Part shown: positions 1 to 64,000 of the stretch, in pieces | Position numbering within the stretch: position 1 is the stretch's first letter | Layout of the letters: each line of letters starts with the position of its first letter | Assembly (NCBI GenBank): GCA_036785375.1 | Contig: JAWMAR010000104.1 | Coordinates: forward strand, 3,782,001-3,846,000 | Length of the DNA: 64,000 bases | Reading direction: 5' to 3' | DNA from: Leucoraja ocellata | Lineage: Eukaryota | Translations under genes and position numbers: made by a program | The notes under the pieces: model-generated | What the model was told of the DNA's origin: nothing | What the model saw: only the letters and a program-made list of their open reading frames with translations | Databases searched by the model: none

Positions 1-589
1 CAAACATTTTGACTGACCACACACATGCTTTGGCTACGACTGCAGACTACATGCATGTTTATTTGGGCTTTGGGGACACTACACGGGCTCTCCACAACTG
101 AGATGGAAGTAATCAGAACTACCGTGAAATCCCATCTATTTGCCTCGACAGCTGACATACAATCTCAGAAAGTAAAATACTCTCCAGAAAAATGTTTACA
201 TAATAATTACCTTTTCAAAGAGTACTTTAGATATTCGTGTAGTCTGTCATAGACCACTGCCATAAATCGCTGATATTTCTTCAGAAGTATTTCCAATGTC
301 TCATTTTCTCTTTCTAAAAGAACAACAGCGGCAGAGCATTGACAGCACCACACATTTCCGTCTCGTCATCAATCTTCAATACACCATTGTCCCTTGATAT
401 CAACCAAGTCAAATCCCTTGACCTCACACCGATCAGTTAATATAAACTTACTCTTACCATTCGATCACAGATCAAATATATGACAACCACCGCCCCCCCC
501 CCCCCCCCCCACCAAGGCACAACGTGTAATGAAGTTGCAATGGCCAGAGTTCACAGCCCAATAATTTATCCTTCGTTGAAATAACTCAC

Positions 590-3037
590 CTCGTTATTCA
601 CACGGCAGTTGGAGCTTTCAGAACTTATCATCCCTGGGTTCTCTTTGCCAATCTGTTTTTTCTGGATATAATCCATTGCTGTAGATAGCCCGAACCTTTC
701 AGTGGTCCTTAAATCTCTCTTCGCAGACTGCAACGTTGAACAAGACTCATAGCGGTAACTCTGAGAAAGCGGATCACCTCCGAACACTTCAACGTAGTTC
801 GGTGGTATTTGAAGGCTTCTGCTGGCATTTTGAATCCCATTCAGAGAACTCCTTGACTCCAAACAGCAGCAGACGTTCAGAGAACCATATTGACTTTCTA
901 CGCCATTTCTGTTTTTATAAACCTTGACAGCCAGAATAATTAAAATCACGAGGAAAATGGTAGATGTCGTTCCTAAAGCTATGACCAAGGAAAGGTTAAA
1001 ATCTGGAGCGAAGACGTGATCTTTAGAAAGACTTGTGGCGCTGGATATCGTGTCGACGCCTTTCACAGATAGAACAATAGTCACCGTGGCTGAAAGTGAC
1101 GGGATTCCATTATCTTTTACAACAATCACCAGCCTTTGTTTAGATGCATCCTTTGTCTCAATGGCACGGATGGTCCAAATTTCCCCAGTGTCCTCTGAAA
1201 TAGTAAAAAGATTACGGTGGGTGGCCTGAAAAACATGATAAGTCAGACGGGCATTCTGACCGGAGTCGGCGTCAGTAGCGGATACCTTGGCAACTAGGTA
1301 TCCTGGTTCTGCAAACCTGGATATTGTCTCCATTACATTTGACTCATGTTCGGGCAAAGGACTCACGATCACTGGAGCGTTATCGTTCTGATCGAGGATA
1401 ACAACGTCCACTGTAACGTTACTGGAGAGAGGTGGGACTCCAGAATCTCGCACCAATACATGGATCTGGAAATTTTTCAATTGTTCGTAGTCAAATGATT
1501 TCTGCGCAAATATCACACCATTTTGTGAGTCAATTGAGACATACGAGGCCACGACTGCATTTAGGATAGTAAAGTTTAATCGGGCGTTTTGTCCCGTGTC
1601 TGGATCGTCGGCCGTGAGGGAGAATATGGAATCCCCAATAACGTTGTTTTCCATGACATTTGCCGTGTATGCAGCCTGCGTAAACCTCGGCGCGTTATCA
1701 TTTACATCTGAAACATCTACATGGATACTTTTCTTGGTTGTGAGCGGTGGGTCCCCTGCATCCGTGCATGTCACAGTGATGTCATACCTGGGGGTAGTTT
1801 CTCGATCCAGCCCGTGTTGTACAAGCAGTTTCCAATTATCCCTCACTGATGGTTCCAGCTTAAAGGCGACTTCATTTGGAATTTGACATTTTACTTGTCC
1901 GTTCTGTCCAGAATCCTTATCTTGTGCGCTGAGAAGGGCGACAATGGTTCCGATTGGAGCATTTTCTGCCACTGCACTGGACATGGATGTCAATGACACT
2001 TCAGGGGCATTGTCATTAACATCGATAACATCCACCAACACATCACAGTGTTGAGACATTGAATGATGACCATTGTCGATTGCTTTTATGTTTATGACAA
2101 ACGTTTTGCTTTGTTCAAAGTCCAAATGCCCTTTCAGTCTGATTTCACCAGATTGAGAATTCACAGCAACTAACTCACGAACGTCAGCAGAGTTATGGCT
2201 GCTGAAGGAATATGTTATCTTACCATTAGGGCCATCGTCCAAATCAGTGGCGTTTAACTTAATAATCAGACTACCTGTGGGAGCCGATTCCACCATACTG
2301 ACACTGTAAACCGCTTGTGAGAAAACAGGGGGATTGTCGTTCGCGTCCTTCACTCTGACAGTTACCTGAACCTTACCCGATCTTAGAGGGACCCCGCCGT
2401 CTTCAGCAAGCATCGTTAAGTCATGGGTCGATGTCGTTTCTCGATCCAGGGCCCGCTGCAGCACTAACACAGGTAAATCTCCTATCCTAGCACGTTCTTG
2501 TACATCAAGTATGAAATAATCATTGGGAAGGAGCTGGTAAGTCTGCAAGGAGTTCGTCCCAATGTCCGGATCGTGAGCTGGCTCGAGGGGGAATCGCGCT
2601 CCCGGTGACATATTCTCTGAGATTTCAAGGCGGATCTGGCTTTTGGGGAAACTGGGAGCGTTGTCATTTACATCGAGTATCTCCACTTCCACCTGGTGAA
2701 GACTGAGGGGATTTTCAAGCACGACGTTCAGGGGTAAAATGCAATCGATGCTCGGCCCGCAAAGTTGCTCCCTGTCGATTCTCTCATTCACAAATAAAAC
2801 CCCTTTTTCTAAATTTAGGTCAACATATCGCCTCCTCAGGTCTGGCGCCACCCGCAAACTGCGAGCCGAGAGCTGCTTTAAATCTAACCCCAAATCAATG
2901 GCGATATTCCCAACAAAGGCACCCAGTTGCAATTCCTCTGGAACGGAATATCGAATCTGCCCAGAAACAAGGTCCCAGGGGCAGAAAAAGCAGCACAATA
3001 GTCGGTATTTGAGCAGCCAATATATATTATCTCTCAT
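590..3037 (-). CDS. Clustered protocadherin variable exon V1 (type A), 816 codons to splice donor; read-through ORF ends at 566
   Basis: Signal peptide, QIRYSVPEE start of EC1, EC1 C-x5-C (CGPSIDC), six cadherin repeats with DRE/DxNDNxP/DxD motifs, TM (LVIALGTTSTIFLVILIILAV), cytoplasmic segment, donor GAG|GTGAGT at 589-584. Confidence 0.96.
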
Positions 3038-3214
3038 TTCCAGTAGAAATCATTCCAATGGTTTCAACCCGAGACAAAACCTTTCGTCAGCGATTTGATT
3101 TAAATGAGACAAATACGACGCAGGCAATATTTGTACCTCCTTGGTGAATTGTTCCAATGTTTTCATTTAATCGTGTTGATGTTTTACCCAGTTCGAAATG
3201 AATCGAGCAGAAAC

Positions 3215-3382
3215 CGTCCGGAGCTGCTGCCTATCCAGTGTCCACGGCGTCTGATCGGACGCGATGGCGGCTGGGTATTGTAAGGGGCTGTGCAGATCAC
3301 CAGTTCCCTCCGACCTCCTGATTGGTGAATAATGTAGCAGTCATATCCGACCAATTACAATTCAGCTCATTTCTTAAAGCAG
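3215..3382 (-). promoter_or_regulatory. Variable-exon promoter module of V1
   Basis: CpG-containing block repeated at the same distance upstream of all nine exons: GATGGCGGC 3263-3271, ATTGG 3321-3325, CCAAT 3351-3355, TTCTTAAAGC 3371-3380. Confidence 0.8.
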
Positions 3383-3764
3383 GAACGGCTTAACTTGGCG
3401 CAGACTTGTCACATTTATTGTTGCGTAATTGAAATTGCTTTTAGCATTTTGGGTGTTCTTACTTACTGTGAAAATTTCCCACCAGAACCGAATTTTCATG
3501 AGCTACAATACAGTGAATATCCTAAAGATGAAATATGGAAACTTATGATTTCAGGAACGTGGTCAGTAGAAAGAACTGAACTCAACTTGCTGCGAATCTA
3601 ATTTCATGCATCTTCCAACGTGTCTTTACAATCGTTGCGATCTGGCAATATGCAGTGACAAAAGGATGTCATTCTGTCTTTGAATCGAACTAAAAATACC
3701 TGATGTAAGGTTTATAGCTGAACTGTCGATATTCCCCCTCCATACTATACGTTGTACTAATTGA

Positions 3765-4011
3765 AACATAGACATAGAAACATAGAAATTAGGTGCAGGA
3801 GTAGGCCATTCGGCCCTTCGAGCCTGCACCGCCATTCAATATGATCATGGCTGATCATCCAACTCAGTATCCCGTACGTGCCTTCTTGCCATACCCCCTG
3901 ACCCCCTTAGCCACAAGGGCCACATCTAACTCCCTCTTAAATATAGCCAATGAACTGGCCTCAACTACCCTCTCTGGCAGAGAGTTCCAGAGATTCACCA
4001 CTCTCTGTGTG
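3765..4011 (-). mobile_element. 5'-truncated CR1-clade LINE 3' end
   Basis: (CATAGAAA)-type tail and CR1 3'UTR-like sequence; AATTGA target-site duplication at 3759-3764 and 4012-4017; absent from paralogous spacer at ~19200. Confidence 0.8.
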
Positions 4012-4328
4012 AATTGACAAACAATATTTTCTCAGGCACTCTACCAGTTTCTGGTTTCATATCTACTAAATATTGAACTTATAATAATTATATATTACCA
4101 TGCCCTCGCTGATATTAATTGTTGGTATTGCATTTACTTACCACCACTCTTACGGGAGAGCCATCAGCAAAAGGACTGCACTGATTCATGAAGGCGTCTG
4201 AATAGCACCATTTCAAGTGAAATTAGGGAAGGATAAATCATTGTTCTTGCATAAAACACTTGCATCCAAGATACGAAGAAGGGCACGACAGATGGTTGAA
4301 AACTGCTGATTCTAAAAACATGGCTTTA

Positions 4329-6794
4329 ACAGACAATAGGCAATAGACAATAGACAATAGGTGCAGGAGTAGGCCATTTGGCCCCTTCAGCCAGCACCGC
4401 CATTCAATGTGATCTTGGCTGATCATCCCCAATCAGTACCCCGTTCCTGCATTCTTCCCATATCCCCTGACTCCGCTATTTTTAAGAGCCCTATCTAGCT
4501 CTCTATTGAAAGCGTCCAGAGAACCTGCCTCCACCGCCCTATGAGGCAGGGAATTTCACAGACTCGCCACTCTCTGTGAGAAAAAGGGTTTCATCGTCTC
4601 CGTTCTAAATGGCTTACTCCTTATTCTTAAACTGTGGCCTCTGGTTCTGGACTCCCCCAACATCGGGAACATGTTTCCTGTCTCTAGTGTGTCCAAGGCC
4701 TTAACAATCTTATATGTTTCAATGAGATACCCTCTCATCCTTCCAAACTCCAGAATGTACAAGGCCAGCTGCTCCATTCTCTCAGCATATGACAGTCCCG
4801 CCATCCCGGGAATTAACCTTGTAAACCTACGCTGCACTCCCTCAATAGCAAGAATGTCCTTCCTCAAATTAGGGGATCAAAACTTCACACAATACTCCAG
4901 GAGTGGTCTCACTAGGACTCTGTACAACTACAGAAGGACCTCTTTGCTCCTATATTCGATTCCTCTTGTTATAAAGGCCAACATGCCATTCGCTTTCTTC
5001 ATTGCCTGTTGTACCTGCATGTTTACTTTCATAGACTGATGTACAAGGACCCCCAGATCCCATTGTTCTTCCCCTTTTCCCAACTTGATGCCATTAAGAT
5101 AGTAATATGCCTTCCTGTATTTCCTACCAAAGTAGATAACCTCACATTTATCCGCATTAAACTTAATCTGCCATGCATCTGCCCACTCCCCAACCTGTCC
5201 AAGTCACCCTGCATTCTCATAGCATCTTCCTCAAAGTTTACACTGCTACCCTGCTTTGTGTCATCTGCAAATTTGCTAATGTTACTTTGAATCCCTTCAT
5301 CCAAATCATTGATGCATTATTGTAAATAGCTGCGGTCCCAGCAGCGAGCCTTGCGGTACCCCACTAGTCACCACCTGCCACTCTGAAAGGGTCCCGTTAA
5401 TCCCTACTCTTTATTTCCTGTCTGCCAACCACTTCTCTATCCATGTCAGCACTCTACCCCCAATACCATGTGCCCCAATTTTGCCCACTCATCTATTATG
5501 TGGGACCTTATCAAATGCTTTCTGAAAGTCCAGGTACACTACATTCACTGGCTCTCCCTTGTCCATTTTCCCCAGTTACATCTTCAAAAAATTCCAGAAG
5601 ATTAGTCAAGCATGATTTCCCCTTCGTAAATCCATGCTGACTCGGACCGATCCTGTTACTGCTATCCAAATGTGCGGCTATCTCATCTTTTATAATTGAA
5701 TCCAGCATCTTCCCAACCACCGATGTCAGGCTAACTGGTCTATACTTCCCCGTTTTCCCTCCCCCACCTTTCATAAAAAGTGGGATAACATTAGCTACCC
5801 TCCAATCCACAGGAACTGATCCTGAGTCTATAGAACATTGGATAATTATCACCAACGCATCAACGATTTATCGAGCCACTTCCTTAAGTACCCTTGGAGG
5901 CAGACCATCAGGCCCTGGGGATTTATCAGCCTTCAGTCCCATCAGTCTATCCAACACCATTTCCTGCCTAATGTGGATTTCCTTCAGTTCCTCCATCAAC
6001 CCAGATCTTCTGGTCACTACAATATCAGGAAGATTGTTTGTGTCCTCCTTAGTGAACACAGATCCAAAGTATCTGTTCAACTCATCTGCCATTTCGTTGA
6101 CCCCCATAATAAATTCACCCCTTTCGGTCTTCAAGGTTCCAACTTCGGTCTTAACTAATTTGTTCCTCTTCACATACTTAAAGAAGCTTTTACTATCCTG
6201 CTTTATATTCTTGGCTAGCTTACCTTCGTACCTTATCTTTTCTCCCCGTATTGTCTTTTTGGTTATCTTCTGATGTTCTTTAAACATTACCGAATCCTCT
6301 TGCTTCCCGCTCATCTTTGCTACGTTGTACTTCTTCGCTTTAATTTGTATACTGCCCCTGACGTCCCTTGTCAGCCATGGTCGTCCCTTTCTCCCCTTGG
6401 AATCTTTCTTCCTCCTAGGAATGAACTGACCCTGCACCTTCTGTATTATTCCTAGAAATACCTGCAATTTTTGTTCCACTATCATCCCTGCTAGTGTATC
6501 TTTCCAGTCAACTATGGCGAGCTCCTCCCTCATGGCCCCATAATCCTCTTTATTCAACTGCAACACTGACACCTCCGATCTACTCTTCTCCCTCTACAAT
6601 TGTAGATTAATCCTGACCATGTTATGGTCACTGCCTCCTAATGGCTCATTAACCTCGAGGTCCTTTATCAAATCCGGTGCATTACATAACACTAAATCCA
6701 GAATTGTCTTCTCCCTAGTAATCCAGAATTGCCTTCTCCCTGGTGTCTAGAATTGCCTTCTCCCTGGTAATCCAGAATTGCGATCTCCCTTAGT
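4329..6794 (-). mobile_element. CR1-clade LINE, 5'-truncated, degenerate ORF2 (end of APE domain, RT, C-terminus)
   Basis: ORF fragments with KADKSPGPDG, YRPVSLTSVVGK, QHGF..GKSCLTNLLEFFE, SKFADDTK; (GACAATA)n tail at 4331; imperfect TSD GCTTTA/GCTTCA; empty site at ~12905. Confidence 0.93.
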
Positions 6795-7150
6795 GCTTCA
6801 TTGCACTAATATATAGGAACTCGGTTTGTGTCCCGCCTCACTTGCTAAACACATGCAGAAGACACCTGTTAAATATAAATGCAATGTTACATAGGGGAAA
6901 GTTTGCTGATTGCCATAGGACATTGATTAGTATCAATATTCCTTGGATAAGGAAGCAGTCTGTACCCATATGGAATAAGTCATAGGGTCATAGATTCATG
7001 CACAACAGAAACCCATAACGACCAAAGTACCCCATCAAAGCCAGATCCCAGACAATAGTGATGCGTTGAAATGGCACTTCATTCATATTTAAAATTGGTA
7101 GGTATCAGCTATCCCTAGCAACAGATACGACAACCTCTACTCTAATTATG

Positions 7151-7227
7151 TCAAGGTTTCAAGGTTTCACGGTCAGTTTATTGTCACATGCACCAATTAA
7201 GGTAAAGCGAAATTCGAATTACCATGC
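7151..7227 (-). repeat. Short fragment of an unclassified interspersed repeat (tail similar to 42003-42075)
   Basis: TTCAAGGT repeats followed by TTTATTGTCACATGCACC; absent from paralogous spacer at ~14645. Confidence 0.5.
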
Positions 7228-7633
7228 TACCCCTAATTAATTCACATCCCAATTACATGGGTTCACGATATATTGGAAACTGCTGAATTGGCTACATATT
7301 TTTGGAGCATGACAGGTCATCAGTCGTTGTGTTTTGAGGCGACGATATTGTTCCCTGCTCTGCCGCCATTTGGCAATTGCAAAGTAATATTTTGATTCGG
7401 ATATTTTACAAATACGTGGATATGTAACAGCAACATTTGGAATGGTCAACATTAGTCATAATAAAGCTTTCAACTTGAACAACATAAAAATTCCTTCAAA
7501 ATTAATTCGGACCACCACAGAATACTTCCTCAGAATTTCAACCAAAACTGCCCAAGCGAGAAATGTAAGTGCACGAGAAAAAACAACGAGAAGGCACTAT
7601 CCCTAATTATTCTACGTCTCCTTATTTAGCACA

Positions 7634-8480
7634 AATAACCATATAACCATATAACAATTACAGCACGGTAACAGGCCATCTCGGCCCTACAAGTCCGTGC
7701 CGAACAACTTTTTTCCCTTAGTCCCACCTGCCTGCACTCATACCATAACCCTCCATTTCCTTCTCATCCATATGCCTATCCAATTTATTTTTAAATGATA
7801 CCAACGAACCTGCCTCCATCACTTCCACTGGAAGCTCATTCCACACCGCTACCACTCTCTGAGTAAAGAAGTTCCCCCTCATGTTACCCCTAAACTTCTG
7901 TCCCTTAATTCTGAAGTCATGTCCTCTTGTTTGAATCGTCCCTATTCTCAAAGGGAAAAGCTTGTCCACATCAACTCTGTCTATCCCTCTCATCATTTTA
8001 AAGACCTCTATCAAGTCCCCCCTTAACCTTCTGCGCTCCAGAGAATAAAGACCTAACTTATTCAACCTTTCTCTGTAACTTAGTTGTTGAAACCCAGGCA
8101 ACATTCTTGTAAATCTCCACTGTACGCTCTCTATTTTGTTGACATCCTTCCTATAATTGGGCGACCAAAATTGTACACCATACTCCAGATTTGGTCTCAC
8201 CAATGCCTTGTACAATTTTAACATTACATCCCAGCTTCTATACTCAATGCTCTGATTTATAAAGGCTAGCATACCAAAAGCTTTCTTTACCACCCTATCT
8301 ATATGAGATTCCACCTTCAAGGAACTATGCACGGTTATTCCCAGATCCCTCTGTTCAACTGTATTCTTCAATTCCCTACCATTTACCATGTACGTCCTAT
8401 TTTGATTTGTCCTGCCAAGGTGTAAGCACCTCACATTTATCAGCATTAAACTCCATCTGCCATCTTTCAGCCCATTCTTC
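7634..8480 (-). mobile_element. CR1-clade LINE 3' portion (second family, ATAACCAT tail)
   Basis: 242-aa ORF 7718-8446 with LYKALVRPNLEY, YSLERRRLRGDLIEVFK, FFTQRVV; closely similar to 28420-29250. Confidence 0.93.
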
Positions 8481-9033
8481 CAAAATATTTTTGACTGGCC
8501 ACATACAGACTTTCGTTGCGACTGTAGACCAAAAGCGTGTTTCCCTGCGCTTTGGGGACACTACACATGAAGGAGGTAATCAGAACTTCCGAGAAATACC
8601 ATCTATTTGCCTCGACAAGTGATACCAGCAACTCTCAAAAAGTAAAATACTCTCCAGAACTATGTTTGCAGAATAATTACCATTACAAAGAGTACTTTAG
8701 AGATTCATGTAGTCTGCCATAGACTACACTGCTATAAATCACTGATATTTCTTCAGAAGTATTTCCAATCTCACTGTCTCATTCTAAAAGAACAGCAGCA
8801 CAGCATTGACAGCACCACATAATAATCATCAATCTTAAATACACCATTGTCCCTAGATATCAATCAAGTCAAATCCCTTTAGCTCACATGAATAAGTTAA
8901 GGTAAAGTACGTTCACCATTTGATCATAGATCGAATATGTGACAACCCACCTCCACCCCGACAAAACATTTAATGAAGTTGCAATGGCCAGAGCTCACAC
9001 CCCACTTATTTTTCTTTCTTTGAAATAACTCAC

Positions 9034-11463
9034 CTCATTATTCACACGGCAGTTGGCGTTTTCAGAACTTATCAGTCCTGTTTTTTTCTGGATATAATCA
9101 TTTGCTGTAGATAGCCCACATGTTTGCGTGGTCCTTAAATCTCTCTTCGCAGACTGCAACGTTGAACAAGACTCGTAACGGTAACTCTGAGAAAGCGGAT
9201 CACCTCCGAACACCTCAACGTAGTTCGGTGGTATCTGAAGACTTCTGCTGGCGTTTTGAATCCCATTCAGAGAACTACTTGACTCCAAACAGCAGCAGAC
9301 GTTCAGATAACCATATTGACGTCCAACGCCATTTCTGTTTTTATAAATCTTGACAGTCAGGATAATTAAAATCACGAGGAAAATGATAGATGTCGTTCCT
9401 AAGGCTATGACCAAAGAAAGGTTCAAATCTGGAGAGAAAACGTGATCTTTAGCAAGACTGGTGGCACTGGATATCGTGTCGCCTCCTTTCACAGATAGTA
9501 CAATGGTCACAGTGGCTGAAAGCGATGGGATTCCATTATCTTTTACAACAATCACCAGCCTTTGTTTAGATGCATCCTTTGTCTCAATACCACGGATGGT
9601 CCAAATTTCCCCAGTATCCTCTGAGATAGTAAATAGATTACGATGGGTGGCCTGAAAAACATGATATGTCAGACGGGCATTCTGACCTGAGTCGGCGTCA
9701 ATAGCGGATACCTTGGCAACTAGGTATCCTGGTTCTGCAAACCTCGATATTGTCTCCATTACAGTTGACCCATGTTCGGGCAAAGGATTCACGATCACTG
9801 GAGCGTTATCGTTCTGATCGAGGATAACAACGTCCACTGTAATGTTACTGGAGAGAGGTGGGACTCCAGAATCCCGCACCAATACATGGATCTGGAAGTT
9901 TTTCAATTGTTCGTAGTCAAATGATTTCTGAGCAAATATGACACCATTCTGTGCGTTAATGGAGACATACGAGGCCACGACTGAATTCAGGATAGTAAAG
10001 TTTAATCGTGCGTTTTGTCCCGTGTCTGGATCATGGGCTGTGAGGGAGAATATGGAATCCCCAATAACGTTGTTTTCCATGACATTTGCCGTGTATGCAG
10101 CCTGCGTAAACCTCGGCGCGTTATCATTTAAATCTGAAATGTCTACACGGATATTTTTCGTAGATGTGAGCGGTGGGTCCCCAGCATCCGTGCATGTCAC
10201 AGTGATGTCATACCTGGGGGTAGTTTCTCGATCCAGTCCGTATTGTACAAGCAGTTTCCAATTATTCTTCATGGAGGATTCCATCTTAAAGGGCAATTTA
10301 TTCGGAATTTGACATTGTACGTGCCCGTTCTGTCCAGAATCTTTATCTTCTGCGCTGAGTAGGGCGACAATGGTTCCGATTGGAACATTTTCTGCCACTG
10401 CACTAGACATGGATGTCAATAACACTTCAGGGGCATTGTCATTCACATCGACAACATCCACCAACACATCACAGTGTTGAGAAATCGAAGGTGTACCTTT
10501 ATCGGTTGCTTGTATATTGATCACAAATGTTTTACTTTCTTCAAAGTCCAGATGTTCATTGAGTTTGATTTCACCAGTTTGGGAATTCACGCCAACTAAA
10601 TGACGAACATCAGCAGAGTTACGGCTGCTGAGAGAATATGTTATCTCCCCATTAGGGCCATCGTCTAAATCAGTGGCGTTTAACGTAATAATCAGTCTTC
10701 CTACGAGAGCCGATTCCACCATACTGACACTATAAACCGCTTGTGAGAAAACAGGAGCATTGTCGTTCGCGTCTTTCACTCTGACAGTTACCTGAACCGT
10801 ATCCGATCTTAGAGGGACTCCGCCGTCTTCAGCAAGCACCGTTAAGTCATGGGTCGATTTCGTTTCTCTATCCAGGGCCCGCTGCAGCACTAGCACCGGT
10901 AAATTTCCTAGCCTAGCGCGTTCTTGTACATCAAGAATGAAATATTCATTAGGAAGGAGCTGGTAAGTCTGCAAGGAGTTCGTCCCAATGTCCGGATCGT
11001 GAGCGGGCTCGAGGGTGAATCGCGCTCCCGGTGCCATATTCTCTGAGATTTCAAGGCGGATCTGGCTTTTGGGGAAACTGGGAGCGTTGTCATTTACATC
11101 GAGTATCTCCACTTCCACCTGGTGAAGGCTGAGGGGATTTTCAAGCACGACGTTCAAGGGTAAAATGCAATCGATGCTCGGGCCGCAAAGTTGCTCCCTG
11201 TCGATTCTCTCATTGACAAATAAAATTCCTTTTGCCAAATTTACATCAACATATCGCTTCATCTGGCTGGGTGCCAGCCGCAAACTGCGAGCCGGGAGCT
11301 GCTTTAAATCTATCCCCAAATCAATTGCGATATTCCCAACAAAGGCACCCAGTTGCAATTCCTCTGGTACTGAATATCGAATCTGCCCAGAAGCAAGGTC
11401 CCAGGGGCAGAAAAAGCAGCACAATAGTCGGTATTTGAGCAGCCAACATATATTATCTCTCAT
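9034..11463 (-). CDS. Clustered protocadherin variable exon V2 (type A), 810 codons; read-through ORF ends at 8995
   Basis: Full SP-EC1-6-TM-VCD architecture; donor GAG|GTGAGT at 9033-9028; 6-aa deletion in cytoplasmic tail relative to V1. Confidence 0.96.
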
Positions 11464-11637
11464 TTCCAGGAGAATTCATTCCAATGTTTTCAACCCGAGA
11501 CAACGACTTTCGACAGCGATTTGATTTAAATGACAACTACGAGGCAGAAAATGTCTCTACCTCCTTTGCGAATTGTTCCAATATTTTCATTTATCCGTTC
11601 TGATGTTGTATTCTGTTCGAAATGTATCGAACAGGAG

Positions 11638-11805
11638 CCGTCCGGAGCTGCTGCCTATCCAGTGTTCACGGCGTCTGGTCGGACGCGATGGCGGCTGGGT
11701 ATTGTAAGGGGCTGTGCAGATCACCAGTCGCCTCCGACCTCCTGATTGGTGGATAATGTAGCAGTCATATCCGACCAATTACAATTCAGCTCATTTCTTA
11801 AAGCA
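11638..11805 (-). promoter_or_regulatory. Promoter module of V2
   Basis: Same motif order as V1; identical by eye to 33868-34035. Confidence 0.8.
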
Positions 11806-13162
11806 AGAACTGCTTAACTTGGCGCAGATACATTTATTGTGGCGCAATTGAAGTTGCTTTTAGCATTTTGGATGCTCCTACTTACTGTGGAAAGTTATTC
11901 CCAGAAGGGAATATTCATGAACTGTAATACAGTGAATATCTTAAAGATGAAATATGGAAACTTATGATTTCAGGAATGTGATCAAAAAAAGGAAATTGAC
12001 TCAACCTGCTGCGAATCTAATTTCGCGTATCCTTCATTATAACTTTACTATCGTGGGGATCAACCAGTGACAAAAGGCCGTCATTCTACATTTGAATCGA
12101 ACGAAAGGTACCTGATGCATGTTTTCGACCTGAACCGTCAACATTTTCCCCACCTCATCCCCGCGCCCCCCTGCCCTCAACCCGTGTTGCTCGACGCGCG
12201 GAGTTCAACTTGCAGATAGTTTGTTGATTCGGTTTAAATCACCCACAGTCTTCTATGTCTTCAAAACATATAACCAAAGATACACCGAAATAAATGTCCT
12301 ATTTGTTAGTCTGTTTCAAACAAACCAGTCAACAGCACCTTAATTTCCGAAATATAATTGTTATATTGTCTGGCGGCTTCAATAAGTAGCAGAGAACTTA
12401 TATTTTAACAATAGTACTAGTTGTTATATTTCAAAGGTTGCACGCAAGTACTCTTATCAAAGTTAAAACTATCAACGTGGCTGTATTTCTTTAACATGCG
12501 AACCATGTATTTACTATCGTGTTTACCGTTATAATCTCCTTCAAGCTCTGATAATATATCATATCTACAGGCAATGCTCCGGATCAAACTACCAGTTGTA
12601 CCAGTTGGAAAACAGAATTGTCACAGGTGCTTTAGCATTTCCCGGTTTAATATCTACTGAATGTTGAACTTAGACTAGTAATTATCTATTACCATTCCCT
12701 CGCAGATACTAATTGGTGGTATTCGAATTCGTTGCCAATAGTCTAACGGGAGAGCCATCAGCGCAAGGACTGCACTGATTCACGAAGGCGTCTGAACAGA
12801 ACTATTTCAAGGAAAATTAGGGAAGGATAATGTCTTGCATTAAACACTTGCATTCGAGTTACAAAGAAGTGTACGACAGGTTGAATGCTGATTCTAAAAT
12901 CATGGCTTCACTGCAGTAATTCATAGGAACTCTGTTTGGGGGCCGCCTCTCCTGCTAAGCACATGCGGAAGACATCGGTTAAATGCAAATACAAAGTTAC
13001 ATGGAGGGAAGTTTGCTGATTCCCATACGATATTGATTAGTAACAATATTCATTGGATAAGGAAACAGTCCCAACCCATATGGAATAAGTCATGAGGTCA
13101 TAGATTCATGCAGTACAGAAGTTCATAACGTCCAACGTGCCCCAGCTAAGTCATTCCCAGAC

Positions 13163-13192
13163 AATAAAACTCTGATCTTGGGGGTGTGTGTG

Positions 13193-13261
<69 letters not shown>

Positions 13262-13845
13262 ATTTGTTCGTGTGTGATCACATCTTCTCGAAAAAAGACG
13301 CTCTAATGGTAAAAAAAATGACATATTCCGGGATAGATTTAATCCGTGGTCAAAAAACGCCTTATCTGAAAAAAATCGCATTATTTCTCGAGATTAATCA
13401 AAATGGTCATAAATCTGAAGAGACTTGGAAACAAATAACTGCCTTTTCCCTGTGCTCAGAGCTGTGACGTCACGATGGGATTGTAGCCCTGCTCGCAACA
13501 TTGTTGCTATCCAAGTACACCGAGTGCTGCTAGCTCTAGCAAGTGCAAATGCATTTTTTTAAAGTCACAGTGCACTGAGTTCTGTTAGCCCTAGCAAGTG
13601 CAAATGCATTTTTTAAAAGTTTAAAAATGAGGGAGTGTGCATAAGATGAAATGAGCAGCCCCTGCGCAGTTGGCGGCTATGGGTGAGTGGTGGAATGTTG
13701 CTTTGGGGAACAGGTTGCGTTGGGGGGGACCAGGTCTCCTGTGGGGGCTCTGGGTGATCGGTGGAATATTGTGTTGGGGAACGGGTTGCGTTGGGGGACC
13801 AGGACTTGCGTGTGGCAGGGAACCAACGAGTCCCACTTGGTCTAG
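13163..13845 (+). mobile_element. Putative non-autonomous Helitron-like element, copy 1
   Basis: Absent from paralogous spacers; starts AAAACTCTGATCTTG + (TG)n; ends in degenerate hairpin then CACTTGGTCTAG|T. Confidence 0.55.
13184..13259. repeat. (TG)n microsatellite, ~38 units with one interruption
   Basis: Direct reading. Confidence 0.97.
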
Positions 13846-13849
13846 TGCT

Positions 13850-14577
13850 TATTAAAAGTCTAATCATGTGCGTGTGTATATGTGTGGATATGTGGTTGTC
13901 TTTACATCTTCACAAAAACACTACGTGATAACGAGAACATTTTTACATATTCCGATTGACATATTTCTCCTCGAGGCCAGGATCACCTTATCTGAACATC
14001 ATATCCTTTATTTCCCGAATTATTCTTAACTCATTACTGATTAAAAGTTTAAAAAAATCACAAGACTTTGAAATTAAAATGACCAGCTTCAACTGATGAC
14101 GTCAGAATGGCTCTGCTAGTAGTGATCAGCCACACTGAAGATTCCATCCTAAATTTTTAATACGTTATTCGTGATTAAAGCTTTAAAAATGCAAACATTC
14201 CCAAGATTTTTCATATTCTGATTCACATGTTTCTCCTCTAGGTAGAGATCACAATCACTGAACATTTTATGCTTTATTTCTCGACATTACTGATTAAAGT
14301 TTAAAACAATCAAAAGATTTTGAATTAAAAACGACCAGCTTCAACTGATGACGTCACAATGGATCGGCAAGCAGGGGGAGGGAGAATTGCTATTGCAACA
14401 CGCAGGACAATGCAATTCGATTTTTTTTTTAAAGAGCGATGCTGAAGGAGGCAAGGGAGTGCTGGAATCTTACCTTCGGGAACGGCTCGAGTTGGAGGAC
14501 CACGCCTCCCGTGGGGGCTACCGGTAGGGAACGGGTGCGTTGGGGGATCAGACCCAACGGGTCTGCACTTGGTCTAG
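13850..14577 (+). mobile_element. Putative non-autonomous Helitron-like element, copy 2
   Basis: 5' end homologous to copy 1; 3' hairpin AGACCC-AAC-GGGTCT (14550-14564), 9-nt spacer, CTAG (14574-14577) followed by T. Confidence 0.6.
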
Positions 14578-15629
14578 TTAATAATAAAACTTGGTAGACA
14601 TCAGCTATCCCTAACGACAGGTAGGGCAATTTCTACTAATTATGTTATCCTATCATTATTGAATTCACATCCCAATAACAGGGTTTCACCATTTATTGTA
14701 AACTTCTGAATTAGCTACATACATTTTTTGGTCAAGACAGGGCATCGGTCATTGTGTTTTGAGGTGACGATAGGGTTCCCTGCTCTTCTGCCATTTGGAC
14801 ATAGCAAAGCAATATTTTGATTCGGATATTTTACAAATCCCTGGATATGTAACTGCAACATATGGAATGCTCAACATTAGTCATAATACAACTTTCAAAT
14901 TGATTATCGGTGCATAAATGCCATCAAAATTCATTCAGACCACCATAGAACACAATGGATATCCCATTGATGTTTCTTCAGAATCTCAACCAAAAATCCC
15001 CGTCATGAATTATAAGTGTATAAGATAAAACAACGAGAATCCCTGATTAATCGATGTTTCCTTGTTTAGCTCTAACATTTTTGACTGACCACATACATAC
15101 TTCCGCTGCGACTGCAGACCATATGCGTTTTACTTGGGCTTTGTGGACACCACATTGGCTCCCCTCAACTAAGATGGAGTTAATCAAAACTTCCGTGGAA
15201 TACCATCTATTTGCCTCGACAGGAGACACCTACAGCTCTCAAAAAGTAAATGCACTCCAGAACTCTTTGCATAATAAAGACCATTGCAAAGGATACTTTA
15301 GAAATTCAGGCAGTCTGCCATAGACTACACTGCTATAAATAATTGATATTTCTTCAGAACTATTTCCAATACCTAATTTCTCATTCTAAATGAACAAAAG
15401 CAGCAGATCATTGACAGCACAACATAATTCCCGTCACAACATCAATCGTGAATACACCATTCTCCCTTCATATCAACCAAGTCAAATCTCTTGAGCTCAC
15501 TCCAATAAGTTAAGCTAAGCATACTGTTACCATTCAATAATAGAGGAATATGTGACAACTCCCCCCCCCGTGAAAACATATAATGAGGTTGCAATGAGCA
15601 ATTGTCTTTCTTTCTTTGAATCAACTCAC

Positions 15630-18074
15630 CTCGTTATTCACGCGGAAGTTGTTTTCAGAACTTATCATTTCTGGGTTCTCTTTACCAATAGTTCTTTTCG
15701 GCAGATAATGCATTGCTGGAGATAGCCCACACGTTTGAGTGGTCCTGAAATCTCTCTTCACGGACTGCAATGTTGAACAAGACTCATAACGGTAACTTTG
15801 AGAAAGTGGATCACCTCCGAAGACCTCAACGTAGTTCGGTGGTATCTGAAAGCTTTTGCTGGCATTTTGAATTCCATTCAAAGAACTCCTTGATTCCAAA
15901 CAACAGCAGACGTTCAGAGAACCATATTGGCGTCCTACGCCATTTCTGTTTTTATGAACCTTAGCAGCAAGGATAACTAAAACCACGAGGAAAACGATAG
16001 ATGTCGTCCCTAAGGCTATGACCAAAGAAAGGTTCAAATCTGGAGTGAAGACGAGATCTTTAGATAAACTGGTGGCACTGGATATCGTATCTCGTCCTTT
16101 CACAGACAGTACAATGGTCACTGTGGCTGAAAGCGAAGGGAATCCATTATCGTTTACAACAATCACCAGCCTTTGTTTAGATGCATCTTTTGTCTCAATT
16201 GCACGGATGGTCCAAATTTCCCCAGTGTCCTCTGAAATAGTAAAAAGATTACGGTGGGTGGCCTGAAAAATATGATAAGTCAGACGGGCATTCTGACCCG
16301 AGTCGACGTCAATAGCGGATACCTTGGCAACTAGGTATCCTGGTTCTGCAAACCTGGATATTGTCTCCATTACAGTTGACCCATGTTCGGGCAAAGGACT
16401 CACGATCACTGGAGAGTTATCGTTCTGATCGAGGATAACAACGTCCACTGTGACGTTACTGGAGAGAGGTGGGACTCCAGAATCTCGCACCACTACATGG
16501 ATCTGGAAGTTTTTCAATTGTTCGTAGTCAAACGATTTCTGAGCATTAATGACACCATTCCGTACGTCAATAGAGACATACGAGGCATCGATTGAATTCA
16601 GGATAGTAAAGTTTAGTCGGGCGTTTTGTTCCGTGTCTGGATCATAGGCAGTGAGGACGAATATGGAATCCCCAATAACGTTATTCTCCATGACATTTGT
16701 CGTGTATGCAGCCTGCGTAAACCTCGGTGCGTTATCATTTACATCTGAAACATCTACACGGATATTTTTCTTGGTTGTGAGCGGTGGGTCCCCTGCATCC
16801 GTACATGTCACAGTGATGTCATACCTGGGGGTAGTTTCGCGATCCAGTCTGTGTTGTACAAGCAGTTTCCAATTATTCCTCACGGATGATTCCAGCTTAA
16901 ATGGGAGCTCATTCGGAATTTGACATTGTACATGTCCGTTCTGTCCAGAATCCTTATCTTCTGCGCTGAGTAGGGCGACAATGGTTCCGATTGGAACATT
17001 TTCTGCCACTGCACTGGACATGGTTGTCAATGACACTTCAGGGGCATTGTCATTCACATCGATAATATTCACCAACACATCGCAGTGTTGAGGTATTGCG
17101 TCAGGTCCATTGTCGACTGCTTGGATATTAATCACAAATGTTTTGCTTTGTTCAAAGTCCAAATATCCTTTCAATTTGATTTCACCGGTTAGGGAATTCA
17201 CAGTAACTAATTTTCGGTCGTCAGCAGAATTATGGGTGCTAAGAGAATATGTTATCTCTCCATTAGGGCCATCGTCCAAATCAGTGGCGTTTAACTTAAT
17301 AATCAGACTACCTGTGGGAGACGACTCCAGCAGACTGACACTATAAACCGATTGTGTGAAAACAGGAGCATTATCGTTCGCGTCCTTCACTCGGATAGTT
17401 ACCTGAACCATACCCGATCTTACAGGGACTCCGCCGTCTTCAGCAAGCACCGTTACCTCATGGGTCGATGTCGTTTCTCTATCCAGGGCCCTCTGCAGCA
17501 CTAACACCGGTAAATTTCCTCTCCTAACGCGTTCTTGTACATCAAGAATGAAATACTCATTGGGGAGGAGCTGGTAAGTCTGCACGGAGTTCGTCCCAAT
17601 GTCCGGATCGTGAGCGGCCTCGAGGGGAAATCGCGCTCCCGGTGCCATATTCTCTGAGATTTCAAGGCGGATCTGGCTTTTGGGGAAACTGGGAGCGTTG
17701 TCATTTACATCGAGTATCTCCACTTCCACCTGGTGAAGACTGAGGGGATTTTCAAGCACGACGTTCAAGGGTAAAATGCATTCGGTGCTCGACCCGCAAA
17801 GTTGCTCCCTGTCCATTTTCTCATTCACAAATAAAATCCCTTTTGCCAAATTTACGCCAACATATCGCTTCCTCGGGTTGGGCGCCAACCGCAAACTGCG
17901 AGCCGAGAGCTGATTTAAATCTATGCCCAAATCAATGGCGATATTCCCAACAAAGGCGCCCAGTTGTAATTCCTCGGGAACAGAATAACGAATCTGTCCA
18001 GAAACAAGGTCCCAGGGACAGAAAAAGCAGCAAAATAGTCGGTATTTGAGCAACCAAAATATTTTCTCTCTCAT
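15630..18074 (-). CDS. Clustered protocadherin variable exon V3 (type A), 815 codons; read-through ORF ends at 15621
   Basis: Full architecture; donor GAG|GTGAGT at 15629-15624. Confidence 0.96.
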
Positions 18075-18250
18075 TTCCAGGAGAAATCATTCCAATGGTT
18101 TCAACCCGAGACAATGCCTTTCGTCAGCGATTTGATTTACATGAGATAATTACGACGCAGGACATATCTCTACCTCCTTCCCGAATTGTTCCAATGTTGT
18201 AATTTAAACGTCCTGATGTTGTATCCAGTTCGAAATAAATCGAGCAGAAA

Positions 18251-18418
18251 CCGTCCGGAGCTGCTGCCAATCCAGTGTTCACGGCGTCTGATCGGACGCG
18301 ATGGCGGCTGGGTATTGTAAGGGGCTGTGCAGATCACCAGTCGCCTCCGACCTCCTGATTGGTGGATAATGCAGCAGTCATATCCGACCAATTACAATTC
18401 AGCTCGGTTCTTAAAGCA
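18251..18418 (-). promoter_or_regulatory. Promoter module of V3
   Basis: Same motif order; shares private substitutions with the V4 promoter. Confidence 0.8.
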
Positions 18419-19773
18419 AGAACTGCTTAACTTGGCGCAGACTTGTTACATATATTGCTGCGGAATTGAAGTTGCTTTTAGCATTTTGGATGCTGTCACT
18501 TTCTGTGGAAAGTTACCCCCAGAACCGAATTTTCAGGAACTGCAATAGTGAATATATAAAACATTAAATATGCGGGGAAAAATGATTTCAGGAATGATAT
18601 CAGAAGAAATAAATTAACTCGCCTTTCTGCGAATCTAATTTAATGTATCCTTCAACATGTCTTTACAATCGTGGCGATCGGTTAATAGCCAGTGACAGAA
18701 CGCCTTCAGTCTGCCTTTGAATAGTATCAAACACATCTGGTGCTTAGCTTCGACCTGGACTGTGGATAATTTACCCCTCCCCTCTCCTCAACAGATGCTG
18801 CTCGACCCGCTGAGTTCAATCAGCAGATAGTTTGTTGCTCCTGATTCGACCATCTGCAGTTTTCTATGCCTTCAAAACATATAACTGAAGATTCACTTAA
18901 ATGAATATATCGTTTGTTGCTCGGTTTCACACGAAGCCGGTTCATTTCTGGGATCATATTTTTATGTTGTGTGGTGGCTTCAATAAATAACAGAGTAAGT
19001 TACATTGCATCACTTATTTTCACATTTTAACGGTTACACGCAAGACCTCTCTCTAAAATAAAACGTTCATCGTGGTTGTCTTTCTTTAAAATGTAAATAA
19101 TGTAATTGCTATCGTGCCTCCAGTTAAAATCTTCTGCTATAAGATAAAATCTACAGGCAATTCTCCTAATCATAAGGAGTAAGTTGTTGATTGTTATTGT
19201 ACTAATTGCAAAACAAATATTTTCCCAGGTACTTTAACATTGTCTTGTTCCAGTTAAATGTTAAACTTAGACTTGTAAATTATGTATTACCATTCCCTCG
19301 CTGATACTGTGTTAGTATTGGAATTCCTTGCCTGCAGCCTTACGGGAGAACCTTCAGCACAGGCACTGCTCTGTTTCTCGAAAGCGTTTCTAAACCACAT
19401 TTTCAAGAAGAATGAGGGATGGTTAAAACACTGGGTTGCCGAAAACATCTGCATTCAATATTAAAAAAAATAAAATCATACAGATCGTTGAAAACTGATT
19501 CTTTTAAATTCACGGATTTACTGCAGCAATTCGTCAGAACTCGATCTGGGTCCCTCCACCCTTGCTAAACGTCCGCAGACACCTGTTCAAGGCAAATTCA
19601 ATGTTAGATGCGGTAACATTTCTTGATTCCCATACGATATTGATCAGTATCAATATTCCCTGGACAAGGAAGCAGTCCGCACCTACAAGGAACAAGTCAT
19701 AGGATCAAGGAGTCAAACAGTGCTGAAGCAAATCCTTCGGCCCAACACGTACATGACGACCAATGTGCCCCAT

Positions 19774-20147
19774 TCATCTCCCCCCGAGACGCAGGGAGGT
19801 GTGTCCTGTACGGGCTCCTCCTCCACACCCTAAATGGCGGTCGGTGTTGCCTTCCAGTCGCGAGGGGGGCAGGGGGCGGTCGGGGTCTTTCTATGCAGGT
19901 ATTCTCTCCCTCTACATCGGGGATCTGTGGTGGAGGGTACTGCACCGAGGAATCCTTTGCAACCTGTTCACAGACTCGCCAGCCGCCTGCCACTTTTGCG
20001 GGCTGGAAGAGTGTGTGCCACATGTATATGGAAGGTGTGAGGCTGCAGCCCCTGATCCATTATCTAAAGGGGCTGATCCTTGCCTTCTGGATGCATTTCT
20101 CACCCACCATCCTCATCTTTGGACAACCTTTATTTTTTTTTAAAAAG
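19774..20147 (+). mobile_element. Tx1/L1-clade retrotransposon ORF2 C-terminal fragment
   Basis: Translates to DLWWRVLHRGI...ACHFCGLEECVPHVY..CVRLQPL (zf-RVT-like CCHC); flanked by GTGCCCCAT duplication at 19765-19773 and 20148-20156. Confidence 0.7.
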
Positions 20148-20364
20148 GTGCCCCATCTAAGCCAGGTCCCAGAAAATGGTGATGCGAGGAGGTAGCACTT
20201 CACACATAACACAACTGGTAGGCACCAGCTATCCCCAACAACATATATGGTAACTACTCCCACTCTAATGATATCGCACTATCATTGTTGAATTCGCATC
20301 ACAATAACATGGTTTCACCGTATATTGGGAATTGGTGACTTAGCTAAACGAATTTTCTGGTTAT

Positions 20365-21059
20365 GACAATAGACAATAGACAATAGGTGCACGAGCAGGC
20401 CAGTTGGCTCTTTGAGCCAGCACCACCATTCAATGTGATCATGGCTGATCATCCCCAATCAGTACCCCGTTACTGCCTTCTCCCCATATCCCCTGACCGC
20501 TATTTTTAAGAACCCTATCTAGCTCTCTCTTGAAAGCATCCAGAGAACCTGCCTCCACCAGATAATTCCACAGACTCACCACTCTCTGTGAGAAAAAGTG
20601 TTTCCTCGTCTCCGTTCTAAATGGCTTACTCCTTATTCTTAAACTGTGGTCCCTGGTTCTGGACTCCCCAACATCGGGAACATGTTTCCTGCCTCTAGCG
20701 TGTCCAAACCCTTAACAATATTATATGTTTGAATAAGATACCCTCTCATCCTTCTAAACTCCAGAGTGCACAAGCCCAGCTGCTCCATTCTCTCAGCATA
20801 TGACAGTCCCGCCATCCCGAGAATTAACCTTGTAATCCTACGTTGCACTCCCTCAATAACAAGAATGTCCTTCGTAACAATTGGGGGACCAAAACTACAC
20901 ACAATACTTCAGGTGTGGTCTCACTAGGGCTCTGTACAACTGCAGAAGGACCTATTTGCTCCTATATTCGATTCCTCTTGTTATAAAGGCCAACATGCCA
21001 TTCGCTTTTTTCACTGCCTGCTGTACCTGCATGCTTACTTTCATAAACTGACGTACAAG
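20365..21059 (-). mobile_element. CR1-clade LINE 3' fragment (GACAATA tail family)
   Basis: Similar to 4331-5050; KDILVIEGVQRR...LEFRRMRGYLI. Confidence 0.9.
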
Positions 21060-21488
21060 ACACCAGTCATCGTGTTTTGAAGTGAGGATAAGGTTCCCTG
21101 CTCTTCTGCCACTTAGAAATGGCAAAACAGTATTTTGATTCAGATATTTTCCAAATGCCTGGATTTGTAACTGCGACAATACATGGAATGCTGAACACGA
21201 GTCATGGTAAAACTTTCAACTTGATTATAGATGCCTAAAATGCCTTTCAGATTTCATTTAGACCACCACAGAATGCACTGGATAACCAACTGACGCTTCT
21301 TTGTAATCTTAACCAAATCTGGCCAACCATGAAATGCATACTGCATAAGCAAATAACTAGAAAATCATTTTCCTTATTAATCCATGTCTCCTTATTTATC
21401 AGAAACATTTGAACAGGCCACATACATATGTTGGCTGCAACTGTAGGCCACGTGCGTTTATTTGGGCTTTGGGGGCACTCCATAGACC

Positions 21489-21713
21489 TTCAAAAGGGTC
21501 CAAAGAAAGTTCAAAAGGTTATTTTATTAGTCACATACACCTAGGTGCAGTAAAATGCGTCTTGCCAATGCAGCACATAAAGAAAGAATAGAAACATAAC
21601 AATAATAAAGAAATTTAAACATAAAAACATCCCCCCATAATGGCTCCCACTGTGGGGGAAGGCACAATGTCCAGTCCCCATCCCCAGTTTACCCATAGTC
21701 GGGCCTATTGAGG
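21489..21713 (-). repeat. Unclassified interspersed repeat fragment
   Basis: Interrupts the paralogous spacer block; resembles 42003-42220; duplicated at 30583-30808. Confidence 0.55.
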
Positions 21714-22149
21714 TGTGTAATATTGTTCATGTGTCTGCATAGGTGACCCCAAGATCTCTCAGAAAGTAAAATACCATCCAGAACTATGTTTACAGAATAA
21801 TTACCAATTACAAGAAGTCCTTTAGAAATCCATACTGTCTGCAATAGAATACACTGCTTTAAACCACTGGCATTTCTTCAGAGTTATTTACAAAGTCCCA
21901 CATTCTCCTTCTAAAAGCACAGCAGTAGCCGAGCATTGTAATGCCCGTCACATCATTAATCTTGATTACACCTATGTCCCTTGATATCAACCAAGTCAAA
22001 TCACCTGAATCACTCCAATAGATTAAGCGAAGCATATTTTTACAATTCGAACATAATGGGACATATGAGCCCCTCGGCACAACCTGTAATTAAGATGCAA
22101 TGTCCAGACTTAACAAACAAATTGTATTTTTTTCTTTGAAATAACTCAC

Positions 22150-24597
22150 CTCGTTATTCACACGGCAGTTAGACTTTTCAGAACATATCATTCCTGGGTT
22201 CTCTTTCCCAATTGGTTTGTTCTGGATATATTCCATTGCTGTAGATAGCCCACGGGTTTGCGGCGTCCTGAAGTCTCTCTTCACGGACTGCAATGTTGAA
22301 CAAGACTCGTAACGGTAACTCTGCGAAAGCGGATCACCCCCGAATACCTCAACGTAGTTCGGTGGTATTTGAAGACTTCTGCTGGCCTTTTGAATCCCAT
22401 TCAGAGAGCTCCTTGATTCCAAACAACAGCAGACGGTCAGAGAATTATATTGGTGTCCTACATCGTTTCTGTGTTTATGGACCTTAACAGCAAGGATAAT
22501 TAAAATCACGAGGAAAATTATAGATGTCGTCCCTAAGGCTATGACCAAGGAAAGGTTCAAATCTGGAGTGAACACGTGATCTTTAGATAGACTGGTGGCA
22601 CTGGCTATCGTGTCGCTTCCTTTCACAGACAGTACAATGGTCACTGTGGCTGAAAGTGACGGGATTCCATTATCGTTTACAACAATCACCAGCCTTTGTT
22701 TAGATGCATCTTTAGTCTCAATGCCACGGATGGTCCAAATTTCCCCTGTGTCCTCTGAAATAGTAAAAAGATTACGGTGGGTGGCCTGAAATACGTGGTA
22801 AGTCAGACGGGCATTCTGACCGGAGTCGGCGTCAGCAGCGGATACCTTGGCAACTAGGTATCCTGGTTCTGCAAACCTGGATATTGTCTCCATTACAGTT
22901 GACCCATATTCAGGCAAAGGATTCACGATCACTGGAGCGTTATCGTTCTGATCGAGGATAACAACGCCCACTGTAACGTTACTGGAGAGAGGTGGGACTC
23001 CAGAATCCCGCACCAATACATGGATTTGGAAATGTTTCAATTGTTCGTAGTCAAACGATTTATGCGCACAAATGACACCATTCTGTGAGTTAATGGAGAC
23101 ATACGAAGCCACGACTGAATTCAGGATAGTAAAGTTTAATCGGGCGTTTTGTCCCGTGTCTGGATCATGGGCTGTGAGGGAGAAGATGGAATCCCCAATA
23201 ACGTTATTCTCCATGACATTTCCCGTGTATGCAGCCTGCGTAAACCTCGGCGCGTTATCATTTACATCTGAAACATCTACACGGATATTTTTCTTCGATG
23301 TGCGCGGTGGGTCCCCAGCATCCGTGCATGTCACAGTGATGTCATACCTGGAGGTAGTTTCTCGATCCAGCCCGTGTTGTACAAGTAGTTTCCAATTATT
23401 CTTCATGGAGGATTCCATCTTAAAGGGCAATTTATTCGGAATTTGACATGTTACTTGTCCGTTCTGTCCAGAATCCTTATCTTCTGCGCTGAGTAGGGCG
23501 ACAATGGTTCCGATTGGAACATTTTCTGCCACTGCACTGGACATGGAAGTCAATAACACTTCAGGGGCATTGTCATTCACATCGATAATATCCACCAACA
23601 CATCACAGTGTTGAGGTATTGCGTAAGGACCGTTGTCGACTGCTTGGATATTAAGCACAAATGTTCTGCTTTGTTCAAAATCCAATTGGCCTTTGAGTTT
23701 GATTTCACCAGTTTGCGAATTCACAGCAACTAACTCACGAACGTCAGCAGAATTATGGCTACTCAGAGAATATGTTATCTCTCCATTAGGGCCATCGTCC
23801 AAATCAGTGGCGTTTAACTTAATAATCAGACTACCTGTGGGAGCCGACTCCACCAGACTGACACTATACACCGATTGTGTGAAAACAGGAGCATTATCGT
23901 TCGCGTCCTTCACTCGGATAGTTACCTGAACCTTACCCGATCTTACAGGGAGCCCGCCGTCTTCAGCAAGCACTGTTACCTCATGGGTCGATGTCGTTTC
24001 TCTATCCAGGGCCCTTTGCAGCACTAACACCGGTACATTTCCTATTCTATCTCGTTCTTGTACATCAAGAATAAAATACTCATTTGGAAGGAGCTGGTAA
24101 GTCTGCAAGGAGTTCGTCCCAATGTCCGGATCGTGAGCGGCCTCGAGGTTGAATCGCGCTCCCGGTGCCATATTCTCTGAGATTTCAAGGCGGACCTGGG
24201 TTTTGGGGAAACTGGGAGCGTTGTCATTTACATCGAGTATCTCCACTTCCACCTGGTGAAGACTGAGGGGATTTTCAAGCACGACGTTCAAGGGTAAAAT
24301 GCAATCGGTGCTCTGCCCGCAAAGCAGCTCTCTGTCGATTCTTTCATTCACAAATAAAATTCCTTTTTCCAAATTTACGTCAACATATCGCTTCCTCGGG
24401 CTGGGCGCCACTCGTGTTCTGCGAGCCGAGAGCTCCTTTAAATCTAATCCCAAATCAATTGCGATATTCCCAACAAAGGCGCCCAGTTGCAATTCTTCGG
24501 GAACCGAATATCGAATCTGCCCAAAAACAAGGTCCCAGGGGCAGAACAAGCAGAACCAGAGTCGGTATTTGAGCAACCAATATATATTATCTCTCAT
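22150..24597 (-). CDS. Clustered protocadherin variable exon V4 (type A, chimeric), 816 codons; read-through ORF ends at 22090
   Basis: Full architecture; donor GAG|GTGAGT at 22149-22144. Confidence 0.96.
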
Positions 24598-24773
24598 TTC
24601 CAGGAGAAATCATTCCAATGGTTTCAACCCGAGACAATGCCTATCGACAGCGATTTGATTTAAATGATGCAAACACGACGCACAAAATATCTCTACCTCC
24701 TTGGCGAATTGTTCCAATGTTGTAATTCAAACATTCTTATGTTGTATCCAGTTCGAAATGAATCGAGCAGAAA

Positions 24774-24941
24774 CCGTCCGGAGCTGCTGCCAATCCAGTG
24801 TTCACGGCGTCTGATCGGACGCGATGGCGGCTGGGTATTGTAAGGGGCTGTGCAGATCACCAGTCGCCTCCGACCTCCTGATTGGTGGATAATGCAGCAG
24901 TCATATCCGACCAATTACATTTCAGTTCCGTTCTTAAAGCA
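24774..24941 (-). promoter_or_regulatory. Promoter module of V4
   Basis: Same motif order; near-identical to V3 promoter. Confidence 0.8.
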
Positions 24942-26044
24942 AGAACGGCTTAACTTGGCGCAGACTTGTTACATATATTGCTGCGGAATTGAAGTTGCTT
25001 TTTGCATTTTGGATGCTGTCACTTTCTGTGGGAAGTTACCCCTCCCCTCTCCTCAACAGATGCTGCTCGACCCGCTGAGTTCAATCAGCAGATAGTTTGT
25101 TGCTCCTGATTCGACCATCTGCAGTTGTCTGTGCCTTCAAAATATATAACTGAAGATTCACTTAAATGAATATATCGTTTGTTGCTCAGTTTCACACGAA
25201 GCCGGTTTATTTCCGGGATCTTATTTTTATGTCGTGTGGTGGCTTCAATAAATAACAGAGTAAGTTACATTGCATCACTTATTTTCACATTTTAACGGTT
25301 ACAAGCAAGAACTCTCTCTAAAATAAAACGTTCATCGTGGTTGTCTTTCTTTAAAATGTGAACAATGTAATTGCTATCGTGCCTCCAGTTAAAATCTTCT
25401 GCTATAAGATAAAATCTACAGGCAATTCTCCTAATCATAAGGAGTAAGTTGTAGGTTGCTACTGTACTAATTGCAAAACAAATATTTCCCCAGGTACTTT
25501 AACATTGTCTTGTTCCATATCTGCTAAATGTTAAACTTAGACTTGTAAATTATGTATTACCATTCCCTCGCTGATACTGTGTTAGTATTGGAATTCCTTG
25601 CCAGCAGCCTCACGGGAGAACCTTCAGCACAGGCACTGCACTGTTTCTCGAAAGCGTTTCAAAACCACATTTTCAAGAAGAATGAGGGATGGTTAAAACA
25701 CTGGGCTGCCGAAAACATCTGCATTCAATATTTAAAAAAAATAAAATAATACAGATCGTTGAAAACTGATGATTTCAAATTCACGGATTTACTGCAGCAA
25801 TTCGTCAGAACTCGATCTGGGTCCCTCCACACTTGCTAAACGTCCGCAGACACCTGTTCAATGCAAATACAATGTTAGATGCGGTAACATTTCTTGATTC
25901 CCATACGATATTGATCAGTATCAATATTCCCTGGACAAGGAAGCAGTCCGCACCTACATGGAACAAGTCATAGGATCAAGGAGTCAAACAGTGCTGAAGC
26001 AAATCCTTCGGCCCAACACGTACATGACGACCAATGTCCCCCAT

Positions 26045-26431
26045 CCATCTCCCCCCGAGACGCAGGGAGGTGTGTCCTGTACTGGCTCCTCCTCCACACC
26101 ATGCACTTCCCCACCCTAAGTGGTGGTCGGTGTTGCCTTCCAGTCGCGAGGGGGGCAGGGGGCGGTCGGTGTCTTTCTATGCAGGTATTCTCTTCCTCTA
26201 CATCGGGGATCTGGGGTGGAGGGTACTGCACCGAGGAATCCTTTGCAACCTGTTCACAGACTCGCCAGCCGCCTGCCACCTTTGCGGGCTGGAAGAGTGT
26301 GTGCCACGTGTATATGGAAGGTGTGAGGCTGCAGCCCCTGATCCATTATCTAAAGGGGCTGATCCTTGCCTTCTGGATGCATTTCTCACCCACCATCCTC
26401 ACCTTTGGACAACCTTTAATTTTTTAAAAAG
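26045..26431 (+). mobile_element. Tx1/L1-clade ORF2 fragment, duplicated copy
   Basis: Copy of 19774-20147 (15 bp longer). Confidence 0.7.
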
Positions 26432-26448
26432 GTGCCCAATCTAAGCCA

Positions 26449-29250
26449 AAAAGGTGCGACCTGTACAGAAAGGACGGGGTGCACTTGAACTCAAGGGGGA
26501 CCAATATCCTGGCGGGGAGATTTGCAAAGGCTACTGGGGAGACTTTAAACTAATATGGTTGGGGGGTAGGGACTCAAATTGGGAAAGTTAGCAGTCACTG
26601 TGTGAAGCAGGGGGCAGAGAATGGTAGCACTCTGACCCAAAATGTAGGGGAGAGAGAAGAAAAAGAAATTAATCAGAGAATAAGAGAGGGTGGGTTTCTT
26701 AAATGTGTATATTTTAATGCTAGGGGCATTGTAAGAAAAGTGGATGAACTTAGAGCCTGGATTGACACCTGGAAGTATGATGTTGTGATGATCAGTGAAA
26801 CATGGTTGCAGGAGGGCTGTGATTGGAAACTAAATATTCCAGGATTTCGTTGCTTCAGGTGTGATAGAATTGGAGGGGCAAGAGGGTGGAGGTGTTGCAT
26901 TGCTTATCAGGGAAGATATTACAGCAGTGCTTTGGAAGGATAGATTAGAGGGCTCGTCTAGGGAGGCTATTTGGGTGGAACTGAGAAATGGGAAAGGGGT
27001 AGCAACACATAGGGATGTATTATAGACCGCCAAATGGGGAGCGAGGATTGGAAGAGCAAATATGTAAGGAGATTGCAGATATTAGTAGTAAGCACAAGGT
27101 AGTGATTGTGGGAGATTTCAATTTTCCACACATAGACTGGGAAACACATTCTGTAAATGGGTTGGATGGGTTGGAGTTTGTAAAATGTGTGCAGGATAGT
27201 TTTTTGCAACAATACATAGAAGTACCTACTAGAGAAGGGGCGCTACTGGACCTCCTGTTAGGAAATGAGATGGGTCAGGTGGCAGAGGTATGCGTTGGGG
27301 AACAGTTCGGGTCCAGTGATCACAATACCATTAGTTTCAATATAATTATGGAGAGGGACAAAACTGGACCTAGGGTTGAGATTTTTGATTGGAGAAAGGC
27401 TAACTTTGAGTAGATGCGAAAGGATTTAAAAGGAGTAAATTGGGACCGTTAGCAAAAGGATAACGAGGGATAAAATTGGTCCATTAGAGAGTCAGAGTGG
27501 ACAACTATCTGCAGAGCCAAAAGAGATGGGGGAGATATTGAACAGTTTATTTTCTTCGGTATTCACCAAGGAGAAGGATATTGAATCATGTGAGGTAAGG
27601 GAAACAAGTAGAGTAGCTATGGAAACTATGAGGATCAAAGAAGAGGAAGTACTGACACTTTTGAGAAATATAAAAGTGGATAAGTCTCCAGGTCCGGACA
27701 GGATATTCCCTAGGACATTGAGGGAAGTTAGGCAGGGGCTATGGCAGAAATATTTCAAATGTCATTAGAAACGGGAATAGTGCCGGAGGATTGGCGTACT
27801 GCGCATGTTGTTCCATTGTTTAAAAAGGGGTCTAAGAGTAAACCTAGCAATTATAGACCTGTTAGTTTGACGTCAGTGGTGGGAAAATTAATGGAAAGAA
27901 TACTTAGAAATTATATATATAAGCATCTGGATAAACAGGGTCCGATTAGGAACAGTCAACATGAATTTGTGCCTGGAAGGTCATGTTTAACTAATCTTCT
28001 TGAATTTTTTGAAGATGTTACTCGGGAAATTGATGAGGGCAAAGCAGTGGATGTTGTGTATATGGACTGCAGTAAGGCCTTTGACAAGGTTCCTCATGGA
28101 AGGTTGGTTAAGAAGGTTCAATGGTTGGGTATTAATGGTGGAGTAGCAAGATGGATTCAACAGTGGCTGAATGGGAGATGACAGAAAGTAATGGTGGATG
28201 GTTGTTTGTCAGGTTGGAGGCCAGTGACGAGTGGGGTGCCACAGGGATCTGTGTTGGGTCCACTGTTGTTTGTCATGTACATCAATGATCTGGATGATGG
28301 TGTGGTAAATTGGATTAGTAAGTACGCAGATGATACCAAGATAGGTGGGGTTGCGGGTAATAAAGTAGAGTTTCAAAGTCTACAGACAGATTTATGCCAG
28401 TTGGAAGAGTGGGCTGAAAGATGGCAGATGGAGTTTAATGCTGATAAGTGTGAGGTGCTACATCTTGGCAGGACAAATCAAAATAGGACGTACATGGTAA
28501 ATGGTAGGGAATTGAAGAATGTAGGTGAACAGAGGGATCTGGGAATAACTGTGCACAGTTCCCTGAAAGTGGAATCTCATGTAGATAGGGTGGTAAAGAA
28601 AGCTTTTGGTGTGCTGGCCTTTATAAATCAGAGCATTGAGTATAGAAGTTGGGATGTAATGTTAAAATTGTACAAGGCATTGGTGAGGCCAATTCTGGAG
28701 TATGGTGTACAATTTTGGTCGCCTAATTATAGGAAGGATGTCAACAAAATAGAGAGAGTACAGAGGAGATTTACTAGAATGTTGCCTGGGTTTCAGCAAC
28801 TAAGTTACAGAGAAAGGTTGAACAAGTTAGGGCTTTATTCTTTGGAGCGCAGAAGGTTAAGGGGGGACTTGATAGAGGTTTTTAAAATGATGAGAGGGAT
28901 AGACAGAGTTGACGTGGAAAAGCTTTTCCCACTGAGAGTAGGGAAGATTCAAACAAGGGGACATGACTTGAGAATTAAGAGACTGAAGTTTAGGGGTAAC
29001 ATGAAGGGGAACTTCTTTACTCAGAGAGTGGCAGCTGTGTGCAATGAGCTTCCAGTGAAGGTGGTGGAGGCAGGTTCGTTTTTATCATTTAAAAATAAAT
29101 TGGATAGTTATATGGATGGGAAGGGAATGGAGGGTTATGGTCTGAGCGCAGGTATATGGGACTAGGGGAGATTATGTGTTCGGCACGGACTAGAAGGGTC
29201 GAGATGGCCTGTTTCCGTGCTGTAATTGTTATATGGTTTTTATATGGTTA
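26449..29250 (+). mobile_element. CR1-clade LINE, 2.8 kb: end of ORF1 esterase, ORF2 APE + RT, internally deleted and disrupted
   Basis: DLYRKDGVHLNSRG (SGNH-like ORF1 end); YFNARG..SETWL, GDFN, SDH (APE); GVPQGSVLGP, YADD (RT); TATATGGT tail; TAAGCCA TSD at 26442-26448 and 29251-29257; empty site at 20158-20164; stops at 27411 and 28179. Confidence 0.96.
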
Positions 29251-29457
29251 TAAGCCAGGTCCCAGAAAATGGTGATGCGAGGAGGTAGCACTTCACACAT
29301 AACACAACTGGTAGGCACCAGCTATCCCCAGCAACATATATGGTAACTACTCCCACTCTAATGATATCGCACTATCATTGTTGAATTCGCATCACAATAA
29401 CATGGTTTCACCGTATATTGGGAACTGGTGACTTAGCTAAACTAACTTTCTGGTTAT

Positions 29458-30152
29458 GACAATAGACAATCGACAATAGGTGCACGAGCAGGCCATTTGG
29501 CCCTTTAAGCCAGCACCACCATTCAATGTGATCATGGCTGATCATCCCCAATCAGTACCCCGTTCCTGCCTTCTCCCCATATCCCCTGACTCCGCTATTT
29601 TTAAGAACCCTATCTAGCTCTCTCTTGAAAGCATCCAGAGAACCTGCCTCCACCAGATAATTCCACAGACTCACCACTCTCTGTGAGAAAAAGTGTTTCA
29701 TCGTCTCCGTTCTAAATGGCTTACTCCTTATTCTTAAACTGTGGCCCCTGGTTCTGGACTCCCCAACATCGGGACATGTTTCCTGCCTCTAGCGTGTCCA
29801 AACCCTTAACAATATTATATGTTTGAATAAGATACCCTCTCATCCTTCTAAACTCCAGAGTGCTCAAGCCCAGCTGCTCCGTTCTCTAAGCATATGACAG
29901 TCCCGCCATCCCGGCAATTAACCTTGTAAACCTACGCTGCACTCCCTCAATAACAAGAATGTCCTTCGTAACAATTGGGGGACCAAAACTACACACAATA
30001 CTCCAGGTGTGGTCTCACTAGGTCTCTGTACAACTGCAGAAGGACCTCTTTGCTCCTATATTCGATTCCTCTTGTTATAAAGGCCAACATGCCATTCGCG
30101 TTTTTCACTGCCTGCTGTACCTGCATGCTTACTTTCATAAACTGACGTACAA
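29458..30152 (-). mobile_element. CR1-clade LINE 3' fragment, duplicated copy of 20365-21059
   Basis: Same junctions and same internal deletion as the first copy. Confidence 0.9.
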
Positions 30153-30582
30153 GACATCAGTCGTCTTGTTTTGAAGTGAGGATAAGGTTCCCTGCTCTTC
30201 TGCAACTTAGAAATGGCAAAACAGTATTTTGATTCAGATATTTTCCAAATGCCTGGATTTGTAACTGCGACAATACATGGAATGCTGAACACGAGTCATG
30301 GTAAAACTTTTAACTTGATTATAGATGCCTTAAATGCCTTTCAGATTTCATTTAGACCACCACAGAATGCACTGGATAACCAACTGACGCTTCTTTGTAA
30401 TCTTAATCAAATCTGGCCAACCATGAAATGCATACTGCATAAGCAAATAACTAGAAAATCATTTTCCTTATTAATCCATGTCTCCTTATTTATCAGAAAC
30501 ATTTGAACAGGCCACATACATATGTTGGCTGCAACTGTAGGCCACGTGCGTTTATTTGGGCTTTGGGGGCACTCCATAGACC

Positions 30583-30808
30583 TTCAAAAGGGTTCAAAAA
30601 AAGTTCAAAAGTTTATCTTATTAGTCACATACACCTAGGTGCAGTGAAATGCTTCTTGCCAATGCAGCACATAAAGAAAGAATAGAAACATAACAATAAT
30701 AAAGAAATTTAAACATAAAAACATCCCCCCCACAATGGCTCCCACTGTGGGGGAAGGCACAATGTCCAGTCCCCATCCCCAGTTTACCCATAGTCGGGCC
30801 TATTGAGG
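30583..30808 (-). repeat. Unclassified repeat, duplicated copy of 21489-21713
   Basis: Near-identical sequence and junctions. Confidence 0.55.
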
Positions 30809-31243
30809 TGTGTAATACTGTCCATTTGTCTGCATAGGTGACCCAAAGATCTCTCGGAAAGTAAAATACCATCCAGAACTATGTTTACAGAATAATTACA
30901 ATTACAAGAAGTCCTTTAGAAATCCATACTGTCTGCAATAGAATACACTGCTTTAAACCACTGACATTTCTTCAGAGTTATTTACAAAGTACCACTTTCT
31001 CCTTCTAAAAGCACAGCAGTAGCCGAGCATTGTAATGCCCGTCACATCATTAAGCTTGATTACACCTATGTCCCTTGATATCAACCAAGCCAAATCACCT
31101 GAATCACTCCAATAGATTAAGCGAAGCATATTTTTACCATTCGAACATAATGGGACATATGAGCCCCTCGGCACAACCTGTAATTAAGATGCAATGTCCA
31201 GACTTAACAAACAATTTGTATTTTTTTATTTGAAATAACTCAC

Positions 31244-33691
31244 CTCGTTATTCACACTGCAGTTAGACTTTTCAGAACATATCATTCCTGGGTTCTCTTT
31301 CCCAATTGGTTTGTTCTGGATATATTCTATTGCTGTAGATAGCCCACGGGTTTGCGGCGTCCTGAAGTCTCTCTTCACGGACTGCAATGTTGAACAAGAC
31401 TCGTAACGGTAACTCTGCGAAAGCGGATCACCCCCGAATACCTCAACGTAGTTCGGTGGTATTTGAAGACTTCTGCTGGCCTTTTGAATCCCATTAAGAG
31501 AGCTCCTTGATTCCAAACAACAGCAGACGGTCAGATAATTATATTGGTGTCCTACATCGTTTCTGTTTTTATGAACCTTAACAGCAAGGATAATTAAAAT
31601 CACGAGGAAAATTATAGATGTCGTCCCTAAGGCTATGACCAAGGAAAGGTTCAAATCTGGAGTGAACACGTGATCTTTAGATAGACTGGTGGCACTGGCT
31701 ATCGTGTCGCTTCCTTTCACAGACAGTACAATGGTCACTGTGGCTGAAAGTGACGGGATTCCATTATCGTTTACAACAATCACCAGCCTTTGTTTAGATC
31801 CATCCTTAGTCTCAATGCCGCGGATGGTCCAAATTTCCCCAGTGTCCTCTGAAATAGTAAAAAGATTACGGTGGGTGGCCTGAAATACGTGGTAAGTCAG
31901 ACGGGCATTGTGACCGGAGTCGGCGTCAATAGCGGATACCTTGGCAACTAGGTATCCTGGTTCTGCAAACCTGGATATTGTCTCCATTACAGTTGACCCA
32001 TATTCGGGCAAAGGATTCACGATCACTGGAGCGTTATCGTTCTGATCGAGGATAACAACGTCCACTGTAACGTTACTGGAGAGAGGTGGGACTCCAGAAT
32101 CCCGCACCAATACATGGATTTGGAAATGTTTCAATTGTTCGTAGTCAAACGATTTATGCGCACAAATGACACCACTCTGTGAGTTAATGGAGACATACGA
32201 AGCCACGACTGAATTCAGGATAGTAAAGTTTAATCGGGCGTTTTGTCCCGTGTCTGGATCATGGGCTGTGAGGGAGAAGATGGAATCCCCAATAACGTTA
32301 TTCTCCATGACATTTGCCGTGTATGCAGCCTGCGTAAACCTCGGTGCGTTATCGTTTACATCTGAAACATCTACACGGATATTTTTCTTGGATGTGAGGG
32401 GTGGCTCCCCTGCATCCGTGCATGTCACAGTGATGTCATACCTGGGGGTAGTTTCACGATCCAGCCTGTGTTGTACAAGCAGTTTCCAATTATTCTTCAT
32501 GGAGGATTCCATCTTAAAGGGTAAGTTATTCGGAATTTGACATGTTACTTGTCCGTTCTGTCCAGAATCCTTATCTTCTGCTCTGAGAAGAGCGACAATG
32601 GTTCCGTTTGGTGAATTTTCTGCCACTGCGCTGGGTATAGATTTCAATGACACTTCAGGGGCATTGTCATTCACATCGATAACATTAAGCAATATATCAC
32701 AGTGTTGAGGTATTGCATAAGGACCGTTGTCGATTGCTTGTACATTAATCACAAATGTTTTACTTTGTTCAAAATCTAAATGTCCTTTCAGTCTGATTTC
32801 ACCAGTTTGAGAATTCATGGCAACTAATTCACGAACGTCAGCAGTGTTATGGCTGCTGAGAGTATATGTTATCTCTCCATTAGGGCCATCGTCCAAATCA
32901 GTAGCGTTTAATTTAATAACCAGACTTCCCGCGGGAGCCGATTCCACCATACTGACACTATAAACCGCTTGTGAGAAAACAGGGAGATTGTCGTTCGCAT
33001 CCTTCACTCTGATAGTTACCTGAACCTCTCCCGATCTTACAGGGAGCCCGCCGTCTTCAGCAAGCAGCGTTACCTCATGGGTCGATGTCGTTTCTCTATC
33101 CAGTGTCCTCCGCAGCACTAACATTGGTAAATTTCCTATCCTGCCACGTTCTTGTACATCAAGAATGAAATACTCATTAGGGAGGAGCTGATAAGTCTGC
33201 ACGGAGTTCGTCCCAATGTCCGGATCGTGAGCGGGCTCGAGGGGGAATCGCGCTCCCGGTGCCATACTCTCGGAAATTTCAAGGCGGATCTGGCTTTTTG
33301 GAAAACTGGGAGCGTTGTCATTTACATCGAGTATCTCCACTTCCACCTGGTGAAGAGTGTGGGGATTTTCAAGCACGACGTTCAAGGGTAAAATGCATTC
33401 GGTCCTCGGCCCGCAAAATTGTTCCCTGTCGATTCTTTCAAACACGAATAAAATCCCTTTTGCCAAATTTACGTCAACATACCGCTTCCTTGGGCTGGGC
33501 TCCACCCGCAAACTGCGAGCCGAGAGCTGCTTTAAATCTAACCCCAAATCAATTGCGATATTCCCAACAAAGGCACCCAGTTGCAATTCCTCGGGAACGG
33601 AATATCGTATCTGTCCAGAAATAAAATCCATGGGGCAGACAAAGCAGCACAATAGTTGGTATTTGAGCAGCCAATATATATTATCTCTCAT
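31244..33691 (-). CDS. Clustered protocadherin variable exon V5 (type A), 816 codons; read-through ORF ends at 31226
   Basis: Full architecture; donor GAG|GTGAGT at 31243-31238. Confidence 0.96.
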
Positions 33692-33867
33692 TTCCAGTAG
33701 AAATCATTCCAATGGTTTCAACCCGAGACAATGCCTTCCAACAGCGATTTGATTTGAATTAGACAAATACGTCACAGAAAATATCTCTACCTCTTTTCCG
33801 AATTCTTCCAATATTTTCATTTAACCGTTCTGATTTTATATCAAGTTCGAAATGATTCGAGCAGAAA

Positions 33868-34035
33868 CCGTCCGGAGCTGCTGCCTATCCAGTGTTCACG
33901 GCGTCTGGTCGGACGCGATGGCGGCTGGGTATTGTAAGGGGCTGTGCAGATCACCAGTCGCCTCCGACCTCCTGATTGGTGGATAATGTAGCAGTCATAT
34001 CCGACCAATTACAATTCAGCTCATTTCTTAAAGCA
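33868..34035 (-). promoter_or_regulatory. Promoter module of V5
   Basis: Same motif order; identical by eye to V2 promoter core. Confidence 0.8.
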
Positions 34036-37000
34036 GGAACAGCTTAATTTGGCGGAGACTTGTTATATGTATTGCTGCGCAATTGGAATTGCTTTTAGCA
34101 TTTTCAATGCTCTCACTCACAGTGGAAAGTATCCCCCAGAACCGAATGTTCATGAAATACAATACATTGAATATCTTAAACATGAAATATGGAAAAAAAA
34201 ATGATTACATGAATGTGATCAGAAGAAAGAAATTAACTCACCTTGCTGAGAGTCTAATTTTGTGTATCCTTCATCATGGTTTTACAATCGCGACCACTTC
34301 TTAATTACTACTGATAGAACGTTGTCTTTGTGCTTTTGACTAGAACAAGAACAAATAATTGATGCAGGGTTTTGACCCACGACCCATTGAGTTCAATCAG
34401 CGGATAGTTTGTTGTTCCATATTACAGCATCTGCAGTCTTCTGTTTCTTTAAATCCAAAAAGAGATCCCTAAAGAGATGCTGCTCGACCCGCTGAGTTCA
34501 AACAGCAGACTGTTTGTTGCTCCAGATTCCACCATTTGCAGTCTTCTGTGTCTTCAAAACTTACAACAAAGATTCACCGAAGCGAATGTCCTATTTGTTC
34601 ATCTTTGTCAAACAAACCTGTGAACAGTACCTTCGTTTCTGAATTTTTTTTATGTTGGCTGGTGGCTGCAATAAATAACAGAGTCATTTATATTTTTTTA
34701 ATAGTTTTTTATATATTTTAAGGGCTGCACGTAAGCGCTCTCTGTCGCCTTTCTAAAGAAAAAAACAAACGTAGCTGCCTTTGCTTAAAAGGCAAACCAT
34801 GTAACTGCTATCGTGTCTGCAGTTAACATCTCCTTCGTCCTGAGATGAGATGAAATCTACAAGCAATACCCTGAACAAGCCATAGAAGTAATTTATACTT
34901 TGCAACTGCCCAAGTTCTAAAGCAAATATTTCCCTAGGTATCTGGTTTCATTTTTGCTAAATGTTTAAAATTGACTAGTGATCACTAGTCAACCACTTCA
35001 CTGATCCTTAGTACCAATCTTGGAAATCCATACCCAGTCGTCAGCAGAAGGACTGCACTGGTTCACCAAGGCGTCTCAGCACCAATTTTTCAAGGACAAT
35101 TAGAGATGGTTAGAACACTGGCCGTGCCTAAAACATCTGCATCCAAGATACAAAACATGATAAAATTAATAGTGAAAACTACTGGTTCTAAATTCACAGC
35201 ATCACGGCAGTAATGCATCAGAACGCTATAGATTTTCCAAAGTCAGACACATGTTACGTGCGGGAAGGTTTGCTGATGCCCACGCAATATCGATTAGTAT
35301 CAATATTGATTGGATACCGAAGCGGTTTGTAACCATATGGACAAAGTCCTCGAGTCCTACAGTGCAGAAGCATAGCCTTCAACCCAACTCGTCCATGCCG
35401 ATCATGGTGCCCTGTCAAAGCCAGTTCATAGGCAATGGTGATGCGTTGAGGTAGCGCTTCACGCATTAGACAATTGGTAGAAATCAGCTATTCCCAGTTA
35501 AATGTATGATAACTACTGCTATTCAAATTACATCACACAGCCATTATTGAATTAATATCCTATTGACATGGTTTCACTATATATTGGAAACTGCGAAATT
35601 AGCTACATACATGATTTGGTTATGACAGGATACCAGTCATTGTGTTTCCAGGTGATGATGAGGTTCCCTAGTCTCCTGCCACTTAGAAATTCCAAGCAGT
35701 ACTTTGATTCGGATATTTTCCAAATGCCTCGATATGCAACTGCAACAATAGAGGGAATGCATAACATCATTCATGGCGAGGCTTTCAACTTAATCACCAG
35801 TATATAAAATGATCAAAATGTTCGTGCAGACCACCACAGAACACACTGGCTATCGCACCGATTCTTCTTTATAATCTCACTCAAATCTGATCAACCAAGA
35901 AATGCATGTACATAAGGAAATAACATCACAAAAAAACGATCCCTTATTAACCTACGTCTCCTTATCAGTCAGAAACATTTTGGACTGGCCCCGTACATAC
36001 TTTGCTGCAACTACACATCGCATGCGTTTCCATTTGCATCCCATATACGTCCCACAGCTGAGAAGGAGGTAATCAGAGCTTCGGGGGGAAACTGTCTATT
36101 TGGCTGGATGGGTAACAACAATAACTCCCAGAAAGTACAATATTCTCCAGAACTAAGCTTACAGATTAATTCACATTACACAAACTACGTTTAATATTCA
36201 TACAATATGCTATGGAATGTACTACTATCAATCACTGGTATTTCTTCAGAAACATTTCCTAAGCCCCACTTTCTGATTCCTAAGATGTAACAGCAACAGC
36301 GCATTGACAGCACCACATAACTTGTCACATCATCAAGCGTGAATATACCATTGCCCTTTGATATTAACCCAGTCTAAACCCTTGAACTCACTCCGATACA
36401 TTAAGGTAAGTGTGCAGTTATCATTCGATTCTGGCGGGGCCGGAGAGCCTGTACAACATGCAATTAAGTAATTATCGATTGGCACCATCAAAAAAACGTT
36501 GCTCAATAAGGGTGAAATCAAATCAAGTTTCTCAATTTGGCATAATCTCAAACTAAGGTTTTTTTTTCTGGATACTTAAGTGTTACATTGATAGTAGACT
36601 GGAAGTGAATGTTGCAAAAGGCAAGTGTTCTGATCTTATATGTTTATTTACATAACTTCTCCAAATGAGCATATATACGCTTAGGATGGAGACGACTCCA
36701 CGCAATTCAACGTACCTCAACGCCACTCCAGTCAAAATGTCCTTGCATTTTGACACTCCAGTGGAACATTCCATTGCAGTTTCCAATAAAGGTCTGTATT
36801 ACTGCTAAAACAGGCATATTGTTATATTGCTATAACAGGCATATTGTTATATTGCAGCCAATCTGTGCATAGGCAGTTCCACAACACTATTGTAGTTTGG
36901 AGACATTTAATCTTTTATTTTAAAATTCAATTCTGAAAATACTGCTGAGTATATTCACCATAAAAGTCTTCTCTGTTTTTTTCCCTCGAAATAATGCAAA

Positions 37001-37782
37001 CGCTCTACTTCCAGAGAAGACGCAATTCTCCAAGCACAATCTGTTCTAAAAGACAATATCCTCGAATGTACAAAACTCCTCAAATCGTGCAATAACACAT
37101 GCCAATATACTTTTGTTGTGCACGTTTTCCGAGAACGAGTTTTAAACCATGTAAAAGGGAGTCCAGGGAATCTTGCGCACTCTCGGCATGGACAGCCGTT
37201 TGTGTCGAGCGTTTTAATCTTTTGGGAGTGTTGTGACCTGTGATGGGTATGTGGGAGCAAAGGACATGTAAGTAGTTGAACGACAATCGAGAGGCTTTAT
37301 GCGAGATAAATGTTTACGCTGCCTTCAGTGACGTATGGAGAAGTATAAACGGAGGCAAATAAATGCACGTGGTTAGAGGGTGGGGGAGGGGGGGGGGGGT
37401 AGTGGAGGTTAAAGCTGGAATGGTGAGATACAGAATAAACTTGAAACAAGTGTCGGACAGAAATACTCAGCAAATTCATCAGCATATGTGGAGACAGACG
37501 TATCAAATTGTTGTTACAGGTAAATCTCCACATATCAAAAATAGGTCAGTTTTAATATGAAAGGGAACAGATAGCTGTGTGAAATAGTTGAATTCCTTGT
37601 TGAAATCCGGTGGACTGGGACGTGCCTGGGTGGGAGCTGAGATGCTGCGTCTCAACTGTATGCCAAGTTGCATTGGAAGAGTTTAGAGATCGCTTCAAAG
37701 TGGGAGTGGAATGCAGATTTCAAACGAACAGCGAATGGACGCTCAGGGTACACCAAGGAAGCGCACGGCAGAATTGCCGTAT

Positions 37783-37904
37783 GGGAATTAGGCCATTCGG
37801 CCCATCAAGTCTACTCCGCCATTTAACCATGGATGCTCTATCTCTCCCTCCTAACCCAATTCCCACGCCTTCTCCTCATGACATCTGACACCCTTACTAA
37901 TCAA
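37783..37904 (-). mobile_element. Short CR1-type 3' end fragment
   Basis: GGAATTAGGCCATTCGGCCCATC...GCCTTCTCC resembles the other CR1 3' ends in the window. Confidence 0.65.
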
Positions 37905-38347
37905 TTGTGCACTCAATCTACGAGTATATTCCTCGCGGAAGAGGACACCACATCGTGAGCGCAGAAGGCACTGCATTAGGTTGGAAGAATTGTAACTGCA
38001 TTCTCACCTCTGCTTAAAGGTCTGTTTGGGCTTCAAAACTAATGTATTACCTATTGAACGAGAAATGCGTGTATTAGAAATTAAAAAAAAATAAAATGCC
38101 TCTCAAATGACTTCGAGAACACTGATTAAAACCTGTTTGTTAATATATTAAAATTTGATATAATTCGTCTGAGATATCACCACGAGGGAAAAAACATAGA
38201 CTTGAAATAGAATTAGGACAGCAAACAAACATTTTGATTTAAGCTCAATTTTTTCCCTGCATATGTTAAATGCTTCGTTTTACCAAATAACTTCTACTTT
38301 GAAACAAAACTCGCAAAAGTTTCCTTCTCGGTTTAACATTGTCTCAC

Positions 38348-40801
38348 CTCCGGAACACTGTGTTTTACAGAATTCGTCATTGCAATTTTTTCTCTTCCCA
38401 TAGATTCGCTCAGCGGAATGTTCTTGTCTGTTGAGGGTCTGCACATTTGGGGGACGATGAACTCTCTCTTGGTTGACTGTAACGTAGAACACGACTCGTA
38501 GCGAAAACTTTGGGAAAGGGGATCGCCCCCAAATACCTCAACATAATTTGGTGGTATCTGAAGACTTCTACTGGCTTTCTGGATCCCATTAAGAGAATTC
38601 CTTGATTCAAGGCAGCAACAGATACCCAGGGGACATTCGTGGTATACCATACCATTCCTGTTCTTGTGAACGTTAACAGCGAGGATGACTAAAATAATGA
38701 GGAAAATGACAGATATTATTCCCAAAGCGATAACCAAGGAAAAGCTCAGTTCAGGGATGAAACTTGGATCTAAAGACGGACTGTTGACACTGGAGAACGT
38801 TTCAATGTCAGTCCCAATCACAGATAATACTATAGTCACAGTGGCAGAGAGTGAGGGAATTCCATTATCTTTTACCACAATCACCAACCTTTGCTGAGAC
38901 GCATCCTTGTTCAAAATTGGACGTATAGTCCAAACCTCACCCGTGTCTGCGGAAATGGTGAAAAGATTGTGATGAGTAGCCTGAAAAATCTGATAAGAGA
39001 GATGAGCATTCTGACCAGAATCTGCATCCGTGGCTGAAACTTTGACAACCAAGTATCCTGGTTCTGCAAATCTGGATATTGTTTCTATCGCTGTTGAACC
39101 ATATTCTGGTGAAGGATGTAAAATCACTGGAGCATTGTCATTCTGATCAAGGATAACTACGTTCACTGAAGCATTACTCGTCAGCGCACCAGAGTCCTGC
39201 ACTTGAACCTGTATCTGAAAGCCTTTCAATTGTTCATAGTCAAACGTTCCCCGAGCATATATGACACCACTCTCGGAATTAATTGAGACATAAGAGGCTA
39301 TTGAAGAATTCTGAATCTCTGACTCCAGGATAGAGAAGATCAGTCGGGCATTTTCTTCTACATCTGGATCGAAGGCCGTCACAGAAAATATAGAAGCCCC
39401 AATAACATTGTTTTCCTGCACATTTGCTGTGTACACCGGTCGAGAAAACCTTGGCAAATTGTCATTTACATCTGAAACCTCTACCCGGATGGTTTTCTGC
39501 GAGGTAAGAGACGGGTGGCCCGCATCCTTGCATATTATAGTGATATCGTACTTGGGGGCAGTCTCCCGGTCCAATGGATGTTGTATAATAATGCTGTAAT
39601 AGTTCTTGATAGATGAATCCAGCTTAAAGGGGAGTTCATTTGAAATTTGGCATTGCACCTCGCCGTTCTGTCCCGAATCGTGGTCTTCTGCACTGAACAG
39701 TGCCACTACAGTCCCAAGTGGAGCGTCTTCCGACACTGTCTTTGATAAAGACCGTAACGTAATCTCCGGCGCGTTATCGTTCACATCGACAATTTCGACC
39801 AATACGTGACAATACACGGGGATAGCGCCGGAACCCTTATCCATCGCCTGCATGCTAACCTCAAACACATTGCTTTTCTCATAATCCAAAATCCCTTTGA
39901 GTCTGATTTCACCAGTTTTGGAATTCACATCCACAAGTCTGCGGGCAACAGCGGAAACATGGCTACCAAAAGAATACACTATCTCTCCATTGAGGCCATC
40001 GTCCGGGTCAGTGGCGTTCAACGTAAGGATTAGGGTCCCTGGCGGTGCAGACTCCAACAGGCTGACTTTGTAATGCGACTGAGAGAAAGCAGGCGCGTTG
40101 TCATTAATATCCTTCACTGTGATTATAATCTGAACGGTTGCAGATCTCGAAGGCAAACCGCCGTCCTTAGCTGTTAACAATAAACGATGTACTGACGTTA
40201 TTTCTCGGTCCAAAGGCTTCTCTAGCAACAGTACCGGCCACTTGTCCTTCCCGCTGCCCATTTGTACATCGAGAGTAAAATATTCATTTGGTTGGAGCTG
40301 GTAGGTTTGCAAAGAGTTCGTGCCAATATCGGGATCGTGTGCGGGTTCAAGAGGAAATCGCATCCCCGGTGCTGTAAATTCTGGAATTTCAAAGCGAAAC
40401 TGGCTTTTAGGGAAACTGGGGGCATTGTCATTTACATCGAGAATCTCCACTTCCACTTGGTACAGGCTCAAGGGGTTTTCAATCACAACATCCAAGGGTA
40501 AACGGCAGTCGGATCTCGACCCACAAAGCAGTTCTCTGTCGATTATTTCCTTCACAAATAAAATACCACTTGTCAAATTTACGTCGAAATATTGCTTCCT
40601 TGGACTGGGCGATACCCCGAAACTGCGAGCCGCCAGCTGCTTTACATCTAAACCTAAATCGACAGCGATTTTCCCAACAAAGGCTCCATGTTGCAGTTCT
40701 TCAGGAACAGAATAACGAATTTGCCCGTACGCAAAATTCCACGGGGCAAACACACAGAACATCAATTGGCATTTTATCAACCAATATAATTTATATCTCA
40801 T
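38348..40801 (-). CDS. Clustered protocadherin variable exon V6 (type B), 818 codons; read-through ORF ends at 38333
   Basis: Full architecture; donor GAG|GTGAGA at 38347-38342; closest to V8. Confidence 0.96.
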
Positions 40802-40992
40802 TTCCAGTAGAAGTCATTCCAATGCTTTTAAAACCAGGCAGTATTATCTATTGTCCTTTCCAACGATAGGTCGGTGTTAAATAGAACCAAAACAACACAG
40901 AATACATCCGTACCTCTTGCGAATCTCTCCAATTATTTCATTCAATCGCTCGCAATCTCCTCCGCATTTGCGAGAGGATTCTTGCAACAATC

Positions 40993-41155
40993 CCACGGAG
41001 CTGCTCGCTATCCGGCTTTCACTGTGTCTGATTTTACGTGATGGCGGCCGCGTCTTGAAGGGGGCTGGCCAGATCACTAATCACACCTCGGCTCCTCATT
41101 GGTGCAGAAACTCATTGATATTCGACCAATCAGGATTCTGCTTGTTTCTTAAAGC
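40993..41155 (-). promoter_or_regulatory. Promoter module of V6 (diverged)
   Basis: GATGGCGGC, AAGGGGGCTG, AGATCAC, ATTGG 41098-41102, CCAAT 41126-41130, TTTCTTAAAGC retained. Confidence 0.75.
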
Positions 41156-42002
41156 TGGACGTGCTTAAAATAATGCAGAATATTGTTGTATTTATTGTTG
41201 CACAGATAAAATGTATTTCGGAATTGCAGATATTTATGTTGCCTTCTGGTGACTGTTTCAACGATCAGCGTATTGCGAAGCAACATTCTATTTATTACAT
41301 TCAAAGCCAAGTATGAAGAAAGGGGTTATGATGGGAAAAGATACATTTTAGGAATATCATCGGGCTACACGTTTCAATTCTAACAATTGTCCAGACACAT
41401 TATTCCTTTCTGAAATTACAACTACATTAGCTTGTAGAACTGGAAGTCAAAATTACCCCTTGTATTCAGGAATAAATTAACACTTAATTTTACAGAGAAT
41501 CTTAGTTTCGGAACGGAGCCTGATTCAGACGATGTACACAAATGAGCAAACCACACAAGTGAAAACGTGAAGGGCATGGGAAGTCTCGAAGACGCGGCAA
41601 AACTGCTGGGGAAACTCGGCTGGTTCGTCAGCATCTGTGGAAAATGAAATCTAACGCTATAAAGCAATTTGTTGGAGATATTAATAATCAAATTCATGCG
41701 GTTATTTGTAGAAAATCATTATTTTTTCTCGGTATATAGGCAAGTTTGTGTACCTCTCTCATTAGCATCCAAATCGCCATCAAGCGATTTCAGTTTTCAA
41801 TTTATAGCAAATAGAAATCAAATATTCGCGATAAAAGGGATGTTCCTTTACTTATTTATCAACATTAATTTTTTTGACGTTTTAATCATCCATCATATTT
41901 TTCATAAATCCAAATCCCTATGACCAAGCTTTCTTTGAAGGGAATTCAGGGAACAATGTGTATATTGCCGAAAATATTAATTTTCCTTCAAGAAGAGAGT
42001 AT

Positions 42003-42765
42003 TTCAAGTTCATGTTCAAGGTCACATTTATTGTCACTTGCACCGATTGGGACAGTGAAATTTTAGTTACCATACAGCCATATGAATACAAATAACAATA
42101 CACAATAGAATTTAACATAATCACCCACCACAGTGGAATCAACATTTCTCATTGTGATGGATGGCAATAAAGTTTAGTCACTCTTCCTCCTTTTGTTCAT
42201 CCGTGGTCGGGGCCTCGAACCCTCCTCAGTCGCCGCTATGGGCGGCCCGATGTACAGGCCCTCTCTCCGGGATGATCGGAACTCGACGTCGGGGCGGATC
42301 CGAACACAGTCTGCGGTTTGGGGTCCTCGAATCGGCCGCTTCTTACAGGAGACCGGGGCTTCCGAAGTACACAGGCCTCGCTGGACAGAGCTCCAACTCT
42401 GGCGATCCTCGGCAAAAGATCCCAGGCTTGGCGATGTTAAAGTCAGCGCCGCGCCCCGGGCTAGAAACTCGACAGACCACAGCTCCACGATGTTAAAGTC
42501 AGCAGGCCCAATACTCCGGAACTCCAACACTGGCAATGCTCGACAAGAATCCCTGGTTCCGCGATGGTAATTCCGCCCTGCGCCCGCTGCTGAAGCTCTA
42601 GGACGGTCTCCGGTAGAAAGGTCGCGCCAATCCAGTTGGTACGCCGCGAGGGGGGCGAAGATGCGACACGGAGAAAAGACGCATCTCCGTCCAGGTAAGT
42701 GACTGAAAAACGGTTTCCCCCTATTCCCCCACCACCACTCCCCACATAAGACATACTAAGAAACT
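42003..42765 (-). mobile_element. Unclassified GC/CpG-rich interspersed element
   Basis: TTCAAG-repeat tail shared with 7151 and 21489; sharp composition change; internal repeat CGATGTTAAAGTCAGC. Confidence 0.5.
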
Positions 42766-42809
42766 ATAATGTATGTTTTGGAATGCCTCAAGAGTGTCAC
42801 ATGAAAATA

Positions 42810-43960
42810 GCCCCACCTTGTTCACTGCCGACCAAGTTGCCATACTGGGTGATAACCGTCTGCCTGCAATTGGCACTTGGCACATGACATTCTAAATCCT
42901 TCCTAACCATATATATGTTCGCCTGTCTTTTAAAAGTCGTAATTGTAACCGCTTCTATAGCTTCATCTTCAAACTCATTTCAGATACGGACTGCCCTCTC
43001 TGTGAAAAAGATGCCTCGAATTCCCTTAAACATCTCTTTCCTATCACCTTAAGCCTCTGCCCCATCGTATCAGAATCCTTCGCCCTGTGAAAATGACTTT
43101 GAGCATTCACTTGATCCATGACTCTTATGATCTTGTTCAATTCAGTCACCATTCAGCCTTATATGGTCCACGGAAACAAAGTGACAGCCAATGCAACCCC
43201 GCCTTGTAACTGTGTAGAAAGAAACTGCAGTTGCTGGTTTTCACCAAAGATAGAGACAAAAGTTCTCGACGCGAAAGGCCACCCATGGCTTTTCTCCAGA
43301 GATGTTGCCTGACCCGCTGAGTCACATACTATAACTCACGTGCAAAAGACCAGGCAATGTACTGGTAAATTTCCCGTGTACCCTTTCCAAACTAAGGCCA
43401 GGGTGCTACAGATGGGCGATCAGAGCTGTACATAGTAGTCCAACTGTGGTCTCAGCAAGGACTTGTACAGTTGCATCATCATGTCCCAACATCTAAAATG
43501 CAATGCCCTTCCCAGAGAAGGCAAGTGTGTGAAAATCTTCTTCACTACGCCGTCTGTCTGACTTGCCACTCTTCGGGAACCGTGCACTTGTACTCAGTTT
43601 TCTCTGTTATGTAACACGCTCCGGGGTTTTAACATTTACTGTGCAAGTCCTCCCTGGTTTAACAAACCAAAGTGCAGCACCTCACACTAGGCTGTATTAA
43701 CTTCGACTTGCCATTCTTAACCCACAGCCTAAATGGTCCAGGGAGCTGTTGTGTATATGGAAATCCTTCCTCACTCTTTGCTCTACCGCCACTTTTGGTT
43801 TCATCTGTAAACTTATTAATATTGTAAAGTCCATTTCCTTCCAAATCGCGGTTGTAGACCAGCAACAATGCAACAGTGGACACTGCAACGACCCCTTCTG
43901 CACACCACGGACGAATGCCTCCATACATTAAAAACAGCCTACACAATTACCCTTTGACAT
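42810..43960 (-). mobile_element. Old degraded CR1-like relic with a nested short repeat
   Basis: Degenerate INKFTDETK (cf. ISKFADDTK) and MVTELNKIIRVMDQV (cf. DLIEVFKIMRGIDRV) in minus-strand ORFs. Confidence 0.65.
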
Positions 43961-44227
43961 TCCAGGAAGCCAATCTTCAATACAACTGGATAGCCCGCCA
44001 ACCATTCCATCTGCCCTAACACTCCAGATTAGGCTACAATGCGGCTTCCTTATTGGACCTTGCGATCAGTCTGAAGGTCCCGACCAGAAACGTCACCCGC
44101 ACTTCTCAGAAATATTGCCTGGCCAACTGTATCACTCCAGCACTTTGTATCTATCTTAGGACTTCCAAAACACTTGGTTTACCCGGTATAACGGTATTAC
44201 CCGGGCAGACCATAAGCCGTTGATGAT

Positions 44228-44358
44228 ATAAAGATCATAAGATCATAAGCGATAGGAGAATAATTAGGCCAACTCCGCCATTCAATCATGGCTGATCTAA
44301 CTCTCTCCCCTAACCTCATTCTCTTGCCTTCTCCCCTGCACCTCGTACTAATCAAGAA
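44228..44358 (-). mobile_element. Short CR1-type 3' end fragment
   Basis: GATCATAA repeat tail then TTAGGCC...CCATTCAATCATGGCTGATC. Confidence 0.65.
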
Positions 44359-44533
44359 TAAACAACTAAATATACAAATACAATAAATAGGAATTATAAT
44401 TGTTAGGCATGCAAAGCGATATTTCACCAGTGTTATTAACTCCGGCCTTGTAATTACAATGCGCTGACTATCCCCAAATAATATATAATATGATATTATA
44501 GGTCGATTACGCTTGGCTTTAGAAGCACCTCAC

Positions 44534-46993
44534 CTCATAATTTGCACTGCAGTTTAATGCTTCAGACTGTATCATTCCCGGATTCTCTTTCCCAGTAGCA
44601 TGCTTCTGTACATAAGGCATTGCATTCGATGGTTGGTATGCTTGAGGTGTGATGTTTCTTTTCACGGACTGCAACGTTGAACACGATTCGTAACGGAAAC
44701 TCTGAGAAAGGGGATCACCTCCGAATACTTCGACATAGTTTGGTGGTATCTGCAGGCTCCTACTCGCCTTTTGAATTCCATTCAGGGAACTGCTTGATTC
44801 CATACAGCAGCAGACGTTCAGCGAACCGTGCTGGCGCCCCACACCATTTCTGTTTTTATGAACCTTAATGGCAAGGATAATTAAAATCACGAGGAAAATT
44901 ATAGATGTTGTCCCTAAGGCTATGACCAAGTAAAGGTTTAGATCAGGAGGGGAGTCACCATATTCAGACGAACTGGTGGCACTTGACAATGTCTCACTCC
45001 CTTTCACAGATAGTACTACAGTGAGAGTAGCAGAGAGAGATGGCGTTCCATTGTCCGTTACCACAATCACAATCGTTTGCTTGGAGGCATCCCTGATGCC
45101 AATACCACGGATAGTCCAAATTTCTCCCGTGTCTGGTGAAATAGTAAACAGGTTTTGATGAGTAGCCTGAAAAATCTGATAATACAAATGTGCGTTTTCA
45201 CCTGCGTCCGCGTCAGTAGCTGATACCTTGACAACTAGGTATCCAGGTTCTGCAAACCTGGATATTGTCTCCATTGCTGTTGACCCATATTCGGGCAAAG
45301 GACTCACTATGACTGGAGCGTTGTCGTTCTGATCAAGGATAACAAAATCTACAGTAGTGTTAGTGGTGAGTGATGGGACTCCAGAATCCTGCACCCGAAA
45401 GTATATTTTGAATGTTTTTAATTTCTCGTAGTCGAAGGATTTCTGAGCAAATATGACACCGCTCTGTGAATTGATGGAGACGTACGATGCAATGGAGAAG
45501 CCCTGAACTTGAGAGGGCAGGGTAGAATAGTTGAGCCGGGCATTCTGTCCTAAATCTGGATCAAAAGCAGCCAATGTGAATATGGAAGCCCCGATGACGT
45601 TGTTCTCCATGACATGAGCGGTGTGAACCGTCTGAGCAAACATCGGTGCGTTATCATTTACATCGGAAATCTCTACACGAATCGTTTCCGTAGATATTAG
45701 ACTGGGGTGCCCAAGGTCCGTGCAAGTTATGGTAATGTCATACCTGGAGGTAGTTTCTCGATCCAGCTTATGGTCTAGAAGCAATCTACTAAAATGTTCC
45801 ATAGACGAATCCAGTTTAAACGTAAATTTACTTGATATTTGACATTGTACTTGCCCATTTTCTCCAGAATCTTTGTCTTCTACGCTGAGTAGGGCCACTA
45901 TTGTCCCAATCGTGGCATCTTCTGGTATGGTACTTAACGTGGATGTTATCGACATATCAGGAGCGTTGTCATTCACATCGATAACATCCACCAACACGTC
46001 ACAGTGCTGGGGCAGTGCGTGAAGGCCATTGTCGATTGCTTGTACATTAATCTCAAAAAATGTGCTTTGTTCATAGTCCAATTGTACTTTCAGTCTGAGA
46101 TCGCCTGTTTTAGAATCGATGCTGAATATTTCAGGAACATTTTCAGAATTGTAGCGACTGATCGAGTAGGTTATTTCTCCATTGGCACCGTCGTCCAAGT
46201 CAGTGGCGTTTAATGTAATAACCAGGGATCCTAAGGGAGCCGATTCCAACAAAGCCACCTTGTAAACCGACTGCGTGAAAACAGGAGCATTGTCGTTTGC
46301 ATCCTGCACTGTGATCGTGACCCGGACCTTACCCGATCTCACAGGGACTCCCCCGTCTTCAGCAAACAGCGTTAACTCGTGGGTTGATACTGTTTCTCTA
46401 TCCAAAGGCCTCTGCAGCACCAACACCGGCATCTTTACTTTCCCACTGTGTGTCTGCACGTCAATAGTGAAATATTCATTGTGGATGAGCTGGTACGTCT
46501 GCAAGGAGTTCGTCCCAATATCGGGGTCGTGCGCGGCTTCCAGGGGGAATCGCGCCCCTGGTGCCATACCCTCGGAGATTTCAAGTCGGATCAGGCTTTT
46601 GGGGAAACTGGGAGAGTTGTCATTTACATCGAGTATCTCCACTTCCACCTGGTGAAGACTGAGGGGATTTTCAAGCACGACGTTCAAGGGTAAAATGCAA
46701 TCGGTGCTCGGCCCACAAAGTTGCTCCCTGTCTATTCTTTCATCCACAAATAAAATCCCTTTTGCCAAATTTACGTCAACATACCGCTTCCTCGGGCTGG
46801 GCGCCACCCGCAAACTGCGAGCCGAGAGCTGCTTTAAATCTAAGCCCAAATCAATTGCGATATTCCCAACAAAGGCACCCAGCTGCAATTCCTCGGGAAC
46901 AGAATAACGAATCTGCCCAGAAACACGATTCCAGAGCGAGAACAAACAGCAAAACACTTTGAATTTCAGCAGGCAGTATATGTTAAATCTCAT
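44534..46993 (-). CDS. Clustered protocadherin variable exon V7 (A-like EC1, long EC5 loop), 820 codons; read-through ORF ends at 44519
   Basis: Full architecture; donor GAG|GTGAGG at 44533-44528. Confidence 0.96.
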
Positions 46994-47173
46994 TTCCAGG
47001 ATAAGTCATTCCAATGGTTTGAACCCGAGACAATGCCTTTCAACAGCGATTTGTTTAAAATGGAAAAATCACAGGCAGAATATATCGGTACCTTCTTGCG
47101 AATTGTTCCAATACTTTCACTTATGTTTCAATTTTTCATATTCTCTCCAATTCGAAAGGAATCGTGCAGAAAT

Positions 47174-47340
47174 CGTCCGAAGCTGCTGGTTATCCGGTTT
47201 TCACGGCGTCTGAATGTAAATGATGGCGGCTGCGTATTGAAGGGGGCGATGCAGATCACCAGTCGCATTCCTGCTCCTGATTGGTCTACAACCAACAGTC
47301 ATAACTGGCCAATTAGAGAGGAGTTCGTTTTCTTAAAGCA
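47174..47340 (-). promoter_or_regulatory. Promoter module of V7
   Basis: GATGGCGGC, AAGGGGGCG, ATTGG 47280-47284, CCAAT 47309-47313, TTCTTAAAGC. Confidence 0.75.
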
Positions 47341-47929
47341 AAAACTACATAATTTGGCTCAGAGTTTTCTTTTTTTTTGCTGCACAATCAAATTTATTTT
47401 CAGCCGTTTAGATCCTTCAGAATATTGCAAAATGTGTAGCAGTGGGAGCATATTTTGAAGACCAACCGTACTAAACATCTTACATGATAAAATATGTAGA
47501 AACCATTTTGAGAATCAGGGTGAAATTAAAGAAAGTAATTGAGCATGTTAACAATTCAATTATTTCTATCCTTCACATCTGTTGATTACATCATAATTTT
47601 ATAATCTTGATCACCGAATTATTATCGTTGCCATATTGTTGCTGTGTTTCCGATCAGCAAATAAATCAATTGCATCATCAAATGGTGGTCGGGTTTCTGT
47701 ATCAAGCTCACAATATTCCGTCCTTCGTTATACTCAAAGTAAGTTATTTTCAGCTCTGAAGATTGATTAATAGCGGGTATTCTCCTCAATATACCTCGTG
47801 AATTAACTTTTTGTTCTTGCCTTTTCTAATGCAAAAAAAACCAAAACGTAAGTGCCCCGGCTTCCTCTAAAATCAGCATGACTGCGAATTCCCCAAGTTT
47901 TCTTTTGAGATTAAAGCATATTAAAACAC

Positions 47930-50560
47930 GAGTAGAGCACAGCACAGGAGCAGGACGTTCGAATCACGAAGCCAGTTCATTTGGCGCACTAAGACTGCGC
48001 CGGTCATGACGTATATTATATTCATCCCATCTGCTTGCAAATGTTGCATAACAAAGTATTCCCTGTATATTTATGCGACTTCCTCTTAAATGCTCTCTTT
48101 GTATCTCCATCTACCACCACTTCAGTCAGCGCAATTTAGGCACCTACCGTTCTCGGTGAAGCACTGACCCCTCGATATTCTTTAATATTCTTCCTTCAAC
48201 CTTAATCATATGCCTTTAAGTATTTGGCAATTCTGACCTGAGGAATAATACTCAATCCTCGCTATTTGTATCTCACGTCAGTTTAGACACTCTTATCGGT
48301 TCACCCCTAAACCTCTGATGCTCTACAAACATAATCAATTCATATCTGTCTAAGCTAACTTTACAGCAAATAAACTCAATCTAGGCAACATCCTGGTGAA
48401 TAACTTCTATACTCCTTCCAAAGCCTCCACGTCATTTCATTGGCATGGCAATCACAAGTACAGCAATATTCCTGAAGTGGTCTGACGAAAGTAATATCTA
48501 GCTGCAAAGTGACTTCATTTTTAAAAATAAATTCAATGCGTGGAATGATGAAGGTAAGCATGCCATGGATCTCTATTCTAAACATCTCTGTGTACTTCAA
48601 TTGCCAGTGTCAGGAATCTATGGACATAGAAAATAGGTGCAGGAGGAGGCCATTCGACCCTTCGAGACAGCACCGCCATTCATTGTGATCATGACTAATC
48701 GTCCCCTATCAATAACCCGTGCCTGTCTCCTCCCCATATCCCTTGACTCCACTAGTGCCTAGCGCTCTATCTAACCCTCTCTTAAATGCATCCTGTGATT
48801 TGGCCTCCACTGCCCTGTGCGTCAGGGAATTCCATGAATTCACAATTCTCTGGGTGAAAATGTTTCTCCTCACCTCAGTCTTAAATGACATCCCCTTTAT
48901 TCTAAGACTGTGGCCCCTGCTTCTGGACTCGCCCAACATTGGGAACATATTTCCTGCATCTAGCTTGTCCAGTCCTTTTATAATTTTATATGTTTCTATA
49001 AGAATTCCCCTCATCCTTCTAAACTCCAGTGAATACAAGCCTAGTCTTTTCAATCCTTCCTCATTTGACAGTCCCGCCACCCCAGGGATCAATCTCGTGA
49101 ACCTACGCTGCACTGCCTCAATCACAATGATGTCCTTCCTCAAATTATGAGACCAAAACTGTACACAATACTCCAGATGTGGTCTCACAGGAGCCCTATA
49201 CAACTGCAGAAGAACCTCTTTACTCCAATACTGAAATCCTTTTGGTATGAAGGCCAACATTGCATTACCTTTCTTCACTGCCTGCTGTACATGTAAGCCA
49301 GCTTACAGTGACCGATGTATAAGGACACCCAGGTCTCGCTGCACCTCCCCCTTACCTAACCTAACCCCATTGTGATAATAATCTGCCCCCTTGTTTTTGC
49401 CGCCAAAGTGGATAACGTCACTTTTATCTATATTATACTTCATCTGCCACGCATCTGCCCACTCACTGAACCTGTCCGGGTCACCCTGCAACCTCCTAAC
49501 ATCCTCTTCACAGTTCACACTGCCACCCAGCGTTGTGTCATCCGCAAACTTGCTAGTGTTGCTCCTAATTCCCTTCCAAAGCAATATATATGGTACACAG
49601 TAGCGCCCACAACACTGAGCCTTGCGCCACTCCACTCACCACTGCCTGCCATTCTGAAAAGGACCCGTTCACTTCTACTTTTTGCTTCCGGTCTGTCAAC
49701 CAATTTTCTATCCATGTCAATATCCTACCCCCAATACCATGTGCTCTAATTTTAGTTTCCAGTCTTCCGTGCGGGACCTTATCAAAGGCTTTCTGAAAGT
49801 CTAGATTAGTGAAGCATGATTTTTCTTTCATAAATCCATGTTGACTTGAACTAATCATTTTACTGCTACCCAAATGCCCCATTATTACCTCTTTAATAAT
49901 TGACTCCAGCATCTGGCGCACCCGCGTTCCGTTTGTACATACATACACCAAAGGGTTCTGCTATAAGGCGTACAATCACCTGTTGCACTTGACCTCCCAA
50001 ACGCAGAAATAGCACAGTTGTCCAGTTTAAACTCCATTCCCCATTTCTCCAGCCAAAAATTGCGACTGATCTATATCCCGCTGACGGTCTTGCTAGGCTA
50101 CTACAAACAATCTCTGCTTAACTTATTTTTTTTTCTAATCAGACACCGTATACTTCCAACCACGTTTTATTATACTTACTACGATCAATACTCTTCCCAG
50201 CATCGATAGACGCAGAGCAGCATTTGGTCACAGGAAAACACCCTCCCACTACCGTTTACCTTTCCAAAAACAAGATAATGTTGGACGGATTGAACGACTC
50301 ATTCTGTATCCCTTGTGATTTAATCCTCTGGACCAGCCAACCATGAATAACTTAGTCGAATGATTTACCAAAGTCCACGTAGATAACCTCCCCTGCCTTG
50401 CCCTCATCAATCATATTCGCACTTTCTTAAAAATATATAATGTGTGAAGCTGTGCCTATCCTGCACAAAATTAGGTTGACTATCCTAATACGTCCACCTT
50501 CTGCCAAATGTGAGTATGTCCTGCCCAGAAGAATATTATCCAATAATTTCCCCAGGTCTG
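47930..50560 (-). mobile_element. Old CR1-like relic interrupted by the younger CR1 at 48623-49914
   Basis: Degenerate EVTLQLDITFVRPLQEYC in 48376-48600; RT-like remnants continue after 49914. Confidence 0.55.
48623..49914 (-). mobile_element. CR1-clade LINE 3' half with internal deletions
   Basis: QHGFMKEKSCFTN, DFQKAFDKVPH, SKFADDT, LYRAPVRPHLEYC, YSLEFRRMRG. Confidence 0.92.
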
Positions 50561-51112
50561 CTAGAGGGGAAACGAGCACACCAGTATTTAAATTGAACAC
50601 TTCTGTATTTTGCTTAATATAAATCTCCAACAACATTCAGAATGCACAACAATATTCAGTGCAAAACGTTCAAGTTATTAGCAGTGTATGTGATTCCTTA
50701 AATGTTCATCGAGTTCACCCCCAAAATGACCCGAGTATCCAATCCAACAAAAATCTACGTCACATTTCCGAGACTTTAAAATATTCAGTTGTCGCTTCGC
50801 TACCACAGAGTCCAAATTCTGGGACGAGACATTAAGGTGCGAATACCCTTACATCAAATATAATGGAAGTTCAATAAAATTATTCACTACCATCCCAGAG
50901 ACCCGAACGCATTGCTAACTTGAACATATAATATTTTTATGTCTTGTTACTGTGCTATAAAGCAATCAAACAGATACACAGTGGGTGATTAGAACAAAAA
51001 AAGAAAATATGATTTATATGCAATTAATTTGATGTATTGCTAGTTTATCAAAATACCTGTGTCTCCAAAGAAAACCTATGAGGACTTACCTCTTGATTTA
51101 TCGTCAACTTAC

Positions 51113-53554
51113 CTCAGGGACATTGCACTTTTTAGAATTCGCCAATCCACCAGTTTCATTCGAGATATAATTGTTTCCTCCTGTGGGAGTGCGCCCGTTA
51201 GAGCCGATAAAATATCTCTTCGTAGATTGCAGTGTCGAACATGACTCATAGCGGAATCTTTGGGAAAGTGGATCTCCCCCAAATACCTCAACATAGTTTG
51301 GTGGTATCTGAACACTTCTACTGGCCTTCTGAATTCCATTCAGAGAGTTTCGTGATTCAAAGCAACAACAGATACCAAGTGAACGGTGCTGGTAAACAAT
51401 ACCAGTCCTGTTTTTGAGTAATTTAATGGCAAGGATGACTAAAATTATAAGGAAAATAATCGATATTATTCCCAAAGCTATAACCAAGGGAAACCTCAAT
51501 TCAGGACTGAACCTTGGATCTGAAGGCGAACTGTTGACAATGGGGAACGTTTCACTATCAGTCCCAACTACAGATAATACTATAGTCACAGTAGCAGAGA
51601 GTGATGGAATCCCATTATCTTTTACCAAAACCACCAACCTTTGACGAGAGGCATCTTTGCTCACAATTGGACGGATTGTCCAAATGTCACCCGTGTCTGC
51701 AGAAATGGTGAAAAGATTATGAGTAGCTTGAGAAATGTGATAAGAGAGACGAGCATTCTGACCAGCATCGGCATCAGTGGCTGAGACCTTTACAACCAAG
51801 TATCCAGGTTCTGCAAATCTGGATATTGTTTCTTTTGCTGTTGAGCCATATTCTGGTGAAGGTTGTAAAATCACTGGAGCATTGTCATTCTGATCAAGGA
51901 TAACAACATTCACTGAAGCATTACTCGTCAGCGCTGGCGCACCAGAATCCTGCACTTTAATCTGTATCTGAAAGCCTTTGAATTGCTCGTAGTCAAAAGT
52001 TCTCCGAGCATATATGACACCGCTCTCCGAGTGAATTGAGACATAAAAGGCTATTGAGAAATTTTGAACTTCTGTCTCCAGGATAGAGAAGTTCAGTCGG
52101 GCATTTTCTCCTACATCTGGATCGAAGGCCGTCACGGAATATATAGAAGCCCCAATAACATTGTTTTCCTGAACATTTGCCGTGTACACCGGCCGAGAAA
52201 ACCTTGGAAAGTTGTCATTTACATCTGAAACCTCTACGCGGAAAGTTTTCTGCGAGGTAAGAGAAGGGTAGCCCGCATCCGTGCATATTATAGTGATATC
52301 GTATTTGGGGACAGTCTCCCGGTCCAGTGGACGTTGTACCAGAATTCTGTAATAGTTCTTGATAGATGAATCCAGCTTAAAGGGGAGTTGATTTGAAACT
52401 TGACATTGTACTTCTCCATTATGTCCGGAATCTCGGTCTTCTGCGCTGAACAGTGCCACTACCGTCCCAAGTGGAGCGCTTTCCGAGACAGTCCCTGACA
52501 AAGACCGCAGTGTCACATCCGGCGCGTTATCATTCACATCGACAATTTCCACCAATACATCACAGTATTCTGGTATTGCGCCAGAACCCTTATCCATCGC
52601 CTGTATGTTAATCTCAAAGGTATTGCTCTCTTCATAGTCTAAGTTCCCTTTGAGCCTGATTTCACCAGTTTTAGGGTTCACTTCAAAAAGCTTACGGGCA
52701 GCATCAGAAAGATGGCTGCTGAAAGAATAAACAATCTCTCCGTTGGGCCCTTCGTCCAGGTCAGTGGCGTTCAGTGTGATGAGCAGGAAGCCTCTCGGCG
52801 CAGATTCCAACAGGCTGACTTTATAAACCGACTGAGTAAAAACAGGCACGTTATCGTTTCCATCTTTCACGACGATTATAATCTGAACCGTTCCCGATCT
52901 CGGAGGCAAACCGCCATCCTCGGCTATCAGAGTTAAATAGTGGGTTGCTATTGTTTCCCTATCCAAAGGCTTCTCTAACAACAACACTGGGAGCTTTCTG
53001 GTTTCACTGCGCATTTGTACGTCGAGAGTGAAATATTCATTCGGTTGTAGCTGATAACTTTGCACAGAATTGGTGCTAATGTCAGGATCATGTGCGGGTT
53101 CGAGAGGAAATCGCATTCCCGGTGTTGCAAATTCTATGATTTCAAGGCGAAACTGTTTGTTTGGAAAACCAGGAGCATTGTCGTTTACATCGAGAATCTC
53201 CACCTCCACCGGGTACAGGCTCAAAGGATTTTCAAGCACAACATCCAAGGATAAGCGGCAGTCGAGATTAGACCCACAAAGCAGTTCCCTGTCGATGATT
53301 TCCTTTACAAATAAAATCCCACTTGTCAAATTTAAGTCGAAATACTGCTTCCTTGGACTGGGCGCTACCCGCAACCCGCGAATCGACAGCTGCTTTACAT
53401 CTAAACCCAAATCGACGGCGATTTTCCCAACAAAGGCTCCCTGTTGCAGTTCTTCAGGAATAGAATAGCGAATTTGCCCAAGTACAAGATCGCAGTTGGA
53501 GAGCACACAGTACAATAATAGACATTTTATCAACCAATATATTTTGTATCTCAT
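51113..53554 (-). CDS. Clustered protocadherin variable exon V8 (type B), 814 codons; read-through ORF ends at 51104
   Basis: Full architecture; donor GAG|GTAAGT at 51112-51107. Confidence 0.96.
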
Positions 53555-53744
53555 TGCAAGAAGACGTCATCCCAATGGTTTCATGCCCAGATTGTCTTCT
53601 TCATTGTCCTGTTAACGGCGAATCGGCTTTAAATACAACGAATGCTATTTTCAGCAAAACACTCGTACCTTATGCTCGCATCTCTCGAGTTATTTCATTC
53701 ATACGCTCTCATTTTGCCTTCAGTTACGCGAGGATTCCTGCAAA

Positions 53745-53912
53745 TAGTCCAACAGAACAGCTCGCTATCCGGTTTTCGCTGTGTCTGATCTTACATGATG
53801 GCTGCCGTGTCGTGAAGGGGGCTGTCCGGATCACTAATTACATCTCAGCTCCTGATTGGTGCTGCCCCTCATTGATATTCGACCAATGAGGGCTTTCCTG
53901 TTTCTTAAAGCT
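53745..53912 (-). promoter_or_regulatory. Promoter module of V8 (diverged)
   Basis: GATGGCTGC, AAGGGGGCTG, ATTGG 53855-53859, CCAAT 53883-53887, TTTCTTAAAGC. Confidence 0.75.
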
Positions 53913-55767
53913 GTAATGCATATAGTAGTACTGAAGTGTTGTATTTATTGCTGTGCATGTAAACTTTCATTCAGACTTGTGGATATTTTTGCTTATCTGG
54001 TCAATAGACTGCTGGTCCGAGTTCTTTTTTTTAAAATCCCAGTTATTCGAATTTATAATTTGAAGAATAAATATTAAAAAACTGTTTTGAGAGGAAAACA
54101 AATATAAGAAACAACAAAAATACTGATAATCTAATTCTATTCAAGATATATTTAAACGATATCTTCTTCATTTTCCAGCCATATTCAGTCTTTTTTAGTC
54201 GAGAAAGACAGATTGTTGATTGCCATTCAAAATCAATAACATTCATTTTATTGTGATATTTAACGGGATTATTGGAGATTTATTGGTATTTGGATAATTA
54301 AATACACAAACTAATTACATTAAAATATGCAGATGTTAGAACTGAAATAAAGACAGAAACGGCTCGATAAAGTTCCATGTTTCATGCCGCAGCTGTAAAA
54401 TAAATGTCTACTTCCTTTGCATACATTTCAGGACCATTTCGAAAAGAAGCATCGGCATTCGAATGTCTTGTATTAATTTGGGGAATGTCACTGTTTTTTC
54501 ACGAATAGATGAATAGCTGCCATGAACTGCTTTTTCAATTTTCATTGTACATCGTTCATGAGATTAGTCACCAGGTTGTTGTTCATATCGAATCACCACA
54601 GAGTTATGCTTCTTTAATTCTTTAGCCACTATATGCCACTGTAATCAACTTCACCGTTTACATCCCTCGCGGACATCATGCATTGATTTCCCTCACCGTC
54701 GATGTTTCATTCATTATGCAGTCTTCAAGTTTTTCTGCATGGCACAATCGTCTGATGCATCGACCACATGCTGGAAGCCACATGAATAGTGTTATATATG
54801 TTGAGAATACCGACTGAACTTGGCCTCCAGTAATCTTTAAATTATTTGGCTTACAAATGAAGATAAGTTTCTTTTGATTCGTTTAAAGCGAATTGTGGCA
54901 TGCGTGGTAAGTAAGTGATCGATTCAAGGAGAGTCTTGTTGGCTCTAACCCACAATCAGATCTTGCTCTCATGTTTCCAGACTCCTTTGCTTAACAAGCA
55001 GAGATGCGATTTTCTTGCTTGCCAAGCTTCTGAAAAGGTATCTCTCACGAAATTCCATTGAAATCTTTGATGGTAGGTCTATTCTTTGATAGGTGTTAAA
55101 TATCTCTGAATCTGCAACTGAACACACACCCACCCCTAAAAATGAAGTACATCCTTTGGGAAAATGTAACAGCTGGAAGGATCGCGTCGGAGTTATGAAT
55201 GACCATTTTCCAGTTGTTTAGATTAGCAACTTGAACAATAGCGACATTCTCGAAGGAAAAAAATTGCGATTGTTCTGTCTCCTTAAAATGCATTGCAATA
55301 ACCTCCTGGCGCTGATTCAAGGGCATGTTTAAAAATCCCCACTGTCATCACAATGATAAATGGCATTCAACTAAATCATGTAGTCACAGGGCATAGCAGC
55401 AAGCTTGTTGGCCAACTGTGTCCATGCCAACTATCGATTAACCATCTAGACTCTTGCCATTTATAAATATTTTCGTAGTCTTCTGCGGCTCCACCACCCA
55501 CTCTTGCTGATTCACATCATAGTGTGGGTGGTCAAAATATTTCCCCGATGCACTCTAAACTGGCGCTAATAACAATATACATTCTCTAGTTTTTGGCGTT
55601 TCTGTAATAGGGAAAGTTTTCCTACGCTCTACCTCATCTCAGTCACGCATACTTTTATAAATATAAATATGGTTTCACCTCAGTCTGCTCTGCTCCATAA
55701 AGACAAATACAGTATCCATAACCTCTCCTCATCAATAAAATTTCCCACAGTGCAATATCTGGTGAAC

Positions 55768-55967
55768 NNNNNNNNNNNNNNNNNNNNNNNNNNNNNNNNN
55801 NNNNNNNNNNNNNNNNNNNNNNNNNNNNNNNNNNNNNNNNNNNNNNNNNNNNNNNNNNNNNNNNNNNNNNNNNNNNNNNNNNNNNNNNNNNNNNNNNNNN
55901 NNNNNNNNNNNNNNNNNNNNNNNNNNNNNNNNNNNNNNNNNNNNNNNNNNNNNNNNNNNNNNNNNNN
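55768..55967. other. Assembly gap (200 N, probably a placeholder size)
   Basis: Run of N. Confidence 0.99.
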
Positions 55968-57070
55968 CTCAGATTACATCACGTTGCATTAATCAGGATT
56001 AAATTCTACCTGACATTGCACTTCCTCGTGAATTCCTTCCCAACAATTACGAGTAAACAGTAAACACTATTATTCAACAGCACATTCCTAGACTGAAATG
56101 TTTTTAAAAAACGATTAAATGAATATGAGATGTACTGAAACTATTGTGCATTCTCATAATCAATCATTAAATCCAAGGGACAAGGAACGTCTTGAAAATA
56201 GCCAATCAAACGACGGTATCTGGAATGTGATGACAATTTGGTGATTGCAATTATTCTGTGTTTTTAATATTAAGAGCATGTACAAATCATACACAAATTA
56301 ACAACAAAGTGCAACGCGTTATACTTGGTAGTCAGTCATTAGTTCTTCCGTCGGTTGACAGCATCTACAGTTCCTTCCTACACTTCGGTTTTTACGCACC
56401 GATAGTGAGAGGGAAACGGTGAAAACGTTCAGATTGATAGTTTTTCATCTTTCTTCGAATTAAATTCTAAATACAAAATGCTAAATCTTGTCTCTTCCTC
56501 AATGGAAAATGCTTGTCGTGCTGAACTTGTTCTAGTAGTTTCTATTTTAGTTAATTGTAGCTTGGAAGGTATTTAGCCTTTGCTTTTGGACTACCAGGTG
56601 ATTTAATCAATCCGGGATGGGTTGAGGTCATGGTAACCAGAAAGTATCCATCATATTTTAACGATATGGCTAGAATTCCCACGCTGCTGCTAAAGGAACT
56701 CATAGCATGTATGTTTAGCTATATATTTGTCATATGGTCATAGGAATTGGAGCTAGTTTTAACAATTGCTGAATATTTTGATATTTTAGTTGGGTTAAAA
56801 CTCTTCAAACCAGATATATGAGGTTCAAAGCAAATTGGTATACCCGGTATAATAACCATTGGAATGATGTATATATGAAAATAACAGAAACAGTCGGTGG
56901 CATAAACAACTAAAATGAATGCTCAAATTAATTTGAAGCTGTATGCACAACATATTTTCCCCGTGTTATTAATTTCGTTCCAGTAATTCCAATGGCCCAA
57001 GTATCACGAATATTTATATGTATCCAAATTAATTGTGTGACGATTTGACTTACTTTTCGAAGCAACTCAC

Positions 57071-59517
57071 CTCATTACTTGTATAGAAGTTGGAAGCTTG
57101 AGACTTTAACATTCCTGGAATCTCCTTACCATTAGGGTTCTTCCGGGTACACTGCATTGCTGCAGGAAGCCCACATGTTTGAAGTGTTGTGACGTCTCTC
57201 TTCGTCGACTGCAGTGTAGAACACGACTCGTAACGGAAGCTCTGAGAAAGTGGATCACCTCCAAATACCTCGACATAGTTTGGTGGTATCTGAAGGCTTC
57301 TGCTGGCCTTTTGGATTCCATTCAGTGAAGTTCTTGTTTTGAAGCAACAACAGACGGTGTGTGAACTTTGCTGGAGTCCCAGTCCATTTCTGCGTTTATG
57401 AACCTTAACAGCAAGTAAAATTAAAATTACGAGGAAAATGATAGATGTTGTCCCCAAGGCTATGACCAAAAAATGGTTCAGATCAGGGATGAACTTTGGA
57501 TCTGTGGACAAGCTGGTGGCACTAAAGACCTTTTGATTCTCTTTCACAGACAATGCTAGCGTCACCGACGCAGAAAGTGGTGGCACTCCATTATCTTTTA
57601 CAACAATCACAACTCTTTGCTGAGACGCATCTTTGCTCTCAATGTCACGCACGGTCCATATTTCCCCCGTGTCTGCTGAAATAGTAAAGAGGTTGCGATG
57701 GGTAGCTTGTAAAATGTGGTAAGTCAGGAAGGCATTCTGGCCGGAGTCGGCGTCTGTTGCTGATATCTTCACAACTAGGTTCCCAGGTTTAGCAAGCCTG
57801 GATATTGTCTCCGTTACTGTTGACCCATATTTAGACATAGGGTTCACGATCACGGGAGCATTATCGTTCTGATCGAGGATAAGAACATCCACACTACAGT
57901 TACTGCTCTGCGGTGGGACTCCAGAATCCCGCACCAGCACATGGATTTGGAAACTTTTCAACTTCTCGTAGTCAAACGATCTCTGAGCAAATATGACGCC
58001 ATTTTGTGAGTTAATGAAGACATATGAGGCTACGGATGAATTCACGATTGAAAACTTCAGTCGAGCATTTTGTCCCTCATCTGGATCGTAGGCTGTCAGG
58101 GAGAATATAGAACTTCCAATGACATTATTCTCATTGACATTCGCCGTGTATACAGGCTGCGTAAACCTCGGTGCGTTATCATTTACATCTGAAACATCTA
58201 CATGAATCGTTTTCTTGGATGCGAGGGGAGGGTTTCCTGCATCCGTGCAAGTCACAGTAATGTCATACCTGGAGGTAGTTTCCCGATCCAGTGTATCCTG
58301 TATTAGCAGTCTGCAAAAACTTTTCATACTTGTGTCCAGCTTAAATGGCAGTTTACTTGCAATTTGACAATGCACTTGCCCATTTCGACCGGAGTCTTTG
58401 TCTTCTACGTTGAGCAGTGCAACAACTGTTCCGATTGATGTATCTTCTGGTACCGTACTGGAGACAGATGTTAATGTTATATCAGGAGCATTGTCATTCA
58501 CATCGATAACATCCACCAATACATCACAATGCTGAGGCATTGCGTAATGACCATTGTCGACTGCTTGTACATTAATCTCAAAAAACATGTTTTCTTCGTA
58601 GTCCAAATGACTTTTCAGTCTTATTTCACCAGTTTTCGCATCTACGCCAAATAGTTCATGAAATTTTGCTGAATTTTGGCCACTAAGTGAATATGTAATC
58701 TCACCATTAGAACCCTCGTCCAAATCAGTGGCGTTTAATCTAATAATCAAAGTCCCCACGGCAGCTGTTTCCAACATTCTGACGCTATAAACCGATTGTG
58801 AGAAAACAGGATGGTTGTCGTTCATATCTTGCACCGTGATTGTTACTCGAACCGTGCCCGATCTCACAGGGACTCCGCCATCTTCTGCAAAGAGCATTAA
58901 CTCGTGGGCCGGTATTGTTTCTCTATCCAAGGCCCTCTGCAGCACTAACACTGGTATTTTTCCTTCCTACTGCGTGTCTGTACATCAAGAATGAAATATT
59001 CACTGGGAAGGATCTGGTAAGCCTGCAAGGAATTCGTCCCAATGTCCGGATCATATGCGGAATCGAGGGGGAATCGCGCTCCCGGTGCCATATTCTCCGA
59101 TATTTCAAGGCGGATCTGGCTTTTGGGGAAACTGGGAGCGTTGTCATTTACATCGAGTATCTCCACTTCCATCTGGTGAAGACTGAGGGGATTTTCAAGC
59201 ACGACGTTCAAGGGTAAAATGCATTCGGTGCTCGACCCGCAAAGTTGCTCCCTGTCGATTCTTTCATTCACAAATAAAATCCCATTCTGCAAATTTACGT
59301 CAACAAATTGCTTCCTCGGGCTGGGCGCCATCCGTGTTCTGCGAGTCGAGAGCTGCTTTAAATCTAAGCACAAATCAATTGAGATATTCCCGACAAAGGC
59401 ACCCAGCTGCAATTCCTCTGGAACAGAATAACGAATCTGCCCAGAAACAAGATTCCAGTGGGAGAATAAACAGCAAAACAATTGGCATTTCTGCAGCCAA
59501 TATATGTGAAATCTCAT
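57071..59517 (-). pseudogene. Clustered protocadherin variable exon V9 with one 1-nt frameshift in EC2 (pseudogene, null allele or sequencing error)
   Basis: ORFs 58945-59517 and 57050-58951 join into a complete Pcdh; ATG to donor is 2447 nt versus 2448 in V1/V4/V5; lesion maps to about the T5 run 58957-58961; donor GAG|GTGAGT at 57070-57065. Confidence 0.8.
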
Positions 59518-59684
59518 TTCCAGGAGAATTCATTCGAACGGTATGAATCCGAGACAATATTTTTAAACGGTATCTTGAATCATTACAAATACAACGTTTA
59601 CAATCTGTACCTTCCTGCGCGATGTTGGAATATTTTCATTTAAATATCATCACGTTGACGTACAATTCGAAATGAACTATACGG

Positions 59685-59849
59685 AAACCATCCGAGCTGC
59701 GAGCTATCAGGGTTCACGGCGTCTGATTTTGTTCAATGGCGGCTGAGTATTGTTGGGGGCTGTGCAGATCCAGTCCCATCTCAAGTTCTGATTGGTGGAC
59801 CGTAATAATCACATCTGACCAGTTGAAGTGCAGCTCGTTTCTTAAAGCA
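59685..59849 (-). promoter_or_regulatory. Promoter module of V9 (second CCAAT mutated to CCAGT)
   Basis: ATGGCGGC, GGGGGCTG, CTGATTGG, TTTCTTAAAGC retained. Confidence 0.7.
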
Positions 59850-60905
59850 AGGAGGGCATATTTTGCAGCAGGGATGTTATATTACTTGTTGCACAATTGA
59901 AATGTCTTCCAGCATTTGGATGCATCAGCTTTTTTGCAAAATGTTAACTTTAATTCCTTATGTTCAAGATGAACACTGCATATTACGTAAAAGATTAAAT
60001 ATGAAGAAACTCTTCGACAATATTAGCATCAATAGGAAGTTCGGAATTCATCATGCTAACAATCCAATTACGTATCCACCATGTATGATTATTCCTTATA
60101 AACTACGATTTTTAATTACAATATTGATCCGTTGTCGCATGGAAAAATATAAGATAATCAGTTGCTCCACCAAAATAAAGAAGCTGTCTTTTTGAAATGT
60201 ATGTCAAGATAATGTCTTCTCAATGGTAACATTTGATTGATGATAACTGTCATATTTATATGTATACCCAGTATAAGGAATAGGTAGTGCATTAACACAT
60301 TTAGCCACAACTAGATTTCAATTTGCTAAGGGCATGTTTGCAAATTCTTTCCACCGACTTTGCTGTAGGAAAAAATAATGTGGTTCCCTGCATTAAAGTA
60401 ATTATGCTCACCATTATATCTCTTTATATATTTTATATTACAACAACATTGTACTTACGAGTTGAATGTAGAATTCATTTGTGCAATGGTTGTATACGCA
60501 ATCTAATGTCGCTGTTTTCTTATGACTGTCTGTGGCATGTTTTGTTTTCGTTATTGCCATATGTTTTCTTTGACCATATACATTGAAGGATATAATCCAT
60601 TGCCACTCCAGATTTGTTAATTTGCAATTGCCTTTTCAGTATATGCCATTATCTTTTCTTTTCTTTTTGCAAAAATTCTAAAACTAAAACATACATTTCA
60701 GATTTCAAAACAGTTTCACTGACTTGGGATATGCAATCTTTCTTCAAAACCTTTACTGACCCATGTGCCGAGTGTCTGTAGGAAAACGAAAACGTTACAA
60801 TGTATCCATAGAATATAATATCGAGGATCTGACAATAGATCAAGCAAGAATAGTCTGACATGAAGCATTCCTCCAATCTTGGAATGGACTCATCTATTGA
60901 ATAGT

Positions 60906-61045
60906 TATATGGATGGGAAGGGAATGGAGGGTTATGGTCTGAGCGCAGGTATATGGGACTAGGGGAGATTATGTGTTCGGCACGGACTAGAAGGGTCGAG
61001 ATGGCCTGTTTCCGTGCTGTAATTGTTATATGGTTATATGGTTAT
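60906..61045 (+). mobile_element. Very short young CR1 3' end
   Basis: Near-identical to 29109-29250; ATAGT flanks at 60901-60905 and 61046-61050. Confidence 0.9.
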
Positions 61046-61516
61046 ATAGTAAACTGAAAACATATAACCAGTACTAGTGTTTTGTTTGCAATTCTGCGCG
61101 CGTTAATACTTCTTCATATCTTCCTCTAGGGTTACTTCTGTTGCCTCGCCTCGCTTACTCTTATTAGCTCGTCCCACCAGAATCACTAAGCGCTGTTTCT
61201 CTTCAGTGGATATGAAATTCTATGGAGCCAATGAAACGTTCTCGTTTTCCTAAAGACACGAGAGATATAGGAAATAAAGAATTTGAAGAAAGATTTTTGT
61301 TTTCGGTATGCATATCCCAAGTCAGTGAAACAATTTTGAAATTTAGAAAGTAGAATATAGATTCCACTTGAATTGTTTTTAGTGAGGGCGGCTCTCCAAC
61401 AGTACAGATATCCAAGTTGTCGGAGTCACGCTATAACTTTTAAATATCCGTCCGTCAAAAATATACAAAACATTAATACTAAATTAAACATTTAAACGCA
61501 TATAGAGTTTATCCTA

Positions 61517-61794
61517 TTTAGTTTAGTTTCGTTTAGTTTAGAGATGCAGCGCGGAAACAGGCCCTTCGACCCACCGAGTCAGGGATCTCCCCGTACGCGA
61601 GTTCTATCCTACACACTAGGGACAATTTATAAAAGCCAATTAACCTGCAAACCTGTACGTCTTTGTAAACCGGAGCACCCGGAGAAAACCTACGCGGTCA
61701 CAAACGCCATACAGACAACACCCGTGGCCACGATGGAACCCGGGTCTCTGGCGCTGTAAGGCGGCCACTCTACCGCTGCGCCACCGAGACGCCC
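61517..61794 (-). mobile_element. tRNA-derived SINE, HE1/V-SINE-like, internally deleted
   Basis: Minus strand begins GGGCGTCTCGGTGGCGCAGCGGTAGAG (A box), GGGTTCCATC (B-box-like); CR1-type 3' end GGGCCTGTTTCCGCGCTG and (CTAAA)n tail. Confidence 0.85.
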
Positions 61795-63699
61795 CTAGCA
61801 TTTATAGTTGGTTTTTTTTATTGTAGGGCAAGGAAACATGCACAAACGCTTAAATAATAAGACCACACTGAAAAATATTTAAATAAGACAATCCTTATCT
61901 TTTCCCTTGCTCTTTATCAGCAGGCTCACCATTACACGAAAATATAATGGTAATTCAGATGTCGTGCTAGATTTCGCAAAAGGCAATACACTACTGACGA
62001 CAGACTCGAGGAAATACTGTGCAATTCAGCAAGATCCACTCAATGGTGCTGGCCTCCATGAGTCCAATGGCTAGGAAATTAACAATGTTCTGACTAGGTC
62101 AGTGAGTTTCAACTTTCCTGTGTGCAGATCATGCGCAAGGCGATCCAGCACTGTCTTCCATTTTAAACCTACGACTATTCTGATCTTTTAGCCTTTATTA
62201 GCATGATCCAGGCTATTGTACTCACAAGGTGCTTCCCATCAATTCTAAATCTTTTCCGGGGAAATTTGTACCTCTGTTGTCATTAGCGACACCACCTGTA
62301 TGCCAAACACATTGTGCCCCGTCGCCCGCTAGACTAAGGATGACAATGGGCCATAGAGTCTTTGGTTATACAAGATTAGACGTTTCTACGCAAGAGGCGC
62401 CCATCGAGATGAAGCTCTGGGTTGTATCTGACATTATGTAATACTAACCAATACTATCTACTATCAATTCATTCTTTCCTTGATCATTCAGAAAGCGAAG
62501 TGAGCTATTGTAAGCAATGCTATCAAACGGCAGTCACATTTGCTCGTGTATTAGCAATTGGATTACATGACAACATGAAACTGCAGCGATGTGTTTCTAA
62601 CCCTGGAAAAGTGCTTACCAAAATAATACGGTATTACTGTTTTATATTGCACGGCATCACATATCATAGTGGAAAGCTTCACTGGCAGGAGACGCAACTC
62701 GCAAGAACGTTTAATTTAAAAGGGTTAGATATTTGGGATTCACACTGCAAGGCTGACTTCCCTCCATGTCGCCTAACAGTCTGACATAAATTTATCACCA
62801 TTCCACACAGCTACTGAATCTAAGTATTGGAACGTCCTGGCAACATCATTTCAGAAGAAGCATCACCAGAAACGCTGCAGTGGTTCAAAAGCTGTCTCAT
62901 CAGCATTTGTTCAAGGGTACACGAAGATGAATAAATAACACAAATAAAGGGGGTACTGATGGTTGAAGAAAAACAATTCCCAAACAGACGCATCACTGAA
63001 GTAATTTCTGAATGAATTGCCTAGACCCAAAGTGAATTCACGGACGACCAGTACGATATTATGGCTGAAGAAGTTTGCAGTCTAGGACGAAATGGGGTTT
63101 GGAGTATTGAATAATGGATGAAATGACACCGATGTTGGACATTGGCTATCTCCAGCAACAAGAAGAACCAATTCTCCTCAATATGTATCATGCTGCCGTC
63201 ATCAGGTACACGTTTTATTACATAGATTTTAGCATTTGTCAGATATGTGAACAAGTTCATAAAAACTATGATTATAAACTGAAAGGAGACACTTTCATTC
63301 AACATTTCTTGCAGGATTTATGCGGATGGTATGCAATAAATCAGTATTATACAGAATACGCCGGGATAACACACTGTTGCTTCTTTAAGCACAACTGCAA
63401 AATCTTTCCGACCAGGAAAATAAAGATCAACAGGGAACCATAGGCGCGAGTACGTCCCATACACTAATCGCCTGGGTGTCATCATTTCTCAGAAACCATA
63501 GAAGCAGCCACATAAATACTTTGGCCATGTCAAAGTGAAGGGGGGGGGGGGGGGGGGGGGTGGTGGAGATTCCTTACGAATCTGAGGGGTGACGTTTATA
63601 CATAAGGCGTGGTAGGTGTGTGGAACGAACTGGAGGTAGTTGAGGTAGGTTTAAGAAACATTTCGATAAGCACATGGATAGGATAGTTTTAAAATGATA

Positions 63700-64000
63700 C
63701 TAGACCAAGTGCAGACCTGTTGGGTCTGTTTCCCCAACGGCGTGTGCGGGGGGGGGGGGGGGGTGAGAAGAGGGGAGGGAGGAGGAGGAAACGGGATAGA
63801 TTTGGGAGGGAAAGGAGAGCGGGGTAGGGGGTGAGGGATGGGCAGAGAGCTTTGGGGGAGGGGGATGGGGAGGGAGGGGAGGAGGGAGGGATGGGGAGAG
63901 GGTGGGGGGGGGGAAGAGGGGAAAGAGTGGGGAGTGAGGAGGAGAGGGGTAGCGGGAGTGATGGCAGAGGGACAGAGGGATAGGGAAAGGGTGTGGGGGG
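63700..64000 (-). mobile_element. Putative Helitron-like element 3' end with G/purine-rich body, running off the window
   Basis: Reverse complement of the 14550-14578 terminus (CTAG at 63700-63703, hairpin 63713-63727); adjoins a degraded CR1-like 3' fragment at ~63580-63699. Confidence 0.55.

Follow-up and report, generated by a model that had tools for sequence, protein, structure and literature searches.

A putative decoy start codon at a fixed distance upstream of nu-type protocadherin variable exons in the skate Leucoraja ocellata

Results

The analysed window comprises 64 kb of Leucoraja ocellata DNA. It holds nine nu-type variable exons of clustered protocadherins (neuron self-recognition) arranged in tandem; these exons and all features described below lie on the minus strand. 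Each is one large exon encoding a signal peptide, cadherin repeats and a membrane span and reaching up to a terminal donor, GAG/GTGAGT in V1. The coding parts are located at 590..3037 (V1), 9034..11463 (V2), 15630..18074 (V3), 22150..24597 (V4), 31244..33691 (V5), 38348..40801 (V6), 44534..46993 (V7), 51113..53554 (V8) and 57071..59517 (V9). V6 and V8 are of type B, and V9 carries a one-base frameshift near 58965 (near codon 185). A tenth exon start was not found within the window, and the shared constant exons lie beyond it. Annotations of close homologues give isoforms of ~1034 aa. The host-gene counterpart is the nu subcluster of Callorhinchus milii, which shares the conserved block described below, and the N-terminus of V1 is 68% identical to C. 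milii nu8. V1 to V5 are near copies (91-100% identity over positions -36 to -1), hence the exons represent about five independent lineages and not nine. DNA was read directly for these nine exons only, while other species were read through protein gene models.

As stated in the first-pass annotation, an out-of-frame ATG precedes the protocadherin ATG by exactly 16 nt in 9/9 exons. Its A is located at 3053, 11479, 18090, 24613, 33707, 40817, 47009, 53570 and 59533 (V1 to V9). The upstream frame overlaps the true start throughout, with all nine stops 3’ of the main ATG at +9, +99 or +141. It spans 8 codons and ends with TAA at +9..+11 in six exons, namely V1 (3027..3053), V2 (11453..11479), V4 (24587..24613), V5 (33681..33707), V6 (40791..40817) and V7 (46983..47009). 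V8 shows 38 codons (53454..53570, TGA at +99), V3 (17932..18090, TGA at +141) and V9 (59375..59533) show 52. For the upstream ATG, a G at -3 had been claimed in all exons but is present in 8/9 only, V9 having a C.

The notion of a conserved 8-codon ORF did not hold up. TAA is absent in 3/9 exons and the peptide is unconstrained (pN/pS 2.17 over codons 2-5). It has no match in Pfam, and among 1.84 billion protein representatives the sole match was an unrelated repeat protein, attributed to chance. A selected stop at +9 is ruled out by the three exons lacking it; moreover, TAA only requires that codon 3, followed by Lys or Asn, end in a silent T. Considering 94 distinct signal peptides, TAA is possible at +9 in 59, at +12 in 13 and at neither position in 22.

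The nine leaders contain 29 ATGs versus 46.7 expected from shuffles, and the ATG at -16 is nonetheless retained. Each leader also has 1-6 other ATGs, and these vary from exon to exon in position, frame and length. Both these further ATGs and the persistence of the ATG at -16 in the frameshifted V9 count against a function as decoy start, the reading put forward below.

RNA reads likely place the upstream ATG inside the transcript leader, in line with the initial assumption. Eight reads of one run (X24) cover the site; they stem from another sample and from V1-like exons, occur in both orientations, and their ends do not pile up. Run X21 gave 0 reads. Depth in X24 drops from 4.6 (3236-3257) to 0.23 (3258-3279) and 0 (3280-3323), fading at about -214 to -225. 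Reads over the ATG combined with a fade near -215 suggest that the ATG is likely part of the mRNA leader. The fall coincides with TCAGAC (3249..3254, -217..-212), a likely transcription start region that may represent an initiator and of which CAGAC is invariant in 9/9 exons. About 70 nt 5’ of this likely start, an element at 3318..3326 (-289) contains an equally invariant ACCAAT (9/9), which we take to be CCAAT-box-like. Invariant GCCCC and GCCAT runs are found in between (3263..3290, -253..-226). Their position fits that of a promoter element conserved in other vertebrate clusters, which in mouse and frog lies about 200 bp upstream (PMC4978886). The leader additionally contains an invariant AGGTA resembling a splice donor (AG/GTA; 3134..3138 in V1, at -93 to -114 in all nine exons). 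No joint at this motif is listed in X24, where reads are few and 3 cross the downstream stretch. Among 40 of the 180 rows of the RNA letter table, none falls at 3051-3053.

The upstream ATG is embedded in a conserved block at -36..-1 (3038..3073 in V1, same offsets in all nine exons), which also includes the contexts of both start codons as well as an in-frame TGA (-15..-13). The block is free of gaps with 20/36 columns invariant, compared to 10/64 invariant columns and 24/80 gap columns at -100..-37. Leaving out the ATG, 17/33 columns are invariant versus 27/148 four-fold silent sites (p=1.9e-4, nine exons). Based on this silent-site rate, the chance that any three specified neutral sites show no variation is ~0.006; given the invariance of the block itself, the same chance is 0.16 (nine exons). 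The excess of the ATG over its block yields p=0.10-0.15 in the conditional comparison (11 models) and 0.16 or 0.016 under two statistical models with 14 gene models. Conservation of the ATG beyond its block is thus no more than suggestive (p 0.02-0.16).

Near identity of V1 to V5 is what one would expect if there were no selection at the site and the ATG was retained by gene conversion, by duplications of recent date and by the slow pace at which cartilaginous fishes evolve. The V6 block, being closer to V1 (83%) than to V8 (72%), likewise looks like the product of a short conversion tract, and gene conversion is described for protocadherin clusters including that of elephant shark (PMC4978886). 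In contrast, types A and B are more alike in the block (identity 0.76) than at silent sites (0.52) or over positions -99..-37 (42-58%). The block is moreover present in sharks, rays and a chimaera as well as on distant paralog branches. We consider retention without selection improbable.

The evidence across species derives from gene models that read through the leader, covering nine shark, ray and chimaera species including Callorhinchus, with 14 models scorable. Of these 14, 12 show Cys at the site and 2 show Trp; models with TGA at the site cannot appear in this set. Either residue implies that T-15 and G-14 are unchanged in 14/14 models, which supports the earlier view of an old site. Position -16 is a purine in 12/12 informative models and permits A in 14/14; A and G are not distinguishable there from proteins, such that GTG is possible outside skates. 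Neighbouring positions change among the 14 models (-18 in 4, -17 in 2, -20 in 4, -12 in 2). The read-through models are scattered over many branches of the protein tree (11 of 14 placed), and one C. milii model contains the block three times. The S. canicula extension used alone as query retrieved no further extended model. Metagenome pattern scans for related loci gave 184 and 82 matches, none of which was confirmed.

Since the entire block is conserved, including the 17/33 invariant columns outside the ATG, it may instead be a DNA or RNA binding element or an extended context of the true start, with the ATG letters being part of the motif and the loss in translation a tolerated side effect. 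Positions -21, -6 and -3 are unchanged as well in all 23 sequences, as far as readable. The majority form TGGAATG(C/T) in our view resembles a TEAD/MCAT site; GGAATG is found in 7/9 skate exons and is possible in 8/14 models. On the other hand, GGAATG is broken in V8 and V9, which keep the ATG as already noted in the first pass, and in 6/14 models with TG intact, whereas TG is never broken. These breaks speak against TEAD/MCAT as the identity of the block. An RNA element also finds little backing, as the predicted fold of the block is weak (-2.7 kcal/mol), two-sided changes occur in 0/12 pairs with no covariation, and no Rfam match was obtained within the window. Altogether we regard a binding element or extended start context as a rather unlikely explanation, if a serious one.

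The gene models raise a further alternative, namely that the block encodes, or once encoded, an N-terminal extension in frame with protocadherin. The ATG would then stem from a Glu-Cys codon pair, and skates would have TGA where others have Cys, as in read-through or selenocysteine. The pN/pS of the block is 0.50 in this frame versus 1.41 and 1.81 in the others (permutation p=0.016 for one of three frames, before correction), a value that a decoy start does not predict. The TGA of 9/9 skate exons aligns with the Cys or Trp of all 14 models. While an in-frame TGA opposite a Cys of homologues is thus found, a conserved upstream in-frame start is not: the extended models begin at -9, -30, -48, -54, -90 and -93. 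Of 141 signal peptides, the majority lack an extension, and the changes L to S, L to Q, E to G and C to W are single-base and non-conservative. The calculation is moreover based on 12 codons from five lineages only. A coding origin of the block therefore appears hardly probable.

Discussion

We lean towards the ATG at -16 being a putative decoy start that is kept by selection and lowers protocadherin output. The type of feature, an overlapping uORF, is known. Transcription would start near -215 and scanning ribosomes would reach the decoy first, the context of which (G at -3, A at +4) resembles that of the true start. Ribosomes initiating there would be in the wrong frame when crossing the true ATG and would terminate at +9, +99 or +141. 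Protocadherin would be made only by ribosomes skipping the decoy, resulting in less protein per isoform mRNA. As two AUGs compete over roughly 17 nt and the 16-nt spacing comes close to this limit, the cut in output is predicted to be partial. Its size would be set by context and spacing, the peptide being irrelevant. The stops, located more than 2 kb 5’ of the splice to the constant exons, could additionally feed nonsense-mediated decay.

The candidate shares with overlapping out-of-frame uORFs of vertebrates an upstream out-of-frame AUG, a stop 3’ of the main start and the lack of a conserved peptide (PMC4890304; PMC9743702). The same sources lead to the expectation of lowered main-frame initiation, for the skate uORF as well. 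In yeast reporters, out-of-frame upstream AUGs at -30..-3 reduce output, with a smaller effect at shorter distances, and they also trigger decay (PMC9743702). According to PMC4890304, uORFs are underrepresented in the last ~100 nt of vertebrate leaders. Overlapping ones are generally depleted near the start, whereas the skate AUG is found at an identical distance in all paralogs examined. Unlike in usual overlapping uORFs, its TG is also kept across sharks, rays and chimaera.

Mouse olfactory receptors are likewise a large neuronal family with stochastic promoter choice and uORF-bearing leaders; 67% of 805 mRNAs have uORFs versus 38% of controls (PMC4627058). That study counts non-overlapping uORFs as a density, whereas the skate exons have one overlapping AUG at a fixed position.

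A different comparison is offered by delayed re-initiation at ATF4 and GCN4, where an inhibitory uORF overlaps the main start and further AUGs lie upstream. Skate leaders combine the same two elements, but their upstream AUGs vary in place, frame and length. An ATF4/GCN4-type switch is defined by a conserved short upstream uORF permitting re-initiation, and it was rejected as no such uORF is present among the nine skate leaders. Moreover, unlike in ATF4/GCN4, the distance of 16 nt is so short that a delay in re-initiation could hardly carry ribosomes past the decoy. The decoy would rather act as a fixed attenuator than as a stress switch.

Control of clustered protocadherins has so far been described almost wholly as promoter choice, via a conserved CTCF element (PMC7811963). 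No description of leader-level control or of an ATG at -16 at protocadherin clusters was found in the literature searched, with Yu et al. 2008 on the elephant shark cluster, which may bear on promoter or leader motifs, lying outside this search. If the ATG proves to be a by-product, the remainder is a conserved leader block that has not been reported before. With AUG pairs spaced 16 nt apart, close to where competition between AUGs has been measured to end, the exons also form a naturally occurring series, and the finding invites a similar inspection of the clusters of bony vertebrates.

If true, a shared conserved decoy would mean that protein per isoform is limited at translation too. More tentatively, every nu-type exon of cartilaginous fishes may have kept a decoy AUG at the edge of AUG competition ever since sharks and chimaeras shared their last common ancestor. 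It would then limit the protein made per isoform throughout the family. In neuronal self-recognition, this would add dosage control at translation to the stochastic choice of promoters, and the two start contexts could tune it exon by exon.

The protocadherin locus

The minus strand of the window carries nine large tandem exons (V1-V9, 816-835 codons) coding for cadherin-repeat proteins, each closed by a donor GAG|GT(G/A)AG. Within its first 135 residues V1 matches a Leucoraja erinacea protocadherin at 98% identity and protocadherin nu8 of Callorhinchus milii at 68%. The region is the clustered-protocadherin variable region of the skate, nu type. Offsets take the A of the protocadherin start codon as reference. 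This codon is the right start: 53 of the 58 matched chondrichthyan homologues have signal peptides of 25-27 residues.

V9 shows a one-base frameshift at ~58965 (minus strand) in an A/G-rich run and ends at 190 codons. Its L. erinacea counterpart (P0134) is interrupted in this run by another indel and its Amblyraja counterpart (P0030) is intact; the run is a slippage hot spot or a recurrent assembly error. Retroelement remains, presumably CR1-like, lie between V1 and V2 (5868-8446, minus strand) and between V4 and V5 (28191-29165, plus strand, with a reverse-transcriptase Pfam match). An assembly gap of 200 bases separates V8 and V9 (55768-55967).

An out-of-frame ATG at -16

The first-pass annotation had claimed an out-of-frame ATG at -16 of every exon, and it was found in all nine at the coordinates stated there, with uORFs of the lengths it had given (8 codons in V1, V2 and V4-V7, 38 in V8, 52 in V3 and V9). 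The uORF stop falls downstream of the true ATG in each exon, and judged by its sequence the -16 ATG would work like an overlapping uORF. The true ATG has G at -3 and A at +4 in 9/9 exons. The upstream ATG shares this context in eight; the G at -3 claimed for all copies is replaced by C in V9.

An in-frame TGA overlaps the upstream ATG (ATGA) at -15..-13 of all nine exons (V1 copy 3050-3052, minus strand). It terminates in-frame upstream ORFs starting at -129 in V1 and V5 (38 codons) and at -30 in V8 (5 codons). The latter ATG (53584, minus strand) is common to V8 and the stingray relatives P0073 and P0191, in which a Cys codon replaces the TGA and a 10-residue extension is annotated.

The leaders hold fewer ATGs than shuffles do (29 vs 46.7 expected, the exons not being independent), yet each contains 1-6 apart from the -16 ATG. 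A second ATG within AATGAAA at about -127..-144 of V1, V2, V5, V6, V8 and V9 (V1 copy 3164-3166, minus strand) is less conserved and varies in frame.

Conservation of the leader

Four-fold sites are invariant over the nine exons in 27 of 148 cases, a rate at which three given sites would all be invariant with a chance of ~0.006, so the ATG exceeds chance when set against neutral sites. However, the ATG is part of a block without gaps (-36..-1); ATG columns aside, 17/33 of its columns are invariant (p=1.9e-4 vs silent sites), compared with 10/64 in the gap-rich stretch -100..-37. Within this block any three given columns have a probability of 0.16 of all being invariant, and at least one invariant triple is almost sure to occur. 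V1-V5 are near copies of each other. The window by itself thus demonstrates conservation of the block but not of the start codon.

The uORF peptide is not constrained: pN/pS is 2.17 over codons 2-5 (five lineages), its length varies and no peptide family was found for it. It is thus not of the conserved-peptide class, and its layout is not that of ATF4/GCN4 either. The uORF stop was rejected as a constrained feature (missing in 3/9 exons), as was a constrained RNA structure over the block. GGAATG, which we take to be a TEAD-like motif, is disrupted in V8 and V9, in line with the earlier claim, and in 6 of the 14 gene models described next.

The age of the -16 site was gauged from chondrichthyan gene models translating the leader in the protocadherin frame, a set blind to copies with an in-frame stop or frameshift. 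There were 19 distinct joints with at least six residues before a nu-type start (17 from the census and two others), and 14, from nine shark, ray and chimaera species, align with the skate block. Five joints (P0125 and four in P0191) were left unscored because similarity ends ≤4 residues from the Met, resembling a model splice joint; one of them could conceal a real exception. The codon at -15..-13 reads Cys in 12 models and Trp in two, therefore T-15 and G-14 never change. The preceding codon is Glu (8), Lys (3), Gly (2) or Gln (1), whereby -18 and -17 vary and -16 is a purine in 12/12 informative models, A and G being indistinguishable at the protein level. The search profile was built from three of the 14 models, and the three chimaera cases were found independently of it via cluster membership. 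Eleven models placed on the tree are scattered over many branches. Positions -21, -11, -6 and -3 are likewise unchanged in the 14; the excess of TG over its neighbours has p=0.16 given that 6/14 readable sites are unchanged, or 0.016 under a model of equal rates. The -16 site is older than the window sequence alone could reveal.

The same models bear on the idea that the block is a coding extension in the protocadherin frame, or contains a recoded stop. The skate TGA aligns with the Cys of other models, and the block has a pN/pS of 0.50 in this frame (column shuffle p=0.016, ~0.05 for three frames), which counts against a decoy start. However, no in-frame start is shared, and we consequently regard a coding extension or a recoded stop as improbable.

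Probable transcription of the leader

About 5% of the RNA run X24 (labelled organism A) gave 64 reads on the V1 leader at 80% likeness, eight of which cover the -16 site. Depth is 4.6 at 3236-3257, 0.23 at 3258-3279 and 0 at 3280-3323; a single read maps still farther upstream. The X24 reads are few, in both orientations and end without pile-up, and another run, X21, gave 0. Contigs from run X9, possibly DNA, likewise fall off over 3214-3257. The X24 drop coincides with an invariant CAGAC (-216..-212) ~70 nt downstream of an invariant ACCAAT, and we infer a transcription start near -215. The promoter (3263-3380 and equivalents, minus strand) comprises the invariant elements GCTTTAAG (-343), ACCAAT (-289), GATC, GCCCC (-251) and GCCAT (-231); no CGCT box like the mammalian one is invariant in this stretch.

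An invariant AGGTA (3134-3138 in V1, minus strand; -93..-114 of every exon) sits where the leader diverges most. It resembles a splice donor (AG|GTA) and could mark a minor intron of the leader or a site that binds U1. No splice joint was seen there in the few RNA reads.

A putative decoy start

In yeast reporters out-of-frame upstream AUGs reduce output and trigger decay, more weakly nearer the main AUG, and competition between AUGs is undetectable beyond ~17 nt (PMC9743702). In vertebrate leaders uORFs are depleted within ~100 nt of the start, and nearer ones repress more (PMC4890304). Olfactory receptor mRNAs are uORF-rich by density (PMC4627058), whereas the skate protocadherin leaders have one overlapping AUG at a fixed position. 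The available passages on clustered protocadherins treat promoter elements only (PMC7811963, PMC4978886). No account of the -16 ATG was found among the paper listings and abstract openings that the search covered.

Ribosomes scanning from ~-215 would reach the decoy before the true ATG, and those initiating there would bypass the latter. Protocadherin would then be made by the remaining ribosomes plus a share regained through competition at 16 nt, so that the yield of each mRNA would fall by a fixed fraction, equal for all isoforms, perhaps with some decay. Taken together, selection has probably kept the -16 ATG as a decoy start, although it cannot yet be told apart from the conserved block around it. 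That it lowers protocadherin output per mRNA by such a fixed fraction is the reading we lean towards, if only slightly. More tentatively, the decoy start may serve dosage control in self-recognition.

Follow-up and report, generated by a model that had tools for sequence, protein, structure and literature searches.

A conserved CCAAT-containing block without a CTCF motif match upstream of nine protocadherin-nu exons in Leucoraja ocellata

The protocadherin-nu array and its upstream block

The window, i.e. the whole 64,000-nucleotide stretch of L. ocellata DNA analysed here, harbors nine variable exons (V1 to V9) of the skate protocadherin-nu subcluster, all located on the minus strand. Between V1 and a Leucoraja erinacea model the identity is 98%.

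590..3037, minus strand: V1 variable exon, from the ATG (3037) to a predicted splice donor, with cadherin repeats and a cytoplasmic stretch
9034..11463, minus strand: V2 variable exon, ATG at 11463
15630..18074, minus strand: V3 variable exon, ATG at 18074
22150..24597, minus strand: V4 variable exon, ATG at 24597
31244..33691, minus strand: V5 variable exon, ATG at 33691
38348..40801, minus strand: V6 variable exon, ATG at 40801; older lineage, together with V8
44534..46993, minus strand: V7 variable exon, ATG at 46993
51113..53554, minus strand: V8 variable exon, ATG at 53554; older lineage, with V6
57071..59517, minus strand: V9 variable exon, ATG at 59517; frameshifted near 58950-58965

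For the EC2-3 tree, 41 of 120 hits with automatic names were submitted, and pieces of less than 170 residues or less than 38% identity were dropped; V9 was left out and named mammalian references were not included. The tree places V1 to V8 within a chondrichthyan clade of 26 rows together with Callorhinchus nu8, nu13, nu15 and nu17 (support 100/99), members of the elephant-shark Pcdh-nu subcluster of Yu et al. 2008 as cited through PMC2926608, PMC2764143 and PMC4978886. V6 and V8 branch outside a clade of V1 to V5, V7 and two shark proteins (support 95/94). When same-length PDB constructs are compared with the nu EC2-3 segment, all three queries match the C-type isoforms best among the clustered proteins, and non-clustered PCDH17 scores as high as gammaC4; in the tree, which lacks named mammalian references, nu is not joined to the C-type genes. 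The CpG observed/expected ratio is 0.87-1.01 over -400..+200 of the exons vs 0.71 for the whole window.

Upstream of every ATG (9/9) the same block of about 170 bp is found at approximately -345..-180. When the nine blocks are combined into a profile, it matches exactly these nine places in the window at E<=10, with no orphan copies at this threshold.

3214..3386, minus strand: V1 block; TTCTTAAAGC 3371-3380, reverse CCAAT 3351-3355, sense CCAAT 3321-3325, GATC 3295-3298, GCCCC 3284-3288, GCCGCCAT 3264-3271 and CAGAC 3249-3253
11638..11810, minus strand: V2 block; sense CCAAT 11745-11749, reverse 11775-11779
18251..18423, minus strand: V3 block; sense CCAAT 18358-18362, reverse 18388-18392
24774..24946, minus strand: V4 block; sense CCAAT 24881-24885, reverse 24911-24915
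33868..34040, minus strand: V5 block; sense CCAAT 33975-33979, reverse 34005-34009
40991..41159, minus strand: V6 block; sense CCAAT 41098-41102, reverse 41126-41130
47173..47345, minus strand: V7 block; sense CCAAT 47280-47284, reverse 47309-47313
53749..53915, minus strand: V8 block; sense CCAAT 53855-53859, reverse 53883-53887; GCAGCCAT variant
59688..59853, minus strand: V9 block; sense CCAAT 59791-59795, reverse box CCAGT; 2-bp deletion in the rigid module

A preliminary description had proposed a fixed order of plus-strand motifs upstream of each ATG, and this order is indeed present in all nine blocks. It comprises GATGGCGGC (7/9; GATGGCTGC in V8 and AATGGCGGC in V9), a GGGGC box (9/9), GATCAC (8/9; GATCCA in V9), ATTGG (9/9), CCAAT 28-30 bp further (8/9; CCAGT in V9) and TTCTTAAAGC (9/9). 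The named motifs lie 219-357 bp upstream of the ATG and not 180-345 bp, and AGGGGGC occurs only in V6, V7 and V8. With respect to a third-order Markov expectation of 0.10 each, TTCTTAAAGC is found nine times and GATGGCGGC seven times in the window.

Constraint on the block and its age

The blocks of V1 to V5 are 93-99% identical to each other, so that the nine copies represent about five lineages. Over V1, V6, V7 and V8, 87 of 165 block columns (53%) are invariant vs 37 of 167 four-fold sites (22%) in codons 130-810 (Fisher p=1e-8). For the five lineages, 74 of 165 block columns are invariant, compared with 25/105 columns flanking the block upstream (p=5e-4) and 60/180 downstream (p=0.04). No indel event was found within -290..-180 in any of the six pairs of V1, V6, V7 and V8, whereas the flanks show 2.2-3.5 events per 100 bp; the distance from CAGAC to CCAAT amounts to 72 bp in 8/9 blocks. 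Owing to the homogenisation of EC1, the excess over the four-fold sites of this repeat (11/26 invariant) does not reach significance (p=0.40).

The high identity among V1 to V5, the 1.07 kb that V3 and V4 have in common upstream at 96% and the conversion of EC1 are what one would expect if the shared motifs did no more than reflect recent duplications and gene conversion. This explanation is very improbable: between old paralogues the block exceeds both flanks and the four-fold sites in conservation and is free of indels, and in the segment between block and EC1 (-180..-40) only 40/140 positions are invariant, hence the block is not explained by one conversion tract extending from EC1. The block is under constraint. 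Since the branch of V6 and V8 lies outside the clade holding V1 to V5, V7 and the two shark proteins, the block likely predates the shark-batoid split.

CTCF, YY1 and NF-Y motifs in and around the block

The CTCF, NF-Y and YY1 scores depend on the matrices used here, and as the CTCF score is not calibrated on a real CSE, a degenerate CSE could be missed. The cut-off of 8 is the one used for skate CTCF sites in PMC10115646. On both strands the best scores of the nine blocks range from -4.8 to 4.6 bits, within a shuffled null with a median of -0.1 and a 95th percentile of 7.2. No sense-strand window exceeds 0.5 bits and none of the blocks (0/9) reaches 8 in this orientation, in agreement with the earlier statement that no obvious canonical CSE/CGCT-box CTCF site is present. 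The window contains 17 CTCF consensus hits, none of which is located in a block; a forward CTCF-like site at -454 in V6 lies outside.

Reverse-oriented CTCF binding, which had been suggested for the half-sites GATGGCGG and AGGGGGC, is not supported: one of the two named registers scores -18.7 to -2.7 bits and the other -6.1 to 4.6 bits, 4.6 being the best antisense value, and the CC dinucleotide of the motif is missing in 9/9 in either register. With neither strand of the block yielding a CTCF match, the idea fails. Sense-strand CGCT is absent from all nine blocks as described before; outside the block, a sense CGCT is present at -55 in 6/9 (not in V6, V8 and V9). Considered as a displaced CSE, the latter element scores only -18.7 to -24.9. 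The TGCACAGCC stretch was aligned by eye as the upstream module of a forward CTCF site and was likewise rejected, with the invariant GCCAT falling where G-rich bases are needed and with no sense window above the 0.5 bits given above.

Within the block, the GC-rich portion at -262 to -225 might nevertheless be a divergent CSE, with non-canonical CTCF binding and mammal-like promoter choice. Its position matches that of CSEs, about 200 bp upstream, and a many-finger protein would suit the rigid 35-bp stretch. Furthermore, Xenopus and zebrafish alpha CSEs are also devoid of the CGCT box, and oriented CTCF sites are found at skate TAD borders (PMC10115646). Also in favor of this reading, PMC2926608 reports a CGCT element for the elephant-shark cluster. 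The sense scores of the nine blocks and of the CGCT at -55 argue against such an element, as do GCCAT and GCCCC, both invariant at positions where the forward motif requires G-rich bases; a divergent CSE is thus regarded as unlikely.

An anchor shifted into the exon would be an alternative way to retain CTCF. Forward CTCF-like 19-mers are located at +335, within EC1, in seven of the nine exons:

2684..2702, minus strand: V1, 13.8 bits
11110-11128, minus strand: V2
17721-17739, minus strand: V3
24244-24262, minus strand: V4
33338-33356, minus strand: V5
46640-46658, minus strand: V7
59164-59182, minus strand: V9

These sites are sense-oriented, score 12.6-13.8 bits and could serve as loop anchors like the exonic CBS (eCBS) of mammalian alpha exons, which is situated at a distance of 700-1000 bp from the site in the promoter. 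Such a score at +335 is reached under synonymous recoding with P=0.03-0.04, and the match survives a Val-to-Met change in V9. However, the site is missing from V6 and V8 (-2.1 and 0.5 bits), where the block is present, and an equally good site arises somewhere in the recoded exon in 3-7% of trials (V1, V7). The four-fold identity of V7 to V1 to V5 is 0.74-0.93 in EC1 and 0.45-0.69 elsewhere; EC1 is thus homogenised and the seven copies count as about one event. The encoded His-Gln-Val has a patchy distribution among the nu proteins of sharks, and elephant-shark nu8, nu13 and nu15 do not have it. An exonic anchor is accordingly considered improbable.

The YY1 site put forward in the preliminary description stands with respect to its core, GC(C/A)GCCAT, which is invariant in 9/9 and variable only at a degenerate YY1 position, but the following NTT is found in 0/9. 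The full consensus, which we take to be GCCATNTT, is matched in none of the nine blocks, all 14 matches in the window being located outside. Seven of the nine blocks reach p<1e-4; the scores are nevertheless 2.9-12.7 of a possible 20, and 9.8 is reached by 15 of 574 background ATGG. YY1 on GCCGCCAT, acting together with NF-Y or the reverse CTCF half-sites, had been proposed to direct promoter selection and divergent transcription. In line with this, human alpha3, alpha6 and alpha12 CSEs are bound by YY1 in EMSA (PMC3333863), the alphaC1 promoter is divergent, and TTCTTAAAGC, 19-21 bp beyond the reverse CCAAT, could serve an antisense start. Given the incomplete YY1 matches and the failure of the reverse CTCF registers in scoring, this proposal is doubtful at best.

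REST and ZNF143/THAP11-type motifs do not exceed chance. For the NRSE/REST element TTCAGNACCANGGACAG the window holds three matches at three mismatches vs 1.78 expected, none in a block, and the best window score of the REST matrix is 9.0 of 36.6. A ZNF143/THAP11-type motif matches with two mismatches only in V1 to V5, with 195 matches in the window vs 201 expected. GCTTTAAG resembles the orphan promoter motif CTTTAAR, to which no factor was found assigned among the papers listed.

The CCAAT boxes, previously described as NF-Y-type sites, carry the full NF-Y flanking bases in the sense orientation in 9/9 and are thus strong candidate NF-Y sites. The sense boxes score 13.1-15.7 bits, a value of 13 being reached by 0/178 CCAAT outside the blocks in the window. 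The reverse box is weaker in V1 to V5 (8.8-9.4 bits, with 12/178 background boxes reaching 8.8). CCAAT boxes function in both orientations, and the inverted pair is therefore no evidence of divergent transcription. Its spacing of 28-30 bp in 8/9 blocks lies inside the 26-30 bp class of double-CCAAT promoters (PMC4889920). The skate block shares the two boxes and the NF-Y flanks with these promoters, but in the skate the boxes form an inverted pair that recurs throughout a tandem array.

Promoter selection in the nu array

Strong CCAAT boxes and the lack of a CTCF motif match in the block make NF-Y-driven switching without a promoter CTCF anchor likely. We favor, with a probability of roughly 0.6, that the skate nu block is a conserved, tandem-duplicated element lacking a CTCF motif match, which probably acts as a proximal promoter that NF-Y opens at its back-to-back CCAAT pair. 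Judged from its motifs, NF-Y would occupy the sense CCAAT and, in 8/9, also the reverse CCAAT, while the adjacent indel-free 110 bp (GATC, GCCCC, GC(C/A)GCCAT, CAGAC) would bind at least one further factor in fixed geometry. The predicted transcription start lies near -225 to -185, with the sense CCAAT about 60-100 bp further upstream. NF-Y access, methylation of the CpG-rich promoter and enhancer contacts that are not anchored would then determine which isoforms are produced, by analogy with the CBS-less mammalian alphaC2, gammaC4 and gammaC5 and not with the convergent CSE-to-HS5-1 loop. The enhancer region itself is located beyond the window.

Promoters of clustered protocadherins that have no CSE are a known kind. 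Mammalian alphaC2, beta1, gammaC4 and gammaC5 lack a CSE/CTCF site as in skate (PMC7811963 and PMC7087399), but these genes are single and ancient, whereas the skate has at least nine paralogues with one module; the likeness need not mean orthology. As in the skate, the alternate alpha, beta and gamma genes of mammals are preceded at about 200 bp by a conserved element (CSE/pCBS) in a CpG-rich background. The skate block differs from it in lacking both the CGCT box and a forward CTCF match, and its conserved region, which includes a double CCAAT, extends over about 170 bp, compared with a CSE core of about 22 bp. Similar in arrangement is Xenopus tropicalis pcdh-gamma2 15-36, which forms a contiguous, expanded CSE-less array of 22 exons (PMC4978886); about 200 bp upstream, these exons have a conserved motif of their own. 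That motif of 13 bp is shown as a figure; CCAAT has 0 occurrences in the text of that paper, whereas the skate block contains a CCAAT pair. The frog proteins are near gammaC4/gammaC5, while those of the skate fall into the nu clade of chondrichthyans. No account of the block module was found in the literature covered, in which the elephant-shark cluster is represented by PMC2926608, PMC2764143 and PMC4978886.

Stochastic promoter selection directed by CTCF/cohesin has its textbook example in the clustered protocadherins, and the regulation of CBS-less C-type promoters is listed among the open questions in PMC7811963. Tentatively, and with low confidence, cartilaginous fishes may run a large multi-isoform protocadherin array with stochastic isoform choice in single neurons but without CTCF anchors at the promoters, using an ancient NF-Y module and a second factor. 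CSE/CTCF would then be specific to bony vertebrates or to subclusters, and the module may be ancestral and kept in frog gamma2 15-36 and the mammalian C-type genes. With at least nine CSE-less paralogous promoters, the requirements of such a promoter can be read from a sharp phylogenetic footprint, and the species is a model for which ATAC and Hi-C resources exist (PMC10115646). The skate array thus offers a direct way to ask whether isoform diversity is possible without promoter CTCF sites, and whether the CTCF-less promoter state is ancestral.

Variable exons of the skate Pcdh-nu region

Nine large protocadherin variable exons (V1–V9) lie on the minus strand of the window, each ending in a GT donor.

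ATG positions of the large exons
3037, minus strand, V1
11463, minus strand, V2
18074, minus strand, V3
24597, minus strand, V4
33691, minus strand, V5
40801, minus strand, V6
46993, minus strand, V7
53554, minus strand, V8
59517, minus strand, V9

Cadherin, Cadherin_2 and Cadherin_C_2 domains are present in V1, V6 and V8, the three exons scanned. V1 shares 98% identity with a protein model of Leucoraja erinacea, and named elephant-shark matches include protocadherin nu8, nu13, nu15 and nu17, with which V1–V8 fall into a chondrichthyan-only clade in a 75-row tree of ectodomain cadherin repeats 2 and 3 (EC2-3; support 100/99). On the basis of these matches and this clade, the window is assigned to the skate Pcdh-nu variable region, of which it is a portion. 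Elasmobranch models among the 120 protein matches listed depict two alternative C-termini of the nu constant regions, one a basic gamma-like tail and the other a longer, His-rich tail.

V9 carries a frameshift near 58950-58965, adjoining an A run, and is otherwise open up to its donor; an Amblyraja protein sharing its N-terminus is full length. The frameshift is either an assembly slip or the mark of a young pseudogene. Between V8 and V9, an assembly gap of 200 N (55768-55967) could hide further exons. Open frames between exons at 5871-6593, 7721-8560, 28182-29162 and 48712-49302 look like LINE reverse-transcriptase remnants, presumably of CR1 type.

Four-fold sites of V7 and V1–V5 are 0.74-0.93 identical in EC1 and 0.45-0.69 elsewhere, indicating gene conversion, and in the last three bins V4 and V5 reach an identity of 0.95-1.00. 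Conversion is observed in EC1 of V1–V5, V7 and V9, and from EC5 to the cytoplasmic part of V4/V5. For the elephant-shark cluster, by comparison, little conversion is described. Upstream of V3 and V4, 1.07 kb is common at 96% identity (18760-19826 and 25026-26097), and about 240 bp adjoining the V3 block is missing in V4.

Composition, constraint and age of the upstream block

A conserved element of about 170 bp (the block) is located about -345 to -180 from each ATG, with the motifs named in the preliminary description all present in the fixed order given there. The invariant sense-strand skeleton of the nine copies comprises GCTTTAAGAA, a reverse CCAAT box, ACCAATxAG, GATC, GCCCC, GC(C/A)GCCAT and CAGAC, and a block profile search of the window matched these copies and nothing else. 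The sense CCAAT is separated from CAGAC by 72 bp and from GCCAT by 57 bp in 8/9 copies (70 and 55 bp in V9, whose block is the most degenerate); TTCTTAAAGC, also invariant, follows 19-21 bp beyond the reverse CCAAT. The CpG observed/expected ratio is 0.87-1.01 over -400 to +200 versus 0.71 for the window, which places the block on a CpG-enriched background. Closer to the exon, an invariant AGGTA at about -105 (9/9, presumed 5' UTR) resembles a splice donor. An out-of-frame ATG at -16 in all nine (e.g. 3051-3053, minus strand) opens an overlapping reading frame of 8 codons in 6/9 and 38-52 in V3, V8 and V9, and could dampen translation.

Since repeated motifs are expected from tandem duplication alone, what is informative is how far the older paralogues are constrained. 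In V1, V6, V7 and V8 taken together, 87/165 block columns are invariant, compared with 37/167 of the four-fold sites between codons 130 and 810 (p=1e-8); the difference from EC1 four-fold sites (11/26) is not significant (p=0.40) because EC1 is homogenised. For five lineages the count is 74/165 in the block versus 25/105 in the upstream (p=5e-4) and 60/180 in the downstream flank (p=0.04). Between -290 and -180 all six pairs of V1, V6, V7 and V8 are free of indels, whereas the flanks show 2.2-3.5 events per 100 bp. In the EC2-3 tree V6 and V8 branch outside a clade of V1–V5, V7 and white-shark and catshark proteins (support 95/94), a placement that probably makes the block older than the split of sharks and batoids, if promoters and EC2-3 share a history. 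The order of block identities agrees with this tree (V6-V8 0.85; V6/V8 versus the others 0.62-0.72).

NF-Y, CTCF and YY1 motifs

Scoring used JASPAR-style matrices, with their column sums as a check. The proposed NF-Y motif is borne out by the sense CCAAT, which scores 13.1-15.7 of 19.8 bits in 9/9 blocks, while 0/178 CCAAT outside the blocks in the window reach 13 bits. The reverse CCAAT scores 12.4-15.7 in V6–V8 and 8.8-9.4 in V1–V5, and is mutated in V9. At 28-30 bp, the spacing of the pair falls into one of the classes that PMC4889920 gives for double NF-Y sites.

In keeping with the preliminary description, which saw no obvious canonical CTCF site, the block contains no forward CTCF match: with the JASPAR-style matrix, and without a real CSE (the conserved element of mammalian clustered protocadherin promoters) as positive control, the best sense and antisense scores are 0.5 and 4.6 bits. 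Scores on both strands do not stand out from shuffled sequence (median -0.1, 95th percentile 7.2) and stay below 8, the cut-off that PMC10115646 applied to skate with this matrix. The reverse-oriented half-sites also suggested there are not supported: one register spans -18.7 to -2.7 bits and the other -6.1 to 4.6, and the CC of the motif occurs in 0/9 blocks in either. CTCF consensus matches with two mismatches number 17 in the window, none inside a block. V6 only has a forward CTCF-like site of 12.9 bits at -454 (41237-41255, minus strand). These comparisons establish the block, as a sequence element, to be old, constrained and rigidly spaced, with NF-Y-type CCAAT boxes and without a CTCF match.

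Some observations speak against a CTCF-less reading, among them the V6 site at -454 and a CGCT element that, according to PMC2926608, has been identified in the elephant-shark cluster. Sense CGCT occurs at -55 in 6/9, in surroundings without CTCF context. The block is not a CSE, and its being a divergent one is improbable. An exonic CTCF anchor could be sought in a forward 19-mer of 12.6-13.8 bits found at one position, +335, in 7/9 exons. However, this site is missing from V6 and V8, lies within the converted EC1 and encodes a peptide that is patchy in sharks, and thus counts as about one observation. Synonymous recoding reproduces the score at the same place with P=0.03-0.04, and for V1 and V7 it does so somewhere along the exon in 3-7% of trials. 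Such an anchor is retained as a rival reading, though an unlikely one.

The claimed YY1 motif stands only in part: GC(C/A)GCCAT is invariant and reaches p<1e-4 in 7/9, but NTT after the core is found in 0/9. At least 9.8 is scored by 15/574 background ATGG with the YY1 matrix. YY1 binds over the alpha3/6/12 CSEs (PMC3333863) and the alphaC1 promoter is divergent (bioRxiv 10.1101/360206), as reported there. The element is under selection. YY1 control with divergent transcription is improbable. Neutral paralogy, which would itself repeat the motifs, is a most improbable source of the shared block in view of its constraint. REST and ZNF143-type motifs occur at chance level only.

A proposed promoter without a convergent CTCF loop

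Our preferred reading, with a probability of roughly 0.6, is an NF-Y-opened, rigid-module promoter without a convergent loop from a forward CTCF site (CBS). NF-Y would bind the CCAAT pair and open the promoter, and the 110-bp module would bind partner factors in fixed geometry. Transcription is predicted to start about 60-100 bp downstream of the sense CCAAT box; CCAAT boxes typically lie 60-100 bp upstream of the start. Isoform output would be set by methylation, by the access of NF-Y and by enhancer contact that has no anchor, not by a convergent CBS loop.

EC2-3 of V1, V8 and V7 score 218-228 bits against the EC1-3 construct of alphaC2, 203-217 against gammaC3 and 192-203 against 4zpn/4zpo, with 4zi9, beta1 and 4zps lower (155-186). 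We take 4zpn/4zpo to be gammaC5, 4zi9 gammaA1 and 4zps gammaA8. Among clustered EC1-4 constructs gammaC4 is top for all three queries, for V1 by a margin of only 1 bit. PCDH17 does equally well or better, and nu is not joined to C-type-labelled rows in the 75-row EC2-3 tree; PMC2764143 treats nu as lacking a bony-vertebrate orthologue. Mammalian promoters, as described in PMC7811963 and PMC7087399, carry the CSE with its CGCT box as a forward CTCF site, except alphaC2, beta1, gammaC4 and gammaC5, and C-type genes (alphaC1/2, gammaC3-5) have constitutive or cell-type-dependent expression (PMC7811963). Xenopus gamma2 15-36, which group with gammaC4/gammaC5, are reported to lack the CSE and to have a 13-bp motif about 200 bp upstream (PMC4978886).

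By analogy with mammal, frog and construct scores, the skate block would work like a C-type, CBS-less promoter, C-type membership of nu itself being no more than possible. No description of this double-CCAAT module was found in the protocadherin-promoter literature searched, of which supplements or figures may show one. The CSE-less kind of promoter is already known from frog and mammal; the novelty lies in the double-CCAAT module and in how rigid and how old it is in nu.
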